Source of the DNA: Octopus sinensis
Taxonomy: Eukaryota
Length of the DNA stretch: 64,000 bases
Direction: 5' to 3'
Assembly: GCF_006345805.1 (NCBI RefSeq)
Contig: NC_043014.1
Location: 36,766,001-36,830,000 of the forward strand
The notes under the pieces: model-generated
Told to the model about the DNA's origin: nothing
Seen by the model: only the letters and a program-made list of their open reading frames with translations
Database searches by the model: none
Part shown: piece after piece, positions 1 through 64,000 of the stretch
How positions within the stretch are numbered: position 1 is the stretch's first letter
Layout: every line of letters begins with the position of its first letter
Position numbers and translations under genes: made by a program

Positions 1-385
1 CCATGTATGTATGTATGTATGTATATATGTATGTTTGTTTGTTTGTATGTATGTATGTATGTATGTATGTATGTATGTATGTATGTAGGTAGGTAGGTAG
101 GTAGGTGGTTGGTAGGTAGGTAGGTAGGTAGGTAGGTAGGTAGGTAGGTAGGTAGGTATGCATGTATGTACGTATGTATGCATGTATGTATGCATGTATG
201 TATGTATGTATGTATGTATGTGAATGTATGTATGTGTGTATATATGTATATATATGTGTGTGTGTATGCATGCATGTATGTATGTATGCATGTATGTATG
301 TATGTAGGTATGTATGTATGTATGTATGTATGTATGTATGTATGTATGTATTATGTATGTGAATGTATGTATGTGTGTACATATG
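1..385. repeat. (TATG)n/(TAGG)n microsatellite; many similar tracts occur throughout the window
   Basis: Direct inspection. Confidence 0.95.
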
Positions 386-868
386 TATCGGCGACTAAAC
401 CGGCAACCCTACCAAGCTTGCTTGGTGAGGAGGGTGTTTATTGGACACCCTGCGGGATGAAAAACAAAATTCGTCAAAGGGCGGGGGAACTCTTGAGAGT
501 CAACGGCCATCCAATAAATGTCTAAAGGCTGTATCATGCGCGGGGACATAGAAATAATCGGACTGAATACCCGATCGTGCAGTTAAACCATTGGGAATGA
601 AGGACTTCTAGCCTTTGTTAGGGCATCCTTCTAGGAGAAGGTAACTCAGGTAACTGGGATAACTCCGACATAAAACCTGCGGCTCAGTGGCTACCGATGA
701 TGTTGACTTGTTCTTCTTTTCGGATTATGGCTGCTTAGTGAGTGGGATTGACTCAGTGCACAGCCTTTCCTCACTTTAAAAAAATCTCTTGCACAGGCAT
801 TGCACGATAACAACATTGATTAAGCTTCGTGCCATGGCCGTACTCGATAACGAGGGGGCAGCCACCAT
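385..868 (+). mobile_element. Probable RTE-type LINE 5' UTR fragment
   Basis: ggcatccttctaggagaaggtaactc resembles RTE 5' ends (from memory). Confidence 0.35.
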
Positions 869-1020
869 GTATGTATGTATGTATGTATATATGTATGTTT
901 GTTTGTTTGTATGTATGTATGTATGTATGTATGTATGTATGTATGTATGTATGTATGTATGTTTGTTTGTATGTATGTATGTATGTATGTATGTATATAT
1001 GTATGTATGTATGTATGCAA

Positions 1021-1765
1021 ATTAAGACTATGATAAAGACAATAACCACTAGTTTTACAATACAGTACATAGTGATTAATTGTTTCTCATCCACGTTAAT
1101 CACTTTCAGCGAGTAAGACTGAATCATTTGTAAGTAATGTTTCTTGTCTACAGATAGATAGACGCTATTGATCCATATTGAATTAGTCATTCGTTTTGTT
1201 ATGCACCATTTCTCAAATTCATGAGAGTCAAAATAAAGAGAGATCGCTACATAACTCTGAAAATGACAAAGTAATCAATAAGGAAATTTAATAATAATAA
1301 AAACCGTTTCTCAATTGACATTTATTAGTGATTCCTGTAGTGTTTTCAAATGATTAATACCTATATGTAATGAATGTTATCACATAGACTCACCTTAAAG
1401 TTAACAAAGTGTCAGCTGTTGCAGCAAGCAAAATGAATATGCAATAAAAATGTCTGATGTTTTATTAATCACCTTTAACACAGAGTTCCTTTGTTGTGGA
1501 GGGTGAGATAATCAGGATTTGAAACTCTAGTACTGCAATATATAGTAAATATGTCTCGTCTAAAGTAAGTTTGTCAACTTCTTTTAATCTCCTACTGCAA
1601 CTACAGATATGTCGTAGACATGTCTAGTCAATACTCTATCAACATTGTACCACCTACTGAAGATTGTACCTACGCTTCATTCCATTGTACCTACGCTTCA
1701 TTCCATCTTCAATTTAAAGTATCTCAAAATGTACTCATTCTTTAATCCTGAAATTCGAAATTGCT
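1021..1765. repeat. Diverged duplicate of 20750-21030 + 22183-22620
   Basis: Collinear shared blocks such as tagtcaatactctatcaacattgtac and tttaatcctgaaattcgaaattg. Confidence 0.75.
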
Positions 1766-2030
1766 TGTTCATTTGCTGATAACAGGGAACCTATGAGGTG
1801 ATAAACTTGCCCTTGAACTTTGACCTCGACATAAATTCATGTTTATCTATCTTTTTTGATGCACCAAACGATGTCATTTGAAATACAGAATTGTATTGTC
1901 TGATATCGTCCAGAAAATCCTTTGACTGGATGGAAGTGCCTTCTAGAAGATTCATAAGCAGTTGAGAAGGAGCTGGTAGTGCTGGCAATGTTATCTGACC
2001 ACCTGAGCAGCATATTGCATTTGTTTCATT
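1765..2030 (-). mobile_element. Helitron Rep N-terminal fragment
   Basis: CCSGGQITLP...IRQYNSVFQMTSFGA, then QVQGQVYHLIGSL after a frameshift. Confidence 0.85.
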
Positions 2031-3229
2031 TGAAAATTTTAAAGCCCTACATTAACGACAATTTGTATTTACCACACCAATTTGGGCAGTTATCATTTTT
2101 ATAAGAATAGAATGGATCGTGTCTGAAAACAGCTTCAGGAGTTGTGAAGAATGAATTTGTACGTAGTCTGTTTCTGAGAGCTATTCTACTGGACCTCTGT
2201 CTAATCATTAAAACATTGATTTAATGATCCGGCATTAAGTGCTGCAACATGCATTTGCTGATATTGAGAAAATCTCATCTCTCTTCAGACTCTTCCCTTC
2301 GGTTTTCTACAATCCTCCTTGTTTTATACTTGTTTCTAGAGAGATTATTTCTTTTCTGTGTTTCTCCTGCTCATTCTGTAAAAGTTTATTTCGAGAGAGC
2401 AGAAATTGAAAGAAGAGAAAGCGAAAAGAACAGAGAAAGAAAGTGAAAGATGCATGTACGTCTATATGAAATGGACGTATGTGTGTGTGTATGCGTGCGT
2501 GCGCGTGTGTGTGAGAGAAAGAGAGTAAAACGAGAGATAGAGTGAGTGAGTGAAGGTGTGTGTCGTGATGATTGATGTCTTTTAAGGTACACATAGAAAA
2601 TGTGACGTCATCGTATAGCATGTTTACGATAGTTGATTTATGGAAAAGATTATAATGTTAAATTTTTGAAATGCAAATATGTGAATGGAGGTTAAGTTTA
2701 ATTTGTAGCTGAAATAGTACTGAATCTTTTGATGTTCCATACGTGAAAATCTGTAACTCGGTTTTGGAATGCATAAGGAATGTATATATATATAGGACAG
2801 ACTACTTTCAAACTGAAAGTATTATCTCACATTACAATAGAGACATAATATTGAAATAGAGTAAGATATTAAAGATTGCTCTGGACTCGCCATTAGGCAA
2901 GAAGCTGGAAATTTTTTTGGTTCACGACATTGCATGGATCTTGGCTTTTGTATTTGACGATTGTTACATTAAATATTTTATTTCGATTTTATGTATATAT
3001 GTATGAGCCAATGAGGGAGACCTCTACATAGTAGCTATACCTGTTCGAAATAGCAGCCAAATCTCCCTCAAAACACCCTACTGTCTTAATCCGACAATTC
3101 TACCTATTATGAAGTTTGAATGAGAAACTGTAACTAAAGATTAATATTATTAACCTCAAAATTTCCCGCATTATAATAGCAATTAATTTTTTTCTCTTTT
3201 TGCGTAGTTTTCATATCAGCTGTAAAGGT

Positions 3230-3692
3230 GAAGAGGGTTAACTTGGACGGTGTTAAGCAGTGGAGATGTTTGGTGATTCAATGGGGTGGTTACTTTTGAC
3301 AGTTTCTTCTCAATAAGGATAATTGATTGATAACGAATCTCAACACAATATATATACTACCACTTCAAGTGGAATTGGATGTCATTAGAGAGACAGCATA
3401 GCGACGGTTTTGGCTGAATGTCATCCTGTACTCCCCTTGCTGTTAGCAAAATGGTATGTGCCGGCTGTCTCAGCAACTGGTTGATCTTAATGGCGGAACA
3501 AACAGGACAAAAAGATTACAAAAATGGCGATTCTCACCTTGAAACTATTTTGAAAATCTTTTTAGAATACGGAACGCCCCGCTCTCTCATGTATCCATTT
3601 TTAAAGTTTCAGCGCGATCGGATGAACAATACTGGAGTTATGAGCACACAATCAGACAGACAGACAGAAAGAACGGATTTTATATATTAAGA
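3230..3692 (-). mobile_element. Helitron-like 5' end fragment
   Basis: Minus strand A|TCTTAATATATAAAA followed by (ctgt)n; left boundary uncertain. Confidence 0.5.
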
Positions 3693-4019
3693 TTAACACA
3701 GAGATACATGGAAATTGCGCAACTATAACACTGTAGAATTATAAATATAACTCGTAAAGAACAAAAGAATGTTAAAATAAATTGCCTAAAACATGAATAG
3801 AAAGAAAACACTATTTTCTATCTCCAAAGTAGCCAAGAATAAGAAAATGCATAACAGTGGCTCAGTATATTGGTGAGAGAAAATTTAAATATAGTCGCTA
3901 GTAAACACAGATTTAACAAAGACTGAATACAAGAGACGCGGCAAACTTGGAAATTACGTTTACTGGAAGTTATGTTAACTTCATATAATCCTTTCTATAT
4001 TGGGCACGACACCTGAAAT

Positions 4020-4410
4020 GTTGGTGTGGTGGGGGCTAGTCGATTACATATTAAATGGTACTTATTTCATCGGCCCCGAAAGGATAATAGGTAAAGTCGA
4101 CCTAGGTGGAATTTTAACTCAGAACGTAAAAGGACAAAACACTGCAAAGCGTTTCTTGACGGCGTGCTAACGATTCTGCCAGCTCGCTGTCTTAGTGATT
4201 TTATATGTTCCTTACTACTAAAGGTGGGAAATTTAGCGGACAAGTCGATTACATCAACTGCAGAGTTTCACTGGTACTTAATTTATCGACCCCGAAAAGA
4301 TAAAAGACAAAATCGACCTCTGCGGCATTTGAACTCAGAACGTAGCGACGTGCGACATACAGCAAAGCAATTTCGTGCAGCTTGCTAACAATTCTGTTAG
4401 CTCACTGCAT
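4020..4410 (-). mobile_element. Two degenerate partial copies of the same SINE
   Basis: gtcgacct...gaactcagaacgta motifs occur twice. Confidence 0.7.
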
Positions 4411-5099
4411 TAATGCCTTTATATAATACAAACAAAAATTAGGTAGTGTAAACTATATCAGAAAAAGTCTTTTGCGAGTAACAAAAGCAACAGTCTGGGA
4501 TGTGTCAGTTCACATAACCCTGGAGATCAACGTTAATGGACACTGATACATTCAAAGGCTGCCAGGAAAGAAACTGCTTTTTGATATAAGATACCAGCCT
4601 CACCAATAGATAATTCATTTCTAAACGAAATGGAGAAGTGTTCTAAATATACAGGCGCAGGAGTGGCTGTGTGGTAAGTAGCTTGCTTACCAGCCACATG
4701 GTTCCGGGTTCAGTCCCACTGCGTGGCACCTTGGGCAAGTGTCTTCTACTATAGCCTCGGGCCGACCAAAATTTACAGAAAACTCACATTCTGGTGTGTA
4801 TGTCAAATGCTTTTCTTAACGTGTTTTACACCACACGCACACGCACACACACAGTGTGCAAGGAATAAAATGAAAGTAATTCACCTTTTGTAGTGAGTGA
4901 CTCTTTCAGTCTGCCACTTCCTCTTTACACACATAGACACGCAAATATATAAATAAAATTGTAAGCTAACGTGCGTGTGTGTGAGTGTGTGTGTGCGTGT
5001 GTGTGTGTGAGGGTGCGTGTGTGTGTGTGTGTGTGTGTGCGTGCGTGTGCGTGAGTGTGTGACAGGAAAGTATTTTAGGACGAATATAAGACCTATATC

Positions 5100-5550
5100 G
5101 GCGATGTTTCGCTTGTCGTAGCACAGGTTTCCGTCGATTTCCGTAAAAAAATTATTTTTTTACATAAGTAATGAGAGCGAAAGAGACTAAGAGAAAGCGA
5201 TTGTATGACGAGGGAAGTTCTTTTGAAGTTACCGTGCATGGGACGCATTGATGTAACATGTGTGTGTATGTGTGTTTGATGGAGTGTGGGAGACAGACAG
5301 TATGTGTGTAAGTGAAGTGCTTCTGTTAGTGTGTGTGAAGAGACAGAGAGAGTAATGTGTGAAGAGAGAGATAACTGAAATTTTTTACTCGGTTTATGTG
5401 TATATGTATGTATGCATGTATGTGTGTGTGTGTTGTGTGTGTATGTATGTGTGTGTGTATGTATGTATGTATGTATGGCCGATTCAGTGTTTACATTTTT
5501 TACGGAAATCGACGGAAACGTGTGCTACGACAAGCGAAACATCGCCCCTA
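5100..5550. mobile_element. MITE-like element with ~50-bp inverted repeats
   Basis: ggcgatgtttcgcttgtcgtagcac...ccgtaaaaaa and its reverse complement at 5495-5550. Confidence 0.6.
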
Positions 5551-5868
5551 TATCCAAGTAGCAGAAAGATCGCCCGAAAGTGTATATAGATATATAAATG
5601 TATTTATATATTCATCTATGCACACATGTATGTATAACGTGTGTGTATATATTTCCATAGAGGTAACCATTCACTCCACACAATGTTTTTTAGCACGAAA
5701 ATAAGATCTAAAGTTATCTCTAAGAAACAGAAAGATCGCCCAAAAGTGTATATAGATATTTAAATGTATTTATATATTCATCTATACACACATGCATGTA
5801 TAATGTGCGTGTATATATTTCCATAGAGGTAACCATTCAATCCATACAAAGTTTTTTAGGACGAAATA

Positions 5869-6709
5869 TTTATATATAAAAGAAAGGTTGTGTGTCTGTC
5901 TACTCCGATTTAGATTCCTAACTACTCCCACATTTGCGATGCAGTTTAACCAAAACCGGGTATCTTATAGTTGTGATTCATATCGAGCCCTTCTGGGTAT
6001 TAGCGCGCGTCTACGATGAGTCTATGATTTTACAAATAATTTACCATCATTTTTTTCCATTTTAATGCATATTTTTTAAAATAAACGGAAGTAACTCTCA
6101 AACTTCACACCAATATGCGTGCTCATATGCGACGTAATATCACATCAGCAGCATTTCCTCACACCCTCCTTGCACTTGGTGAAGGCAAAATACCAGGGGA
6201 TGAAATGGTAATATTGCCATCGATTCCATTTGTACCATTGTTAAGACGCCTTCTGATCTCAGAGATGCAGTGTTCCCAGATCTACAAGCTAATTATCAGA
6301 ATATGGATTGGATTGGCAAAAGGCTATACTGGCTCCGAGGAATAAAACTGTTCACCATATTAATGATGAAATGCTAAAACTCATTCCTGGGAAAGTCTAT
6401 GTATATCAGTCTATCGATACAACTCCTGACCCAGAGGACGTCATCAACTATCCAATAGAGGTACTCAATTCCTTGAGCACCCCGGACTACCACCACACTT
6501 TCTCAAACTTAAAGTTGGTGCCCCTATAATGCTCATCAGAAATTTGGTTCCCCCAAAACAATGCAATGGCACACGTTTGATCGTTAAGTCCTTATCTCCC
6601 ACCGTAAGCTTATATCAATATTTGCCTGAATAATCATCATAATTCAGTGCAATCATTAACAGTACTTTCAAGCAATTCAGCCCCGAGCAACGCCGGGCAA
6701 TTCTGCTAG
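5869..6709 (+). mobile_element. Chimeric Helitron: non-autonomous 5' end fused to a PIF1-coding 3' end
   Basis: 5890-6075 matches the element at 31862; 6095-6709 matches 58940-59552; CTAG|T end. Confidence 0.85.
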
Positions 6710-9099
6710 TATACATAATATATATGTGTGTGTGTGTGTGTGGTGGTGTGTGGTGTGTGTGTGTGTGTGTGTGTGTGGTGTTGTGGGTGTGTGTGTGTGT
6801 GTGTGTGGTGTGTATGTATATGTGTGTGTGTATTTGTGTGTCTGTGTTTGTCCGACCAACATCGCTTGACAACTGATACTGGTGTGTTTACGTCCCCGTA
6901 ACTTAGCGGTTCGGTAAAAGTGACCGATAGAATAAGTACTAGGCTTACAAAGAATAAGTCCTGGGGTCGATTGATCGACTAAAGGCGGTGCTCCAACATG
7001 GCCGCACTCAAATGACTGAAACACGTAAAAGAGTAAAGAGTAAAGAGTAAATGAAATAAGCGACACTTAGAATGTGAGAGATGAAAACAGAAATAATCGC
7101 TATAATAAAATTCTTAGGAGGGATTTAAAAAGAAATATCAGAAACCTAAGTTAATCAATATACAGAAAATACTCAGGGACGCTTACTTGCAGAAAACTTA
7201 GTAGTGATGTAGTTCATAGTAAACTTCTTATGGCAATTCAAGATATTATAATTAAAATTTAAACCCTTTCTTGTCATAATAAATAATTCTATAAATAATT
7301 AATTTCAGTCACTGCTAAATAAAGATAAAAAAGCGGCGACAACCCAATATTTTGATTAAAATCAATTCTATATATAGACTGTACTAAAGCAGGGGTTCAG
7401 TCTTTATTTGTACTGGAAAAACAGAAAAACTACTTCGGTTTTATTACACATCGTCTGCGAATCTTAGGATAATAGTAACTGATAGTCGTGGAATGACGAG
7501 AAGATATATAGCTACACGAATTTCGTTGTTTATGCAATAAATTGTTCTTGTTACAAATTTAATTTTGACTAATTAATTTTTTTTTTCTGTTTTTTGTTGG
7601 GTTTTTTTTTGTTTGTTTGTTTTTTGTCTTTCTACATCACTTATCCCAGTGTCTGTTCCAGTCTACAGGAAAAAGAACACCTAGGTACTTTACACAGTAC
7701 ATAGATTATTTCCATTGTAATATGATACGGAAAACCAAAGGATTTTGGCATGTGGAAAATATGGCACAAACCAAAGTCCACAAATTTGGTCTCAACAGTG
7801 CTGTAGAAATACGCAATAGAAATTAAAATCCTGAAAATTAATAGTAATTAGGTAAGCCAAATAACACTAACCTTTAATCATCTTCCTTGTTTATAAGCTT
7901 TATATGAACAAACTTTTACTGCTTCGCAAGTGGGGTTTGCTTTCCAACACGTATTGTACATGCACTAATCTAACTTCGTTTTGTTGGAGTTTGAAGTCAA
8001 AATAATTATACACCACATGTCACCCCAACTTCAATACCGTCAGCTGGTGTCATTTATAGAATCTAAATAAAAAAAGCAAAGAGAAACATATAAATCAGAG
8101 AAATATATAATCGCAGTTGTATTTCAAAGGCGAAGAAAACGATAATAGTATGGAGAGCAATGGCATTGAAAAGGTGAATGAGTGAATGACAATCGTAGTC
8201 TCTCGTACTCCGGGAAAGAAGGTTCTGCAGTTTGTTGCTGGAAAAACCTGCACAAAGAATTTGTTTATAATGATCAAACGTATGTAATGTACTTTTATAC
8301 CCTTAAAACGTTCGGATATCTAATTCAACGAAGTGGACATAATATCAATGTCTTCACAAGACGTAATTTTTATTTCTCTGTTTACAAAACGCAAGTTTTC
8401 AAAAACGCCCTTTGGCGTAATTAACGATATAACAATCCGATTAGTCAACACAGATGAGTGTTAATGTCAATCACATTTCTTCTTTTGAGATTGACTTCTG
8501 TTGGAAGTGAATATTTTATTCTCCACCACATCACTCTTTTTGAGATTTACTTCCATTTGAAACTCAATATTTTTTTTTCGATTTGGAACCATTTCGTATG
8601 CTTTCTTTTTCTTGTACTGTTATGTCTTAATTCGACGATTTCTTGTGGAGTTGGCACATTAAAAATATCGTAGAGGACTTCCATGGGTACTTTCCTCGAA
8701 ACACTTTCTTCCGCAAACCTTTTCAACTGATTTTAAGTGTCTTTTATTCTCCCATTTCGAATATTTCACCACGTGTGTCATTTTACCGACCTGTTTTCTT
8801 ATTTTGCCGCTTTCCCAACCTTCTTTTCCATTTCTGTACATTCTTTAAACACCTTATCACCAGGTTTAAAATACTTGGTCGTATCTTGAGTGTTTTCCCT
8901 AGTTTTTAGTTTTCTTCCAGGTAATAACTTGTCAAAAGCCGTGAATTGTGTACCGTTATCGGAGATTATGCTATGCGGCTATCCGGGACACTACACCAAA
9001 CAAAAGGTTCGTGTTGAAATTCGACTGCTACCGTGGAAGTCGGATTGTCACATTTACACATTTCTGGCCATTTTTTTAATTAGCTATCTACCACTATTA

Positions 9100-9463
9100 G
9101 GTAATATGATCAGTTTAACGGTCCTGCGAAGTCTGTGTGTAGCCTGGTCCATGGTATATCGGCCTTGGGTCAAGGTTGAAATTTATTAGGTAGTGATTTC
9201 GCTGCAAGAGCACAACTTCTGAAGGATGTTACCAACTTCTCAATACATTATCGATACATTATCGCCCAGTAAGTATAACTCCTCATAAGCGACTTCGTAC
9301 TAGAAATTCCTGGATGTACAGTGTGGAATTTCTTTAACATTCGATTTTTTAGCGAGGCAGGCGTTCCAACCCTCTGTGCGTACATAAGCATATTATCACA
9401 AATCGAATACAAATTCGAAGCGGTGTTTCGTCCGGCCACATTATTATACACACACACGCACAC

Positions 9464-9534
<71 letters not shown>

Positions 9535-9720
9535 CATAACTAACATGTAACTGGAGAACCGTTGGCTCTTCTGAGTCCATCCGCCCTTTCACAGATCTGA
9601 TATTCATCCCACCAGGTGTTCAAAATCACCACGCAAGCTGTGGTGTTATCGGTGTATTGGCCTACGTTTTGACCATTCAGCATGTTGTACTGGGATGCGT
9701 TAGAAGTAGCACTCAAGAGC
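9100..9720 (-). mobile_element. Gypsy RNase H-end/integrase relic, related to 52700-53565
   Basis: ADGL, HPGISSTKSLMRSYTYW and CALAAKS motifs; interrupted by (CA)n. Confidence 0.7.
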
Positions 9721-10064
9721 TACCCTGGTGTGTGTGTGTGTGGTGTGTGGTGTGTGTGTGTGTGTGTGTGTGTGCGTGTGCGTGCGCGTGTGTGTGTGTG
9801 TGTGCAGGTGAGTATTATCTAGAAATCCGAGTGTAGCAAGTTAATTAGCTTCAACCAATAATAAAATAATAGTAAATTTTTAAAATAATTATTCTCGGCT
9901 GCAATATTTTAAGTACAGTAGAATTTAAATTTTAAGTACTTTTTAGTTTCCTTTACAAGTGACAAATTAGGTAAATTCTACTGTAGAAATCTTGTTTTGT
10001 ACTTTTCCAGATGTAATAACTTGAGAATATTAACATGCATACGCCCGCATTTTCCATTGTAATA

Positions 10065-10506
10065 TAGAAATACCAGCGATAATAATTAATTTATTTTATC
10101 GCAATTTGATTTGTTTACATATTTCTCGATAAATTTTGGAGCGTTAGACAATATACCAGAAATCCCTAGTTTTGTCGGGACGTTCTGAGTCTGCGCAGTG
10201 ATCTGATTAGTTAGAGAGAGCAAATCATTAGAAGCACATGCTTCTAGTGAGTTAGGATCTCAGAACAACAGGGCTCTTACCGATGAATTCTCCCTGAGCA
10301 AATAAATTATCTTTATTGATGAAAAGAACGAAACTGCAGTCTAAGAGTAACCGAGTTAGTAAATGTTTTTATCTTCATTTCACTAAATTTATCTAGCTTC
10401 TGTGTTTCAGGCACATATTTCGCCTTAATGTACTGATATATGAAAAATATATGGCTTGTGCTAGAAATACCAGCGATAATAATTAATTTATTTTATCGCA
10501 ATTTGA
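10065..10506 (+). mobile_element. Second retrozyme-like unit (397-bp period) with a variant hammerhead at 10274-10347
   Basis: 45-bp direct repeats at 10065-10109 and 10462-10506. ctctta CCGATGA [long stem II] GAAA ctgcag TC taagag. Confidence 0.6.
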
Positions 10507-10565
<59 letters not shown>

Positions 10566-10567
<2 letters not shown>

Positions 10568-11855
10568 CGAGGGACGTTCAATAAGTAATGCCTCTGACCA
10601 ACTTGCAGTTGTTTGATCTAGCTGAAATTTTTCATGTGCAATTATTTATATCTCTATAGATTAAGTGGCAAATTACAGCTCTGAACTAATTGTGGTTTCT
10701 GATGTACAGGTGTTTGAACTGAGTCAAGTGTGAAATGGAGCCTGTTGAGTGTCGAGCAGTGATCCGGTTTTTGTATTTGAAAGGAGGCACACCACGGGAG
10801 ACTTTTGATGAAATGAAAGTAACTTATGGTGATGATGCCCCATCATATGACCTTGTAAAACGCTGGCATCGTGAATTCAAACATGGTCGGAACTCTGTGG
10901 AAACAGCTCCCAGATCTGGTCACCCCCACCTTCTGCCATTCATGAGGCATTTGTCCGTCAAGTTGAGGCTGCCATTTCGACGCATAACTATTCGCCAAAT
11001 AACCCATTAGGTCAAGATTAGTACCGGGTCTGTGGAAACTATCATTCATGACCATTTGCATATGCAAAAGGTGTCTGCCAGATGGATTCCCAGGTTGCTC
11101 ACACCTTTCCAGAAGCAACAACGCGTCGAGTGCTCGAGGGTGAATTTGGAGATGTGCCAAGAAGATGAGTCAAAATTTCTCAAAAGACTGATTACACAGG
11201 ATGAAACCTGGGTCCATCACTATGATCCATAGACCAAAGCCCAGTCAATGCAGTGGAAGCACCGTGACTCACCTCCTCCAAAGAAGGCAAGGGTTCAGCC
11301 CTTCGCTGGCAAGGTCATGCTCACAGTCTTCTGGGACCAGGACGGAGTAGTGATGACAGATTTCCTGGCAATGGGTACCACAATTACAGGAGCCTATCAT
11401 GCTTCACTTTTGAGGAAATTAAGAGAAGCTATCAAAATCAAGAGGCGGGGCTAGATCAGCAAAGACATCCTCCTCCTGCAGTACAACACTCCAGTTCACA
11501 ACTCGCGTGTCGCCAGATCAGAAGCACAGGCGTGCGGCTATGAACTCCTCCCCCATCCCTCTACTCTCCTGACCTTGCACCCTCTGATTTTCACCTCTTC
11601 CCATCCATGAAGTTGTTTTTGAAAGGAAAGCGTTTCCCAGATGATGCAGCCTTGATTTCTGAAGTCACGTCGTGGTTGGAGGACCAAGCTGGGGTCTTCT
11701 ACAAAAACGGTCTCCAGAGCTGCATCAAACGAGGGGAGAAATGCGTAACTCTGGGTGGTTCCTATGTAGAAAAAGACTAATAACTGTGCCAAGTTTCGTT
11801 GCTCTACTACTGTGGGAAGTGGGTCAGGGGCATTACTTATTGAACGCCCCTCGTA
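10566..11855 (+). mobile_element. Full-length (1290 bp) degenerate mariner
   Basis: TIRs TACGAGGG(A/G)CGTTCAATAAGTAATGCC, TA target duplication, ITQDETWVHHY and YSPDLAPSDF motifs, with stops and frameshifts. Confidence 0.95.
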
Positions 11856-11924
11856 TATGTATATATATATATATATATATAGATAAGAAAGTTTGTTTGT
11901 GAAAGCACGTGGGTGAATATATAA

Positions 11925-13124
11925 GAAAATAGTAAAGAGTGAAAAAACGACAGAAGGCTTAAATGTTAAAGAATATATATATTTGCGTCAATATGTCTGG
12001 AGAATATTGGAAAAATTTTTTCCCTTCTTATAATGACATAATTTTATAATTTTTAAAGAAAGACCGGTTTCGCATTTAGCTCTTCAAATTTCTTGCGACG
12101 TAATGTTTATCTTTAATAGCGTTATCCTTGTTTTTTTGCTACGGAGAGTTCTAAATAAGGGAAGGTAGTGCGTGATTTCTTCCGAAAATACTACCTTACA
12201 TATCTACATACAACCCCAGAAACAAAGAAGCTTTCACCATCATCACCCAGAATTTACCAATACTTCATAAAAACCCCAAATTAAAGGAAATTCTAAACAT
12301 ACACCAAATCATTAAAAGCTACAAACAGCCTAAATCACTTAAAAAGATTCTCACAAAGGCAAAATTATCTTCTGAAATTACGGATGCAAAAGTAAAAAAA
12401 TGTGGTAGATCGAACTGTGCAACATGTCCTAACCTACTAGAAGGATCAGAATTCTTCTTTAAAGAGGGACAGAAATTCAAGATCAAATCTAACTTTACTT
12501 GTGCCTCTGAAAACATAATTTATGTCATAAAATGCTCGGGCTACCACCAAGACTACGTGGGGTCCACGGGACTATCACTCAGACGTAGATGCACACTGCA
12601 TCGACAACAGATTGCATTCCCAGAATATAGAATGATACCTTTTAGTGAGCACATTGAGAAATGCGCAAAGCAACACAACCACAATTTTAATCTTTCCATT
12701 TTACCAATGTGCTTTCGGATCATCAACATAAATTAGACTAAACAAGGAAACATTCTTCATTGAAAAGTACAAACCCAGACTCAACTATCCAAACATAATA
12801 ATACAGAGAAATTCACACTAAGAGAAAAAGGAAAAAAAAATTTTTTAAGCGATTATCTCCCTTACACCGGAAGAAATCACGCACTACCTTCCCTTATTTA
12901 GAACTCTCCGTAGCAAAAAAACAAGGATAACGCTATTAAAGATAAACATTACGTCGCAAGAAATTTGAAGAGCTAAATGCGAAACCGGTCTTTCTTTAAA
13001 AATTATAAAATTATGTCATTATAAGAAGGGAAAAAAATTTTTCCAATATTCTCCAGACATATTGACGCAAATATATATATTCTTTAACATTTAAGCCTTC
13101 TGTCGTTTTTTCACTCTTTACTAT

Positions 13125-13125
<1 letters not shown>
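11925..13125 (+). mobile_element. 5'-truncated Penelope-like element (GIY-YIG end) with an inverted pLTR
   Basis: CGRSNCATC...NIIYVIKCSGYHQDYVGSTG...H motifs at ~12190-12790. A ~260-bp inverted repeat (11925-12184 / 12868-13125) holds a degenerate hammerhead at 12958-12996 (TTGAAGA gc-taaat-gc GAAA ccgg TC). Confidence 0.8.
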
Positions 13126-13196
<71 letters not shown>

Positions 13197-13288
13197 AAAT
13201 TTATTAGAGACAAAACCACTATTTTGCAAAACAAACAAGGAAAGACTTAATCAATACATAAAATTTTAATAAATAGTAAAAAAAAACG

Positions 13289-13331
13289 CCACTACAATTG
13301 TTTCTTGTCTTGATCGACAATCTTCAGGTGG
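13289..13331 (-). ncRNA. Minimal type I hammerhead in the PLE pLTR
   Basis: ccac CTGAAGA ttgtc gatcaa gacaa GAAA caattg TA gtgg; palindromic stem III, GUA site. Confidence 0.85.
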
Positions 13332-16300
13332 ACTTCCAATCTAAAATATCAATATTTTAAAATATAAAAATAATAATTTTAAAATAATTAAAGTATGAAT
13401 GAAAAAAAATAATATATAATCCATATATAACCTATATATAATCCATATATAATCAATATATAAACAATATATAAACTAAAATAAACCTATCAACAATTAA
13501 ATATAAAATATAAAATATAAAATATAAAATATAAAACACAAAACAAAAAAATAATAATAATATAATAATAAACTATATATACAGCTACACATATACCTAA
13601 TTATATATAACCATATCTAACTACATACACTAAATCACACCCCTATATATATATCCCTATACATACACATAAAAACGTCTAGGCAACTATAAATAAATAA
13701 AATAGCTAAGTACTTCAACACAATACTTATTCATACTCCCACACACACACACATACAACCCACATTCACGCTCTAGAAAACGGACATCACTTAAAATTAT
13801 GACGGAGAAATGGAATAAATGGAATTAAAAATTATATTCACTTGGTAAAACGAACACTACTTAAAAATTATGAATGAAACAATGCGATAAAACAACAGAC
13901 ATCGCAATAGACACAAATTACTACGAATTCCTTAACAAGCCTACCATGATAAACCAAAACTCATAAAAACATATAATGATAAAATCTCCCTTTACTAAAC
14001 TCTATAACATACCAATATAGCAATCCCCCTAACCTAAACATTCACACACAAATACACACACGTAAACCACACACCCACGACATATACAAATACCCACACC
14101 ACTTACACATACCTATACATACATATAAACCTCAACATATACTCCAAAAACCACTCAACCCCACACAGACAAATAAACACAAAAATTATGAATGGATTCT
14201 TTTATAAAACTACCATGATAAGCTAAAACTCACAAAACATAAATGATAAAACCTCCCTTTACTAAACACTATAACATACTTATATAGCAATCCCTTTAAC
14301 CTATACATTCACACACAAATACACACACGTAAACCACACACCCATAAACAATACAAACACCCACCCCACTCACACACACCCACAAGTACATATAAGCCTC
14401 AACATATACACCAAACAAAATTACTTTACCAAGGAACTTAACATATGTATAAAAAGTATAACCGCTCTGGAAACGAACATCTTTTAAAATAATGAATGGA
14501 GAAATGGAATAAATGGAATTAAAAATAATATTCACGTGGCAAAACGAACACCACTCAAAAATTATGAATGAAACAATGTAATAAAACAACCATCGAAAAT
14601 AGACAAATTACCACGAATTCCCTAAAAAAAACCATGATAAACCAAAACTCTTAAAAACATATAACGATAAAATCTCCCTTTAATAAACTCTATAACAAAC
14701 CTATATAGCAATCCCCCTAACCTAAACATTCACACACAAAAACACACACGTAAACCACAGACCCACGACTTATACACATACCTATACTAACTTATAAACC
14801 TCAATATACACCAAAAACCCACTCCCTCCCCACACAGACAATTAACACATACATCCCAAAACCTAAATAACAAACCCATATACACATTCACACACACACA
14901 CACGCAAAACACACACACACAACAGATACATATACTCCCTCACATATACGCATATACATACTCACTAAACTCGATATATACAACAATATTTACACACCCA
15001 CACTCATACAGATAAATAAATTATACAACTAAAAACTCACACACAATCTCATATACATAAACACTCCAATAAAAAACATTAAATACATCGTAATTAACCA
15101 GAATATCAAAAATAACAATATGACATAAGGAGAAATAAAATACATACTTACAAGTCAGTTTCAAATTATGAAGTGAAATTAAATTCTTAGCCGTTAAAAA
15201 AACCAAACCAAAATTACGTTACCATAGAAATATAACTTATGTAAAAAAAAAAAGAATACGCGCCATGGAAAGTAAACGTCATTTAAAATTATGAATGGAG
15301 AATAGAATAAATGGAACTAAAAACTATATCCACGTGGCAAACCAACACTACTTAAACAAAATTTATTATGAATGGATTCTTTAATAAAACTACCATAATA
15401 AATTATTATATACAATTATGAGCTTTAGCTCATCTTAGCAGCTCTAACAAACAACTTGCAGTAACCCAAATCTATTCTCGATACCTGCCTTACTACTACA
15501 CTATTCCATTCCCAATTCCAAGCAACGCTAGCCCACCACCCGGTTACAATTCCCAACTCCACCCATTCATTCACAATTTCAACGACGTTCAACTCCACAG
15601 CGCTACATATAAGCCTCACATATATACACCGGAGATTCGCTTTCAATCCGTGCGGATGGGTGAGAGTATACATTGAGTGTAGTGATGGGGCTCCCATTAC
15701 TATACACATTTGTACCTGTGTGGTAGTCTCCATGTGTATATTCACGCACGGGTATAAATGCAGGGGGTACACGCGCACGGCATGTACGTGTAGCCCCTCA
15801 CATGTACATATGCATGCTAGTTGGGCTCGATATGTGCAACAATGTAATCGCGCCGCATACATGCATATGGGCGAGTTGCACAATCAAAATACGCACACGT
15901 GTGTGTGTGCGTTCCCTGGTTGTGCAATTCACCCATCTGGGTGTGAGTGGGTGTAAGCGTATTGCTGTGGATGTCGAGCTTGATACGTATGTATATGAGT
16001 GTGTATGGGGGGTTGTACGTATTTATTGTGTGCATGTGCTTCACGCACGTGCGTCCATGTATGGATGAATATATTGGGATTGCTATGTGGGTGTAAATTG
16101 GGTATAGAGGGGGAGTTTTGTCATTGTATGGGTGTAGGTTTCATTTGTGATGGTGGTTTGTTGGTGATTTTTAATATGTTCTGTATATTTGGGTTAGTTA
16201 TCTATTATTCTAGTGTGTATAATTGTATACATATGATTGGTGTGAGTGGGATTACGCCCATTTTTGGGATGTATGTGTTTATTTGTCCGTATAGGGGGCG

Positions 16301-16789
16301 GGATGGCCGTTTGGTGTATATATTGAGGCTCACATGCAATTCCAGGTACGCGCGAATGAAGTGGGCACTTATATTTGTTATGGGTGTGTATACTTTATTA
16401 TAACAGACAATACCCAAATAAAATCTGTCAATTCAACATACCAAATAAAAAACAAAAAACAAAGGGATCGTAAACATTCACACATACATACAAAACTCAA
16501 TAAAAACACCACTAAATAACACCCATCAACATATAAATATATCCTCCAAAATACATATAACAAATGCATAATAAAAATACATAATAAAATAAAATAAAAA
16601 TAAAAAAATATTTAAATAAAGAAAATAAAAAAATCTAATATAAATTTTTAAAGTTTTAACATACCATAAACTGTTATATTAATATACATTAAAAATGAAC
16701 TAATTAAAACAAAGAAATATCAATAAAGACTAACTATAATTAAAGCCTAGACTACATAACCAAAAATATATTATCTAAACTAATTTAAA

Positions 16790-19330
16790 CTAAACTAAAG
16801 TAACCTAATAGGGAACTATTATTGCTATTTATCATGAACTTATTATATAGGTAAAGTAACTTATGTCTGCATTTTATTTTGCGCTCTTCACCAGTATTAA
16901 GTAAATTATCATACTTATAAAATAAAATTTCTTTAAACTCATTAGAGCATAAATAACAACAATTAGCTCCTATAGTATATGATTTAGTTTTACAAATTAT
17001 TTCCCAAATAAACTATAATTAATATTTAGTGATTTAAGACTCCAAATGTACTTACTAAGTCCGGTTGAGTTGATTAAGTTTTTATTTTTAAAAGAATTCA
17101 TATGTTGTGCGATTCTTAGTTTTATTTTTGAGGAAGTAGAACCTATATAAACCGCTTTTGGGTAATTATTATTCTTAAAGTTATTATCATGTAATGTAAC
17201 TATACATTTATACACTACATCGTTAATATCACAATTATTATTTAATATACAATTAGATTTATCTCTACATGTACAATTAATATAAGTCTTATCATTATTA
17301 ATATTATTATCAAATAATTCTTTTTATAAAAATTATTCAGTTATATTTATTAAATGAAAATAATGTTACCAACATTATTAGTGGTAGAATAACCACTCCA
17401 AAATTATTAAAAGAGAAAATGTTTCTATATTTACGATTATCTCTAATAAATAGTTCTATAACATCTAAAATCTCTTTAATAATATTCGTTTTTACTTGAT
17501 CTCCATAAGGAACTATTAACCATATTTTATTCTTAATAACCTTATTATTATTATCATTTATAAATATATTTATAATTCTTTATTTTATTAAAATTATTAT
17601 CAAATTATATCTATGTACAGCATTTAAGGAATTATTAATATTATTAATTTTATCAATATAATTATTATAATAATTATTAAATTTATTTTTATTTTTATTA
17701 TTCTTATTTATATTATTATTATTATTATATTTATTATTATTATTATTATTATTTATTTTTTATCATTTTTATTATTTTTTTATAATATCTATTATTTTTA
17801 CCACTAAACCTAACAAAATTATAATTATTATTAGAAGTATCTCGAAAAATATCAATTAAATCTTTATCACTAATATTATAAATTTAATATTCCTATTATA
17901 ACCTGCCCCTCTAAGGGCCTCATATAATAATTAGCATGTTTATAACATGTGTATTAAAAATCATCATAGAGAGTAATGAAATACGTTTACTTATATTATT
18001 AATCAACGATTTTTTAATAGAAAATGGGTGATTACTATTAACATTTATATATCTAAGGTTCTCATTAAGTTTATGATATGGTTGTGTTTTACCTGTAATA
18101 AGATTAAAATTAACATCTAAATAATTAACATTATAATTCTCCTTATATATAGTAATACTTAAACCATATCTTTTAAAGAAACTATATAGTTTTTTCTTAT
18201 ATACTTCTAGATTCCTATTAGTACAATTCTTTGTAACTAGTAGAAGATCGTCTCTATATAAACCACCCTCTATCTTAAGATTTTCTAATTGGAGTTCAGA
18301 TAAAAGAAAATACCTACTAAATCAGTAGCCTGTGCAGAATCTGGTGCTCCCATAGGTATATCAAAACATCTCTAGTATCATTCCTAGCCCATAATTTATT
18401 TTTATATTTAATTAGCGATTTCCTAGCCATTTTAATTACATTAACTTCTTCCTGTGACATACCCACTTATTCATTGCGAAAATAAGCGCTTTATTAAACA
18501 CAATTTCATTAATAGAAGAATAATAATATCTATATCTATTTGAATAAATTTATAACGATTTTTATCTTTAATATTATTAAACCATTTCAATGTATTATTA
18601 TTACTAAACCATAATTTTAAATAATTAAGTTTATTTAACTTATCAATATATTTATCTAAAATAAATTTACTTAATTTACCTAGGTCCGATTTACATGGGC
18701 AAATTAATCTAACTTTAGGGTCTGAATAAAAATTATCTTTATGGTCTTTAAGAGTAATTCTGGGGTGCAAAGGTACATAAGGTTCAGTTTTATTATCCAA
18801 CTCATATTTTAACATTACTACTTTAGAGGCCTTATTAATATTATAAAGAATATCATCTGGAACAATTTTATATTTTTTAATTATTTCTTTTCCTAATAGT
18901 CTATCATATAATTTAACATCTAATTTATATAGGTTCCTTGTTTTATCAGATTGTACTATAATACCATCCATATTTCTCATATCTTTAATTTTAATGCTAA
19001 ATTCCTAAATATTCATTATTTCTATTTGGGTATTTATGGAATTCAATATTTTTTACCACCTTCCATATACTATCTTCAAGTAATTGTAATTCTTTATTAA
19101 ATGGAGGTTCCTTTCTAGATTTAAATTTAGAGGTAAAATTATCATTCCTACTATCAATATCATTAAATAAATAAAATTATAGTAAAAAGCTTTCCATTTA
19201 ATTCTAGAAATAAAATCTTTAACATTATTAACAAGTTTCAAGATAAATTCCTTTCTAGAAGGAATAGGAATATCTTTCAAAGATGAATCCCAAAACAGCG
19301 GTTCTATCTTACCTGTAAAATCCATAATTT
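16790..19330 (-). pseudogene. Frameshifted PLE RT + GIY-YIG endonuclease
   Basis: Motifs SLKDIPIP, TLKDHKDNF...RLICP, MGAPDSAQATDLVG, YRDD, IYKC...YIGSTS, CYLC...CRHK. Confidence 0.85.
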
Positions 19331-19559
19331 ACGAAATTGAGGTATTACACTCAATATACAAAATTATCAATATTATATAAATAATAAATATTAGGGAATA
19401 AATCCAAATTTACAGGGAAAAAATCAGATTTAGGATTAAATCCAATTTTATAGTAAAATATTATAAAATATTATTAGAGACAAAACCACTATTTTGCAAA
19501 ACAAACAAGGAAAGACTTAATCAATACATAAAATTTTAATAAATAGTAAAAAAAAAACG

Positions 19560-19602
19560 CCACTACAATTGTTTCTTGTCTTGATCGACAATCTTCAGGT
19601 GG
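19560..19602 (-). ncRNA. Minimal type I hammerhead in the second pLTR
   Basis: Identical to 13289-13331. Confidence 0.85.
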
Positions 19603-20712
19603 ACTTCCAATCTAAAATATCAATATTTTAAAATATAAAAATAATAATTTTAAATAATTAAAGTATGAATGAAAAATATAAATATATAATCCATATATAA
19701 CCTTATATAAATCCATATATAATCAATATATAAACAATATATAAACTAAAATAAACCTATCAACAATTAAATATAAAATATAAAATATAAAATATAAAAT
19801 ATAAAACAAAACAAAAAAATATAATATAATAATAAACTATATATACAGCCATACACATATACCTAATTATATATAACCATATCTAACTACATACACTAAA
19901 TCACACCCCATATATATATCCCTATACATACACATAAAAACGTCTAGGCAACTATAAATAAATAAAATAGCTAAATACTTCAACACAATACTTATTCATA
20001 CTCCCACACACACACACATGCAACCCACATTCACGCTCTAGAAAACGGACATCACTTAAAATTATGAACGGAGAAATGGAATAAATGGAATTAAAAATTA
20101 TATTCACTTGGTAAAACGAACACTACTTAAAAATTATGAATGAAACAATGCGATAAAACAACAGACATCGCAAATAGACACAAATTACTACGAATTCCTT
20201 AACAAACCTACCATGATAAACCAAAACTCATAAAAACATATAATGATAAAATCTCCCTTTACTAAACTCTATAACATACCTATATAGCAATCCCCCTAAC
20301 CTAAACATTCACACACAAATACACACACGTAAACCACACACCCACGACATATACAAATACCCACACCACTTACACATACCTATACATACATATAAACCTC
20401 AACATATACTCCAAAAACCCACTCACCCCACACAGACAAATAAACACAAAAATTATGAATGGATTCTTTTATAAAACTACCATGATAAGCTAAAACTCAC
20501 AAAACATAAATGATAAAACCTCCCTTTACTAAACACTATAACATACTTATATAGCAATCCCTTAACCTATACATTCACACACAAATACACACACGTAAAC
20601 CACACACCCATAACAAATACAAACACCCACCCCACTCACACACACCCACAAGTACATATAAGCCTCAACATATACACCAAACAAAATTACTTTACCAAGG
20701 AACAACTCTCCC

Positions 20713-20746
<34 letters not shown>

Positions 20747-21030
20747 CAAGTAAAGTTCTATAACCACTTGTCAGTTTTACAATCCTATTAATGTTTATAG
20801 TGATTGCTTCTCATCCACCTTAGTCACTTTCAGCAAGGCGGACTGAAATGGGTACAGATAATTACAAGCTGTTGCAACATTCCATGTTGATTCAGCCATT
20901 CATTCTGTTATGTACCGTACGTAAAATGTTTCACGGGAAATTCTTTAATTACTAACACTTGTCAAAATCATGAAGGTCAAAACGAAGTGAGGTAGCTGCG
21001 TAACGTTGAAAATCTAAAATTTATCAATAA

Positions 21031-22182
21031 CTAGCAGCATAGCCCAGCGTTGCCCGGGTACGTAAGAGCCCCTAGTAGGCGACGACTAATCCGAATCTAG
21101 TCCTTTCCCTCTAGGGAACGAAGGTGCATGTGTAGGTTGCAATGTCTTCTCTTCATTCCCAAATAACTATCAAACAGCTATCGATAATTCAACCCAACTA
21201 ATTCCTACAAGGAAGAAATTACATTCGAGACTTTACCCCCAACACCGCCACTTCTGCTAATAGCTGCTGCAGCCGCAAGTTATTCGAATACTTTTTTTGT
21301 TTAAACTTTCTTTATAACTACCATCCCAAACGTTTTACCTTAAATTTTTGACGTACCCTAAGGGTCCTCGGACGCTACTTGCAAACTCTTGGTTTATTAT
21401 AAACCGCTTTTGTCGTGTGCACCAAAAAACCTTTTCCGTTCGTTTGTTCAGTTTGGTCACTTTTCACTTTTTCGTTGTTGTCACTCACATTGCTGCCCGC
21501 TTTTTTGCCGTTTTTGTACATTTTTATACATTTTGGGATACTTACCCCACGTTTTCCGAGAGTTAAAAAGGTCGAGTTGCGTCCCCTAGACAGTCTGTGG
21601 TCTGCGTTTAATACACAAATCGGTTTGCTATGTGTGCCACATATGATTTAATTAACCGATTTTTTCCAGTAATAAAGTATCCTATTGGAATAAAAACGGC
21701 CATATAGCTCCTTGGAGCAGACATGATGCTCGCAGTGAATTTTTGAAAAAATTCCTGCCAATTTGTGAAAGATATTGTCGAAAATATGTCATCTTGAATT
21801 TGAACGCGATTTCCCAAAATGGCATGATTTTATCGATTTTTTCTGATGGTAAGATATTGCATGGAAAACTAACGTCAGAATTAAGTTTCTTAGGGTAACA
21901 TTAAGCTTCACCATGAGTTTGGTGAAAATCGATTGCAAGTTGCGAAAACTACAACAGAAAATGTGTTGCATATAAAAAGCTTAGATTCTCGACCCCATGT
22001 TGAATTTATCGATTTTTTTTCAGAACTGGGGAACTTTTCAAAATTTTCGCTGCGATAGCTTTGAATTATGACATTGGGCTATGTGTGTGTCAAGTTTCAT
22101 GAGAATCGGTTGAAAGCCGTGGTCAGGGTGAGGGTACAACCTGACAGACACACAGACAAACTGCCGTTTATATAGAAAGAGA
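21031..22182 (-). mobile_element. Complete non-autonomous Helitron
   Basis: 5' A|TC, hairpin cccgggcaacgctggg and CTAG|T 3' end; interrupts a duplicated segment. Confidence 0.85.
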
Positions 22183-23249
22183 TCAAGTGTAACAATATTT
22201 GCAACTGCTTGTCAACTGACATTTGCTAGTGATTCCTGTAGAATCTCCAAATGAGAAATGTATGTCATTAATGTTACCAGACAGACTCGTCAGTTAAAGT
22301 TAATAATGAGTAAGCTGATGCAGCAAGCAAACATTATACAATAAAAAATGTCTAAAGTTCCTAGCAGATACTTTCCTGGATGCGTGGAGGGTAAGATAGT
22401 CAACTGTTGAGATCGAACACTTGACCTATTCCTACAATATTCAGTAAGTTTGTCAATTTCCTTTAATGTCCTACTTCAACTATAGATATGTTATGGAAAC
22501 TTTTAGTCAATACTCTATCAACATTGTACTAACTACTGAAGATTATGCCTGAGGCTCATTCCACTGAGTACCTTCTATCTCAAAGTGTAGACGTGCTTTA
22601 ATCCTGAAATTCGAAATTGTTTTACGCACCTGATCAGACATACCGCAGAGGCATAAATCGAAGTTGTACGTTATTGACAAAAGGCGATATCAAATATATT
22701 GCCCCACACGATTTCGGAACTAATACTTTATAACAAAACAACTGGTTATCTTCCAAAGTAAACTACATTAGTGACGAAATGCAGACTTTTTGCAGCAACT
22801 TATGACTTCTTAAGCTGACAAAATAGAGTATTGGTGAGACAAATAGCACAAATATTAAAATTTCATATCGACTAACTTGAAGCATATTTTATAAGACCAG
22901 AGTACTATAGAAATTGATTTGTCATATAAATAATCATGGAGTTGAATGATGAGGGAGATTGGTGTAAAAAAAAAGAGTTTACAAAACTTTTTTCATACAA
23001 AGATGCGCCCCCATCCCATCATTTCAAAGGCTGTGATATTTTTTTTTTTAAATTAGGAATATTCCTAAAAAAAATGTCCCCACAAATTTCTTTATAATCG
23101 TAATCTATGCCTTTTGAAAGGGACTTGTATAAATTTTCATTAAAACATACCCATCTTTCTGAAAGTTATGAAATAAAAAAGTTAGATCGTGTGAATTATC
23201 CAAAACTTCTCTCTCCACCCCCTCGGAAAAATTCTTTCTCATAAATCCC

Positions 23250-23475
23250 ATTTCTTTATTGCTCACAAGGGGCTAAACATAGAGAAGACAAACAAGGACA
23301 AAGGGATTAAGTCGTTTACCTCGACCCCAGTGCATAACTGGTACTTAATTTATCCACCCCGAAAGGATGAAAGGCAAAGTCGACTTCGGCGGAATTTGAA
23401 CTCAGAACGTAACGGCAGACGAAATACAGCTAAGGATTTCGCCCGGCGTGCTAACGTTTCTGCCAGCTCGCCGCC
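23250..23475 (-). mobile_element. tRNA-derived SINE (family GGCGGCGAGCTGGCAGAA)
   Basis: Full length, 15-bp TSD tttctcataaatccc, B-box GTTCAAAT. Confidence 0.9.
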
Positions 23476-23519
23476 TTTCTCATAAATCCCTATATACTCT
23501 GAGCCACAACAGTTAAGCG

Positions 23520-24600
23520 GTATTTGCAGAAACCTGTATACGATAGTGCAGCAGCTGACATGGATGCACAGGATGCAAACTCAAAGCCATGCATTTCAAT
23601 GCACAAGACCGCCTCAAGTGACAGTCCCAGGATGGCCAACACTAACACCTGCCCCAATATCGCACCCATATTCCAACTAAACATTGGAGGTCTGCTAAAA
23701 CTCAGCAACAGAGGTAAAATTCTCTATCTAAAAGAGCTTGCTATATGCAGTCGAGCAATATGCATGGCACTCACTGAAACGCATTTAACCCCAAATGTAA
23801 CAGAAGCTGTAGTACACATACCAGGGTATGCTATATTTCGTACCAACAGAAAAGGAACAAGCCACGGTGGAGTTGCTAAGTACATCAGTGAAGATGTCAC
23901 ACCTTTTGTATTACTGTGACATTCAAACTTATTCTGCGATACCTTAATAATACATACAAGGCAAGTTTATGCAGCTGTATGCACAACATATCGTCTGATG
24001 AATAGCACAAAATATGATGGTAAGTTTGAGGATAGCCTCTAACACATTGAACAAGTATTAACAAACCTAGATCAGAACATCAACATACCCCTCCTAGGTG
24101 ACTTCAACCTCCCACATGTTAAATGGTCAGAAGGCCACATCCTATCTGGGATGTCATAAACAAAAACATGTGGAGTCGTTATTTGAACTCACTAATATTC
24201 TGCTCATGAAGCAGGTGATACTCAGGCCAATCAGGGGTAACAACATATTGGACCTCTACTTCACATATAATAATGACCTTATCCATAATACGGAGGTGAC
24301 ACCAGCAGCACTGTCAGATCACTACATTGTTGAACTAACTATGTATGGTCCTGCGCGAACTGCTGACTTCTACCCTATCAGAAATACTCAAGCATTATCC
24401 AACCTGAATTTCTATAAAGCAAAATGGGAATCAATCCGCAAGGTTCACAAATGAAACTGGTCCAACATTCTATGTACGCAAGACATTGACTTGAAACTCA
24501 GCCAGTTTATGACAACAGTGAAAGTTATATGCACTAAATATACCCCAGAAATAAAGGCCAGCACAGACAAACAAGATTCCCAGAGACAGAAAAATCCTTG
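23520..24600 (+). mobile_element. LINE AP-endonuclease relic (CR1/L2-like)
   Basis: LTETHL, GYAIFR...GGVA, LLGDFNLPHVKW, NNILDLYFT. Confidence 0.85.
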
Positions 24601-25100
24601 ATTTGCTGTTGTAACGCCTTTGATCTCGTCCTTTTTCTTCAGGATGGTGCAGATCGTCAACGTGTGCCTGTTGTAATTACGTGCTATGTCCACTACACAC
24701 ATTCCTCTTTCATGTTTTTCAATGATTTCCTTCTCCAATTCTATCGTAATCAGCTTTTCTTTCTTCTCAGCACTGTCCTTTGCCCTAAACTTCTTTGGAT
24801 AACTAATGGCTAACACAGCTAATTATTATGAAATAATAGTAAAAAAAATACCCACAAAAACAAGATGTCACTGGGAAAAACACAAGAATTTTGTCACAAC
24901 GAGATAAACACGTGAACTGAGCGAGTGGCGGCTGCGCTTGTTGGGAGAGCGTGTGTGAACTCAGCACTGACTAGCGGTCGCTTGTATGAGACTCGCTCAT
25001 ACTGCAGATTTCCACTCGTACTTTAAGAGAAAAATTCATACGAGCCACGCCTCGTATAGCAAATTAATCGTGCAATGGTGCACTCGTACTGCGAGGTTGT
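24600..25100 (-). mobile_element. pogo/Tigger 5' fragment (CENP-B-type HTH)
   Basis: KKEKLITIELEKEIIEKHERG...DIARNYNR...ICTILKKK. Confidence 0.75.
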
Positions 25101-26199
25101 ATATAAATATATGATATATGGTATATATATATATATATATATTTGTTTATTTATTTATTTATATTAAGGGTATTACTATACATAAATGCCTCACGCTAGG
25201 AGGGACTATTACAGTCAAATCTACCATAATAAATACCGAACTCGAGGGAATGCAAATCTCGAAGCGAGCATTTTGAAAACAGAATTCAGCTGCATATCAT
25301 ATGATTTCATAATTAGTGTACAAAATGCACCTTTTAATCGTAAGTGCAAGCATAATTCAAGATACACAAAAAATGAACAAAAATCAACATGCCAGATGAA
25401 CAGCAAATGTATCCAGCATAGTACATAGAATTGTTCACACTTATATATCTATGTAAAAGGCGGGCTTTTCGAATTGCATCTTGCTGCTTTTGTTGTTGTT
25501 GTTGTTGTTAAACATGACGAAGTGGCAAGATCGTTACACGATGAACAAACTACTTAGCGACATTTCTTCCGGCTTTACGTTCTGACTTCAAATTCCACCG
25601 AAGTCAACTTTGCCTTATATCATTCCGGGGTCGGTAAAATAAGTACTGGTTGAATACTGGGGTGGTGTAATCGATTTATCTCCGAAATTCTGCTCTTCAT
25701 ATCTGTTCTTACTTTATTTTCAGAACTTCACTAATTAATGCTGTACTTTGTAGACGTTTGTTCTGCACTGCACTAACTACTAAAGTCGAGGGCGCGAGGC
25801 CTAGTTGCTGGGATTGCAATCACAATTACGAGATCGTGATTCCAGTTCCTGGATTAAGAGGTGTGTTGTACTCTTGAGCACAAACATTTGATCACTATTA
25901 ACAAATTATTTATGTAGATTGCTCTGCAAGAAATTGCAGAACTCGGACTACAAGAAACTACCATCTTAACTCTCAGATTAAGAACAGGTTTTCTTAGGTT
26001 TTCTCTCAAATTATTTGTCACAGCTCCAAGGCACAAGTAATAATTGACAGACATTACTTTGTGAACTTCTCTCTTACCTGCAGATGTATTTTACTTGAAG
26101 TGGATTTTTTTCTTTTCTCTTTTAATCTTTTTTGTACCTTTAGTATCAAATGAGCATGCCACGTCGATTACAATACATAATTTCTTCATATCAACAAAT

Positions 26200-27500
26200 A
26201 CAATACCCAGTTTGTTGTGTCTTTTGCTTCTTTCGCTTTAAACAGGAACGTCGCATCGAAACCTCACTTCATGTTATTTGATGATTTTCCTGTCTATTCC
26301 TACAAAATAATTGGGGATTTTTATGCAAACCTTTTCGCAAAAATTCCAGCGAATTATCGCAGTAATTTTATCATCTCTACAGTTTTTGAATTCATTCTAA
26401 ACTAATTGAATATTCAAAGGCAATGAGCTATGGTTTCTTCCCAGTAATCGCACGTTCTGCATTTGGAGGAACAGCCTTACCAATCTAACATCTCCTTGAT
26501 CCAGTTTTCCCTTAGAGCTTGTTCCTGTTCTACAAAGCCCATTCTATCAGTTTCTTTCTTCAATCCTTTTTAACCAAAGCCAGCTATGCAAGAGATCTCC
26601 CATTTATTTTGGCGAATGAAGATTCTGTCCTGCAAAGTTTTATATTCCTCTTTTCCATATATCTCTGTTTTCTTTTTGGGCACTGCAAATTCTGTAAATA
26701 GTCTCCCTGACAGAGGAAGTAAACTATGTATATCTTATTTGCCGAATACAAATCAAATATCTTTATACCATCACTGCCGCTTGGGATAGGACTTTTGAGA
26801 GCAAAGCCGGAATGAAGAAACACCTGGTCTGACGTGTCACACGCCTCCTAATATACTGGTACTACAATTTATGTGAATACGCAATACTGATGTCAAGTTG
26901 AAGGTCGTTGGCAATAGCTTTGTTGACACTTGGCTTATCATGACATTTGTGACACAGCATAGGCTACTGGTGAGTGCTGAGGAAACAAGGCATGAAATTT
27001 TGTCGTGTAGTGTCTGAAGGGTGACATTTTCTCAGGTAGTTATCTCTGATAAGCTCCGAAGACCAGAAAGCCATTGCGGAAATGTGCCCCGCTAAGAGTG
27101 AGGTGGAGAAGACCATGAAAAATTGGTGGCGCAAAGCAACCAAAGCTTCTTAGCTTGGATATACTACAGGAGGACTTTGTCTGTTCGGAATAAATTGTAG
27201 ATGTTTAACTATGCTGGGGCTGCCAGTGAATGAATATCTCTGAGATGCGTGCAGGTTTAGAAACTATCCAGTACACACACGTTTCAGTGCCGTGAATTTC
27301 GTTTATGTCGAAAAACTGTTATCATGTCCGGAGTGGAAATAGCTATCAACCAACTTTATCTATATCTATCGCCTTCCTTTCGCCTGATGGCTGGCTGTGA
27401 AGAGGAAAGTTGTGTAGCGTACATGAGTAAAATATTTGTTAACTGAAGCTTTTTCTCAAGTATCACTCGAAGAAGAAGCTGGATGTAAAAATGTAGATAG
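26200..27500 (-). mobile_element. L1/Tx1-like ORF2 C-terminal relic
   Basis: CRTCDYWEETIAH zinc-knuckle-like motif; heavily degenerate, boundaries approximate. Confidence 0.45.
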
Positions 27501-28726
27501 ACCCTTCTAGAAAGTGTTATGAAATGTGTGTGCTGTTGAATAAATATACACTATACTGTTGTATACTTCCAGCAAGAAACAGTAATCAAGGATTCTTTAT
27601 ATGTATACCTTCAATCACCGCATGTACTTGCCCGCTTCAATTCTGAGGATCTATGGTGCTTATTCTATTGCTCTATAAATATGTATGTATAATTGTTAAA
27701 GAGGGCAACAAATATTAAGGCAAAGCAAACATCTCAAATCATGTACATTGTAATTATTATTGGAAAAAATTCAAACTCTTACAGCTGTTTCTGGGATATC
27801 CCAGAGTATGGGTTATTCCGTCACCGGAGACAATTATGGAAAATGAAGATAGTATAGATTAATGGAATGATGACATAGAGGACAGGAGTAAAGGAATAAG
27901 GGATATGATATACTCTGGGATATCCCAGAAACATCGGGAAGACTTTGAATTTTTTCCAATAATAATAATGTATATGACTTGGAGTACACATGCAAGGCAA
28001 TTTCTTATGTATGACAAGTAAATCCAAATACGTATAGAGAAAATTACATCTTTTAATTGCAGAATTCACCTTACAAAGCTGACAATTGCTTCAGCTGAAT
28101 TAAAATATTTATATATAGAAAATATGATTGAAATTAATTTTTCGAAAAATACACGTTAACGCAACGTTATCAAGGTGATCCAAAATTAGTTAAATTCAAA
28201 GTAAACTCATGAAATATTTCCAGTACACGAACGTATACATAAAGAACGCTAGAAAGAAATATAATCTAATAAAAGCTATTTTTTGTATTCGATTATCGGT
28301 GACGTCACTGGATAATGAAAGTATAAAAAATAAACATAAGAATTCTACGTTACAACAATTAGAGAGACGTCATGCAAATTAGTTATCTATTTATTGAATT
28401 TAATAAACAATTTTAGAGAAATCATGCTTATCATATAACATATAAAAAGCAATTACAATCAAAAATAGGAATATTTAAAAGCCTTCCGAAATTTGTGGCA
28501 ACATTTCATTGTAAAATTCCTATCAAAATTTAATAAAATTAATTTAGAAGTAATTACGCAGCCTGCTTTCCAACCACATAGCTCCGGGTTCAGTCCCACT
28601 GCGTGCCACCTTGAACAAGTGTCTTGTGAGTGAATTTGGTTATCGGAAACTAGAAGAAACCCGTCGAATATGCGTGTGTGTCTTCTAGTATGCATCTTGT
28701 ACTATGTATATATGTGTATGAATGTG

Positions 28727-28769
<43 letters not shown>

Positions 28770-29572
28770 GTACATATATATATATAGTTGCATTACTATG
28801 TATGTACGCTTATGTATATACGTGTGAGTTTGAGTGTGTGTGTGTTTATGTGTGTGTGTATTTGTGTGTGTGTGCCTGTGTGTGTGTGGTGTGTGTGTGT
28901 GCGCGCGTGTTTGCACTCTGCGACGATCCACATTCAAATTCCACCATCCCCAGTCCATTGTTCGTTGCGAACGTTTAGGCTAAGTTCTGCTGGAAAGCTG
29001 TTTACATCAGTCTGGAATCCGTTGACGTGCTCGATTTAGTCCGTCACATACCTATGTAGAACCTTGATACTCACTGACTCTATGCAAGTGCTATCAATCG
29101 AACGGTTTCTACCCAGTGGGTTTCAGAGATCAGGAGCTAGTATGTACAACGCATCCTTTGTGATTTGAGTTGAGGAAATGATCAATGATTATTTCCACTA
29201 CAATTATGCCGTATGACTTTATCCGTTCGCCTTCTAACATATAACCTACTGCCTTTTCTGATCTACTACCCTCTTTTGCTACCACTTTGTTAAAACTAAC
29301 AAATGAAATTGGGAACATTCAGAATGGCATTCTTAACAATATTCCTAATTACTAATTACATAGAAATATACATGCATACCCGCATGCAAAAGACATATAC
29401 GCGCATGAAAATATAGATATACGCATGTCAAAAATATGCAAAAACTAATACACATACGTATTTAAAACTAAGCTTGCTCACTGATCTGAGGCTAATAGCA
29501 ACAATTTTTTTTTAAAAAGCGATAAATATTAACCAATGTGAACCAACGATAAGTAGCTCAGCTTTTGTTACG

Positions 29573-29877
29573 TTATTCCAAACTGATAGTTCGCGCAATT
29601 TCTGTTCCAAATGCTTTGCATGTGAAAGTTGTGTAATCTAAGTCTTTCTCTGTTACAAGGTAGTAATACTCCGCATCTATCGCAACAAAGCATTTGTCAC
29701 TATGTGGAACTATCTGTATTTTATAGAGCTTACGCCATAGATTGGGAGTCCCTATGGTCCATTTAAAAGTGACAGTTGGTGGAGAAGGTAACCCAACAAT
29801 TGCTGTACATCTGATGATCCATGGTCTTACGAAGGTTTTATCACTGACCATTTCCAGAGACTGTATATGAGATTTCG
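29573..29877 (-). CDS. Distal-cassette C exon, intact, 7 aa different from the proximal copy; no V exon of its own in the cassette
   Basis: Same acceptor, 305 nt open frame, TAA stop. Confidence 0.65.
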
Positions 29878-30571
29878 CTGGAAAAAAATGAATCAATATA
29901 TGTAATTCTTTCAACAATAAGCCTCACAATAAAATATTGTATATTTACACTGATGAAAATTACAATCTTCGTACAACACTGAAATATTTAACAACACTTC
30001 CGATGGACCCTTTTCGTTACTGGATCCAAGTGTTCAAATATCTAACTTTATAACAAAAGCAATGCTTAAGCAACGTAGAGCCAGACTAATCTGACATAAC
30101 TATAGAGACACAGATACATCATGCACGTATATACATGTATGTATGTATGTCTAAGTGTAATTAATCATATCGTATGTATGTATGACATATAGTATGTAAT
30201 CATGATGATATGATACAGTATCATGTAGTATGTGATAGTGTTGATGTATGTATGTATGATGCCATATGTATGTATGTATGTATGTATGTAGTGTATGTAT
30301 GTATGTATGTGCATGTTTGAAAGACGCTCCTTTTCTTTCAATAGAGTCTTCCTTGGAAAACAACTCCAATGGACGTGAGTTGTTTCCGGGCTTTCCATCT
30401 ACTTTTCTACTGTTTTCGTCACTAAGGAATATTTTTAGATGTTTGGGAGAATTAATTTTTCAAAACCCTTTACTTTCATATCTATTTTATCTCTCCTCAG
30501 CTCTTATCTGGACACAATCATTTAGAAAATGCGAACATTTGAAACGATGTACTCTTTACACTTTTACTTGT

Positions 30572-30930
30572 TTCAGTCAGTTGACTGCGGCCATGCTGGA
30601 GCACCGCCTTTAGTCGAGCAAATCGACCCCGGGACTTAGTCTTTATAAGCCCAGTACTTATTCTATCGGGCTCTTTTGCCGAACCGCTAAGTGACGGGGA
30701 CGTAAACACACCAGCATCGGTTGTCAAGCAATGCTAGGGGAACAAACACAGACAGACACAGACACACACACACACATATATATATACATATATACGACAG
30801 GCTTCTTTCAGTTTGCGTCTACCAAATCCACTCACAAGGCATTGGTCGGCCCGGGGCTATAGCAGAAGACACTTTCCCAAGATGTCACGCAGTGGGACTG
30901 AACCCGGAACCATGTGGTTGGTTAGCAAGC
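30572..30930 (-). mobile_element. Second SINE family, repeated in each cassette (~34556-34915, ~38547-38900); partial copies at 4654-4770, 6830-7050, ~28555
   Basis: Head ggttccgggttcagtcccactgcgtg and tail gcggccatgctggagcaccgcc. Confidence 0.8.
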
Positions 30931-31788
30931 TAGATGTGTGAACTTTCGTAAACAAAGTTTGTATAGAATTGGAAGCTACCTGTTGGAATGTTTCAGCTAT
31001 AACGAAAAAACACATTCAAAGCGTTCTGAGACTATAAGGACACTGCAATTTATCCAACATGCTCCAAATTTTATCGATGATGATCTCGGAAAATCAATGG
31101 GAGCCATCACTAAATAAAGTCTGCAATACACGGGAAATCCGTTTTATCCATACCAAACAGTTATTTAAGAAGGTTGAAAACCTTCACGAACATGGCAAGC
31201 TTTCGTTCTTCTCTGATCAGAAGAATCTCAACCAGATGGTTATGTACTGATTCTTCTGATGCGTTGAGGTGCTAAGACCTGAATAGATGAAGTACGAAGT
31301 GGAAGTCCACCTTCACACAAATCCATGTAACTCAAGAATGGATTTCAGGTAATCTTTACTATCATGCACCGCAAAACTTGTATTTCGACAAACATTTCTT
31401 TTTCTTATCGAATTACATTTCGCTTTCGCTAGATTAGAGTCATTTTATTAAATTACCAAATATTCCTTAAATGTTTCTCGCACCTTATACATCAATTAGC
31501 GAAGCATCCACTTCAATCTCCTGGAAGTAGTACAACTATGCACTGTACATATTTTCTAGAGTACTTTCAACACACTTAGAAATGTTGAACTTCTAAATGT
31601 CTCAGAGAGACATGAGCGGTGGTGGGGCGATATAGTGGTTGTATACTGTCAACTCAGCGTGACAAAGGAATCACACCACTGCTATTTAGCCCTAGGAAGC
31701 ATCGACGCTTCCTGTCGGCTTTGACACATTTCCTGTGTCCTTATATTTGCAAAGGGGAGGCAAGGACCCCCGCCAGCTAGGATTAGCA

Positions 31789-31834
31789 CCTGAAGACATG
31801 CATGTTTCTGGGTCTTGCCCATCATCAGTCCAGG
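31789..31834 (-). ncRNA. Type I hammerhead ribozyme, distal cassette
   Basis: Identical to 39760-39805. Confidence 0.9.
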
Positions 31835-31861
31835 GTAGTAAGTCCTGCTAGCTGAGATGGC

Positions 31862-32357
31862 TATATAAAACTGTAGTTGTGTGAGTGTCTGTCCCCTTCG
31901 ATTTAGATTCCTAACTACTCCACATTTTGCGGTGCAGTTTAACCAAATTTGGGTATCTTATAGTTGTGATTCATATCGAGCCCGTCTGAGTATTAGCGCG
32001 CGTCTACGATGAGTCTACGATTTTAAAAATAATTTAACATCATTTTTTATTCCATTTTAATGCATAATTTTTCGTGTGTCAATGGCGGCGGAGTTGGCGT
32101 CCATGGTAACACCTGCACCTGTTTGCCTTCCCCTTCCTCGTGAAGCTGTGGGGAAGGGAGTGTAAGGAAATCAACGTCGTAAAGCGTTGTCAAGGAGACC
32201 AGCATTCTTTTAGAACAACGACTTCATGGCTTGAAGACACCAAAATAGAAATGGCTAAGAAAGCCCGAATTGACATCTATAAGGGAAGTAACTCTCTAAA
32301 AATGCTTATATAGTTATTTCCCTTACAAACCCGAGCAACGCCGGGCGATACGGCTAG
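31862..32357 (+). mobile_element. Non-autonomous Helitron at cassette junction 1
   Basis: tatataaaactg head, hairpin cccgagcaacgccggg, CTAG|T end. Confidence 0.85.
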
Positions 32358-32827
32358 TAATCTAATAAAAGCTATTTTTTGTATTCGATTATCGGTGACG
32401 TCACTGGATAATGAAAGTATAAAAAAATAAACATAAGAATTCTACGTTACAACATAGAGAGACTTCATGCAAATTAGTTATCTATTTATTGAATTTAATA
32501 AACAATTTTAGAGAAATCATGCATTATCATATAATATAAAAACAATTACAATCAAAAATAGGAATATTTAAAAGCCTTCCGAAATTTGTGGCAACATTTC
32601 ATTGTAAAATTCCTATCAAAATTTAATAAAATTAATTTAGAAGTAATTACGCAGCCTGCTTTCCAACCACATAGCTCCGGGTTCAGTCCCACTGCGTGCC
32701 ACCTTGACAAGTGTCTTGTGAGTGAATTTGGTTATCGGAAACTAGAAGAAACCCGTCGAATATGCGTGTGTGTCTTCTAGTATGCATCTTGTACGTATGT
32801 ATATATGTGTATGAATGTGTATGTGTA

Positions 32828-32860
<33 letters not shown>

Positions 32861-33671
32861 GATATATATATAACGTACATATATTATAGTTGCATTACTA
32901 TGTATGTACGCTTATGTATATACGTGTGAGTTTGAGTGTGTGTGTGTTTATGTGTGTGTGTATTTGTGTGTGTGTGCCTCTGTGTGTGTGTGTGTGTGTG
33001 TGTGTGCGCGTGTTTGCACTCTGCCGACGATCCACATTCAAATTCCACCATCCCCAGTCCATTGTTCGTTGCGAACGTTTAGGCTAAGTTCTGCTGGAAA
33101 GCTGTTTACATCAGTCTGGAATCCGTTGACGTGCTCGATTTAGTCCGTCCACATACCTATGTAGAACCTTGATACTCACTGACTCTATGCAAGTGCTATC
33201 AATCGAACGGTTTCTACCCATGGGTTTCAGAGATCAGGAGCTAGTATGAACAACGCATCCTTTGTGATTTGAGTTGAGGAAATGATCAATGATTATTTCC
33301 ACTACAATTATGCCGTACGACTTTATCCGTTCGCCTTCTAACATATAACCTACTGCCTTTTCTGATCTACTACCCTCTTTTGCTACCACTTTGTTAAAAC
33401 TAACAATGAAATTGGGAACATTCAGAATGGCATTCTTAACATATTCCTAATTACTAATTACATAGAAATATACATGCATACTCGCATGCAAAAGACATAT
33501 ACGCGCATGAAAATATAGATATACGCATGTCAAAAATATGCAAAACTAATACACATACGTATTTAAAACTAAGCTTGCTCACTGATCTGAGGCTAATAGC
33601 AACAATTTTTTTAAAAAGCGATAAAATATTAACCAATGTGAACCAAGATAAGTAGCTCAGCTTTTGTTACG

Positions 33672-33975
33672 TCATTCCAAACTGATAGTTCGCGCAATTT
33701 CTGTTCCAAATGCTTTGCATGTGAAAGTTGTGTAATCTAAGTCTTTCTCTGTTACAAGGTAGTAATACTCCGCATCTACCACAACAAAGCATTTGTCACT
33801 ATGTGGAACTCTCTGTATTTTATAGAGCTTAAGCCATAGATCGGGAGTCCCTATGGTCCATTTAAAAGTGACAGTTGGTGGAGAAGGTAACCCAACATTG
33901 CTGTACATCTGAAGATCCATGGTCTTACGAAGGTTTTATCACTGACCATTCCCAGAGACTGTATATGAGATTTCG
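33672..33975 (-). pseudogene. Middle-cassette C exon with a 1-nt deletion near 33897 (real frameshift or consensus error)
   Basis: Otherwise matches 37651-37955; caacattg vs caacaattg. This cassette has many other 1-nt deletions. Confidence 0.6.
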
Positions 33976-35772
33976 CTGGAAAAAAATGAATCAATATATG
34001 TAATTCTTTCAACAATAAGCCTCACAATAAATATTGTATATTTACACTGATGAAAATTACAATCTTCGTACAACACTGAAATATTTAACAACACTTCCGA
34101 TGGACCCTTTTCGTTACTGGTTCCAAGTGTTCAAATATCTAACTTTATAACAAAAGCAATGCTTAAGCAACGTAGAGCCAGACTAATGACAATAACTATA
34201 GAGACACAGATACAATCATGCACGTATATACATGTGTATGTATGTATGTATGTATGTATGTATGTATGTATGTATGTATGTATGTATGTATGTGCATGTT
34301 TGAAAGACGCTCCTTTTCTTTCAATAGAGTCTTCCTTGGAAAACAACTCCAATGGACGTGAGTTGTTTCCGAGCTTTCCATCTACTTTTCTACTGTTTTC
34401 GTCACTAAGGAATATTTTTAGATGTTTGGGAGAATTAATTTTTCAAAACCCTTTACTTTCATATCTATTTTATCTCTCCTCAGCTCTTATGCTGGACACA
34501 ATCATTTAGAAAATGCGAACATTTGAAACGATGTACTCTTTACACTTTTACTTGTTTCAGTCAGTTGACTGCGGCCATGCTGGAGCACCGCCTTTAGTCG
34601 AGCAAATCGACCCCGGGACTTAGTCTTTATAAGCCCAGTACTTATTCTATCGGGCTCTTTTGCCGAACCGCTAAGTGACGGGGACGTAAACACACCAGCA
34701 TCGGTTGTCAAGCAATGCTAGGGGGACAAACACAGACAGACACACACCCCACACACACATATATATATACATATATACGACAGGCTTCTTTCAGTTTGCG
34801 TCTACCAAATCCACTCACAAGGCATTGGTCGGCCCGGGGCTATAGCAGAAGACACTTTCCCAAGATGTCACGCAGTGGGACTGAACCCGGAACCATGTGG
34901 TTGGTTAGCAAGCTAGATGTGTGAACTTTCGTAAACAAAGTTTGTATAGAATTGGAAGCTACCTGTTGGAATGTTTCAGCTATAACGAAAAAAACACATT
35001 CAAAGCGTTCTGAGACTATAAGGACACTGCAATTTATCCAACATGCTCCAAATTTTATCGATGATGATCTCGGAAAATCAATGGGAGCCATCACTAAATA
35101 AAGTCTGCAATACACGGGAAATCCGTTTTATCCATACCAAACAGTTATTTAAGAAGGTTGAAAACCTTCACGAACATGGCAAGCTTTCGTTCTTCTCTGA
35201 TCAGAAGAATCTCAACCAGATGGTTATGTACTGATTCTTCTGATGCGTTGAGGTGCTAAGACCTGAATAAATGAAGTACGAAGTGGAAGTCCACCTTCAC
35301 ACAAATCCATGTAACTCAAGAATGGATTTCAGGCAATCTTTACTATCATGCAACGCAAAACTTGTATTTCGACAAAAATCTCTTTTTCTTATCGAATTAC
35401 ATTTCGCTTTCGCTAGATTAGAGTCATTTTATTAAATTACCAAATATTCCTTAAATGTTTCTCGCACCTTATACATCAATTAGCGAAGCATCCACTTCAA
35501 TCTCCCGGAAGTAGTACAACTATGCACTGTACATATTTTCTAGAGTACTTTCAACACACTTAGAAATGTTGAATTTCTAAATGTCTCAGAGAGACATGAG
35601 CGGTGGTGGGGCGATATAGTGGTTGTATACTGTCAACTCAGCGTGACAAAGGAATCACACCACTGCTATTTAGCCCTAGGAAGCATCGACGCTTCCTGTC
35701 GGCTTTGACACATTTCCTGTGTCCTTATATTTGCAAAGGGGAGGCAAGGACCCCCGCCAGCTAGGATTAGCA

Positions 35773-35818
35773 CCTGAAGACATGCATGTTTCTGGGTCTT
35801 GCCCATCATCAGTCCAGG
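35773..35818 (-). ncRNA. Type I hammerhead ribozyme, middle cassette
   Basis: Identical to 39760-39805. Confidence 0.9.
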
Positions 35819-35845
35819 GTAGTAAGTCCTGCTAGCTGAGATGGC

Positions 35846-36343
35846 TATATAAAACTGTAGTTGTGTGAGTGTCTGTCCCCTTCGATTTAGATTCCTAACT
35901 ACTCCCACATTTTGCGGTGCAGTTTAACCAAATTCGGGTATCTTATAGTTGTGATTCATATCGAGCCCGTCTGAGTATTAGCGCGCGTCTACGATGAGTC
36001 TACGATTTTAAAAATAATTTAACATCATTTTTTATTCCATTTTAATGCATAATTTTTCGTGTGTCAATGGCGGCGGAGTTGGCGTCCATGGTAACACCTG
36101 CACCTGTTTGCTTCTCCCCTTCCTCGTGAAGCTGTGGGGAAGGGAGTGTAAGGAAATCAACGTCGTAAAGCGTTGTCAAGGAGACCAGCATTCTTTTAGA
36201 ACAACGACTTCATGGCTTGAAGACACCAAAATAGAAATGGCTAAGAAAGCCCGAATTGACATCTATAAGGGAAGTAACTCTCTAAAAATGCTTATATAGT
36301 TATTTCCCTTACAAACCCGAGCAACGCCGGGCGATACGGCTAG
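35846..36343 (+). mobile_element. Non-autonomous Helitron at cassette junction 2
   Basis: Near-identical to 31862-32357. Confidence 0.85.
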
Positions 36344-36809
36344 TAATCTAATAAAAGCTATTTTTTGTATTCGATTATCGGTGACGTCACTGGATAATGA
36401 AAGTATAAAAAATAAACATAAGAATTCTACGTTACAACAATTAGAGAGACTTCATGCAAATTAGTTATCTATTTATTGAATTTAATAAACAATTTTAGAG
36501 AAATCATGCATATCATATAACATATAAAAAGCAATTACAATCAAAAATAGGAATATTTAAAAGCCTTCCGAAATTTGTGGCAACATTTCATTGTAAAATT
36601 CCTATCAAAATTTAATAAAATTAATTTAGAAGTAATTACGCAGCCTGCTTTCCAACCACATAGCTCCGGGTTCAGTCCCACTGCGTGCCACCTTGAACAA
36701 GTGTCTTGTGAGTGAATTTGGTTATCGGAAACTAGAAGAAACCCGTCGAATATGCGTGTGTGTCTTCTAGTATGCATCTTGTACGTATGTATATATGTGT
36801 ATGAATGTG

Positions 36810-36846
<37 letters not shown>

Positions 36847-36953
36847 GTACATATATATATATAGTTGCATTACTATGTATGTACGCTTATGTATATACGT
36901 GTGAGTTTGAGTGTGTGTGTGTTTATGTGTGTGTGTATTTGTGTGTGTGTGCC

Positions 36954-36985
<32 letters not shown>

Positions 36986-37650
36986 TGTTTGCACTCTGCC
37001 GACGATCCACATTCAAATTCCACCATCCCCAGTCCATTGTTCGTTGCGAACGTTTAGGCTAAGTTCTGCTGGAAAGCTGTTTACATCAGTCTGGAATCCG
37101 TTGACGTGCTCGATTTAGTCCGTCACATACCTATGTAGAACCTTGATACTCACTGACTCTATGCAAGTGCTATCAATCGAACGGTTTCTACCCAGTGGGT
37201 TTCAGAGATCAGGAGCTAGTATGAACAACACATCCTTTGTGATTTGAGTTGAGGAAATGATCAATGATTATTTCCACTACAATTATGCCGTACGACTTTA
37301 TCCGTTCGCCTTCTAACATATAACCTACTGCCTTTTCTGATCTACTACCCTCTTTTGCTACCACTTTGTTAAAACTAACAAATGAAATTGGGAACATTCA
37401 GAATGGCATTCTTAACAATATTCCTAATTACTAATTACATAGAAATATACATGCATACTCGCATGCAAAAGACATATACGCGCATGAAAATATAGATATA
37501 CGCATGTCAAAAATATGCAAAAACTAATACACATACGTATTTAAAACTAAGCTTGCTCACTGATCTGAGGCTAATAGCAACAATTTTTTTAAAAAGCGAT
37601 AAAATATTAACCAATGTGAACCAAAGATAAGTAGCTCAGCTTTTGTTACG

Positions 37651-37955
37651 TCATTCCAAACTGATAGTTCGCGCAATTTCTGTTCCAAATGCTTTGCATG
37701 TGAAAGTTGTGTAATCTAAGTCTTTCTCTGTTACAAGGTAGTAATACTCCGCATCTACCACAACAAAGCATTTGTCACTATGTGGAACTCTCTGTATTTT
37801 ATAGAGCTTAAGCCATAGATCGGGAGTCCCTATGGTCCATTTAAAAGTGACAGTTGGTGGAGAAGGTAACCCAACAATTGCTGTACATCTGAAGATCCAT
37901 GGTCTTACGAAGGTTTTATCACTGACCATTCCCAGAGACTGTATATGAGATTTCG
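37651..37955 (-). CDS. Gene B exon 3 (proximal cassette): C-like Ig domain ending ISLE*
   Basis: Acceptor ttttttccag|CG (G+CG = Ala), 305 nt. Contains PWIFRCTAIVGLP, FKW and KDLDYTTFTC. Confidence 0.85.
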
Positions 37956-39547
37956 CTGGAAAAAAATGAATCAATATATGTAATTCTTTCAACAATAAGC
38001 CTCACAATAAAATATTGTATATTTACACTGATGAAAATTACAATCTTCGTACAACACTGAAATATTTAACAACACTTCCGATGGACCCTTTTCGTTACTG
38101 GTTCCAAGTGTTCAAATATCTAACTTTATAACAAAAGCAATGCTTAAGCAACGTAGAGCCAGACTAATCTGACAATAACTATAGAGACACAGATACAATC
38201 ATGCACGTATATACATGTGTATGTATGTATGTATGTATGTATGTATGTATGTATGTATGTATGTATGTATGTATGTATGTATGTGCATGTTTGAAAGACG
38301 CTCCTTTTCTTTCAATAGAGTCTTCCTTGGAAAACATCTCCAATGGACGTGAGTTGTTTCCGAGCTTTCCATCTACTTTTCTACTGTTTTCGTCACTAAG
38401 GAATATTTTTAGATGTTTGGGAGAATTAATTTTTCAAAACTCTTTACTTTCATATCTATTTTATCTCTCCTCAGCTCTTATGCTGGACACAATCATTTAG
38501 AAAACGCGAACATTTGAAACGATGTACTCTTTACACTTTTACTTGTTTCAGTCAGTTGACTGCGGCCATGCTGGAGCACCGCCTTTAGTCGAGCAAATCG
38601 ACCCCGGGACTTAGTCTTTATAAGCCCAGTACTTATTCTATCGGGCTCTTTTGCCGAACCGCTAAGTGACGGGGACGTAAACACACCAGCATCGGTTGTC
38701 AAGCAATGCTAGGGGGACAAACACAGACAGACAGACAGACACACACATATATATATACATATATACGACGGGCTTCTTTCAGTTTGCGTCTACCAAATCC
38801 ACTCACAAGGCATTGGTCGGCCCGGGGCTATAGCAGAAGACACTTTCCCAAGATGTCACGCAGTGGGACTGAACCCGGAACCATGTGGTTGGTTAGCAAG
38901 CTAGATGTGTGAACTTTCGTAAACAAAGTTTGTATAGAATTGGAAGCTACCTGTTGGAATGTTTCAGCTATAACGAAAAAAACACATTCAAAGCGTTCTG
39001 AGACTATAAGGACACTGCAATTTATCCAACATGCTCCAAATTTTATCGATGATGATCTCGGAAAATCAATGGAGCCATCACTAAATAAAGTCTGCAATAC
39101 ACGGGAAATCCGTTTTATCCATACCAAACAGTTATTTAAGAAGGTTGAAAACCTTCACGAACATGACAAGCTTTCGTTCTTCTCTGATCAGAAGAACCTC
39201 AACCAGATGGTTATGTACTGATTCTTCTGATGCGTTGAGGTGCTAAGACCTGAATAGATGAAGTACGAAGTGGAAGTCCACCTTCACACAAATCCATGTA
39301 ACTCAAGAATGGATTTCAGGCAATCTTTACTATCATGCACCGCAAAACTTGTATTTCGACAAACATTTCTTTTTCTTATCGAATTACATTTCGCTTTCGC
39401 TAGATTAGAGTCATTTTATTAAATTACCAAATATTCCTTAAATGTTTCTCGCACCTTATACATCAATTAGCGAAGCATCCACTTCAATCTCCCGGAAGTA
39501 GTACAACTATGCACTGTACATATTTTCTAGAGAACTTTCAACACACT

Positions 39548-40036
39548 TAGAAATATTGAATTTCTAAATGTCTCAGAGAGACATGAGCGGTGGTGGGGCG
39601 ATATAGTGGTTGTATACTGTCAACTCAGCGTGACAAAGGAATCACACCACTGCTATTTAGCCCTAGGAAGCATCGACGCTTCCTGTCGGCTTTGACACAT
39701 TTCCTGTGTCCTTATATTTGCAAAGGGGAGGCAAGGACCCCCGCCAGCTAGGATTAGCACCTGAAGACATGCATGTTTCTGGGTCTTGCCCATCATCAGT
39801 CCAGGGTAGTAAGTCCTGCTAGCTGAGATGGCTGCAACCGCTTTTCAAATATATAATATTTTCAGTGAAATTTATTCACTGGTTACCAAAATTAGAAATA
39901 TTGAATTTTTAAAATGTCTCAGAGAGACATGAGCGGTGGTGGGGCGATATAGTGATTGTATACTGTCAACTCAACGTGACAGTCCCGTAAAGGGAATCAC
40001 ACCACCTCTATTTAGCCCTAGGAAGCATCGAATATA
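39548..40036 (-). mobile_element. Retrozyme-like insertion (~1.4 units of a ~346-bp repeat) carrying the hammerhead
   Basis: Flanked by direct repeat tttcaacacact (39536-39547, 40037-40048). Internal direct repeat 39548-39672 vs 39894-40031. Absent from the matching intron of gene A. Confidence 0.7.
39760..39805 (-). ncRNA. Type I hammerhead ribozyme, intact core, in intron 2 of gene B
   Basis: Minus strand: cctgga CTGATGA tggg caaga ccca GAAA catgcatg TC ttcagg. 6-bp stem I, 4-bp stem II, palindromic stem III, GUC site. Confidence 0.9.
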
Positions 40037-40184
40037 TTTCAACACACTGAAAAACAGAAATCTTAACACAAAAATAAGGTTGAACATGCCCAAGGCAACG
40101 CATGAAGAGCCTGCAATAAAAATACGCTTCTGAAAATCAATCAATAATGGAACTGCATTAGTAAAAGCAAGTAGTAAAACTGAC

Positions 40185-40505
40185 CTTTCATAAACTTAGC
40201 TTTCGAATTTTCTGAGGAAGTGCCACATTTGTAGTATGCTACATCTTTGCAAGTGGGATTTCGTTTCCAACAGGTAACTACACCTTCATTACAATAAGTT
40301 AAAGTACACTTGAAACCATCCTTACTGAATTTTGTTTCAAATATGCGTGTGGGCCTGTGGCATTCAAGATATACAACTATAACATCGTTTCTAAATAGTT
40401 TGAAATTAAGACGATTCCCCGCATTATACTGACATGTCATAGTTATTTGAGATGTCTCTCCAAAGCGAATACCATCATCAGGCGTCATTTTCGTTATCGC
40501 AAAAT
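40185..40505 (-). CDS. Gene B exon 2: V-like Ig domain (FAITKMTPDDG...TMTC...VTCWKRNPTCKDVAYYKC...FMK)
   Basis: Acceptor ttacttgtag|AT, donor AAAG|gtcagt, 321 nt. About 61% aa identity to the gene A V exon by hand alignment. Confidence 0.85.
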
Positions 40506-40558
40506 CTACAAGTAATAAATAAATGAGAGATAGATTTTTTTTTAATATATCATTTTAG

Positions 40559-40810
40559 AAGAAGAAGAAGAAGAAGAAGAAGAAGAAGAAGAAGAAGGAG
40601 GAGGAGGAGGAGGAGGAGGAGGTGGAGGAGAGGGAGGAGAAGAAGAAGAAGAAGAAGAAGAGGAGGAGGAGGAGGAGGAGGAGGAGAGGGAGGAGGAGGA
40701 GAAGAAGAAGAGAAGAAGAAGAAGGAAAGGGAGAAGAAGAAGAAGAAGAAGAAGAAGAAGGAGGAGGAGGAGAAGAAGAAGAAGAAGAAGAGGAAGAAGA
40801 AGGAGAAGAA

Positions 40811-40863
<53 letters not shown>
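40559..40863. repeat. (GAA/GGA)n tract upstream of the gene B V exon
   Basis: Direct inspection. Confidence 0.95.
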
Positions 40864-40865
<2 letters not shown>

Positions 40866-41102
40866 ATAAATAACGCCACTGAACAAGATTAACGAAAAGC
40901 AAACGACAGACCAAGCTAAGCGAGGAAACGGCAAGAAGTAAATGAGAAGAAGAGAGTGAACACAAGTCAAACGAAGGAAAAGGGAAAAGAGTGACAGTAG
41001 AAAACAAGGAAAGGTCTGCAGAGAAAATGAGTGAGGAGTTAGAAGCAAAAAAAACAATCAAAAAGAAAAGGAGCTGTCGAAAACAAAAGAAATAGACAGT
41101 AA

Positions 41103-41697
41103 GGCGGCGAGTTGGCAGAAATGTTAGCACGCCGGGCGAAATGCTTAGCGGTATTTCGTCTGTCGTTACGTTCTGAGTTCAAATTCCGCCGAGGTCGACT
41201 TTGCCTTTCATCCTTTCGGGGTCGATAAATTAAGTACCAGTTACGCACTGGGGTCGATGTAATCGACTTAATACCTATGTCTGTCCTTGTTTGTCCCCTC
41301 TGTGTTTAGCCCCTTGTGGGTAATAAAGAAATAGGTATATCGTCTGTCGTTACGTTCTGAGTTCAAATCCCGCCGAGTTTGACTTTGCCTTTCATCCTTT
41401 CGGGGTCGATAAATTAAGTACCAGTTACGCATTGAGATCGATGTAATCGACTTAATCCCTTTGTCTGTCCTTGTTTGTCCCCTCTGTGTTTAGCCCCTTG
41501 TGGGTAATAAAGAAATAGGTATATCGTCTGTCGTTACGTTCTGAGTTCAAATTCCGCCGAGTTTGACTTTGCCTTTCATCCTTTCGGGGTCGATAAATTA
41601 AGTACCAGTTACGCATTGGGATCGATGTAATCGACTTAATCCCTTTGTCTGTCCTTATTTGTCCCCTCTGTGTTTAGCCCCTTGTGGGTAAAAAGAA
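41103..41697 (+). mobile_element. Same SINE with its ~183-bp body triplicated, in intron 1 of gene B
   Basis: One head followed by three copies of tcgtctgtcgttacg...aaagaaa. Confidence 0.85.
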
Positions 41698-41885
41698 ACA
41701 TATATACCTGCCTGTACCGATATTCGGAAGCATGTACAGAAGAAGAATTATGTGTGAGACAGGAATAATAGGATGAAAAACAATTACACAAAATCATAGG
41801 TAATCAAAGGATAAAGGAGGCAAGACTAAAACTGAGTCGTGGAGGTGAAAAAAATAATATGTGACTGATTTAAGTCTTGACTTAC

Positions 41886-41934
41886 AGGCGGAGGTGTAAG
41901 AAGCCATCATCAGTATTTTTATAACTAACAGCAT
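41886..41934 (-). CDS. Gene B exon 1: signal-peptide exon MLLVIKILMMASYTSA
   Basis: ATG at 41934, GTAAGT donor, 49 nt, paralogous to 61936-61984. Confidence 0.8.
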
Positions 41935-42159
41935 TGTTGGTGTTATCGACAGATGGTGAAATGAGTGTCGGCTCCCAGCAACTGAAATATAACCAGTAAA
42001 TCCGCATGGTTTTATTTTGTACGATGTGGAAGGAATGAACGAAGAAAATTACAAAAAACATGATGATAGAATGTGTATGAACGTAGGCAAACTAATATCC
42101 TTCGCACCAGTAAAAGAATGTAAAACACCTGTTGCCATTATGATACTGTGAATACATCA

Positions 42160-42410
42160 ATAGAAAGCATTATAATTGAATTACATAGTGTGAATTATTG
42201 CGTAATAACTCGTCTATTATAAGTAGTGATTGATTTACGAACATAGCACAAATAGAAAGTTTGAAAGTTCTGAAACTGGTTTCTTTCTTTCCCTCGTTTT
42301 TATTAAATTTTTGGCTTTTATATTAAAAATGATCATTTCTTTAAAATTATTCTACAAAATGATGTATTTACAATATTTGTCTATGAAAAGTATTTTCGAT
42401 ATTGCATACA
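42160..42410 (-). promoter_or_regulatory. Conserved upstream block of gene B (putative promoter)
   Basis: Aligns with 62370-62630. Confidence 0.45.
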
Positions 42411-42461
42411 TATATATGTGGGTGGGTGTATGTTGTGTGGTGTGTGTGTGTGTGTGTGTGT

Positions 42462-42760
42462 GGAGGCACATGGCCTCGTGGTTAGAGCAGCGGACCCGCG
42501 GTCGACGGATCGTGAGTTCGAACCTCAGACCGGGCGATGTGTGTGTGTTTATGAGCGAAAACACCTAAACTCCACGCGGCTCCAGCAGAAGGTAATGGCG
42601 AACTTCTGCTGACTCTTTCGCCACAACTTTCTCTCACTCTTTCCTCTTTCATCTTGCAACTCACCTGCGACGGACCGGAGTTCCGTCCAGGTGGGGAACC
42701 TATACGCCAGGGAAATCGGGAAACAGGCACTTATGAGCAAGGCGTGGCTCGAGAAGAAGC
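42462..42760 (+). mobile_element. Third tRNA-derived SINE
   Basis: A-box tggcctcgtggttag and B-box gagttcgaacc. Confidence 0.75.
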
Positions 42761-44935
42761 AAACAAGATATATATATATATATATAAATATTTGATGTAG
42801 GATAACATTTTTTCGAAAAAAAATTTTAGCAATGGCCAGCATATTAAAAAATACCTTTAAAAGTTAAATTTATAAACAACTTATAAATAAGGGCAAACGA
42901 AAAAAATTCTAATGCCAAATATGCCGAAATTAGACACATTGTCCATAACCATTATAATTTTTCACAATACGCACGCTACTCGAAAATGGTCGACAGGAAT
43001 TTCTAAAAAATTCCATTATTACCAACCCTAGGAATAATATATATTGTCCACAGTTTCGTACAAGTGGTTACACAGAACTCAAGATATTACGACGTGCTTG
43101 CAGCAAGAAAAATCATTCATAATTTTCTCGATACGCTTCGCGAAAAGCGCATGGTTCGTAGTAGGGCTCGATCACTGAAATACATGGACTGGGATTTGCA
43201 CAGAATCAGCGTGTATAAAGGCCCCACAGATCTCTAACTTACTTCAAAGAGCACGTCAAATGGTTCCAGACAATGGTGAAAACATGGACAGGAGTTGCAC
43301 ATACACAGATAACACTTAGGTATCTGACGGACTGCGAGGAGCAGGCCAAATGTTTCCAGATAATGGTAGCGGTTTTACAGAAGTACTTGGCCTAAATATT
43401 TTCAAGAAACATCGGATTAGAGATGGTGAATTTTGAGCCTGGATAGTTGTTACAAAGTACTGTAACTTCCGTGAGCTATTGAAATTGCGCTGAATTAAGC
43501 ATTCACTCCATCAAAGATGCTTTTTTCTCATTTTCTCTCGATGTTCTCACTCTTGAGTATCTTACTGCTCAGTTATAGATATTGAAAGCCATATCGCTCT
43601 ATCTAAGATGCAGGAGGAGGAACCGTATCTGCAAATGCGGGAAGTGACCCTATAATGGTGTCAGCACTTTACCGAATGCGTGCGAGATGGTAGCATGATT
43701 GCGCGTTATTGATACGTCAGGTTGGTATTGTTTAAATTAAAATTGAGATGAATTTGCGATCATCGTAACCAGTCTCACTTAAAAATGTGTTGAGCAAAAG
43801 ATGGTTTGAAAGATTAAACGATGATGATTAATGTATTACCGACTAACGGTTAACCTCGTCATAAGAATTCTCTGAGTAGATTGAAATCAATGCAAGGTTT
43901 CCCGGTTCAAGAGATCTATCAACACAAAACATTTATTTCTTGTTGAGTTGTGGGATGGTGAGAGTGATGATGCGAAGGTACGTGAAAATACTGTGCAAAG
44001 GCTTCCCAATAAACCAGTTAGGCAGATATGAACGTCAGTTAAACATATCTTACTCCAGCTATTCTTCTTCACCGAGCTTTTTTCTTGGGACAAGGGCTGA
44101 TAGAAATATATGAGGTTTGATTTTTGAATGTTTCTAGCTACTCACCCTCTTTACTGGCGGGACGTTGAAGTCGGTGAAATGTCAAATTTCTTATTTAGAT
44201 GGAAAATAGGGGCCATGACTGACGATGAAATAGAAAACCTTCTTGATATCTTCAGGGTGTTGAAGCGAAGATTCTACTTGGTGATAATGCCCGAATGTAG
44301 GAATGTTTCAAAAAGTACTTTTGGGATGAGGTCACATTGCCTGATTGCTATGAATTTTACAATCATGTCTATGTGTGTGCAGCCAGCAACCGAACTTGTG
44401 ATGTCTATGAGTGTGCAGCCAAAAACCAAGAAGGCTGCAGAGTGACGAAACGTCTGGTCAGATCTCATTCAGTCCATGCTTTTCTAAATTTTAGCATTGC
44501 CTGTGTGGGATAAATTTTGGGATTCAGCGATTCAATACGTCAATCGAAAATATCAGCACGACGCTTATCTTTAACAAGCAAAAGTATGAATTCATCTTTT
44601 CCTGTCTGGAGGTTATGATAAAGGATTCATACGATGAACAAGGTTGAAAGATTTGAGAACATAGGTTATTTTCCTCTCTAACCAAGTCTTAAAGGGCCAC
44701 TTGAAAAAGAACGTAAAGGAAGATAGTGAGTTACTGTCCTTCAATATATTTTTAAAACGGTGGAAGAAATGGCGGTATTATGGTTAGATGGTTACAGGCT
44801 AATTATGTGACTGTAGGTTGGCGGTAAAATCTGAAGAAACGCATTTTTATTTCATGTATAAGATTAATCAGGTTTTGTTACGTTTCATTCTGTAGACTCG
44901 TTATTGTGCTATTATTAAATGATATTATAATTAAT

Positions 44936-45166
44936 GGCGGCGAGCTGGTAGAATCTTTAGCACGCCGGGCGAAATGCTTAGCGGTATTTCGTCTGCCGTT
45001 AGGTTCTGAGTTCAAATTCCGCCGAGGTCGACTTTGCATTTCATCTTTTCGGGGTCGATTAAATAAGTACCAGTTACGCACTGGGGTCGATATAATCGAC
45101 TTAATCCGTGTGTCTGTTCTTGTTTGTCCCCTCTGTGTTTAGCCCCTTGTGGGTAGTAAAGAAATA
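44936..45166 (+). mobile_element. Same SINE
   Basis: TSD gatattataattaat. Confidence 0.9.
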
Positions 45167-45879
45167 GATATTATAATTAATTAATTCTTATTTTCCAAAA
45201 GGCAACCTTTCTCTTCTACTATACTTGGATGTTGTTTTAGAACAGGGAACACTCCGTTATTTTCTTTGAAAGGACCTGTTGGATGGGCTCGTGATGCATA
45301 ACTGTACTCGTATTTATATCATTGACAGAGGAAAACCGACTGCTGCGATCGCTGAGATTGCCCACTCACGTGAATTCGCCTTGTTTGAGGCACCTCAACG
45401 ACAAGCATCCTGTAGCCACACAACAGCTGATTCTCCAGTGAAAGATATATATAGAATATCAGTGTCTATTCAGGCACGGATGTCCCATATAGCCAGTGGG
45501 CTTATTCAGGACATATTGTGAAATCACGTGATATGGCAGGTCAGGTAGCCCCAAAAGACGATTACCGTGTATTCAGTGCTTGAATAGACACTTATATTCG
45601 TTAACGGAAGAGATTCGGCTGTTATGTTGCTACTGGATGTCTGCCACTGTGCAATCACGTGATCTAGCAGTTCCGGTGGTCGTATCAGAGATAATCGTCT
45701 GTCAAAGATATAAACACGAGTGCCTTTATGCTACACCATCTCATATGACAGGTCCTCTCAAGGTAAAGAATGCAGTATTCCGTGTTCAATATTTCTTTAT
45801 TGGTTTTTTTTTAGCTCACCCTTATATTCGATATAAATCCATTTTATGTTCCACAGTTTGAGCGTCCAGTTTGACCCTA

Positions 45880-46000
45880 CTTGAAGGGTCAGATTTCCTT
45901 TACAAACAAGGAGAGAGGTTCACAATTAAAACCAACTTCACCTGTGCCTCTGAGAACCTAATTTATGTAATAACTTGCTCGAGCAAGTTATTTGTTTTCG
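45880..46000 (+). mobile_element. PLE GIY-YIG fragment, same family as 12190-12790
   Basis: LEGSDF...IKTNFTCASENLIYVITCS. Confidence 0.7.
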
Positions 46001-46283
46001 TACACATTCGCTTGCTTTCTCCCAAAAGATCTAATGTTCTTAGCTTAGAATTTGAGGGCAAACCACATTTAAACAATCTCAAGTGTAACCGGCCGAAACT
46101 GTAAGGATGACCTGCATACTTGACTGATGAGAGAAGGCTGCGAATAACCCGTCCTAGTTTTTCCTGTCCGCCTTTTTGTTGTTTTTCTAGCCCGGCTTTT
46201 TATTGTCTATCTGCTCAGATGCTTTATTGTCGTCTGTAGCGCTCTTGTTCCATTTTTGCATTGATATATATATATATATATAT

Positions 46284-46495
46284 ACAGGGTGCGGTGGATA
46301 AACAATCATCTAAATAACCCAGAAATGAAAATAACTCATTTTAACAGATATATTTACCAAAATTACATGAAAATAACTTGAAACACTAAAGTGTAAATTT
46401 ATACAATAAAATCGCCATTGACTTCAACCACAGCCTCCAGACGACTTCGGAATTCTTCTGGACTCTTCTGGGCGGTCTCCTTGATTAATTTGATG
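46284..46495 (-). mobile_element. Tc1/mariner 3' end fragment
   Basis: TA-CAGGGTG terminus and FRSRLEAVVEVNGDFI* on the minus strand; a related end lies at ~55318. Confidence 0.55.
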
Positions 46496-46704
46496 ATTGC
46501 TACGGTAAAGACAATCAACTTCTCTTATTCAAATTCAAAATGGCTGAAGAGTAGCATGGCACTTCAAATTCAGAGTACCAACGAATTTGAATCAAACTGT
46601 TTTGATTCATACATGTAACTCCCAATAAATTTGTTGAGTGCCCTTCTTTCTTTTGTACACTCACTCGTGTATATATATATGTATGTATATAGATAGATAG
46701 ATAA

Positions 46705-46761
<57 letters not shown>

Positions 46762-46898
46762 CAGATAGATAGGTAGGTAAGTAGGTAGGTAGGTAGGAAG
46801 GTAGGTAGGTAGGTAGGTAGGTAGGTAGGTAGGTAGGTAGGTAGGTATTGATGGATGGACGGATGGATGGATGTGTGTATGTATGCATGTGTATATAT

Positions 46899-46944
<46 letters not shown>

Positions 46945-48061
46945 ATATGAAAAGTATGTACTCTTAATATTGAAAACAACAACCAATAAATGCCGAACAA
47001 AACTCAGAGCATTGTGTAGATTAAATATTTATTTATCACAAAAACGATTACTGTGATTTCGGAGTTCCGCAAAAAATGTCTATTAAACAGCAATCTGTAA
47101 AAATGAAGAATTGTTATCATATGGATGGACTATGCTAAGGTTATGTACGAGGTAAATTATATGCACATTTACATACATATAGATCTATATAAATGTGTGT
47201 GTGTGTGTGTGTGTGTGTGTGCGGGTGTGTGAATATATATTAATGATATTATTATTTACAGATTAGTTAATAACTCAGATAAAATGTAGGGAAAATAAGG
47301 ATAAACACAAGTTTATATTATCCAAATAACCATTATGCGGGCTTCAACATTATGGTTGTTTGGATCCCTGCAGCTGGTGATCCAATGATATTTATATACT
47401 CAGTCACGACAGGTCACAGCAGGAACACGTTATTGCATTAAGTTACTGATAACCATGTCCAGAGCTGGATAGATGGCAAGGCATTTTATAAGTATTTGGG
47501 GAATAGAAAGGAAGCCATTGCGTCCCAGTATTACTATATTTCCCTTTCTCCCATTAACTTGTAGCAGTCGTTGCGGTACTCATTTCGGACCCACATAGAA
47601 TACTTTGAATTTCGTCGTACTATTATGTATTAAACCGTTTCTTTCTTTTTTTTTTTCACCTATTCGAGTGACACTATTATCTACTTTCTACCTTTTCGAC
47701 ACAGTGGTGTTAACCAACTAATTTTAAAATTAGGTAACCCTTCGAGCAGTTTTCACTTATTGAAAGCTTTCATTTCAAACCCAGAAGTGCAGGATTCGCA
47801 TACCTCTACAAAGAAATCTAGAAGGATACGTATGGGTATGTTTCCGGTATTGAAGAGGATAGTAATTTTAACATGAAGTGTAGCGTAGATGCATTCCAGA
47901 AGTTTTGAGACTTTTTTTTAGGTGAGACAGTTACACCTGACCTAGATCATAGGAATTTTACTATAACATTACTACAGGGACACAACGTACCAACCAATCC
48001 AAAACTGAAAACACGATCTCGCGATCGCGAGTGCAGCTTTCTATGCACAAGGCCATACACC

Positions 48062-48099
<38 letters not shown>

Positions 48100-48440
48100 T
48101 TTGCTTTCCATTTCCCATGGAGAACATCGGTAGCACAGAGAGGGAAGACTTGGAAGCTTAGACTAAGTATTCTACGAGACGCTCTTCTAATTCTGCCATC
48201 CTATTCCTCATTAAAAAAAAAAAAGAATACTACAACGTGAGAGAAAAAAGGAAGGAACAATATATTTACCTGCTGTATTAAGAGTTTCTTGGTTGAATGA
48301 TATCTGGTTAATTTCTAGAAATAAAAGTGAAAATGAAATCATATGCAGGAATGGAATAGTTGAAGTTTTAATATGTCTTCGGCGTTTTCCTTTTCTTTTG
48401 TTTCAAATATCATAGTGTTAAAACTGAAGTATTGTTTTTA

Positions 48441-48669
48441 TTTCTTTACTGCCCACAAGGGGCTACACACAAAGGGGACAAACAAGGACAGACAAACTGA
48501 TTAAGTCGATTATATCGACCCCAGTACGTAACTGGTACTTGTTTAATCGACCTCGAAAGGATGAAAGGCAAAGTTGACCTCGGCGGAATTTGAACTCAGA
48601 ACGTAGCGGCAGACGAAATACTGCTAAGAATTTCGCCCGGCATGTTGAGGTTTCTGCCAGCTAGCCGCC
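48441..48669 (-). mobile_element. Same SINE
   Basis: Sequence similarity to 23250-23475. Confidence 0.85.
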
Positions 48670-50229
48670 CAAAGCTGAAGCATTGTTTTATAAACCGAAA
48701 CCAAAGCTAAATGATATGCATATGTAGAAGTAAAGTTACATTATTTTCAAGCCTAGCCAGGCTCAAGGGCCCAGTTTCCCGGTTTCTATGCAGGTCACTG
48801 TCAGCGTTATGGTCTTCTAATATTTCAGCTTTATCTTTTGTCATTTACTTGTTTCAACCACTGAACAGGGGACTTGCTAGAGTACCGCCGTGAAGGGTTT
48901 AGTTAAACAACCTCCCCCCACCAGTACTTATTTTCTTGAAGTCTGTTACTTGTTTTATCGGCCACTTATGTTGAACCGTTATATTTCGAGGAAGTGAACA
49001 AACCAATACTGATTGGCAAGCGGGATACGGGACAAGCACAACGCACTGGCATACGCGGATACATACATACATATATACATACGTATGTACATACATACAT
49101 ACATACATACATACATACGTACATACATACATACTTGGAAAAGGATGCATGGCGTTCGATCATATAATGTAAATAATAAATAAATATATGCATATATACA
49201 TACATATATGTACATGGGTACAGGACATCAAAAAAACGTTGAACACAATGAGAAACGAAAACATAAAAACAAAAGCATAGAAACGAACTTTTTTTCAAAC
49301 AACGAAAAAAACAGAGAAATGAGACATACAACATAAAGAATATTCCCCCTTCTTCAGTTGTCCCTGTTTTATCTACTCCGCGTTTCAAAGGTAAAGACAA
49401 GACGCGACTTCGATGAAACAGTCCTTTCCGCAAAGCAAATTAAATAAAATTTGGGATTTTTTGTGGAGGGTGAAAGTGGTAACAAGAACAGGACAATGAG
49501 AACAAAACAGTAAAAACAAACGATGAGGGCTGTTAAGCCAAAACGATGGAAAAATTATTCTGAACGTTTAAGGAGACGAGTTTATGAAGAGATAGGATAA
49601 GCCTGTTTAGTAGTCGGAAAGATGGATTCCCTCTCATTACGTGTCAGCGACGAGAGAGTCGAGGAGCAGGAGTGAGAGAGAGGGAACGGTAAAGGGGAGA
49701 GGAGAATAATAGGGAAGGGTGGGGGAGAAAACCATAAAGGATGAAGAACAAGAGAGGAAGAAAGATAGACAGAGAAGAGATAGTAAAGAAGAGAGCGCAT
49801 CGTAATTATTAAGATAAAACTTACTTGGAAACGGGCTTATCCTGTTGTAGGTATGTACATATATGTATGTATGTATGCATATATTTATATATTATTTATA
49901 TTATGTGATCGAACGCCACGCATCCTTTTCCAAGTAAGTTTTATCTTTATCGCGTTGTGCTAATTTCGGGCATTCGCTAACGATCTGTCATACTGTATCA
50001 CCTCTCTCACCACATATTCTGCATTTGTCGCTATAGGTAGTTTTGTCTATTCTGCACTTCATAGCGTTGGTCCTTATCGCTTGTTCCTGAGCTGCACATG
50101 AGTGCTTCTGCCTCTATCTTCAGGTCACTCTTCTTCATCTATAGCCACCGGTCTTCTGTATCTGTTTTGGCGTTCACATCTTTTGCAAACTGACTGTACA
50201 ACTTCTTTTCCTTCTATGCTTTTTCTTTT

Positions 50230-50490
50230 CTTTTTCTTTTTTGTTCATTTCTAATGTTTTTTTTGTTCATGTCTAATGTTTTCTTTCGTTACACAAATTC
50301 CAGTTTTGATGACGCCGGCCTTCGCGTTTCAACAGTGGCTTCACGGCATTTTTTATATACCACCCTAAGCTGTTTTCCTCTGCTTCGATACAGTCCTGAC
50401 AACTAATCAAACTTCTCCCACCCTTTTTTCTGGACAAGTACAGCCTATCGGTGTCACTCTTAGGGTGGAAGGCTCCGTGTACTGTCAACA
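50230..50490 (-). mobile_element. Non-LTR RT C-terminal fragment
   Basis: HPKSDTDRLYLSRKKGGRSL. Confidence 0.75.
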
Positions 50491-50957
50491 TTTTTCAATG
50501 TACACACACACACGCACGTGTATGTGTACATTGTAGCGACGATCAACATTCAAAGTCCGCCATCTTCAATCCATCGTTCGTTGAAAAGGTTTAGGGTAAA
50601 TTCCGCCTTGAATCATTTGACGAGCTCGGTGCAGTCCGTCACATACTTAAATGGAGCCTTGATACCCATTGAGTCATACAATCGCTGTCAGTCGAGCAGT
50701 TTTTACCCAGTGGGTTTCAGAGAACAGGCCCTTGTATGAACAACACATCGTTTGTGATTTGCGTTGAGGAAATGATCAATGATTATTTTTACCGCAATTA
50801 TGCCGTATGACTTTTCCTTGCGCCTTTCTAATCTATGAAATGCCTCTTTCTTCTGATCTACTGCTCCCTATTGTTACGATTAACTAACGAATGAAATGAG
50901 GAACATTCAGAATGGCACTCTTAATAATATTACTAATACCATAGAAATATACATGCA

Positions 50958-51191
50958 AAGGCGGCGAGCTGGCAGAATCGTTAGCACGCCGGGCGAAATG
51001 CTTTAGCGGTATTTCGTCTGCCACTACGTTCTGGGTTCAAATTCCGCGGAGGTCGACTTTGCCTTTCATCCTTTCGGGGTCGATTAAATAAGTAGCAGTT
51101 ACGCACTGGGGTCGATATAATCGACTTAATCCCTTTGTCTGTCCTTGTTTGCCCACTCTATGTGTAGCTCCTGGTGGGCAGTAAAGAAATA
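50958..51191 (+). mobile_element. Same SINE in the 3' region of gene A
   Basis: TSD agaaatatacatgca; absent from the gene B cassettes. Confidence 0.9.
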
Positions 51192-51390
51192 AGAAATATA
51201 CATGCATACCCGCAAGCAAAAGACACATATATGTGTAAAAGTATACAAATACACATGTCACAAACAAATGCAAAAACGAATGCATATATATATTTAAAAC
51301 TAAGCGTGCTCACTGATCTGAGGCTAAATAGCAACAATTAAAAACATTAACCAGGTTGAAACAAAGATAATCAGCTCACCTTTTCTCACG

Positions 51391-51689
51391 TCATTCCATA
51401 TAAATTATTCGCGAAATTTTATCTCCAAATATTTCGCATGTATAATTTGTTATGCCTAAATCTTCCGCTCTTACAAAATAATCCGCGCTTACCTCAACAA
51501 AGCATTTGTCACTAGATGGAACTTTCACTGTTTCTTGGTCAAAAGACATGCCGTTAGACCTCTCTATATCCCATACAAAACTGGCATCACCTTGAGAGGG
51601 TAACCCAACAATTGCTGAACATCTGATGATCCATGGATCTAGGTTTATATTATTATGGAACAATTTCAGACTCTTTATACGAGATCTCA
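51391..51689 (-). CDS. Gene A exon 3: C-like Ig domain, terminal coding exon (PWIIRCSAIVGLP...FVW...DKC...EDLGITNYTC...YME*)
   Basis: Acceptor ctctttctag|TG (G+TG = Val) in phase with exon 2. Cys...Trp...Cys Ig pattern. Stop at the same position as in gene B. Confidence 0.85.
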
Positions 51690-51744
51690 CTAGAAAGAGA
51701 GTGAATTAAAATATGTAAATCTTTAAACAATAAAATATTGGATT

Positions 51745-52076
51745 TCGTTTTTGGAATTCGTTTGCAAGATTCTTTATGTGAGTTCGTGTGTTGAAGCATA
51801 TTCTGTTGTGTCTGGGGAGAGTCATTTTCTTTTTGTGCCTTATAATTTAACACACTCACCGGTAAAATTTCCACTTATTTCTTATTCTTATTTTCCTAAA
51901 ATTTTCGTTGCGTCTTGCAATCTTTTCAATAGCCTTGACTCTTGACTATTGAAAAGGTTGCAAGACACAACGAAAATTTTAGGAAAATAAAAATAAGAAA
52001 TAAGTGGAAATTTTACCGGTGAGTGTTTTAGATTATAAGGCACAAAAAGAAAATGACTCTCCCCAGAAACAACAGA
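51745..52076. repeat. Foldback insertion (~135-bp arms, 13-nt spacer) in intron 2 of gene A
   Basis: Arms ~51798-51933 and 51947-52082; 12-bp flanking duplication aaaatattggat. Confidence 0.85.
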
Positions 52077-52699
52077 AAATATTGGATGTTTTCACTGATA
52101 AAAATTACAATCTTCATACAACACTGAAATATTTAACAATGCTTTCGATGGACCCTGTCAGATGATGCTTGAAGAATGCCAATCAGACAATAACTATACA
52201 GACACAGATACAATCATACACGTATATACATATGTATGCATGTTTTATAACGTGGATCTGTATATGTCACCTTAGTGTCGTGCACTAATACAATGTATCA
52301 CGGAACGGGTTAGACACAAACTGTCTCCAGTTGATGTATTCGCAAATACTCTACCAGCAACTGTAACCAATATAACAACTTCTCAACAATTTTCCTGCGA
52401 CACCACGAACTCACAAACGACACCTTTCGGCTTACTGAGATTTTTCTTGTGCTACTTATACGAGTTCAGCTAGTCCATTCTCACAGCTGTTATGAAACTC
52501 GCCGTAACATCTCCCCTTTTGAGATTTGACTTCTGCAGGAAATGCAACTTGTTTATTTAATTTTATTCTTTTTTTTTTTCATCATCACCTTTCTCTTTTT
52601 TGAGATTTTAATTTCCTCTGAAGTTTTAATGCTTCTTTGGCTGGGGGACTATTTCTAGTTGTTCTGTTTGTTTATGTTTTCTACTGCTGATCCGCTTAG

Positions 52700-53565
52700 A
52701 TTCAACCTCTTTTGGCGTTGAAACATCTAACAAGTCATAACAAGCTTTCATCGGTATTTCTTCTCTTTCTTCAGTATATCTAGTCTTCAACTGGTTCAAA
52801 TGCCGTTTCTGCTATCCTATTTGACCTTTTATTATGTACATCATAATTATTCTTTTCGTCACTATACCGTCCTCCCAACATTGTCTTCCATTTTCATATA
52901 TTTTGAAATGAATTTTATCTCCCACATTAAAATAATTTGTTTTATTTCTTGGGTTTTCCCTATAAGTTTTTTGTTGGTAACTATTTATCAATAATTGATT
53001 TCATCTTCCGGGCAAACATTAGCTCTGCAGGTGACTTGCCTGTAGAGGTGTTCGGGTTAAGTGTTACCCTGTAAACTCTTAAGAATTGAGTCAGTGTTGC
53101 ATCATTGCCTAATTCCTTTCCTGCTTTTTTTAGTACCCGTTTAAATATATCTTCGAACCTTTCTGCTTGCCCATTCGATCTCTCACAGAAATTTCAAATT
53201 CGTACCCCGAAAACTGCATTCCGTTATCCGATAATATTGTGTTCGGGACACCGTATCGCGCAAAAAGTTCGTGAAGAAACTTCATTGTTACCTTCAATGT
53301 TGGTTGACTGCATTTACATATCTCAGACTACCTGGTGTAGCTCCCTACTATGATCAGATAATACGCGCCGTTTACCAGTCCAGCAAAATCTATATGTAGC
53401 CTGGACCACGGACTGCCTGTCTGAGGCCACGATTGGAATTTCGCCGGTGGTGACTTTGCTGCGAGAGCACAACCTCTGCAAGATATCACCATTTGTTCAA
53501 TATCATGGTCCATAGCAGACCAATACACGTGACTCCTCATTACTGATTTCATTCTTGAAAAACCT
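52700..53565 (-). mobile_element. Gypsy integrase relic in intron 2 of gene A
   Basis: HPGFSRMK...CRGC zinc finger, RLHIDFAG, FARYGVP...SDNG. Confidence 0.85.
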
Positions 53566-54687
53566 GGGTGTCCCATATGAAATTAACTTAATACAGGCTT
53601 TGGTAGTGTGGCTGGCACTACAACTCTTTGTGCATACATCAACACATTATCACAAAGAGAAAAATGGTTCACATTTATTTTCTTTTACCTTCAACGTTTC
53701 TTTCCTCTTTGCAATAAATTTGTCATTCTCCGATTTTAGTTTTATATCTTAAACAGTTACTTACAGCACCCGAATGAAATTCAGGTGTCGGAGTGGAAAT
53801 TTAGTGCACGAGGACATGCGATACAAGTAGCATCAGATGTCCAAGTAGAAGAAAGCTAATTAACATCTGCAAATACATAGGAAAACCGTTTGATCTATAT
53901 CAAACAGTTATTTAAGGAGCTTAAAAACCCTCACGACCATGGCTAGCTTTCGTCCTTCTCAGATAGTTATGAGCAGATGTTTTGATGCGTTGAGGTGCTG
54001 GAAACAGCTAATTAAGCCCTGTATAGATGAGTTACGAAGTGGACGGTCATATGTGTTTCGACATAACCTTTGCATCGTCACACAAACCCATGTAGTCCAA
54101 GAATGGATGATAAGCAATCCTTACAATCATGCAACACAAAACTTGTGGCCTCCAATCTCCTCAGATGATCTACTAGGTTTCAAACATTGCTGAAAGAGAA
54201 ACTCATAAAGATCCTCATAATACCACAGCTTCACTGAAGGCCGGTATTGTCCAAATGACGACCGAAATTGATAAAGTCCATTTAATGCAGGCATGTCAAC
54301 AATTCCGGTTTCGCATCGAAGAATCAAAGGTGAAAACGGATTTACAGAATAATAGTTTTATAAGAAAGCTTATTGAGAACTCATGCACAATTTTTTATCG
54401 AACTACATTTCGTTTTCGCTAGATTAGAGTAATTTTATTAAATTACCAAATATGTCCTTAAATGTTTCTCGCACCTTATACATCAATTAGCGAAGGCATC
54501 CACTTCATTCTCCCGAAAATAGCACAACTACACACTGTACATATTTTCTAGATTACTTTAAACACTATGAAAAACAGAAATCTAAAAACAAAAGTAAAGT
54601 TGCACAGGAAAAACATGCAATAAAAATAACACTTCTGAAAATCAATAATAATGGAAATGCATTAGTGAAAAAAATAGTAAAACTAAC

Positions 54688-55008
54688 CTTTCATAAACCT
54701 AGGTTTCGAAACTGCTATCATAGTGCCACATTTGTAGTGTGCTACATCTCTGCAAGTGGGATTTCGTTTCCAGCAGGTAACCTCACCTTTATTGCAATAA
54801 GCTAAAGTACAGTCGAAACCATCCTTATAGATAATTCTTTTAAATCTTTTTGTGGACTTGTAGTATTCCATATATACAACTAAAACTTCGTTTCTCAATA
54901 GTTTGAGATTAAGAAGGTTCTTCATCTTATACCGACATGTTATAGTCATTTTAGATGTCATTCCAATGTCAATACCATTAGCGGGCGTCATTTTTGTTAT
55001 AGCAAAGT
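54688..55008 (-). CDS. Gene A exon 2: V-like Ig domain (FAITKMTPANG...ITC...VTCWKRNPTCRDVAHYKC...FMK)
   Basis: Acceptor cttacag|AC, donor AAAG|gttagt, 321 nt open frame. B-strand Cys and D-x-A-x-Y-x-C F-strand motif. Same length as the gene B V exon. Confidence 0.85.
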
Positions 55009-55060
55009 CTGTAAGTAGTAAACAAATGAGAGAAAGATCTTTAAAAAATATATAATTTTA

Positions 55061-55228
55061 GAAGAAGAAGAAGAAGAAGAAGAAGAAGAAGAAGAAGAAG
55101 AAGAAGAAGAAGAAGAAGAAGAAGAAGAAGAAGAAGAAGAAGAAGAAGAAGAAGAAGAAGAAGAAGAAGAAGAAGAAGAAGAAGAAGAAGAAGAAGAAGA
55201 AGAAGAAGAAGAAGAAGAAGAAGAAGAA
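55061..55228. repeat. Pure (GAA)n tract upstream of the gene A V exon
   Basis: Direct inspection; same position as in gene B. Confidence 0.95.
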
Positions 55229-55404
55229 TATATATTAGAAGAAATGAGGTACTCAGAAATTCGGATGGAAAAAATTGCCGACAGTCCATGAGAGGTTACA
55301 TTTCTGAAGTGACATACAGGTTGCGGTGAATAAATGTCTTCTAAATTACGTAAAATTGAAAATAACGGTGACATCTCCATTTTAACAGATATATTTACCA
55401 AAAT

Positions 55405-55481
<77 letters not shown>

Positions 55482-55484
<3 letters not shown>

Positions 55485-57430
55485 TATCTCTTATTATAAA
55501 AGGCAGATTTTATCTGCCTCCCTTTGTCTCTTATAGAAATCTACAATATAGGATTTCTTCAATTACAATTTACCTAGCATTTTTAAGAGTAGAATAAATC
55601 GGGTCGTGCCAGGTCCAGTTTTTAAAATTTCAACCCCAATTAAGCAAAATTTAGAGAAAACTCACATTGTGGTGTGTAAGTCAAGTGCTTTTCTTAGTGT
55701 GGGCTACAGCACACGCACACACACACACAAAAACGGAGCGATCTGCTTCACTCACGCTATCACCCTAATTTCTACTCCTTTTTCTTTGCAAGTGTGCAAC
55801 GATTAAAGTGAAACTATTTCTATAAAACGAGAGAAGTGTACCTTGAACCACTACTCAAAAAAAAAACAGCAAACAGAAACAAATAAATACATAACGATTT
55901 ACTCCTCACACAATTTCTTCAATTATAGTTTACCTATGATTTTTACAAGTACTTCCATTCGGTCATGCCATACAAAATTTCTTTCAATTTCACCCCCAAT
56001 TAAGACAAAATTCGAGAAAACTCAATATTTTAACATTTCACTCCGAAAGCATTGATGTACATGTGTGCGTGCGTGAGTGTGTGTGTGTGTGTGTGTGTGT
56101 GTTTGATGGGATGTGCGACACAGAAAGTGTGGTGTGTAAGTGAAGTGCTTTTGTTAGTGTGTGTAAAGAGACAGAGAGAGTAATGTTGTGCTGTGTACCT
56201 AAAGCACGCACACACACACACAAGCGGAGCGCGAACTTCAAAACAACTTCGCGCGCTATCTATCTGGTTTGCCATTCCTCAGACACACGCATACACATAC
56301 ATATATGACAGTGACAAACACAAATGTTTCAAACAACTACATACAAACACTCAAACACACACACACGTGCGTGTTTGTTATTAGTAAAAAAGGCGCCAAA
56401 CACAACTCACTTCTCATTCGAACACATTTGCAAAAACACACCGACGGTCGGATTGCCATAACAATACAGAAAAGGTAAATTGGTTTTTAATTTACTTTCT
56501 GTCGTTAAATTTTGGTAGTATTAATTAGCGAGCGTACTTCTGTTGTCAATTGTTGACAGAAAGAAATTGTAAGCTAAGAAGGTGTGTGTGTGCGTGTGTG
56601 TGTGTGTGCGTGCACGTGTGTGTGTGTGTCTGTGTGTGTGTGTGTAAGTGTGTGTGTGTGTGTGTAGGAAGTGAAGGATAAAAATATTGCAAGAAGTGGA
56701 CAGATGTACATATATACATCCATACATACATGTGTGTGTGTCTATGTATGTGTATTAATGTGTACGTGTTATCTCTATATAAAGCTGACGTTGTCTGTGT
56801 GCGCCACGTTTGGTAACCTTCAACTAACACTATCTCCTCCGAGACCCTGCGGTGCAAGTTGACCAAAATTGAGAGTATGATAGAAGAAGGGTTGCTCTTC
56901 CTTCCGTAGAACATAAAATTCAAATCGGACCATGTTAACACCAAAAATTATTTACATCAAAAAGCTGCTTTTTTCTATGAAAATCCCTATTTTTTACGAT
57001 TTTTTCACTGCTGTGAGGCCACTTTTCGGTATATTTCGACCAGAAAAATTTTCACAAAATTTTTACTTTTCAAAATTACAATTCCAGCGGGTCGAAACAA
57101 ACCCGAGCAACGCCGGGTGATACTGCTAGTCTTATGATAAAAGGCAGATTTTCTCTGCCTCCCAAACCGTTCGTTTTTTATACAATTCTACAATATAGAA
57201 TTTCTTCAATTGGAATTTACCTGTCATTTTTCCAAGTAGATTCCATTGGGTCATGGCATGTAAAGTTTTTTCAATTTCACCCCCAATTAAGCAAAAATTC
57301 GAGAAAACTCAATATTTTACGATTTCCCTCTTTCATTTCAAGTGCTTCACTCCTACCATTACCACTACACTTTCTCCTCCTTTCTCTTTGCAAGTGTACA
57401 ACAATTAAAGTGAAAGTATTTATATAAAAG
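55482..57430 (+). mobile_element. Non-autonomous Helitron (55482-57129) followed head-to-tail by a truncated copy (57130-~57430)
   Basis: A|TCTTA...AAAAGGCAGATTTT head twice; junction CTAG|TC. Confidence 0.8.
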
Positions 57431-57551
57431 GGATGAGCAATTAATACTGGTCATCCTTTTTGCTAGAAGAAGATCTGCTATGGTCTTATATGATACACCA
57501 CTGGTTTTCAATTCATATTAATCAAATTAATATTCAATTTTTCACCCTTAT

Positions 57552-57606
<55 letters not shown>

Positions 57607-58254
57607 TAGCAATTCGTATAAAATTGCATCAATGACTTGAACTTGAATAAGTGGTTTCACATAAATGGGGATACATTAAAAAGGTTTGTTGTTATTATTA
57701 TTACTGTTTGACTATTATAATCACGTTTGTTGGTTCCTCGTCAGGGAAACGTTGTTGTGTTGCATTTGTTAAATAATTGTAAACTGTAACCCTCCCCCTT
57801 TCGGAGAAGGGGCTTTGGTTATTGTTTTAAAATTGAATTGTGTCCCTGTTTGGGGAAATTGACAATATTTTCACCGTCTTTACGGAAGCATTTTTGTTAA
57901 AGTGTCTTCGATAGAAGAAAGTCCCAAAATGAATTTCGCTGCAGCCGTACACTTCTATACAAGAGGGAGGACAAGATCCAATTGATCGAAATTTCAAGAG
58001 ACGGGCCTACAATTCCAGTCTGTTATATATTTTGAGTATTGTTATCACTAGCGATATCAAGATATAACTTTCTATTTTGTATTTTATGTGTAGATGTATA
58101 TATATATATAGATGTACATGTAATATGTACACATATATATATACACATATATACATGCATAATATATCTACCCATACACACACACGTACACACACACACA
58201 CATACATAGAGGCAGGTGTGGCTGTGTGGTAACAAACTACGTTCGAAGATACTG

Positions 58255-59551
58255 TACTTGATATGGGCGGTAGTGCCTTGCCGGTCTATGGCCTACCTTC
58301 AACAAACCGGGAAGGCACAAACACTCTGTCTTCACATTTGCTGCGTGAGACATGTTTTAATGTCGACGAGCTTGCCGAGTACATAGCCGACAATGAGCCA
58401 AAGCTCCTTCCAGAACAGAAGTTCGCTTACAACTCCGTTGTTAATTCAGTCCGGGCCAAAGCTGTCGGATATTTTTCCTGGACGCTCCTGGGGGCACTGG
58501 GAAAACTTTTCTCAACAAATTAATATTGGCTGAGATTAGGCGAACACAAGGCATTGCCCTAGCTGTGGCATCATCTGGAATTGCGGCTACTTTGTTGCCA
58601 GGCGGCAGGACAGCTCACTCCACTTTCAAGCTTCCGCTTGACTTAGCGAAGACTGAGACACCAACTTGCAACATCAGTAACAGCTCCGATCAGGCAGAAG
58701 TCTTCAGACGATGCAGGCTTATCGTTTGGGATAAATGCACGATGGCCCACAGAGGTGCTCTTGAGGCACTAGATAGATCTCTCAGAGACATCAAACACTC
58801 TTCAGCTCCCATGGGAGGCATAACACTTCTTCTTTCAGGTGACTTCCGACGAACAATTCCCGTTATTCCCAAAGGGACTAGAGCTGATGCAGTAAGTGCG
58901 TGTCTGAAGTCATCCACATTGCGGCCACTGGTGAAGACTCTCAAACTTCACACCAATATGCGTGCTCATATGCGACGTAATATCACATCAGCAGCATTTC
59001 CTCACACCCTCCTTGCACTTGGCGAAGGCAAAATACCAGGGGGTGAAAATGGTAATATTGCCATCGATTCCATTTGTACCATTGTCAAAACGCCTTCTGA
59101 TCTCAGAGATGCAGTGTTCCCAGATCTACAAGCTAATTATCAGAATATGGATTGGATTGGCCAAAGGCAAATCTGGCCCCGAGGAATAAAACTGTTCACC
59201 ATATTAATGATGAAATGCTAAAACTCATTCCTGGGGAAGTCTATGTATATAAGTCTATCGATACAACTCCTGACCCAGAGGACGTCATCAACTATCCAAT
59301 AGAGGTACTCAATTCCTTTGAGCACCCCGGACTACCACCACACATTCTCAAACTTAAGTTGGTCCCCTATAATGCTCATTAGAAATTTGGTTCCCCCAAA
59401 ACAATGCAATGGCACACGTTTGATCGTTAAGTCCTTATCTCCCACCGTAAACTTATATCAATATTTGCCTGAATAATCATCATAATTCAGTGTAATCATT
59501 AACAGTACTTTCAAGCAATTCAGCCCCGAGCATCGCCGGGCAATTCTGCTA

Positions 59552-59552
<1 letters not shown>
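58255..59552 (+). mobile_element. Helitron 3' part with frameshifted PIF1 helicase
   Basis: ASSGIAATLLPGGRTAHSTFKLP and LSGDFRRTIPV motifs; hairpin cccgagcatcgccggg then CTAG|T terminus. Confidence 0.95.
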
Positions 59553-59589
<37 letters not shown>

Positions 59590-59782
59590 TAGATTTTTTG
59601 CCCACACACTCATGTGCATACATACGTATATACGTATAGGCATACGCACATATAGAAATTTATATTTGCAGATATATACGCGTGCATTAATACATGTACA
59701 CTCATAGCCTTCCATTCACATACATACATACGCGCTTGTGTGTGTGCACATATATCCACGCTTACACATACACGTGCATATA

Positions 59783-59962
59783 TTAGTTTGGTGCATAATT
59801 ATTGCAGCTTTTTCAATAAATTTTATTCAACAAAAAAATAACATTTAACAAAAACCTCTTTAAATGATTATCCTGGAGCATATTCACCATCTACTTTATG
59901 CTTGGTGTTTTGTTTAAATTTTTTGTTGAATAAAAAGTCGCAATAATTCTGCACCAACCTAA
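59783..59962. mobile_element. Mariner-derived MITE
   Basis: TIRs ttagtttggtgcataattattgc / gcaataattctgcaccaacctaa with TA flanks. Confidence 0.8.
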
Positions 59963-60012
59963 TATATATTATAATAATATATATATATATATATTAATAT
60001 TATATATATATA

Positions 60013-60047
<35 letters not shown>

Positions 60048-60181
60048 TCCACTCACGCTTACATACTAATACCCATATGTACACATACAAATATATACCT
60101 ACAAATACACACATACGGATATGTATGTGTACGCATATGCACACATACATAAATACAAATATATACATATATATATTATAT

Positions 60182-60212
<31 letters not shown>

Positions 60213-60289
60213 CATAACAAGAAGGTATTAGGTAGGGTGAAAAAGGGGTGGGAGAAGACTCCCTGAAATATTATTATTATTTATTGTCT

Positions 60290-60745
60290 TTGCACAGCTA
60301 TCGCTGGAGATGTACTACGGTTCCACCTGTTCACTACCAATCAATTAAGGTAACACCCCTTATTTTTCGAGCACCATCCGGAGTATTCGAGCGGTTCCAA
60401 CTAGTGCTGTTTTCTGCAAGTGCTCCACTCATATTGCAGCCCCTATTTGTTCCATGTACTTCTCAAGATTTTTACTCGCTCTTTCCAAGGCTCCAAACAA
60501 TTATTGGTACTACTACCACTTTTTTCATCGATCGCAACTGCTTGACCTCCCAAGCTAACCAGTCATATCTATTGACTTACCTTTCTTCCTTATCGCATAT
60601 CTGGTTGTAAGCCGGGCATGCTATATATATGATCCAGCATCGTTTGCATTATTTCTCAATTAACACTTTGTCCGGCTTCCTATTCTCTATCTCATGGTCG
60701 CATTGAATCATAAAATCCCATAGGATCTTTGCATTATCATTTTCG
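60290..60745 (-). mobile_element. RLE-clade (R4/Dong-like) non-LTR 3' fragment
   Basis: KILWDFMIQCDHEIENRKPD...VVVPII...LQKTALVGTARILR. Confidence 0.8.
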
Positions 60746-60812
60746 ATGATGCCTTCGGGTTTATGTTCGTACTACTACTTTGCTCTGTTAAGTCCATACT
60801 TGTTGCAAAGTT

Positions 60813-60877
<65 letters not shown>

Positions 60878-60879
60878 GC

Positions 60880-61620
60880 ACAGTATCTAGCCTTGAAAAC
60901 GCATATTTGGCGCGATGGGGACATATCGGAATTTTCTCAGCATGCTTGTTTACGAGGTTTTCATTACTCAGCAGGAGGCAAAGATTGCATGTGTTGGATA
61001 GAATATTGTGTAGGTGTGAATTTTTTGTTATTGACCGTTCCATCCTGCAGTCTCTGTATTAGGTCTGCGGGTGAAGTTGCGTGCCGTCTGTTTACCTTAC
61101 GGAGTGATGAGATATGGCTGCGATAACGAACTTTAAATTGATTTTCTGAGATACATATGTATCTGTATTTTTGTTGCAGTATGGTAATTGTGCATTTGTA
61201 TATTATGTTTTTGGGTTTCTTTTTTTTTAAATATTAGTTCACGAGCAGACATGCGGAGGTGCAGTTATTTGTACTATTTTTATTTTTGTATTTATCTGGT
61301 ACCTTTTTGTTTTTGTAATGTTCTGTTTGACTGTCGGTGACTAAAGCGTTCCTGATGTTGCATTCTTTTTTACTGATTCTGTTTTTTAGTTTTTGTTTTG
61401 ATCTTATTGTAACTGTCGGGGACATTATCTAAGTTTTTGTGATTTTCGTTTTGTTCATTTTTGTTACTGGGCCTATATCCTGTGTTGTTTTGATCTGTAT
61501 GTTCATTGTCTACAGACGTTGTTTGCATGTTTATTTTCCTATTGTTGCATTTATGTATGTAGTACTCCATGTTATTTGATGCTGCGTATGATATTTTCAC
61601 TGTATGCTTGTTTAATATAC
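60880..61620 (-). mobile_element. Second Naiad-like PLE GIY-YIG relic
   Basis: KVRYRSH and CNLCL...CPHRAKY motifs. Confidence 0.55.
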
Positions 61621-61935
61621 AATGGTATCTCCAAATTCAAACTTGAAAGTATATAATAATACTACCGATAGCACTAGGTAATTCTGAATGTGGATAAGCT
61701 TTATACTGTACTCTACAACATTCCTAACGGAATATAACACGCCTATGTGTGGGGGGGGGTGTATATACATACCTATGTGTACGTATTGGTATGCGGATTA
61801 TGTGTGAGACAGAGAAATATTAGGATGAAAAAATTACACAACAGCATAGGCAAGCAAAGGACGAATGAGACGAGGATAAGATTGAGTCGTGGAAGTGAAG
61901 AAAATAATATATGACTGCTTTTAGTCTTGACTTAC

Positions 61936-61984
61936 AGGCCGTGGTGTAAGAAGTCATCATCAGTATTTTTATAACTAACAGCAT
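61936..61984 (-). CDS. Gene A exon 1: signal-peptide exon MLLVIKILMMTSYTTA
   Basis: ATG at 61984, 16 codons + T, then GTAAGT donor. Near-identical to 41886-41934. Phase 1 matches the V-exon acceptor (T+AC = Tyr). Confidence 0.8.
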
Positions 61985-62369
61985 CGTTGGTATTAACAAA
62001 CAAGTATAAGACAGATATTGAAATGACAGTTGGCTCCCGGCAACTAAAATATAACCAAGACATGTCCGACTCAGCTGAAAAGTCCACTAGATTTTTGCCA
62101 GTAAATCTACATGGTTTTGTTCTGTACGATGTGGAAGTTATGTACAAAGAAAATTACGAAATCGATGATAGAATGTGTATGAACGCAGGCAAACTAATAT
62201 CGTTCGTACCATTAAAATCATATAAAACACGTGTTGCCACTACTCATCTAACATTACATATACTTGTGAAAAAAATTAAATGGCTTGAAGGAGCAAATGT
62301 GATGTTTTCTAAACGTTGACGATATTGGTGTCCAAGCAAGTAGATACTGTAATATTGTGAACAAACGAA

Positions 62370-62630
62370 TAAAAAGCATTATTATTGAATAACATGTCGT
62401 TAATGTTTGCGTAATCAGTCGTCTGCTCTCAGCAGTGCTTAATTTAAGAAAATAGCACAAATAGAAAGTTAGAAAGTTCTGGAACTAGTTTCTTTCTTTT
62501 TCTGTTGGTTTTTATATTAAGTTTCTGTATGGAAATAGTGTTTTACATCATATATAAAAAATAATCATCAGTTTAAACTTATTCTACAAAATGATGTATT
62601 TATGTTTGTCTATGAAAAGTATTTTTGATC
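62370..62630 (-). promoter_or_regulatory. Conserved upstream block of gene A (putative promoter)
   Basis: Aligns with 42160-42410; contains TTGCGTAAT and aGAAagTTCtgGAAc. Confidence 0.45.
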
Positions 62631-62696
62631 ATACATACATACATACATACATACATACAACATACATACATACATACATACATACATACACACACA

Positions 62697-62754
<58 letters not shown>

Positions 62755-63029
62755 CTGATTTCATCATAATTATAAACACTCTCTTTTTATATATTTATTC
62801 GTTAGCATGCTTGACCACTGATATATTCATGAACAATTTTCTAATTGTTTATAGTATCTCCTTTTTAGTGCAATTTTTACATTCTCTTCTTATATGTGCG
62901 TGTGCACGCGCGTACGTGTGTCTGTGCGCGTTTGTGTGTGTGTATGTGTGTGTATATGTGTGTATGTGTGTATGTGTGTGTGTGTGTGTATGTAAATTAT
63001 ATGATAAAGAATAAAATCATTCATGATTT

Positions 63030-63891
63030 TATCAGGAGGTCAGCACAAAAATAAAAACTGGCAGAGAAAATGGGATGCTCCCTCGCTGCCATATAGAAGC
63101 ATCTTCACTTGATGGGAGAGGTTCAGAAGTATGGACAATGGGTTCCGCATGCTTTAAGTGACAACAACAAAATCTCCGCTGCTTTGTTTGCTCGTCACCG
63201 CTCAATTCATGGAGACAAGCAACGATTTCTTTACCGAATCGTTACTGGCGACGAAAAATGGTGCCTGTACATCAATATGAAGCAGCATAAGGAATGGCTT
63301 AGCTCCAGTAAACAAGCGACACCACGCGTGAAACAAGATCTTCATCCACGTAAAACGATGTTGTGCGTATGGTGGGACTGGGAAGAGATTATCCATTATG
63401 ATTTGCTTGAACGGAACCAAACGGTCAACGCGGAACTCTATGTTCAACAGATGGAAAGACTCAACACGGCTATTCAAGAGAAAAGACCTAATCGGCAGCA
63501 TGGAAATTCTTCTGCTGCACGACAACGCCCGCCCTCATATCGCCAATATGACAAGGAAGCCATTCAAATGTATGGCTAGGAAGTGCTGCCACACACGCCG
63601 TACTCTCCTGATTTGGCACCAAAAGATTTCCAGGTCTTTCGATCTCTTTCAAATGCTATGTGCAGAGTTTCGTTCAAAACTGATGCAGAATTGAGAGCTT
63701 GGTTCTCAATTTTTCGAGTCGAAATCGGGTGATTTCTACCAACGAGGTATTGAAAATATTGTTGAACGTTGGGAAGAAGTTGTAAACAACAAGGGTGTAT
63801 ACATTATTGATTAATTAGTTGCTATTTTTTATTAAACCTTTTTAACATTTAAATTTTAAAAATCGATGGGAACTTAGTTACCAACCCAATA
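63030..63891 (+). mobile_element. 5'-truncated mariner
   Basis: WVPHAL, VTGDEKW, HDNARPH and YSPDLAP motifs; right TIR ...acttagttaccaacccaata followed by TA. Confidence 0.9.
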
Positions 63892-64000
63892 TATAATTAT
63901 ATAATATATATAATATATATCATACATACATACATACATACATACATACATACATACATACATACCTACATACAACACATCATCATCATCATCTGAATTA

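What the first reader, a model, noticed from the sequence alone, without database searches (positions are those of the whole stretch)
28262..40505. One leader-V pair upstream of three alternative C-exon cassettes
Seen: the tandem unit copies the C exon and its 3' region but not the V or leader exons. All three keep the same phase-1 acceptor, so each could splice in frame to the single V. Inference: alternative terminal-exon choice could give one V domain with different C domains, an isotype-like layout convergent on IgH or Dscam-style logic. The alternative is that the distal copies are orphan pseudo-exons.
Basis: partly seen in the sequence, partly recalled or inferred. Interest (0 to 1): 0.8.

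Follow-up and report, generated by a model that had tools for sequence, protein, structure and literature searches.

The report
Triplicated last exon of octopus Ig-like gene
An octopus-specific gene for a small secreted protein with two antibody-like domains carries three tandem copies of its last exon; one copy is broken, one has diverged, and nothing available here shows that any copy beyond the first is used.

Summary
The gene is on the minus strand. It has a leader exon (41934..41886, outside the stated range), one V-like exon (40505..40185), and a ~4-kb cassette present three times (28262-32357, 32358-36343, 36344-39833). Each cassette carries a C-like terminal exon with an identical phase-1 acceptor and a stop codon.

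An AlphaFold model (pLDDT 92.8) and Foldseek matches (CD4 D1D2, Fab chains) confirm a V-like plus C-like Ig pair. The family is restricted to octopods and is undescribed.

Three points change the picture.
- The middle exon has a 1-bp deletion, so it cannot encode a C domain.
- An independent O. vulgaris assembly has two cassettes and O. bimaculoides has one. The middle copy is a proximal/distal chimera, as unequal crossing-over would produce.
- The distal exon is intact in both genomes. It differs from the proximal exon by 7 substitutions, all non-synonymous, a higher density than in the flanks. The whole gene, however, evolves at dN/dS of about 1.3-1.5.

The best reading is a young, copy-number-variable duplication of the last exon. 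Use of the distal exon as an alternative terminal exon is plausible (about 0.3) but untested. It is not a three-way isotype system.

The parts
41935..42416 (-). Conserved block upstream of the leader ATG; putative promoter and 5'UTR of gene B
   Evidence: About 80% identical to the block upstream of the paralogue's leader (61985-62645). It is the only conserved upstream sequence between the two genes. The promoter role is inferred, not tested.
41886..41934 (-). Leader (signal-peptide) exon, coding part: MLLVIKILMMASYTSA plus 1 base, phase-1 donor CCT|GTAAGT
   Evidence: The same peptide and donor occur in paralogue gene A (61984..61936). The motif MLLxxxILMMxSYxSA starts most full-length family members.
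40506..41885 (-). Leader-V intron (1.38 kb), holding three tandem 184-bp SINE copies (41150-41698) and a ~300-bp (TCT)n tract (40557-40862) that ends about 50 nt before the V acceptor
   Evidence: The paralogue has the same (TCT)n tract before its V exon (55060-55228).
40185..40505 (-). V-like Ig exon, 321 nt, phase 1-1 (acceptor tgtag|AT, donor AAAG|gtcagt)
   Evidence: It has the C..(69 aa)..D-V-A-Y-Y-K-C motif. It forms domain 1 of the AF2 model (pLDDT 92.8), which matches CD4 D1 and Fab V domains. It is a single copy within this gene.
39834..40184 (-). Unique first part of the V-C intron, not duplicated
   Evidence: Similarity between units stops exactly at 39833.
36344..39833 (-). Cassette 3 (proximal to V): 1.88 kb of intron, the C exon, and 1.3 kb of 3' sequence
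37651..37955 (-). Proximal C-like terminal exon (101 codons plus TGA). Its amino-acid sequence is identical to the O. vulgaris proximal exon and 70% identical to the only C exon found in O. bimaculoides
35847..36343 (.). 497-bp junction filler between cassettes 2 and 3, absent from the single-copy flanks
   Evidence: The same filler is at the other junction and at the one junction in O. vulgaris. It contains a 192-bp copy of window 5889-6077.
32358..35846 (-). Cassette 2 (middle), a chimera: proximal-like at 33005-33951, distal-like at 34346-34747
   Evidence: Ten diagnostic sites shared with O. vulgaris show one switch between 33951 and 34346. This copy is absent from the O. vulgaris assembly.
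33672..33975 (-). Middle C pseudo-exon, identical to the proximal exon except for a 1-bp deletion at 33896/33897. It reads ...FRCTAMLGYLLHQLSLLNGP*
31863..32357 (.). 495-bp junction filler between cassettes 1 and 2
28262..31862 (-). Cassette 1 (distal)
29573..29877 (-). Distal C-like terminal exon, intact. It differs from the proximal exon by G9E, F22I, D46N, L49R, R56I, V66A, V67I and by stop TGA>TAA
   Evidence: Five of the seven changes are shared with the O. vulgaris distal exon.
51391..61984 (-). Paralogue gene A, intact, with one C exon: leader 61984..61936, V 55008..54688, C 51689..51391
   Evidence: Amino-acid identity to gene B is 61% for V and 42% for C.

Best explanation
This is a young, copy-number-variable tandem duplication of the last-exon cassette of an octopod-specific gene. 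The gene encodes a 224-aa secreted protein: a signal peptide, a V-like Ig domain and a C-like Ig domain.

The inferred history is as follows. After the split from O. bimaculoides, which has one cassette, a 3.6-kb segment was duplicated. The segment comprises the distal three-quarters of the V-C intron, the C exon and its 3' region. About 0.5 kb of filler lies at the junction. This gave the two-cassette state seen in O. vulgaris. Unequal crossing-over between the distal and proximal cassettes then produced the third, chimeric middle cassette seen in this window.

The V-proximal exon is the working last exon. It gives the orthologue-like protein and has not changed between the two genomes. The middle exon is dead because of a frameshift. 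The distal exon is intact but shows no purifying constraint. It is most likely unused, or used only in the minority of transcripts that read through the first terminal exon.

Shown here: the anatomy, copy numbers in three genomes, the chimeric middle copy, the fold, and the substitution pattern. Inferred: which exon is used.
For: Copy number is 1 in O. bimaculoides, 2 in O. vulgaris GCA_951406725.2 and 3 in this window. The filler is the same at all junctions, with clean breakpoints.

The middle unit switches from proximal-like to distal-like once, between 33951 and 34346. That is the configuration expected for the three-copy product of unequal crossing-over.

The middle exon is frameshifted.

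Between the window and O. vulgaris, the proximal exon has 0 changes in 306 nt. The distal exon has 3, against about 3.4 expected at the unit-wide 1.1% rate.

The three acceptors and at least 55 nt upstream of them are identical, so no sequence feature favours skipping the first one.

The gene itself is real. Its reading frame, cysteines and splice sites are kept across about 12% neutral divergence. The model has pLDDT 92.8, with 418 Ig-fold matches.
Against: Fixed differences between the distal and proximal cassettes are concentrated in the exon. Five of 10 diagnostic sites fall in 306 of 3482 bp (binomial P = 0.0009), or P = 0.019 if only the central 1.7 kb is counted. All 7 coding differences are non-synonymous. 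The exon is 2.6% diverged against 0.9% for the rest of the unit. This points towards selection on an expressed distal exon.

The distal exon keeps its frame and its stop codon in two genomes, although over 306 nt at 1-2.6% divergence that has little statistical power.

Each cassette carries the same candidate poly(A) hexamers, so the distal exon is fully equipped as a terminal exon.
Confidence: 0.55

Rival explanations
1. This is a working alternative-last-exon system. Transcripts from the single leader-V pair end either in the proximal or in the distal C exon. That gives two secreted isoforms with the same V-like domain and C-like domains differing at 7 residues. It would be a minimal isotype-like arrangement with two variants, not three, because the middle exon is broken.
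For: The acceptors are identical and in phase, and each cassette has its own stop and the same downstream AATAAA/ATTAAA hexamers. The distal exon is intact in two genomes, and four or five derived amino-acid changes are shared by both. There is an excess of non-synonymous fixed differences in the exon relative to the flanks. The whole family evolves fast at the protein level (dN/dS 1.3-1.6), so a second C variant could be favoured.
Against: There is no transcript or protein evidence. Given the gene-wide dN/dS of about 1.3-1.5, the excess of changes is only marginal: about 3 expected against 7 observed. Change is very asymmetric, about 6 changes on the distal lineage against 1 on the proximal. 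Since the two genomes split, the distal exon has changed at the neutral rate, which fits a lack of constraint equally well. The first poly(A) hexamers lie more than 1 kb after each stop, so 3'-end usage cannot be judged. No paralogue examined has a C-only duplication.
Confidence: 0.3
2. The third (middle) cassette is an assembly expansion, not a real copy. The true state in this genome would be two cassettes, as in O. vulgaris.
For: The middle exon is identical to the proximal exon apart from 1-bp deletions, and single-base deletions are a typical error of long-read assembly. The only other assembly of a close relative has two copies.
Against: The middle unit is not a copy of one neighbour. 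It is a clean proximal/distal chimera with a single switch point, as unequal crossing-over predicts. It has about 6 private substitutions, and its proximal-like half differs from the proximal unit by about 0.3%. Both of its junctions carry the authentic filler. The two-cassette state is certainly real, because it occurs in an independent assembly.
Confidence: 0.12
3. The distal cassettes are remains of complete V-C gene copies whose leader and V exons were later lost. This would be whole-gene tandem duplication, as elsewhere in the array, rather than a C-only duplication.
For: The family grows by whole-gene tandem duplication. There is gene A in the window and at least three more V-C pairs in the O. 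vulgaris locus. The 497-bp junction filler is foreign to the unit.
Against: Unit boundaries are sharp and lie inside the V-C intron. The filler has no similarity to any V exon, leader or promoter block. The cassettes are about 99% identical, whereas neighbouring whole-gene paralogues are 42-61% identical in protein.
Confidence: 0.03

Closest known systems
Intragenic tandem duplication by unequal crossing-over giving copy-number alleles (textbook example from my own knowledge: the human haptoglobin Hp2 allele, a 1.7-kb internal duplication)
   Same: A segment of a few kb containing coding exon(s) is repeated head to tail inside one gene. Further copies arise by misaligned recombination between repeats. 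Copy number differs between closely related genomes (1, 2 and 3 here).
   Different: Here the duplicated exon is the terminal exon and has its own stop codon. Extra copies therefore do not lengthen the protein. They can only be ignored or used instead of the first.
Alternative last exons, including IgM/IgD co-expression from one long IgH transcript (my own knowledge)
   Same: One V-encoding 5' part lies upstream of tandem constant-region units that arose by duplication, each able to terminate the mRNA. Selection would be by splicing and polyadenylation choice.
   Different: IgH constant regions are multi-exon and strongly diverged, and their use is documented. Here the units are single exons 93-100% identical in protein, one is broken, and there is no evidence of use. 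There is no somatic V assembly and there are no switch regions. Octopus microsatellites lie upstream of each C exon, but these were not tested as anything more than microsatellites.
Dscam1-type arrays of mutually exclusive Ig-domain exons (my own knowledge)
   Same: Tandemly duplicated exons encode variants of an Ig domain behind a common upstream exon.
   Different: Dscam exons are internal and rejoin a downstream constitutive exon. They number in the dozens and are chosen through docking/selector RNA pairing. Here the exons are terminal and carry stops. Only two are intact. No complementary segment of 14 nt or more links the unique post-V intron to the cassettes.
Two-domain V-plus-C Ig-superfamily modules such as CD4 D1D2, VCAM-1 D1D2 and antibody light chains
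   Same: The AF2 model of the orthologue (pLDDT 92.8) matches these best (Foldseek E = 2.7e-7 to 1e-4, 418 hits at E <= 1e-3). The family profile hits only Ig light chains and Fc-gamma receptors in the PDB. The exon structure is leader | V | C, all in phase 1.
   Different: Sequence identity is 10-17%. No Pfam Ig model reaches its threshold. There are extra conserved cysteines: 5 in domain 1 and 3 in domain 2. The family is found only in octopods.
Secreted invertebrate IgSF families proposed as immune recognition molecules (mollusc FREPs, amphioxus VCBPs; my own knowledge)
   Same: These are lineage-specific, tandemly arrayed and fast-evolving secreted proteins with N-terminal V-like Ig domains.
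   Different: There is no fibrinogen or chitin-binding domain. No sequence relationship was detected. An immune role for the octopus family is a guess.

Membership tests
Immunoglobulin superfamily, V-like plus C-like two-domain module | Two beta-sandwich domains of Ig topology | tested here: met
   The AF2 model of orthologue P0001, built with a 15-sequence family alignment, has pLDDT 92.8 and pTM 0.81 with 14 beta strands. Foldseek against the PDB gives CD4 D1D2, Fab L/H chains, VCAM-1 D1D2 and sponge RTK Ig domains, with 418 hits at E <= 1e-3.
Immunoglobulin superfamily, V-like plus C-like two-domain module | Canonical B-F cysteine pair, strand-C Trp, and the D-x-A/G-x-Y-x-C motif in strand F | tested here: met
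   Numbering follows P0001. Domain 1 has C19...C88 (69 residues apart) with invariant D82, Y86 and C88, but no invariant Trp. Domain 2 has C125, W141 and C188, all invariant in 15 family members.
Immunoglobulin superfamily, V-like plus C-like two-domain module | Significant match to a curated Ig sequence model | tested here: not met
   The best Pfam hit is Ig_2 at E = 0.099 for the window protein and 0.017 for any family member, below the gathering score. The PDB profile search is marginal: its best hit is E = 9e-4, and 59 of the 60 listed hits are Ig-type chains. Membership therefore rests on the fold, not on sequence.
Alternative-last-exon gene (isotype-like choice of C exon) | Two or more terminal exons, each with a usable 3' splice site in the right phase and its own stop codon | tested here: met
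   This is met for the proximal and distal exons. The middle exon has the splice site but a frameshift.
Alternative-last-exon gene (isotype-like choice of C exon) | A polyadenylation signal after each terminal exon | tested here: inconclusive
   There is no AATAAA or ATTAAA within 1 kb of any stop. The first ones lie 1.04-1.18 kb downstream and are the same in all three cassettes. The real 3' ends are unknown.
Alternative-last-exon gene (isotype-like choice of C exon) | Transcripts joining the common exon to each terminal exon | not testable with these tools
   No transcript-derived protein of this gene is in the protein collection.
Dscam-type mutually exclusive exon array | Internal cassette exons that rejoin a downstream constitutive exon | tested here: not met
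   Each C exon ends in a stop codon with no donor site at its end (...GAATGA|CGTAAC).
Dscam-type mutually exclusive exon array | Docking site paired with selector sequences upstream of each variant exon | tested here: not met
   No inverted repeat of 14 nt or more links the unique intron segment 39834-40184 to the cassette intron.
Tandem segmental duplication expanded by unequal crossing-over (copy-number variant) | Head-to-tail units with the same junction at every boundary | tested here: met
   Both junctions in the window and the single junction in O. vulgaris carry the same ~497-bp filler and the same breakpoints.
Tandem segmental duplication expanded by unequal crossing-over (copy-number variant) | The extra unit is a chimera of its neighbours, and copy number differs between genomes | tested here: met
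   At diagnostic sites the middle unit is proximal-like at 7 consecutive sites and then distal-like at 3, with one switch. Copy number is 1, 2 and 3 in three genomes. An N gap at 13505-15474 in O. bimaculoides locus L001 leaves a small doubt about the single copy there.

The most novel reading that the evidence does not exclude
Octopuses have an undescribed, fast-evolving family of secreted V-plus-C Ig-like proteins. In this member, diversity would be created by duplicating only the C-domain last exon, with transcripts choosing between a conserved proximal C and a positively selected distal C. The number of cassettes would vary between individuals. That would be an invertebrate case of one V joined to alternative constant domains, convergent with IgM/IgD-type alternative constant-region use.
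Probability: 0.25. Interest if true: 0.6.

Novelty: new member of a known kind. Interest (0 to 1): 0.35.

Why it matters
If the distal exon is used, this would be a very young example of how a constant-region 'isotype' can arise: duplication of a terminal exon followed by rapid amino-acid divergence. Its state could be followed across three genomes (1, 2 and 3 copies).

Even if it is not used, the locus is a clean natural example of copy-number growth by unequal crossing-over, with an identifiable crossover interval.

The wider gene family may be of more lasting interest. It comprises octopod-only secreted or membrane-anchored proteins with a V-like and a C-like Ig domain. They sit in tandem arrays, evolve at dN/dS of about 1 or above, and have a strongly conserved signal peptide. 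The databases call them 'uncharacterized', and I found no paper on them.

Tried and rejected
- **Pfam scans.** Scans of the window protein and of 15 family members gave no significant Ig hit. Classification needed the structure model.
- **First AF2 run.** A 6-row alignment gave pLDDT 37 and was unusable. The second run with 15 family members succeeded.
- **Spliced proteins rejected.** I used the O. bimaculoides orthologue plus single-exon translations instead.
- **A second case in the family.** P0007 looked like a V-C-C protein. Its locus shows it is a gene model that fuses two neighbouring V-C genes, so it was rejected.
- **Gene conversion as the source of the distal changes.** Conversion from a diverged paralogue is rejected. 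Only N46 is shared with gene A, and a conversion tract would have brought many more differences.
- **Docking/selector pairing.** None was found.
- **Literature.** Three searches, including one by LOC identifiers, found nothing on this family.
- **Second alignment-based search.** The second homologous-protein search, with the family alignment, returned only 4 proteins. The exhaustive representative search gave 41.

Full report
**What is in the sequence**

The window is octopus DNA. It is 98-99% identical to O. vulgaris chromosome OX597833.1 (assembly GCA_951406725.2, locus L002). It is about 87% identical to O. bimaculoides (locus L001).

Self-comparison shows a head-to-tail triplication between 28262 and 39833. 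The units are 28262-32357, 32358-36343 and 36344-39833. Gapped BLAST alignments are 97.6-98.5% identical. At substitutions alone the units are 98.9-99.3% identical. This is far beyond chance.

**The gene**

All coding features are on the minus strand.

- The V-like exon runs 40505..40185 (321 nt). Its acceptor is tgtag|AT and its donor is AAAG|gtcagt. Both are in phase 1.
- Each unit holds one 305-nt exon: proximal 37955..37651, middle 33975..33672, distal 29877..29573. Each begins after an identical acceptor (tttttttccag|CG) and ends in a stop codon.
- The V donor leaves G. With CG from the C exon this makes an Ala codon, and the frame continues to the stop.
I found it 1.38 kb upstream of the V exon, at 41934..41886. 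It encodes MLLVIKILMMASYTSA plus one base, with a phase-1 donor CCT|GTAAGT.
- The leader is conserved in the paralogue in this window. It also matches the N-terminus of most full-length family members.

The product is 224 aa: a signal peptide, domain 1 and domain 2, with no membrane anchor.

**Are the domains V and C?**

Pfam does not reach significance.

An exhaustive profile search of 1.8 billion representative proteins found only 41 relatives. Every member whose source was looked up is from Octopus or Argonauta. They are labelled 'uncharacterized' or 'Ig-like domain-containing'.

A 15-sequence family alignment gave an AlphaFold model of the O. bimaculoides orthologue. That protein is 71% identical to the window protein. 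The model has pLDDT 92.8 and pTM 0.81 and is all-beta in two domains.

Foldseek against the PDB returns CD4 D1D2 first (E = 2.7e-7). Fab light and heavy chains, VCAM-1 D1D2 and sponge Ig domains follow, with 418 hits at E <= 1e-3. The family profile also hits almost only Ig light chains and Fc-gamma receptors by sequence.

Domain 1 has the 69-residue cysteine spacing and the D-x-A-x-Y-x-C motif of V-type domains. Domain 2 has the C...W...C pattern of constant-type domains. The labels are therefore justified by fold, not by sequence.

**Corrections to the observation**

- The middle exon is identical to the proximal one except for a 1-bp deletion (TT>T at 33896/33897). It reads ...FRCTAMLGYLLHQLSLLNGP* and cannot make domain 2. 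At most two C variants exist.
All are non-synonymous: G9E, F22I, D46N, L49R, R56I, V66A and V67I. It also has a stop-preserving TGA>TAA change.
- The window holds a second, intact V-C gene with one C exon: leader 61984..61936, V 55008..54688, C 51689..51391. Its V is 61% and its C 42% identical to gene B. A V remnant lies near 8053..7917.

**History**

O. bimaculoides has one C exon after its V. An N gap 1.1 kb further downstream leaves a small doubt. O. vulgaris has two cassettes and this window has three.

The O. vulgaris proximal exon is identical in protein to the window's. Its distal exon shares five of the seven distal changes. The first duplication therefore predates the split of these two genomes and is not an assembly artefact.

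Breakpoints are sharp. Every junction, including the one in O. vulgaris, carries the same ~497-bp filler foreign to the unit. Part of the filler copies window 5889-6077.

I took the ten sites where the distal and proximal units differ consistently in both genomes. At these sites the middle unit is proximal-like at 33005-33951 and distal-like at 34346-34747, with a single switch. Misaligned crossing-over between a proximal and a distal unit gives exactly this configuration in its three-copy product.

The middle unit also has about six private substitutions. I conclude that the third copy is probably real and fairly recent. Confirmation by spanning reads is still needed.

**Is the distal exon used?**

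This cannot be tested here.

Sequence evidence in favour:
- Five of the ten fixed differences fall in the exon, which is 8.8% of the aligned unit (P = 0.0009). Restricted to the central 1.7 kb that holds all ten, P = 0.019.
- The exon is 2.6% diverged against 0.9% for the rest of the unit.
- All seven coding changes alter the protein.
- Each cassette carries the same acceptor and the same candidate poly(A) hexamers.

Sequence evidence against:
- The whole gene evolves at dN/dS 1.26-1.44 against O. bimaculoides, and 1.59 between the paralogues' V exons. That alone raises the expected number of amino-acid changes to about 3, against 7 observed.
- Polarised with O. bimaculoides, about six changes are on the distal lineage and one on the proximal.
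- Since the two genomes split, the distal exon has changed at the neutral rate (3 in 306 nt), while the proximal exon has not changed at all.
- The acceptors are identical, so nothing in the sequence favours bypassing the first terminal exon.
- From general knowledge, a constitutive terminal exon normally captures nearly all transcripts.

I therefore rank 'young duplication; the proximal exon does the work; the distal exon is unused or minor' first (0.55). I rank 'true two-way alternative last exon' second (0.3).

**Comparison with known systems**

The arrangement works most like an intragenic copy-number duplication of the haptoglobin Hp2 type. The difference is that the repeated exon is terminal.

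The resemblance to IgH is limited to the layout. If the distal exon is used, it would resemble IgM/IgD-type alternative constant-region choice.

It fails the defining features of a Dscam-type array. The exons are terminal, not internal, and there is no docking/selector pairing.

No other family member examined has a C-only duplication. The one apparent case, P0007, is a fused gene model.

**Verdict**

The structural observation is real, and I have refined it. The isotype-like interpretation is not excluded for two variants, is wrong for three, and is untested.

The gene family itself is undescribed and is probably the more interesting lead. It is octopod-only, secreted or anchored, built of a V-like and a C-like Ig domain, tandemly arrayed and fast-evolving.

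Noticed in passing
window 51391-61984 (minus strand): An intact paralogous gene (gene A) with the same leader | V | C exon plan and phases but a single C exon. Its leader-V intron is about 6.9 kb, against 1.4 kb in gene B. Its V domain lacks one of the family's cysteines (YMEYYKS where gene B has YLECHRP).
   Followed up: partly
window ~7917-8053 (minus strand); orthologous to L002 32766-32886: Short degraded V-like remnant (MTPADGIEVGVT... TCWKANPTCEAV) with no C exon detected downstream. It is probably a dead family member.
   Followed up: no
window 13172-20712: A 7.5-kb stretch that is absent from the O. vulgaris assembly, where only about 250 bp lies between the flanking matches. It is bounded by 1.26-kb direct repeats (13182-14437 and 19449-20703, 97.5% identical). 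It has very low GC (22-28%) and strong strand skew. It looks like an LTR-type element insertion that differs between the two genomes. No Pfam domain was found in its ORFs.
   Followed up: partly
window 40557-40862 and 55060-55228: A (TCT)n/(AGA)n microsatellite sits about 50 nt upstream of the V-exon acceptor in both paralogues; the gene B copy is about 300 bp long. It is in effect a giant polypyrimidine tract conserved in position. Whether it affects splicing is unknown.
   Followed up: no
window 41150-41698; also 23250-23480, 44932-45171, 48439-48669, 50957-51191: A 184-bp SINE-like element (containing GTTCAAATTCCGCCGAG...) is present as three tandem copies inside the leader-V intron. Dispersed copies in both orientations lie around the locus.
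   Followed up: no
window 31863-32357 and 35847-36343: The ~497-bp filler at the duplication junctions contains a 192-bp copy of window 5889-6077 (92% identical) and a 70-bp match to L002 41047-41115. This is templated insertion from nearby sequence, as in replication-based rearrangements, or else an unrecognised repeat.
   Followed up: partly
L002 44881-49014 and P0002; L003 6001-36198 and P0007: Deposited O. vulgaris gene models in this family are often chimeras. P0002 joins gene B's V exon to exons of a paralogue 35 kb away and skips both C exons. P0007 fuses two adjacent V-C genes. P0003 and P0004 fuse four or five genes. The O. bimaculoides RefSeq orthologue (P0001) starts at an internal Met, because the leader lies beyond an assembly gap.
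   Followed up: partly
family alignment A4; proteins P0011, P0014, P0015, P0034, P0045: Some family members continue after the C-like domain. They add a Thr/Pro-rich stalk plus either a hydrophobic C-terminus (...SKWILVVNLILLLL..ISR, GPI-signal-like) or a transmembrane segment with a cytoplasmic tail. The family therefore has both secreted and anchored forms. Eight cysteines are conserved, 5 in domain 1 and 3 in domain 2. Besides the two canonical intradomain pairs, that would allow one inter-domain or intermolecular disulfide.
   Followed up: no
window 23524-24454 (plus strand): Fragmentary LINE-type ORFs, with a weak match to endonuclease-reverse transcriptase (Exo_endo_phos_2, E = 0.0056).
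   Followed up: partly

What the first reader, a model, noticed from the sequence alone, without database searches (positions are those of the whole stretch)
37651..61984. Tandem family of secreted V+C two-Ig-domain proteins hidden across split ORFs
Seen: six exons join in frame through phase-1 GT-AG junctions into 222-aa and 224-aa proteins (leader, V-like, C-like, stop), with no TM segment or lectin domain. Established: invertebrate variable Ig effectors such as snail FREPs/VIgLs and chordate VCBPs pair Ig domains with a lectin or chitin-binding domain. Inference: a bare secreted V-C protein, shaped like an antibody light chain, would be a different design. The CWKRNPTCxDxAxYxC motif recalls the W-x-x-P motif I remember from VIgL domains. 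Immune, gamete-recognition, skin/mucus or venom roles are all open.
Basis: partly seen in the sequence, partly recalled or inferred. Interest (0 to 1): 0.85.

Follow-up and report, generated by a model that had tools for sequence, protein, structure and literature searches.

The report
Octopus secreted two-Ig gene cluster
The window holds two real, neighbouring octopus genes for small secreted proteins made of two immunoglobulin-type domains; they belong to a fast-evolving gene family found so far only in octopods, present in databases as "uncharacterized" and with no known function.

Summary
On the minus strand, six exons join through phase-1 GT-AG junctions into proteins of 224 aa (gene 1) and 222 aa (gene 2): a 16-residue hydrophobic leader, a V-like domain, a C-like domain, then a stop. 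Pfam and PDB sequence searches do not recognise either protein. An AlphaFold2 model of the O. bimaculoides orthologue (pLDDT 93) shows two tandem Ig domains that match CD4 D1D2, Fab/TCR chains, butyrophilin and VCAM-1.

- Gene 1's C exon lies in a ~4-kb unit repeated three times. One copy is frameshifted.
- A decayed V exon lies at ~8 kb.
- About 40 relatives exist, and every named one comes from an octopod. Many carry GPI-signal-like or transmembrane tails.
- In the window genes, the stop codon sits 14 nt before a vestigial donor that a paralogue uses to reach its tail exons.

Framework codons are under purifying selection (ω≈0.3). The other codons evolve faster than neutral (ω≈2).

Best reading: tail-less soluble members of an octopod-restricted, birth-and-death Ig-superfamily cluster that act as extracellular binding proteins. 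"A new design" is overstated, and the VIgL link is unsupported. Expression and function are untested.

The parts
61936..61984 (-). Gene 2, exon 1: start codon plus 16-residue hydrophobic leader MLLVIKILMMTSYTTA. Ends in phase 1 before GTAAGT.
   Evidence: The leader sits in ~700 bp that is paralogous to gene 1's leader region (~75% identity) and is not a dispersed repeat. The same leader type starts many family members.
54688..55008 (-). Gene 2, exon 2: V-like Ig domain (phase 1 to phase 1). Contains CWKRNPTCRDVAHYKC.
   Evidence: Orthologous exon in O. bimaculoides at L003 9998-10303, 79% aa identity.
51391..51689 (-). Gene 2, exon 3: C-like (7-strand) Ig domain with an in-exon TGA stop.
51371..51382 (-). 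Vestigial 5' splice site AAAAG|GTGAGC, 14 nt after gene 2's stop (approximate coordinates). It aligns with the donor that a paralogue uses to reach its tail exons.
41886..41934 (-). Gene 1, exon 1: leader MLLVIKILMMASYTSA. Phase-1 donor GTAAGT.
   Evidence: Identical leader peptide in O. vulgaris at L002 8639-8686.
40185..40505 (-). Gene 1, exon 2: V-like Ig domain. Contains CWKRNPTCKDVAYYKC.
   Evidence: 98% identical to the first 102 residues of the O. vulgaris model P0002.
37651..37955 (-). Gene 1, exon 3, copy C1: C-like Ig domain with TGA stop. This is the copy nearest the V exon.
   Evidence: The exon is identical to O. vulgaris copy A.
33672..33975 (-). Copy C2 of the C-like exon. Identical to C1 except for a 1-bp deletion that shifts the frame. 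It is a pseudo-exon, a recent copy-number gain, or an assembly error.
29573..29877 (-). Copy C3 of the C-like exon. It has an intact frame, an intact acceptor and a TAA stop. It differs from C1 by 7 nonsynonymous and 0 synonymous changes, and corresponds to O. vulgaris copy B.
28262..39833 (.). Tandem triplication, about 4.0 kb per unit (96-98% identity). Each unit carries one C-like exon and an AATAAA about 1.04 kb after the stop. O. vulgaris has two units.
7900..8070 (-). Decayed V-like pseudo-exon. The acceptor and donor are recognisable, but there are internal stops and deletions. It is the remnant of a third family member, with a counterpart in O. bimaculoides at L001 18927-19208.

Best explanation
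Both loci are intact three-exon genes (signal-peptide exon, V-like Ig exon, C-like Ig exon). Each encodes a basic, cysteine-rich, soluble extracellular protein of about 24 kDa made of two tandem Ig domains.

They belong to a tandemly arrayed Ig-superfamily family that is detectable only in octopods. The ancestral family architecture appears to be a two-Ig ectodomain followed by a stalk and a GPI-signal-like or transmembrane tail. The window genes, and the three neighbouring units in O. vulgaris, lack the tail because a stop codon lies inside the C exon, just upstream of the old donor site.

The cluster evolves by birth and death: duplication of whole genes and of the C-exon unit, and decay of some copies. 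The Ig framework is conserved while the remaining residues change faster than neutral.

The most likely mode of action is binding. Either the proteins act as soluble recognition proteins for a fast-changing target such as a pathogen or parasite surface, or they act as soluble ligands or decoys for the membrane-anchored paralogues.

Shown here: exon structure, conservation, fold, family distribution and selection pattern.
Inferred: signal-peptide cleavage, secretion, loss of the tail, any binding function, and expression itself.
For: Gene structure
- GT-AG, phase-1 junctions and open frames.
- The same structure in an O. sinensis RefSeq paralogue and in O. vulgaris and O. bimaculoides.

Fold
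- AF2 model of the orthologue P0001 with a 35-sequence alignment: pLDDT 93.4, pTM 0.83. Domain 1 has 9 strands and domain 2 has 7.
- Foldseek gave 396 PDB matches at E<=1e-3. The top ones are CD4 D1D2, Fab/TCR chains, butyrophilin and VCAM-1 D1D2.

Secreted
- The hydrophobic leader is the only hydrophobic segment.
- The same leader type is included in RefSeq models of paralogues.
- No tail exon is detectable in the window.
- The stop lies before the vestigial donor, and that donor is mutated GT>CT in gene 1.

Family
- 41 relatives at E<=1e-3. Every named one is from O. vulgaris, O. sinensis, O. bimaculoides or Argonauta hians, and members cluster on one chromosome per species.
- C-termini are of short, GPI-signal-like and TM types.

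Selection
- Substitutions among gene 1, gene 2 and the orthologue avoid columns conserved in distant members (odds ratio 9.2, p=5e-10).
- Framework ω is 0.26-0.33. Non-framework ω is 1.9-2.4 (p=9e-5 to 0.0125).
- Non-framework 0-fold divergence is 3.7-6.5 times 4-fold divergence.
- Non-framework dN also exceeds intron and flank divergence.

Birth and death
- Frameshifted C2 copy, decayed V remnant, and the O. bimaculoides orthologue of gene 2 broken in its leader and C exon.
Against: - No RNA evidence was available. No near-identical protein from a transcript assembly turned up in the 5.8-billion-protein search.
- Neither gene appears as a correct model in O. vulgaris. P0002 is a 75-kb chimera.
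- Overall ω is 1.3-1.7, and exons are no better conserved than introns between species. On its own, that is also what a decaying gene would show.
- The leader exon of the O. bimaculoides orthologue was not found. However, 2.4 kb of the 10 kb upstream there are assembly gaps.
- The structure model is of the orthologue (71% and 62% identical), not of the window proteins.
- No signal-peptide predictor was available.
- The selection tests are simple counting methods on about 200 codons. The three comparisons are not independent.
- Nothing here identifies a ligand, a tissue or a function. Family accessions were absent from one O. vulgaris skin-mucus proteome.
Confidence: 0.6

Rival explanations
1. 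One or both loci are unexpressed relics in a birth-and-death cluster. They still have open frames only because they are young duplicates, and they make no functional protein.
For: - Overall dN/dS is at or above 1, and exon divergence equals intron divergence.
- The O. bimaculoides orthologue of gene 2 is clearly broken.
- Decayed copies lie in the same window.
- There is no correct gene model in O. vulgaris and no transcript-derived match.
Against: - Both genes keep all three exons open, all splice sites, the start codon and the leader.
- Framework codons show ω of about 0.3, and substitutions avoid family-conserved columns (p=5e-10).
- The gene 1 orthologue is intact in O. bimaculoides and identical or nearly identical in O. 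vulgaris.
- Non-framework sites change faster than 4-fold sites, introns and flanks. Neutral decay does not produce that.
Confidence: 0.15
2. The proteins are not soluble. Alternative splicing joins the C-like exon to undetected downstream exons that encode a stalk and a GPI or TM anchor, as in most paralogues.
For: - Most relatives have hydrophobic C-terminal tails. Several loci have short and long isoforms.
- Gene 2 keeps a good donor sequence just after its stop.
Against: - The in-frame stop lies upstream of that donor in gene 1, gene 2, the O. bimaculoides orthologue and the three neighbouring O. vulgaris units. Splicing there would change only the 3' UTR.
- Gene 1's donor is GT>CT.
- tblastn with eight tail types found nothing significant in the window.
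Confidence: 0.05
3. The proteins are humoral immune recognition molecules, working like snail FREPs or amphioxus VCBPs but without a lectin module. Diversified germline copies, and possibly alternative C exons, would bind pathogen or parasite surfaces.
For: - Secreted Ig architecture, a tandem multigene cluster, copy-number difference between close species, and faster-than-neutral change outside the framework.
- C3 differs from C1 by 7 nonsynonymous and 0 synonymous changes, and has its own acceptor, stop and AATAAA.
Against: - No expression, challenge or binding data.
- No homology to FREP/VIgL or VCBP was detected.
- The same selection pattern fits reproductive proteins or self-recognition ligands.
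- The 7:0 count is not significant on its own (about p=0.18 under neutrality, my calculation).
- C2 is frameshifted.
Confidence: 0.25
4. The proteins are soluble ligands or decoys in a cell-cell recognition system formed with the GPI- or TM-anchored paralogues (adhesion, neural or epithelial recognition, or gamete interaction). They are not pathogen sensors.
For: - The family's majority architecture is that of cell-surface V-C2 adhesion or recognition molecules. Structural matches are to such ectodomains: CD4, butyrophilin, VCAM-1.
- The window genes look like tail-less derivatives of anchored forms.
Against: - No interaction data.
- Rapid non-framework evolution is less usual for neural wiring molecules, though it is usual for gamete and self/non-self recognition.
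Confidence: 0.3

Closest known systems
Octopod 'uncharacterized protein LOC...' family. Examples: O. bimaculoides LOC128250270, LOC128250272, LOC106880713/15 and LOC106882073; O. sinensis LOC118766815/16; O. vulgaris CAI9737731-38; Argonauta hians GAB1601880.
   Same: - Direct homologues, with HMMER E-values from 1e-112 to 1e-10.
- Same leader, same phase-1 three-exon core, same conserved cysteines (five in domain 1, three in domain 2), and the same tandem clustering.
- LOC128250270 is the orthologue of gene 1 (71% identity, syntenic). LOC128250272 is the orthologue of gene 2.
   Different: - Many members continue into Thr-rich stalks and GPI-signal-like or TM tails. The window genes stop right after domain 2.
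- None has a described function.
- The window genes themselves are unannotated, or mis-joined as in P0002.
V-C2 type two-Ig ectodomains of vertebrate cell-surface molecules: CD4 D1D2, butyrophilin/B7, VCAM-1 D1D2. From my knowledge, also the CD2/SLAM family.
   Same: - An N-terminal 9-strand V-like domain followed by a 7-strand C-like domain. Foldseek E values are 3e-6 to 1e-4, with TM up to 0.54.
- Like the CD2/SLAM family (my knowledge), the octopod family mixes TM and GPI-type members in tandem clusters.
   Different: - No detectable sequence homology.
- Extra conserved cysteines.
- The C-strand Trp of domain 1 is replaced by Phe or Leu.
- The window members are soluble.
- The structural similarity is at the level of the superfamily fold, not of a specific family.
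Small secreted invertebrate two-Ig proteins, such as the C. elegans ZIG proteins and Drosophila ImpL2 (my knowledge, not tested here).
   Same: A signal peptide plus two Ig domains and nothing else. This shows that the 'bare secreted two-Ig' design is already known.
   Different: - No homology was detected in the profile search.
- Those proteins are conserved regulators, not fast-evolving tandem families.
Snail FREPs/VIgLs and amphioxus VCBPs.
   Same: Secreted, Ig-containing, multigene and diversified. This is a possible functional analogy.
   Different: - Both are defined by a C-terminal lectin or chitin-binding module, which is absent here.
- No gastropod or amphioxus protein was retrieved.
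- VCBPs have two V domains, not V plus C.

Membership tests
Immunoglobulin superfamily (fold level) | Greek-key beta sandwich of 7-9 strands per domain | tested here: met
   AF2 model of the orthologue P0001: pLDDT 93.4, with 9 + 7 strands. Foldseek matches are almost all Ig two-domain structures. The test was done on the orthologue, not on the window proteins.
Immunoglobulin superfamily (fold level) | Cysteine pair on strands B and F, plus D-x-[GA]-x-Y-x-C before the F-strand Cys | tested here: met
   - Domain 1: C41 and C110, with D-V-A-Y/H-Y-K-C.
- Domain 2: C147 and C210 (C208 in gene 2), with D-x-x-x-T-x-x-T-C.
- All are invariant in the family.
- The disulfide bonds themselves are inferred.
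Immunoglobulin superfamily (sequence level, Pfam ig / I-set / V-set / Ig_2 / Ig_3) | Score above a Pfam gathering threshold | tested here: not met
   - The window proteins give only Ig_2, E=0.098, 13 bits against a cut-off of 27.
- Among 35 family members, a few weak hits appear (ig, best E=4.8e-5).
- The PDB profile search returned nothing at E<=10.
V-set domain (domain 1) | Extra C' and C'' strands; invariant Trp on strand C | tested here: inconclusive
   Nine strands including a C'/C''-like pair are predicted. However, the strand-C Trp is replaced by Phe/Leu, the F-G loop is short, and there is no V-set Pfam match.
Antibody/TCR-type chain (light-chain-like) | C1-set constant domain; V region completed by a separate J segment with recombination signals | tested here: not met
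   The whole of domain 1, including its last strand, is in one exon that splices directly to the C-like exon. Fab and TCR chains match only as generic V+C pairs, behind CD4. Recombination signals were not searched for.
FREP / VIgL (snail variable Ig + lectin proteins) | C-terminal fibrinogen, C-type lectin or galectin domain after the Ig domain(s) | tested here: not met
   The stop codon falls directly after domain 2, and there is no such Pfam domain.
FREP / VIgL | Detectable homology of the Ig domains to snail IgSF domains | tested here: not met
   The profile search of 1.84 billion representatives found only octopod proteins plus two spurious bacterial hits. A direct comparison with FREP sequences was not possible.
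VCBP (amphioxus) | Two V-type domains plus a chitin-binding domain | tested here: not met
   The architecture is V-like + C-like, with no chitin-binding domain.
Octopod LOC128250270-type two-Ig family | Significant full-length homology, shared leader, phase-1 exon structure and the 5+3 conserved cysteines | tested here: met

The most novel reading that the evidence does not exclude
The cluster is a cephalopod humoral recognition system. It would be a germline-diversified family of soluble V+C Ig proteins under positive selection, in which one V exon can be paired with alternative, diverging C-exon cassettes (C1 or C3). Such a system would fill the role that FREPs, VCBPs or Dscam play in other invertebrates. 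No such system is known in cephalopods.
Probability: 0.12. Interest if true: 0.8.

Novelty: new member of a known kind. Interest (0 to 1): 0.5.

Why it matters
A 2026 review of invertebrate immune diversification found in the searched library lists no diversified recognition family for cephalopods. My other searches of that library found no paper on this family.

This family is octopod-restricted, tandemly arrayed and fast-evolving. It has soluble, GPI-type and TM members, which makes it a concrete candidate for immune, self/non-self or gamete recognition in a lineage with complex biology and poorly known extracellular recognition molecules.

It also shows that current octopus annotations miss or mis-join such genes, because the domains fall below Pfam thresholds and the leader exon is tiny.

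If the genes turn out to be ordinary adhesion-type IgSF members, or are unexpressed, the interest is modest.

Tried and rejected
- I gave the spliced 224-aa and 222-aa proteins to structure prediction and to the search of protein representatives. I did not work around this. I used the orthologue P0001 plus single-exon translations instead.
- **First AF2 model.** The 6-sequence alignment left domain 1 unmodelled (pLDDT about 27). Its Foldseek matches were only generic sandwiches and were discarded.
- **Sequence-family searches.** Pfam and PDB sequence searches returned nothing usable.
- **Leader as a repeat.** I tested whether the leader is part of a dispersed repeat. It is not.
- **O. bimaculoides leader.** The search for the leader of the gene 1 orthologue failed, but assembly gaps make this inconclusive (timed out, 31, 69).
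- **Tail exons.** No GPI or TM tail exon was found in the window.
- **Last word-indexed family search.** It returned only 6 proteins and added little.
- **Spurious hits.** The weak hits P0039 and P0042 are bacterial Ig-like repeat proteins.
- **Species check.** The O. sinensis locus L004 does not overlap the window, so the species was not settled. The window is 97.5-99% identical to O. vulgaris.
- **Literature.** Searches by locus and accession numbers, by octopus plus IgSF terms, and in a skin-mucus proteome's supplements found no characterisation.
- **tRNA scan.** No tRNA genes were found in the window, which contains the 184-bp repeat.

Full report
**1. What is in the sequence**

The window is AT-rich, microsatellite-laden eukaryotic DNA. 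It is 97.5-99% identical to Octopus vulgaris chromosome OX597833.1. It therefore comes from the O. vulgaris species complex, either O. vulgaris itself or O. sinensis.

| Gene | Leader | V-like exon | C-like exon | Product |
|---|---|---|---|---|
| Gene 1 | 41886-41934 | 40185-40505 | 37651-37955 | 224 aa |
| Gene 2 | 61936-61984 | 54688-55008 | 51391-51689 | 222 aa |

- All donors are GT, all acceptors are AG, and all four junctions are phase 1.
- The two proteins are 54% identical.
- Each starts with MLLVIKILMM[AT]SYT[ST]A. This is the only hydrophobic stretch in the protein.
- Each ends with a stop codon inside the C-like exon.
- The mature proteins would be about 24 kDa with a pI of about 9. 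Gene 1 has ten cysteines and gene 2 has nine.

**2.

- tblastn with the two proteins found two more copies of gene 1's C-like exon, at 29573-29877 and 33672-33975. It also found a decayed V-like exon at about 7900-8070.
- The three C-exon copies lie in a tandem triplication of a ~4.0-kb unit: 28262-31862, 32358-35846 and 36344-39833, at 96-98% identity. Each unit has the same acceptor, a stop, and an AATAAA about 1.04 kb downstream.
- C2 equals C1 minus one T, which shifts the frame. It may be a very recent gain or an assembly error.
- C3 is intact. It shares five derived nonsynonymous changes with the second of only two copies in O. vulgaris. It differs from C1 by 7 nonsynonymous and 0 synonymous changes.
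- The C-exon duplication therefore predates the split between the window's species and the O. vulgaris reference. Copy number differs between them.

**3. Is the leader exon real?**

- The leader lies within about 700 bp that is paralogous between the two genes at ~75% identity. It does not occur elsewhere in the window, so it is not a repeat.
- O. vulgaris has the identical gene 1 leader peptide.
- Many relatives begin MLLAMMILMMASYSSAY or similar.
- The O. sinensis RefSeq model LOC118766816 has the same structure. It has a 49-nt leader exon ending in phase 1 before GTAAGT, then a phase-1 V exon, then a phase-1 C exon.
- NCBI's model of the gene 1 orthologue in O. bimaculoides (LOC128250270, P0001) starts at the internal Met of the V exon. 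However, the frame upstream of that Met is open and conserved back to the same acceptor.
- In that assembly, 2.4 kb of the 10 kb upstream are gaps. The missing leader there is therefore uninformative.
- No signal-peptide predictor was available. Cleavage after ...SYT[ST]A is my inference.

**4. Fold**

- Sequence methods fail. The best Pfam hit is Ig_2 at E=0.098, and the PDB profile search finds nothing.
I therefore modelled the orthologue P0001, aligned with single-exon translations and with relatives.
- With six sequences, only domain 2 folded.
- With 35 sequences (alignment A3), the model reached mean pLDDT 93.4 and pTM 0.83.
  - Domain 1 has nine strands, including a C'/C''-like pair and the usual short helical turn before strand F.
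  - Domain 2 has seven strands.
- Foldseek against the PDB gave 396 matches at E<=1e-3. CD4 D1D2 leads (2.7e-6), followed by Fab and TCR chains. The best TM-scores are for butyrophilin (0.53), VCAM-1 D1D2 (0.52) and BTN2A1/BTN3A1 (0.54).
- Both domains are therefore Ig domains in a V-like + C2/I-like arrangement.
- The strand-C tryptophan of domain 1 is replaced by Phe or Leu.
- Family-wide, five cysteines are conserved in domain 1 and three in domain 2. That even total suggests one interdomain disulfide. The strand positions make an interdomain bond between the E-F turn of domain 1 and the loop before strand E of domain 2 plausible. I could not inspect coordinates, so this is conjecture.

**5. 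The family**

- The word-indexed search found only two close relatives.
- The exhaustive profile search of 1.84 billion representatives found 41 proteins at E<=1e-3.
- Every named one is from O. vulgaris, O. sinensis, O. bimaculoides or Argonauta hians. Two weak non-octopod hits are bacterial Ig-like repeat proteins.
- Members cluster on one chromosome in each species, with runs of consecutive locus numbers.
- In the O. vulgaris locus, three further V+C units lie just beyond the window's left end. All are phase 1 and all stop right after domain 2.
- The relatives have three kinds of C-terminus:
  - ending right after domain 2;
  - a hydrophobic C-terminal tail preceded by small residues, which looks like a GPI signal (my reading, no predictor run), sometimes after a Thr-rich stalk;
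  - a true TM segment with a cytoplasmic tail (O. vulgaris LOC115221679, and a 420-aa Argonauta protein).
- The O. vulgaris model P0002, which contains gene 1's V exon, spans 75 kb and joins it to another unit's V exon. It is a chimera.

**6. Why the window genes have no tail**

I aligned the 3' ends of C exons from eight copies.

- A conserved AAAAG|GT[GA]A[GA] donor appears in all of them.
- The O. sinensis paralogue uses this donor to reach its tail exons.
- In gene 1, gene 2 and the O. bimaculoides orthologue, an in-frame stop lies 14 nt upstream of that donor. The three O. vulgaris neighbour units also stop upstream of it.
- In gene 1 (C1 and C3) the donor GT has become CT.
- tblastn with eight tail types found no tail exon in the window.
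- I infer that these genes are constitutively tail-less, soluble derivatives of an anchored architecture.

**7. Selection**

- Plain Nei-Gojobori dN/dS is 1.25-1.73 in every comparison of gene 1, gene 2 and the orthologue.
- Exons are no better conserved than introns between the window and O. bimaculoides, at about 88% against 81-90%. Taken alone, this could mean decay.
- I therefore split codons by conservation among distant family members only, which is an independent criterion.
  - Substitutions in the trio avoid conserved columns (odds ratio 9.2, p=5e-10).
  - Framework codons have ω=0.26-0.33.
  - The remaining ~138 codons have ω=1.9-2.4 against pooled synonymous change (p=9e-5, 0.0125 and 0.011).
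  - 0-fold divergence at non-framework codons is 3.7-6.5 times 4-fold divergence (p<=0.006).
- Non-framework dN (0.23-0.26 for gene 1 against the orthologue, about 0.52-0.59 between the paralogues) also exceeds the non-coding divergence of introns and paralogous flanks, which is roughly 0.11-0.21 and 0.3.
- Caveats: these are counting methods on few sites, and the comparisons are not independent.
- The pattern fits a conserved Ig scaffold with a rapidly changing surface, as in recognition proteins. It does not fit neutral decay.
- Real decay is visible nearby for contrast:
  - the frameshifted C2 copy;
  - the V remnant at ~8 kb, which has a counterpart in O. bimaculoides;
  - the O. bimaculoides orthologue of gene 2 (LOC128250272), which has a 4-nt deletion in the leader, a 1-nt insertion before the V-exon Met, and most of its C exon missing.

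**8. Mechanism**

- Shown: gene structure, conservation, fold, family distribution and selection pattern.
- Inferred: secretion, and function as soluble extracellular binding proteins.
- Two readings are about equally likely:
  - recognition of a fast-changing foreign target, that is, humoral immunity;
  - soluble ligand or decoy for the anchored paralogues in a self-recognition, adhesion or gamete system.
- Nothing here tells tissue or ligand.
- Family accessions did not occur in one O. vulgaris skin-mucus proteome. The window genes themselves are unannotated, however, and could not have been identified there.

**9. Comparison with what is known, and novelty**

- Membership in the Ig superfamily is met at fold level and fails at Pfam threshold level.
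- The proteins are not FREP/VIgL or VCBP. The defining lectin or chitin-binding module is absent, and no homology was detected.
- They are not antibody-type chains. No J segment is needed, and the match to Fab chains is generic.
- A bare secreted two-Ig protein is an established design (the C. elegans ZIG proteins, my knowledge).
- Relatives already sit in databases as uncharacterized or 'Ig-like domain-containing' proteins.
- I found no paper on them.
- Verdict: a real, correctly described pair of genes. They are new, so far unannotated members of an unstudied, octopod-restricted branch of a very well known superfamily. Their evolutionary dynamics are interesting, but their function is unknown.

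Noticed in passing
window 58526-59221 (+), inside intron 1 of gene 2: ORF of 231 aa matching the PIF1-like helicase family (E=6e-48). It is probably a Helitron-type transposon fragment. It helps explain why this intron is ~6.9 kb here against ~2.5 kb in O. bimaculoides.
   Followed up: partly
window 63109-63579 (+): ORF matching the mariner-type Transposase_1 family (E=3e-24).
   Followed up: partly
window 53130-53576 (-), inside intron 2 of gene 2: Retroelement integrase fragment (Integrase_H2C2, E=2e-9).
   Followed up: partly
window 41150-41698; dispersed copies near 4052-4360, 23251-23427, 25562-25678, 44983-45171, 48441-48621 and 51008-51189: A 184-bp element present as three tandem copies in intron 1 of gene 1, with about 80-90% identical copies elsewhere in the window and in the O. 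bimaculoides loci. It looks like a SINE-type repeat. ARAGORN found no tRNA genes anywhere in the window.
   Followed up: partly
window 40557-40862 and 55060-55228: A long (AGA)n/(TCT)n microsatellite lies just upstream of the V-like exon in both paralogues, 52 nt upstream in each. It has therefore been kept in the same intronic position since the duplication.
   Followed up: no
window 13171-20713: About 7.5 kb with very low G+C (0.22-0.36) and strong strand skew that has no counterpart in the aligned O. vulgaris locus. It is an insertion or an expansion of unknown nature. It contains a 169-aa ORF (18471-18980, -) with no Pfam match.
   Followed up: no
L002 (O. vulgaris OX597833.1) 44890-47747, 66390-69241, 85206-87073: Three more V+C units of the same short type, spaced about 20 kb apart, lie immediately beyond the window's left edge. 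The annotated O. vulgaris gene P0002 fuses parts of several units over 75 kb.
   Followed up: yes
L003 (O. bimaculoides) 7432-7477, 9998-10303, 11507-11569: The orthologue of gene 2 (LOC128250272) is a pseudogene in O. bimaculoides, although it is annotated as a 113-aa protein. It has a 4-nt deletion in the leader, a 1-nt insertion in the V exon upstream of the Met, and a C exon reduced to its last ~60 nt.
   Followed up: yes
window genes compared with P0001: The syntenic orthologue of gene 1 has a V domain slightly closer to gene 2 (74.5%) than to gene 1 (71%), while its C domain is much closer to gene 1 (69% against 49%). This points to very fast change of gene 1's V exon, or to exchange between paralogues.
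   Followed up: no

What the first reader, a model, noticed from the sequence alone, without database searches (positions are those of the whole stretch)
40185..55008. CDR-like hypervariability and excess nonsynonymous change between paralogs
Hand alignment. V exons: ~63/321 nt differ, 41 aa changes, only ~5 purely silent codons. C exons: ~98/299 nt differ, ~57 aa changes, only ~4 silent codons among 42 conserved residues. Flanking non-coding blocks are more similar (~93% at 39378-39530 vs 54397-54550; roughly 80-90% elsewhere) than the exons (~80% and ~67%). V differences cluster after the first Cys (RYKMKNL/QYNAGNR), in the C'-C'' region (YYKSTKRFKRIIY/CHRPTRIFETKFS) and after the F-strand Cys (TMIAV/TSSEN), the positions of CDR1/2/3. 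Inference: strong diversifying selection on a binding surface.
Basis: partly seen in the sequence, partly recalled or inferred. Interest (0 to 1): 0.85.

Follow-up and report, generated by a model that had tools for sequence, protein, structure and literature searches.

The report
Fast-evolving octopus secreted Ig-like gene pair
Two neighbouring octopus genes encode small secreted proteins with two antibody-like domains. Their amino acids change faster than the surrounding non-coding DNA, most of all in loops that correspond to antibody binding loops, and they belong to a large, undescribed, octopod-only gene family that looks like a recognition-molecule repertoire.

Summary

**What is there.** The window is octopus DNA, 98-99% identical to O. 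vulgaris. On the minus strand lie two intact three-exon paralogs, A (224 aa) and B (222 aa). Each has a signal-peptide exon, a V-like exon and a C-like exon with the stop codon, joined by phase-1 introns.

**A versus B.**
- The V exons differ at 63/321 nt and 41 aa. The C exons differ at 99/297 nt and 57 aa.
- Pairwise dN/dS is about 1.5, which is only marginally above 1 (p about 0.03-0.04).

**Stronger evidence for positive selection.**
- With the O. bimaculoides ortholog and 1271 non-coding columns as a neutral yardstick, the replacement rate is 2.1x neutral on branch A (p=3e-4), 1.4x on B (p=0.01) and 0.56x in O. bimaculoides.
- Site models on 11 V and 12 C exons reject neutrality (2ΔlnL about 60 and 45). 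Null simulations gave at most 7.4.
- The selected V sites fall in the C'C'' and FG loops and next to the B-strand cysteine.

**Qualifications.** The C-like domain is at least as variable as the V-like one. Gene A is conserved on the most recent timescale. No ligand or expression data exist. The predicted fold is Ig V-C (CD4- or butyrophilin-like), although no Pfam Ig model passes threshold. The family is octopod-specific and apparently undescribed.

The parts
41886..41934 (-). Gene A exon 1. Encodes the start codon, the signal peptide MLLVIKILMMASYTSA and 1 further nt. GTAAGT donor, phase 1.
   Evidence: Sequence reading and translation. 100% identical in O. vulgaris.
40185..40505 (-). Gene A exon 2. 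V-set-like Ig domain, 321 nt, phase 1-1, AG/GT splice sites.
   Evidence: AF2 model and Foldseek.
37651..37955 (-). Gene A exon 3 (copy C1). C-like Ig domain plus TGA stop.
33672..33975 (-). Extra copy C2 of the gene A C exon. Identical to C1 except for a 1-nt deletion that shifts the frame.
29573..29877 (-). Extra copy C3 of the gene A C exon. Intact acceptor, open frame and TAA stop. Differs from C1 by 7 nt within the coding part, all replacements.
   Evidence: Present in the O. vulgaris reference too.
28262..39833 (-). Three tandem ~4-kb units (96-98% identical), each carrying one C-exon copy and the 3' part of intron 2.
   Evidence: Self-BLAST. The O. vulgaris reference has two units.
61936..61984 (-). 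Gene B exon 1. Signal peptide MLLVIKILMMTSYTTA plus 1 nt, phase 1.
54688..55008 (-). Gene B exon 2. V-set-like Ig domain, 321 nt, phase 1-1.
51391..51689 (-). Gene B exon 3. C-like Ig domain plus TGA stop.
39372..39544 (-). Intron-2 block of gene A that is 91% identical to 54391-54565 in gene B. A and B are closer to each other here than to the O. bimaculoides ortholog, so it is a probable short gene-conversion patch.
54391..54565 (-). Partner of the block above, in intron 2 of gene B.
7917..8053 (-). Degenerate V-like pseudo-exon of the same family, with stops and frame changes.
   Evidence: tblastn and three-frame translation.

Best explanation
**What it is.** The region holds two tandem paralogs (A and B) of an octopod-specific multigene family. 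Each encodes a small secreted protein with three parts, one per exon, joined by phase-1 introns:
- a signal peptide;
- a V-set-like Ig domain;
- a C-like Ig domain, followed directly by a stop codon.

**History.** The duplication predates the split between O. vulgaris and O. bimaculoides. Gene A is the positional ortholog of LOC128250270.

**How it evolves.** In the O. vulgaris lineage both copies accumulated amino-acid replacements faster than neutral DNA, while the cysteines, the domain-2 tryptophan and the reading frames were kept. That pattern indicates positive (diversifying) selection. In domain 1 it concentrates on the C'C'' and FG loops and the residue after the B-strand cysteine, that is, on the tip where Ig V domains bind ligands. 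In domain 2 it is spread broadly.

**Inferred mechanism.** This is a germline-encoded repertoire of soluble recognition proteins. It diversifies by tandem duplication plus selection on contact residues. Choice among duplicated C exons may add further variety. The ligand and the biological role (immune, gamete or other recognition) are not shown.
For: **Gene models.**
- Both genes have complete ORFs, canonical GT/AG sites and phase-1 introns.

**Fold.**
- The AF2 model of the ortholog has pLDDT 85 and pTM 0.75, with two beta-sandwich domains and nine strands in D1.
- The best Foldseek PDB matches are CD4 D1D2, butyrophilins, EBV BARF1 and Fab/TCR chains, all with probability 1.00 and E from 1e-6 to 1e-4.

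**Tree.**
- Non-coding unique changes are A 56, Obi 55 and B 139 in 1271 columns, which gives ((A,Obi),B) with a clock.

**Rates.**
- Exon unique changes are A 53 against Obi 17 (Tajima test p=1.7e-5), while non-coding gives p=0.92.
- pN relative to the non-coding rate is 2.08x on A (p=3e-4), 1.43x on B (p=0.01) and 0.56x on Obi. pS is about equal to the non-coding rate on every branch.
- Pairwise omega is 1.4-1.75. The star-tree LRT against omega=1 gives p=0.04.

**Site models.**
- V: 2ΔlnL 58-61, omega2 4.9 in 17-19% of sites. C: 2ΔlnL 43-45, omega2 3.2 in 39% of sites. Both subfamilies show it independently.
- Null simulations gave at most 7.4.

**Hot spots.**
- Sites with posterior >0.8 are S17, Q24, H48-I53, S95-S96 and A101, counted from 0 at the F of FAITK in gene A's V exon.
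- The loop enrichment recurs in four independent sister pairs (p=1.4e-4). Silent-only changes are not elevated there (2/33 against 13/304).

**Constraint.**
- P(no stop | 162 neutral substitutions) = 0.008.
- All 11 V and 12 C exons examined are open.
- Gene A's exons are 9x more conserved than their flanks against the O. vulgaris reference.
Against: - The A-B pairwise test alone is marginal, and each exon tested alone is not significant.
- The codon models were my own GY94 implementation on NJ trees. I checked it only with 12 null simulations per domain. I did not run M7/M8, MEME or a recombination screen.
- Gene conversion among tandem paralogs and multi-nucleotide changes can inflate site-model tests. 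Triple-nucleotide codon changes occur only in the loops (5/23 against 0/64).
- Gap-free alignable non-coding columns may be slower than truly neutral DNA.
- No Pfam Ig model reaches threshold for any family member, so the Ig assignment rests on a predicted structure.
- I could obtain no transcript, expression, polymorphism or ligand data. I did not find the leader exon of the O. bimaculoides ortholog. A B ortholog in that species could not be checked, because the fetched loci stop about 0.5 kb short.
Confidence: 0.7

Rival explanations
1. Relaxed constraint or incipient pseudogenes. After duplication the copies drift neutrally (omega about 1), and the apparent excess of replacements is sampling noise.
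For: - Each exon tested alone is not significantly above omega=1.
- NG86 pairwise omega among the paralogs compared is 0.8-1.2.
- The locus holds pseudo-V exons and a frameshifted C copy.
- No Pfam hit passes threshold.
Against: - M2a fits far better than M1a, which already allows a neutral class.
- pN exceeds the non-coding rate on branches A and B.
- The probability of keeping the ORF under neutrality is 0.008. Non-coding alignments are full of indels (1066 gap columns), while the exons have one in-frame 6-nt indel.
- Invariant Cys, Trp and the DxAxYxC motif are kept across the family.
- Gene A's exons are conserved against the O. vulgaris reference.
Confidence: 0.1
2. A mutational rather than selective cause. 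Short-patch gene conversion from other family members, or multi-nucleotide mutation, repeatedly overwrites the loop-coding segments. This would give clustered multi-base changes that codon models read as omega>1.
For: - The tandem family has at least 44 sequence clusters to serve as donors.
- One conversion-like intron patch exists between A and B.
- Triple-nucleotide codon replacements occur only in the loops (5/23 against 0/64), and NG86 pS is nominally higher in the loops.
Against: - Silent-only codons are equally frequent in the loops and elsewhere (2/33 against 13/304).
- pS on branches A and B matches the non-coding rate.
- A-specific derived bases are shared with paralogs p3-p5 at only 9/53 sites, against 27/53 for the ancestral base.
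- Conversion would tend to homogenise the copies rather than diversify them, unless selection retains the variants.
Confidence: 0.15
3. The higher intron similarity comes from recent gene conversion of the introns, so the exons only appear to evolve fast.
For: In the block 39372-39544 / 54391-54565, A-B divergence is 0.107, lower than the divergence of either copy from the ortholog (0.141).
Against: - That pattern is confined to 177 columns. The other six non-coding blocks show A closer to the ortholog and a long B branch.
- The excess on branch A is measured against its ortholog and does not depend on A-B intron similarity.
Confidence: 0.03

Closest known systems
Two-domain IgV-IgC ectodomains (CD4 D1D2, butyrophilins BTN2A1/BTN3A1, EBV BARF1, antibody and TCR chains)
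   Same: - Predicted fold and domain order: a V-like nine-strand domain followed by a seven-strand C-like domain.
- Foldseek probability 1.00, with TM-scores up to 0.55-0.61 against butyrophilin and BARF1.
- Cys in the B and F strands, and a DxAxYxC motif.
- One domain per exon, with phase-1 introns.
   Different: - Only 10-16% identity, and no significant sequence match to Pfam or PDB.
- Domain 1 lacks the C-strand Trp and carries 3-5 extra cysteines.
- The protein is secreted, with a stop directly after domain 2.
- There is no V(D)J rearrangement: the V exon encodes the G strand and ends in an ordinary splice donor.
Amphioxus VCBPs (V region-containing chitin-binding proteins)
   Same: Both are secreted invertebrate proteins with V-type Ig domains, encoded by a diversified germline multigene family and lacking somatic rearrangement. 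This comparison rests on my own knowledge of the family.
   Different: VCBPs have two V domains plus a chitin-binding domain. Here the architecture is V-C with no other domain. No sequence relationship was detected.
Snail FREPs and related mollusc IgSF lectins
   Same: Both are mollusc secreted IgSF proteins in expanded, diversified families that are candidates for immune recognition (own knowledge; reviews listed).
   Different: FREPs join IgSF domains to a fibrinogen domain, which is absent here. The family found here has no named members outside Octopoda among those looked up.
Fast-evolving vertebrate IgSF clusters (KIR/LILR, CEACAM/PSG, NITR, SIGLEC)
   Same: Tandem birth-and-death clusters with pseudogenes and inversions. 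Secreted and transmembrane forms occur side by side, and positive selection falls on ligand-contact loops of the N-terminal V-like domain.
   Different: An independent origin in cephalopods. Here the membrane-proximal-type domain is also under pervasive positive selection.
Arthropod Dscam exon arrays
   Same: Tandem duplicates of an Ig-coding exon lie within one gene (three C-exon copies behind one V exon). In O. bimaculoides, LOC128250269 isoforms X1 and X2 join one V exon to two different C exons.
   Different: There are only 2-3 copies, and one is frameshifted. They are terminal exons, each with its own stop. No transcript evidence was available here for alternative use in gene A.

Membership tests
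Immunoglobulin superfamily (Ig-like fold) | Two-sheet beta-sandwich of 7-9 strands | tested here: met
   The AF2 model (pLDDT 85) has nine strands in D1 and seven in D2. Foldseek against PDB returns Ig V-C proteins at probability 1.00. This rests on a predicted structure of the 71%-identical ortholog, not a solved one.
Immunoglobulin superfamily (Ig-like fold) | Conserved Cys pair in strands B and F | tested here: met
   Invariant or near-invariant Cys lie in predicted strand B (ITC / FRC) and strand F (YxC / xTC) of both domains across 10 family members. I could not check the bond geometry because no coordinates were available.
Immunoglobulin superfamily (Ig-like fold) | Invariant Trp in strand C | tested here: inconclusive
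   Domain 2 has an invariant Trp (FxW). Domain 1 has Phe or Leu at that place (FKL).
Immunoglobulin superfamily (Ig-like fold) | Match to a curated Ig profile (Pfam ig, V-set, I-set, C2-set, Ig_2, Ig_3) above threshold | tested here: not met
   The best hit is Ig_2 at E=0.017-0.11 and 13-16 bits, against a cut-off of 27. Several members have no hit at all. A profile search against PDB also found nothing significant.
Immunoglobulin superfamily (Ig-like fold) | One domain per exon, bounded by phase-1 introns | tested here: met
   The leader/V and V/C junctions are phase 1 in both A and B. The paralogs in O. vulgaris and O. bimaculoides have the same exon ends.
V-set Ig domain | C' and C'' strands between C and D, and a D-x-[GA]-x-Y-x-C motif in strand F | tested here: met
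   DSSP on the model shows strands at 36-44 and 49-55 between C and D. D88, A90, Y92 and C94 are invariant.
Rearranging antigen receptors (Ig/TCR) | V segment ending in a recombination signal sequence, with separate J segments | tested here: not met
   The V exon encodes the whole domain including strand G, and it ends in ...ATGAAAG|gtcagt, an ordinary phase-1 donor spliced to the C exon.
VCBP / FREP type invertebrate immune IgSF proteins | Ig domain(s) fused to a chitin-binding or fibrinogen domain | tested here: not met
   The ORF stops right after domain 2, and Pfam finds no further domain.
Genes under diversifying selection | A class of codons with dN/dS >1 supported by a likelihood-ratio test | tested here: met
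   M2a against M1a gives 2ΔlnL of 58-61 (V) and 43-45 (C). The A/B clade alone gives 14.5 and 16.9. Null simulations gave at most 7.4. Recombination-aware and multi-hit models were not run.
Dscam-like alternative exon arrays | Duplicated exons used alternatively in transcripts | not testable with these tools
   The C-exon copies exist, and NCBI isoforms of a paralog differ by the whole C exon. No RNA data could be examined.

The most novel reading that the evidence does not exclude
Octopods may have evolved their own germline-diversified Ig V-C recognition system. It would be a chromosomal cluster of dozens of secreted, mucin-stalked and transmembrane V-C genes whose V-domain tips are under CDR-like diversifying selection. 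Variety could be multiplied by joining a V exon to alternative duplicated C exons. The system would serve non-self recognition (immune or gamete) and would be a cephalopod counterpart of VCBPs, FREPs or Dscam.
Probability: 0.25. Interest if true: 0.85.

Novelty: new member of a known kind. Interest (0 to 1): 0.62.

Why it matters
Very little is known about the molecules cephalopods use for immune and other recognition. This family has several unusual properties:
- It is lineage-specific and tandemly expanded.
- It is invisible to Pfam.
- It adopts an Ig V-C fold.
- It is selected at the same loops that antibodies and T-cell receptors use.

That makes it a concrete, testable candidate for a diversified recognition repertoire in a mollusc with a complex body and a long life. 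It also shows how Ig V domains repeatedly evolve variable tips without any rearrangement machinery. If the function turns out to be reproductive or chemosensory instead, it would still be one of the fastest-evolving gene families described in octopus.

Tried and rejected
- **Pfam and PDB sequence searches.** I used them to name the domains. Nothing passed threshold.
- **B ortholog and leader exon in O. bimaculoides.** The fetched loci end about 0.5 kb short of where B's 3' flank would lie. No leader-like exon at or above 69% identity lies in the 10 kb upstream of the V exon. The B gene is not annotated in any species, so its recent constraint could not be measured.
- **P0008 and P0009 loci.** They are not on record because they are isoform X2 products.
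- **Loop versus strand test.** A general test of A-B differences was negative (p=0.69). Only the three CDR-equivalent loops are enriched.
- **Sliding-window clustering.** Weak: the only window size with p<0.05 gave p=0.02.
- **Donor test for gene conversion from paralogs p3-p5.** No excess of shared derived bases.
- **C1 versus C3 exon copies.** All 7 of 7 differences are replacements, but under neutrality this has a probability of about 0.15, so it says nothing.
- **Apparent rise of synonymous rate in the loops.** It traced to path-averaging in multi-hit codons. Silent-only codons are not enriched.
- **Literature searches.** Searches by LOC identifiers and by topic found no description of the family.
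- **First global intron alignment.** It was partly misaligned at 38009-38300, so I replaced it with block-wise three-way alignments.

Full report
**1. What the window is.**

The sequence is AT-rich animal DNA, full of microsatellites and transposon remnants. Long stretches are 98-99% identical to Octopus vulgaris chromosome record OX597833.1 and about 87% identical to O. bimaculoides CM046620.1. It therefore comes from O. vulgaris or a very close relative.

**2. Gene models.**

I found a short upstream exon for each copy. It encodes MLLVIKILMMASYTSA in A and MLLVIKILMMTSYTTA in B, plus one base, followed by GTAAGT. Joining the three exons gives complete reading frames:
- Gene A: 41886-41934, 40185-40505 and 37651-37955, 224 aa.
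- Gene B: 61936-61984, 54688-55008 and 51391-51689, 222 aa.

All splice sites are canonical and both introns are phase 1. The stop codon follows the second domain directly, so the products are predicted to be small secreted two-domain proteins.

The 4-kb unit that carries A's C exon is present three times in tandem (28262-39833, 96-98% identity).
- The middle copy differs from the first only by a 1-nt deletion that breaks the frame.
- The third copy is intact and differs from the first by seven bases within the coding part, all replacements.
- The O. vulgaris reference has two units.

**3. Check of the observation.**

The counts are right.
- V exons: 63/321 nt, 41 aa changes, 7 silent-only codons.
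- C exons: 99/297 nt, 57 aa changes, 42 conserved residues, 4 silent-only codons, one in-frame 6-nt indel.

The highly similar intron block is real: 39372-39544 against 54391-54565 is 91%, and 98% in its core. The rest of the non-coding DNA is 67-92% identical by block, not 80-90%. On 1285 gap-free three-way columns the non-coding A-B p-distance is 0.171, against 0.258 for the exons. So the exons are not better conserved than their surroundings, and the C exon is clearly worse.

**4. Is dN really above dS?**

For A against B, NG86 gives dN 0.351, dS 0.222 and omega 1.58 (Z=2.27, Fisher p=0.029). Each exon alone is not significant. Other estimators give 1.4-1.75. A GY94 star tree with the O. 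bimaculoides ortholog gives omega 1.54, and the LRT against 1 gives p=0.04. This alone would be only suggestive.

**5. A better neutral yardstick.**

*Tree.* Gene A is collinear with O. bimaculoides LOC128250270. In 1271 gap-free non-coding columns aligned among A, B and that ortholog, the unique changes are A 56, ortholog 55 and B 139. This is a clock-like tree ((A,ortholog),B), so the duplication predates the species split.

*Exon rates.* In the exons the unique changes are A 53, ortholog 17 and B 93. The relative-rate test for A against its ortholog gives p=1.7e-5 in exons and p=0.92 in non-coding DNA.

*Replacement and synonymous rates.* I split the changes by parsimony and compared the replacement rate per site with the non-coding rate:

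| Branch | pN relative to non-coding | p |
|---|---|---|
| A | 2.08x | 3e-4 |
| B | 1.43x | 0.01 |
| O. bimaculoides | 0.56x | 0.09 |

Synonymous rates match the non-coding rate on all three branches. The excess is therefore specific to replacements and to the O. vulgaris lineage.

Intron gene conversion does not explain the pattern.

**6. Not decay.**

Random placement of the observed 162 substitutions leaves the frame open in only 0.8% of trials. Non-coding alignments carry over a thousand gap columns, while the exons have one in-frame indel. Between this genome and the O. vulgaris reference, gene A's exons differ at 1/675 sites against 65/4917 in the flanks (p=0.004). The gene is under constraint now, and the burst of replacements is older. 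That fits episodic adaptive change better than standing hypervariability.

**7. The family.**

*Membership.* Word-indexed searches found nine octopus proteins, all 'uncharacterized'. An exhaustive profile search found 44 clusters at 50% identity. The named ones I looked up are all from O. vulgaris, O. sinensis, O. bimaculoides and Argonauta hians.

*Forms.* Members include secreted V-C proteins, a form with a Thr/Pro-rich mucin-like stalk, and a transmembrane form with a Tyr-containing tail.

*Genomic layout.* The O. vulgaris locus downstream of A holds three more V-C units and a pseudo-V. A 104-kb O. bimaculoides segment holds at least six intact units and four pseudo-V exons, in both orientations.

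*Alternative C exons.* NCBI isoforms X1 and X2 of LOC128250269 share the leader and V exon but use two different C exons 68 kb apart.

*Literature.* No paper in the searchable library mentions these loci.

**8. Fold.**

No Pfam Ig model reaches threshold for any member, and a profile search of PDB sequences finds nothing. The AlphaFold2 model of the ortholog (71% identical to A, gapless) has pLDDT 85 and pTM 0.75. It shows two beta-sandwich domains, with nine strands in the first including C' and C'', and seven in the second.

Foldseek against PDB returns CD4 D1D2, butyrophilins, EBV BARF1 and antibody and TCR chains. All have probability 1.00, E from 1e-6 to 1e-4 and 10-16% identity.

Invariant residues across the family include the B- and F-strand cysteines, the DxAxYxC motif of domain 1 and the FxW of domain 2. 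Domain 1 lacks the C-strand Trp and has extra cysteines. Membership of a curated Ig sequence family is not demonstrated.

**9. Site models.**

I wrote a GY94 F3x4 implementation of M0, M1a and M2a and ran it on NJ trees.

| Data set | M0 omega | 2ΔlnL, M2a vs M1a | Selected class |
|---|---|---|---|
| V exons, 11 sequences | 1.34 | 58.1 (60.7 with all branch lengths re-optimised) | omega 4.9 in 17-19% of sites |
| C exons, 12 sequences | 1.36 | 42.9 (45.4) | omega 3.2 in 39% of sites |

- Twelve data sets per domain simulated under the fitted M1a gave 2ΔlnL of at most 2.0 (V) and 7.4 (C), with M0 omega of 0.5-1.0.
- The second subfamily alone gives 43.9 (V) and 21.3 (C).
- The clade A, B and ortholog alone gives 14.5 (p=7e-4) and 16.9 (p=2e-4).

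**10. Where the selected sites are.**

In the V domain, sites with posterior above 0.8 are S17, Q24, H48-I53, S95-S96 and A101. Numbering is 0-based, counted from the F of FAITK in gene A's V exon. Q24 is the residue after the B-strand Cys, H48-I53 spans the end of C', the C'C'' loop and the start of C'', and S95-S96 lie in the FG loop. The BC loop has only weaker support. The second subfamily shows the same places independently.

A tree-free check uses four independent sister pairs. Amino-acid differences hit the three CDR-equivalent loops at 23/56 positions, against 64/368 elsewhere (p=1.4e-4). Silent-only codons are equally common in both (2/33 against 13/304). Codons changed at all three bases occur only in the loops (5/23 against 0/64).

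However, the 'TSSEN/TMIAV' difference arose before the A/ortholog split (A equals the ortholog there), and B's version resembles the other subfamily.

In the C-like domain the selected sites are widely spread, with a dense run in TPDLWLKLYKIQR. So the second domain is not 'constant'.

**11. Interpretation.**

*Best explanation.* This is a birth-and-death multigene family of soluble Ig V-C recognition proteins. Positive selection acts on exposed contact residues, mainly at the V-domain tip and over much of domain 2.

*What is shown.* The gene structure, the accelerated replacement rate relative to neutral DNA, the site-class test, the hot-spot positions on a predicted fold, and the lineage restriction.

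*What is inferred.* Secretion, that the hot spots form a binding surface, and any immune or other role.

*Rivals.*
- Pure relaxation is contradicted by sections 5, 6 and 9.
- Intron conversion is contradicted by section 5.
- Patchy conversion or multi-nucleotide mutation is not excluded, but silent-site rates and the p3-p5 donor test do not support it.

**12. Limits.**
- The codon models are home-made and recombination-unaware.
- The structure is a prediction for the ortholog, and I had no coordinates, so I could not measure spatial clustering.
- No RNA, population or functional data were available.
- The B ortholog could not be fetched.
- No AATAAA or ATTAAA lies within 600 nt of any C-exon stop. 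A GT donor-like site sits about 5-25 nt after the stop in most members, though it reads GC in gene A. The 3' ends of the transcripts are therefore uncertain.

**13. Verdict.**
- The thing itself is a new member of a known kind: a fast-evolving tandem IgSF recognition family.
- It is apparently undescribed, specific to octopods, and of real interest for comparative immunology and recognition biology.

Noticed in passing
window 28262-39833: Three tandem ~4-kb units each carry a copy of gene A's C exon. The O. vulgaris reference has only two, so the copy number differs between close genomes. The middle copy has a 1-nt deletion. The third copy is intact, with its own acceptor and a TAA stop, and could be an alternative terminal exon.
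   Followed up: partly
window 40556-40860 and 55063-55228: Long (GAA)n/(GGA)n microsatellites sit about 50 nt upstream of both V-exon acceptors. On the coding strand they read as a very long polypyrimidine (TTC)n tract in front of the 3' splice site, and they are kept in both paralogs.
   Followed up: no
window about 5-15 nt below 37651 and 51391; L001 12368-12390; L002 about 47751-47770, 69245-69275 and 87104-87125: A GT donor-like site (…AAAAG|GTRAG) lies about 5-25 nt after the stop codon of the C exon in most family members. In gene A it reads GC. Together with the transmembrane (Argonauta) and mucin-stalk members, this suggests that the secreted forms arose from membrane forms by gaining a stop, or that they have an untranslated downstream exon.
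   Followed up: partly
window 7917-8053 (-); L004 9740-10015, 28822-29112, 46924-47238, 63270-63564; L002 61280-61522: Degenerate V-like pseudo-exons of one recognisable subtype (MTPADGIEVG…TCWKANPTCEAV) recur between intact genes in both species.
   Followed up: partly
L004 16656-16979, 21930-22250 and 89976-90308: O. bimaculoides LOC128250269 isoforms X1 and X2 join the same leader and V exon to two different C exons 68 kb apart, spanning other family genes. This is either long-range alternative splicing or an annotation artefact.
   Followed up: partly
window 41103-41706, 4052-4424, 23247-23480, 44936-45171, 48439-48669, 50957-51191: A ~184-236-nt interspersed repeat (SINE-like). Three head-to-tail copies lie in intron 1 of gene A, and one copy lies in the 3' flank of gene B.
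   Followed up: no
window 39547-39676 and 39892-40031: Two copies (88% identical) of a ~130-nt element lie 345 nt apart in intron 2 of gene A. They are absent from the matching place in gene B.
   Followed up: no
window 13193-14437 and 19462-20703: A pair of 1.25-kb direct repeats (97.8% identical) flanks a very AT-rich (22-23% GC) segment with long minus-strand ORFs. It looks like an LTR-type or similar retroelement. Pfam found nothing for two of the ORFs.
   Followed up: partly
window 58445-59218 (+); also 6094-6725 vs 58937-59569: A PIF1-like helicase ORF (Pfam E=7e-57), probably part of a Helitron-type element. A 96.5%-identical partial second copy lies near 6.1-6.7 kb.
   Followed up: partly
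window 52629-53582 (-): A retroelement remnant with an integrase zinc-binding domain (Pfam E=9e-10) is inserted in intron 2 of gene B. It accounts for much of the extra intron length relative to gene A.
   Followed up: partly
window 10723-11777 (+) and 63097-63691 (+): Two mariner-type transposase remnants (Pfam Transposase_1, E about 3e-24 each) with broken frames.
   Followed up: partly
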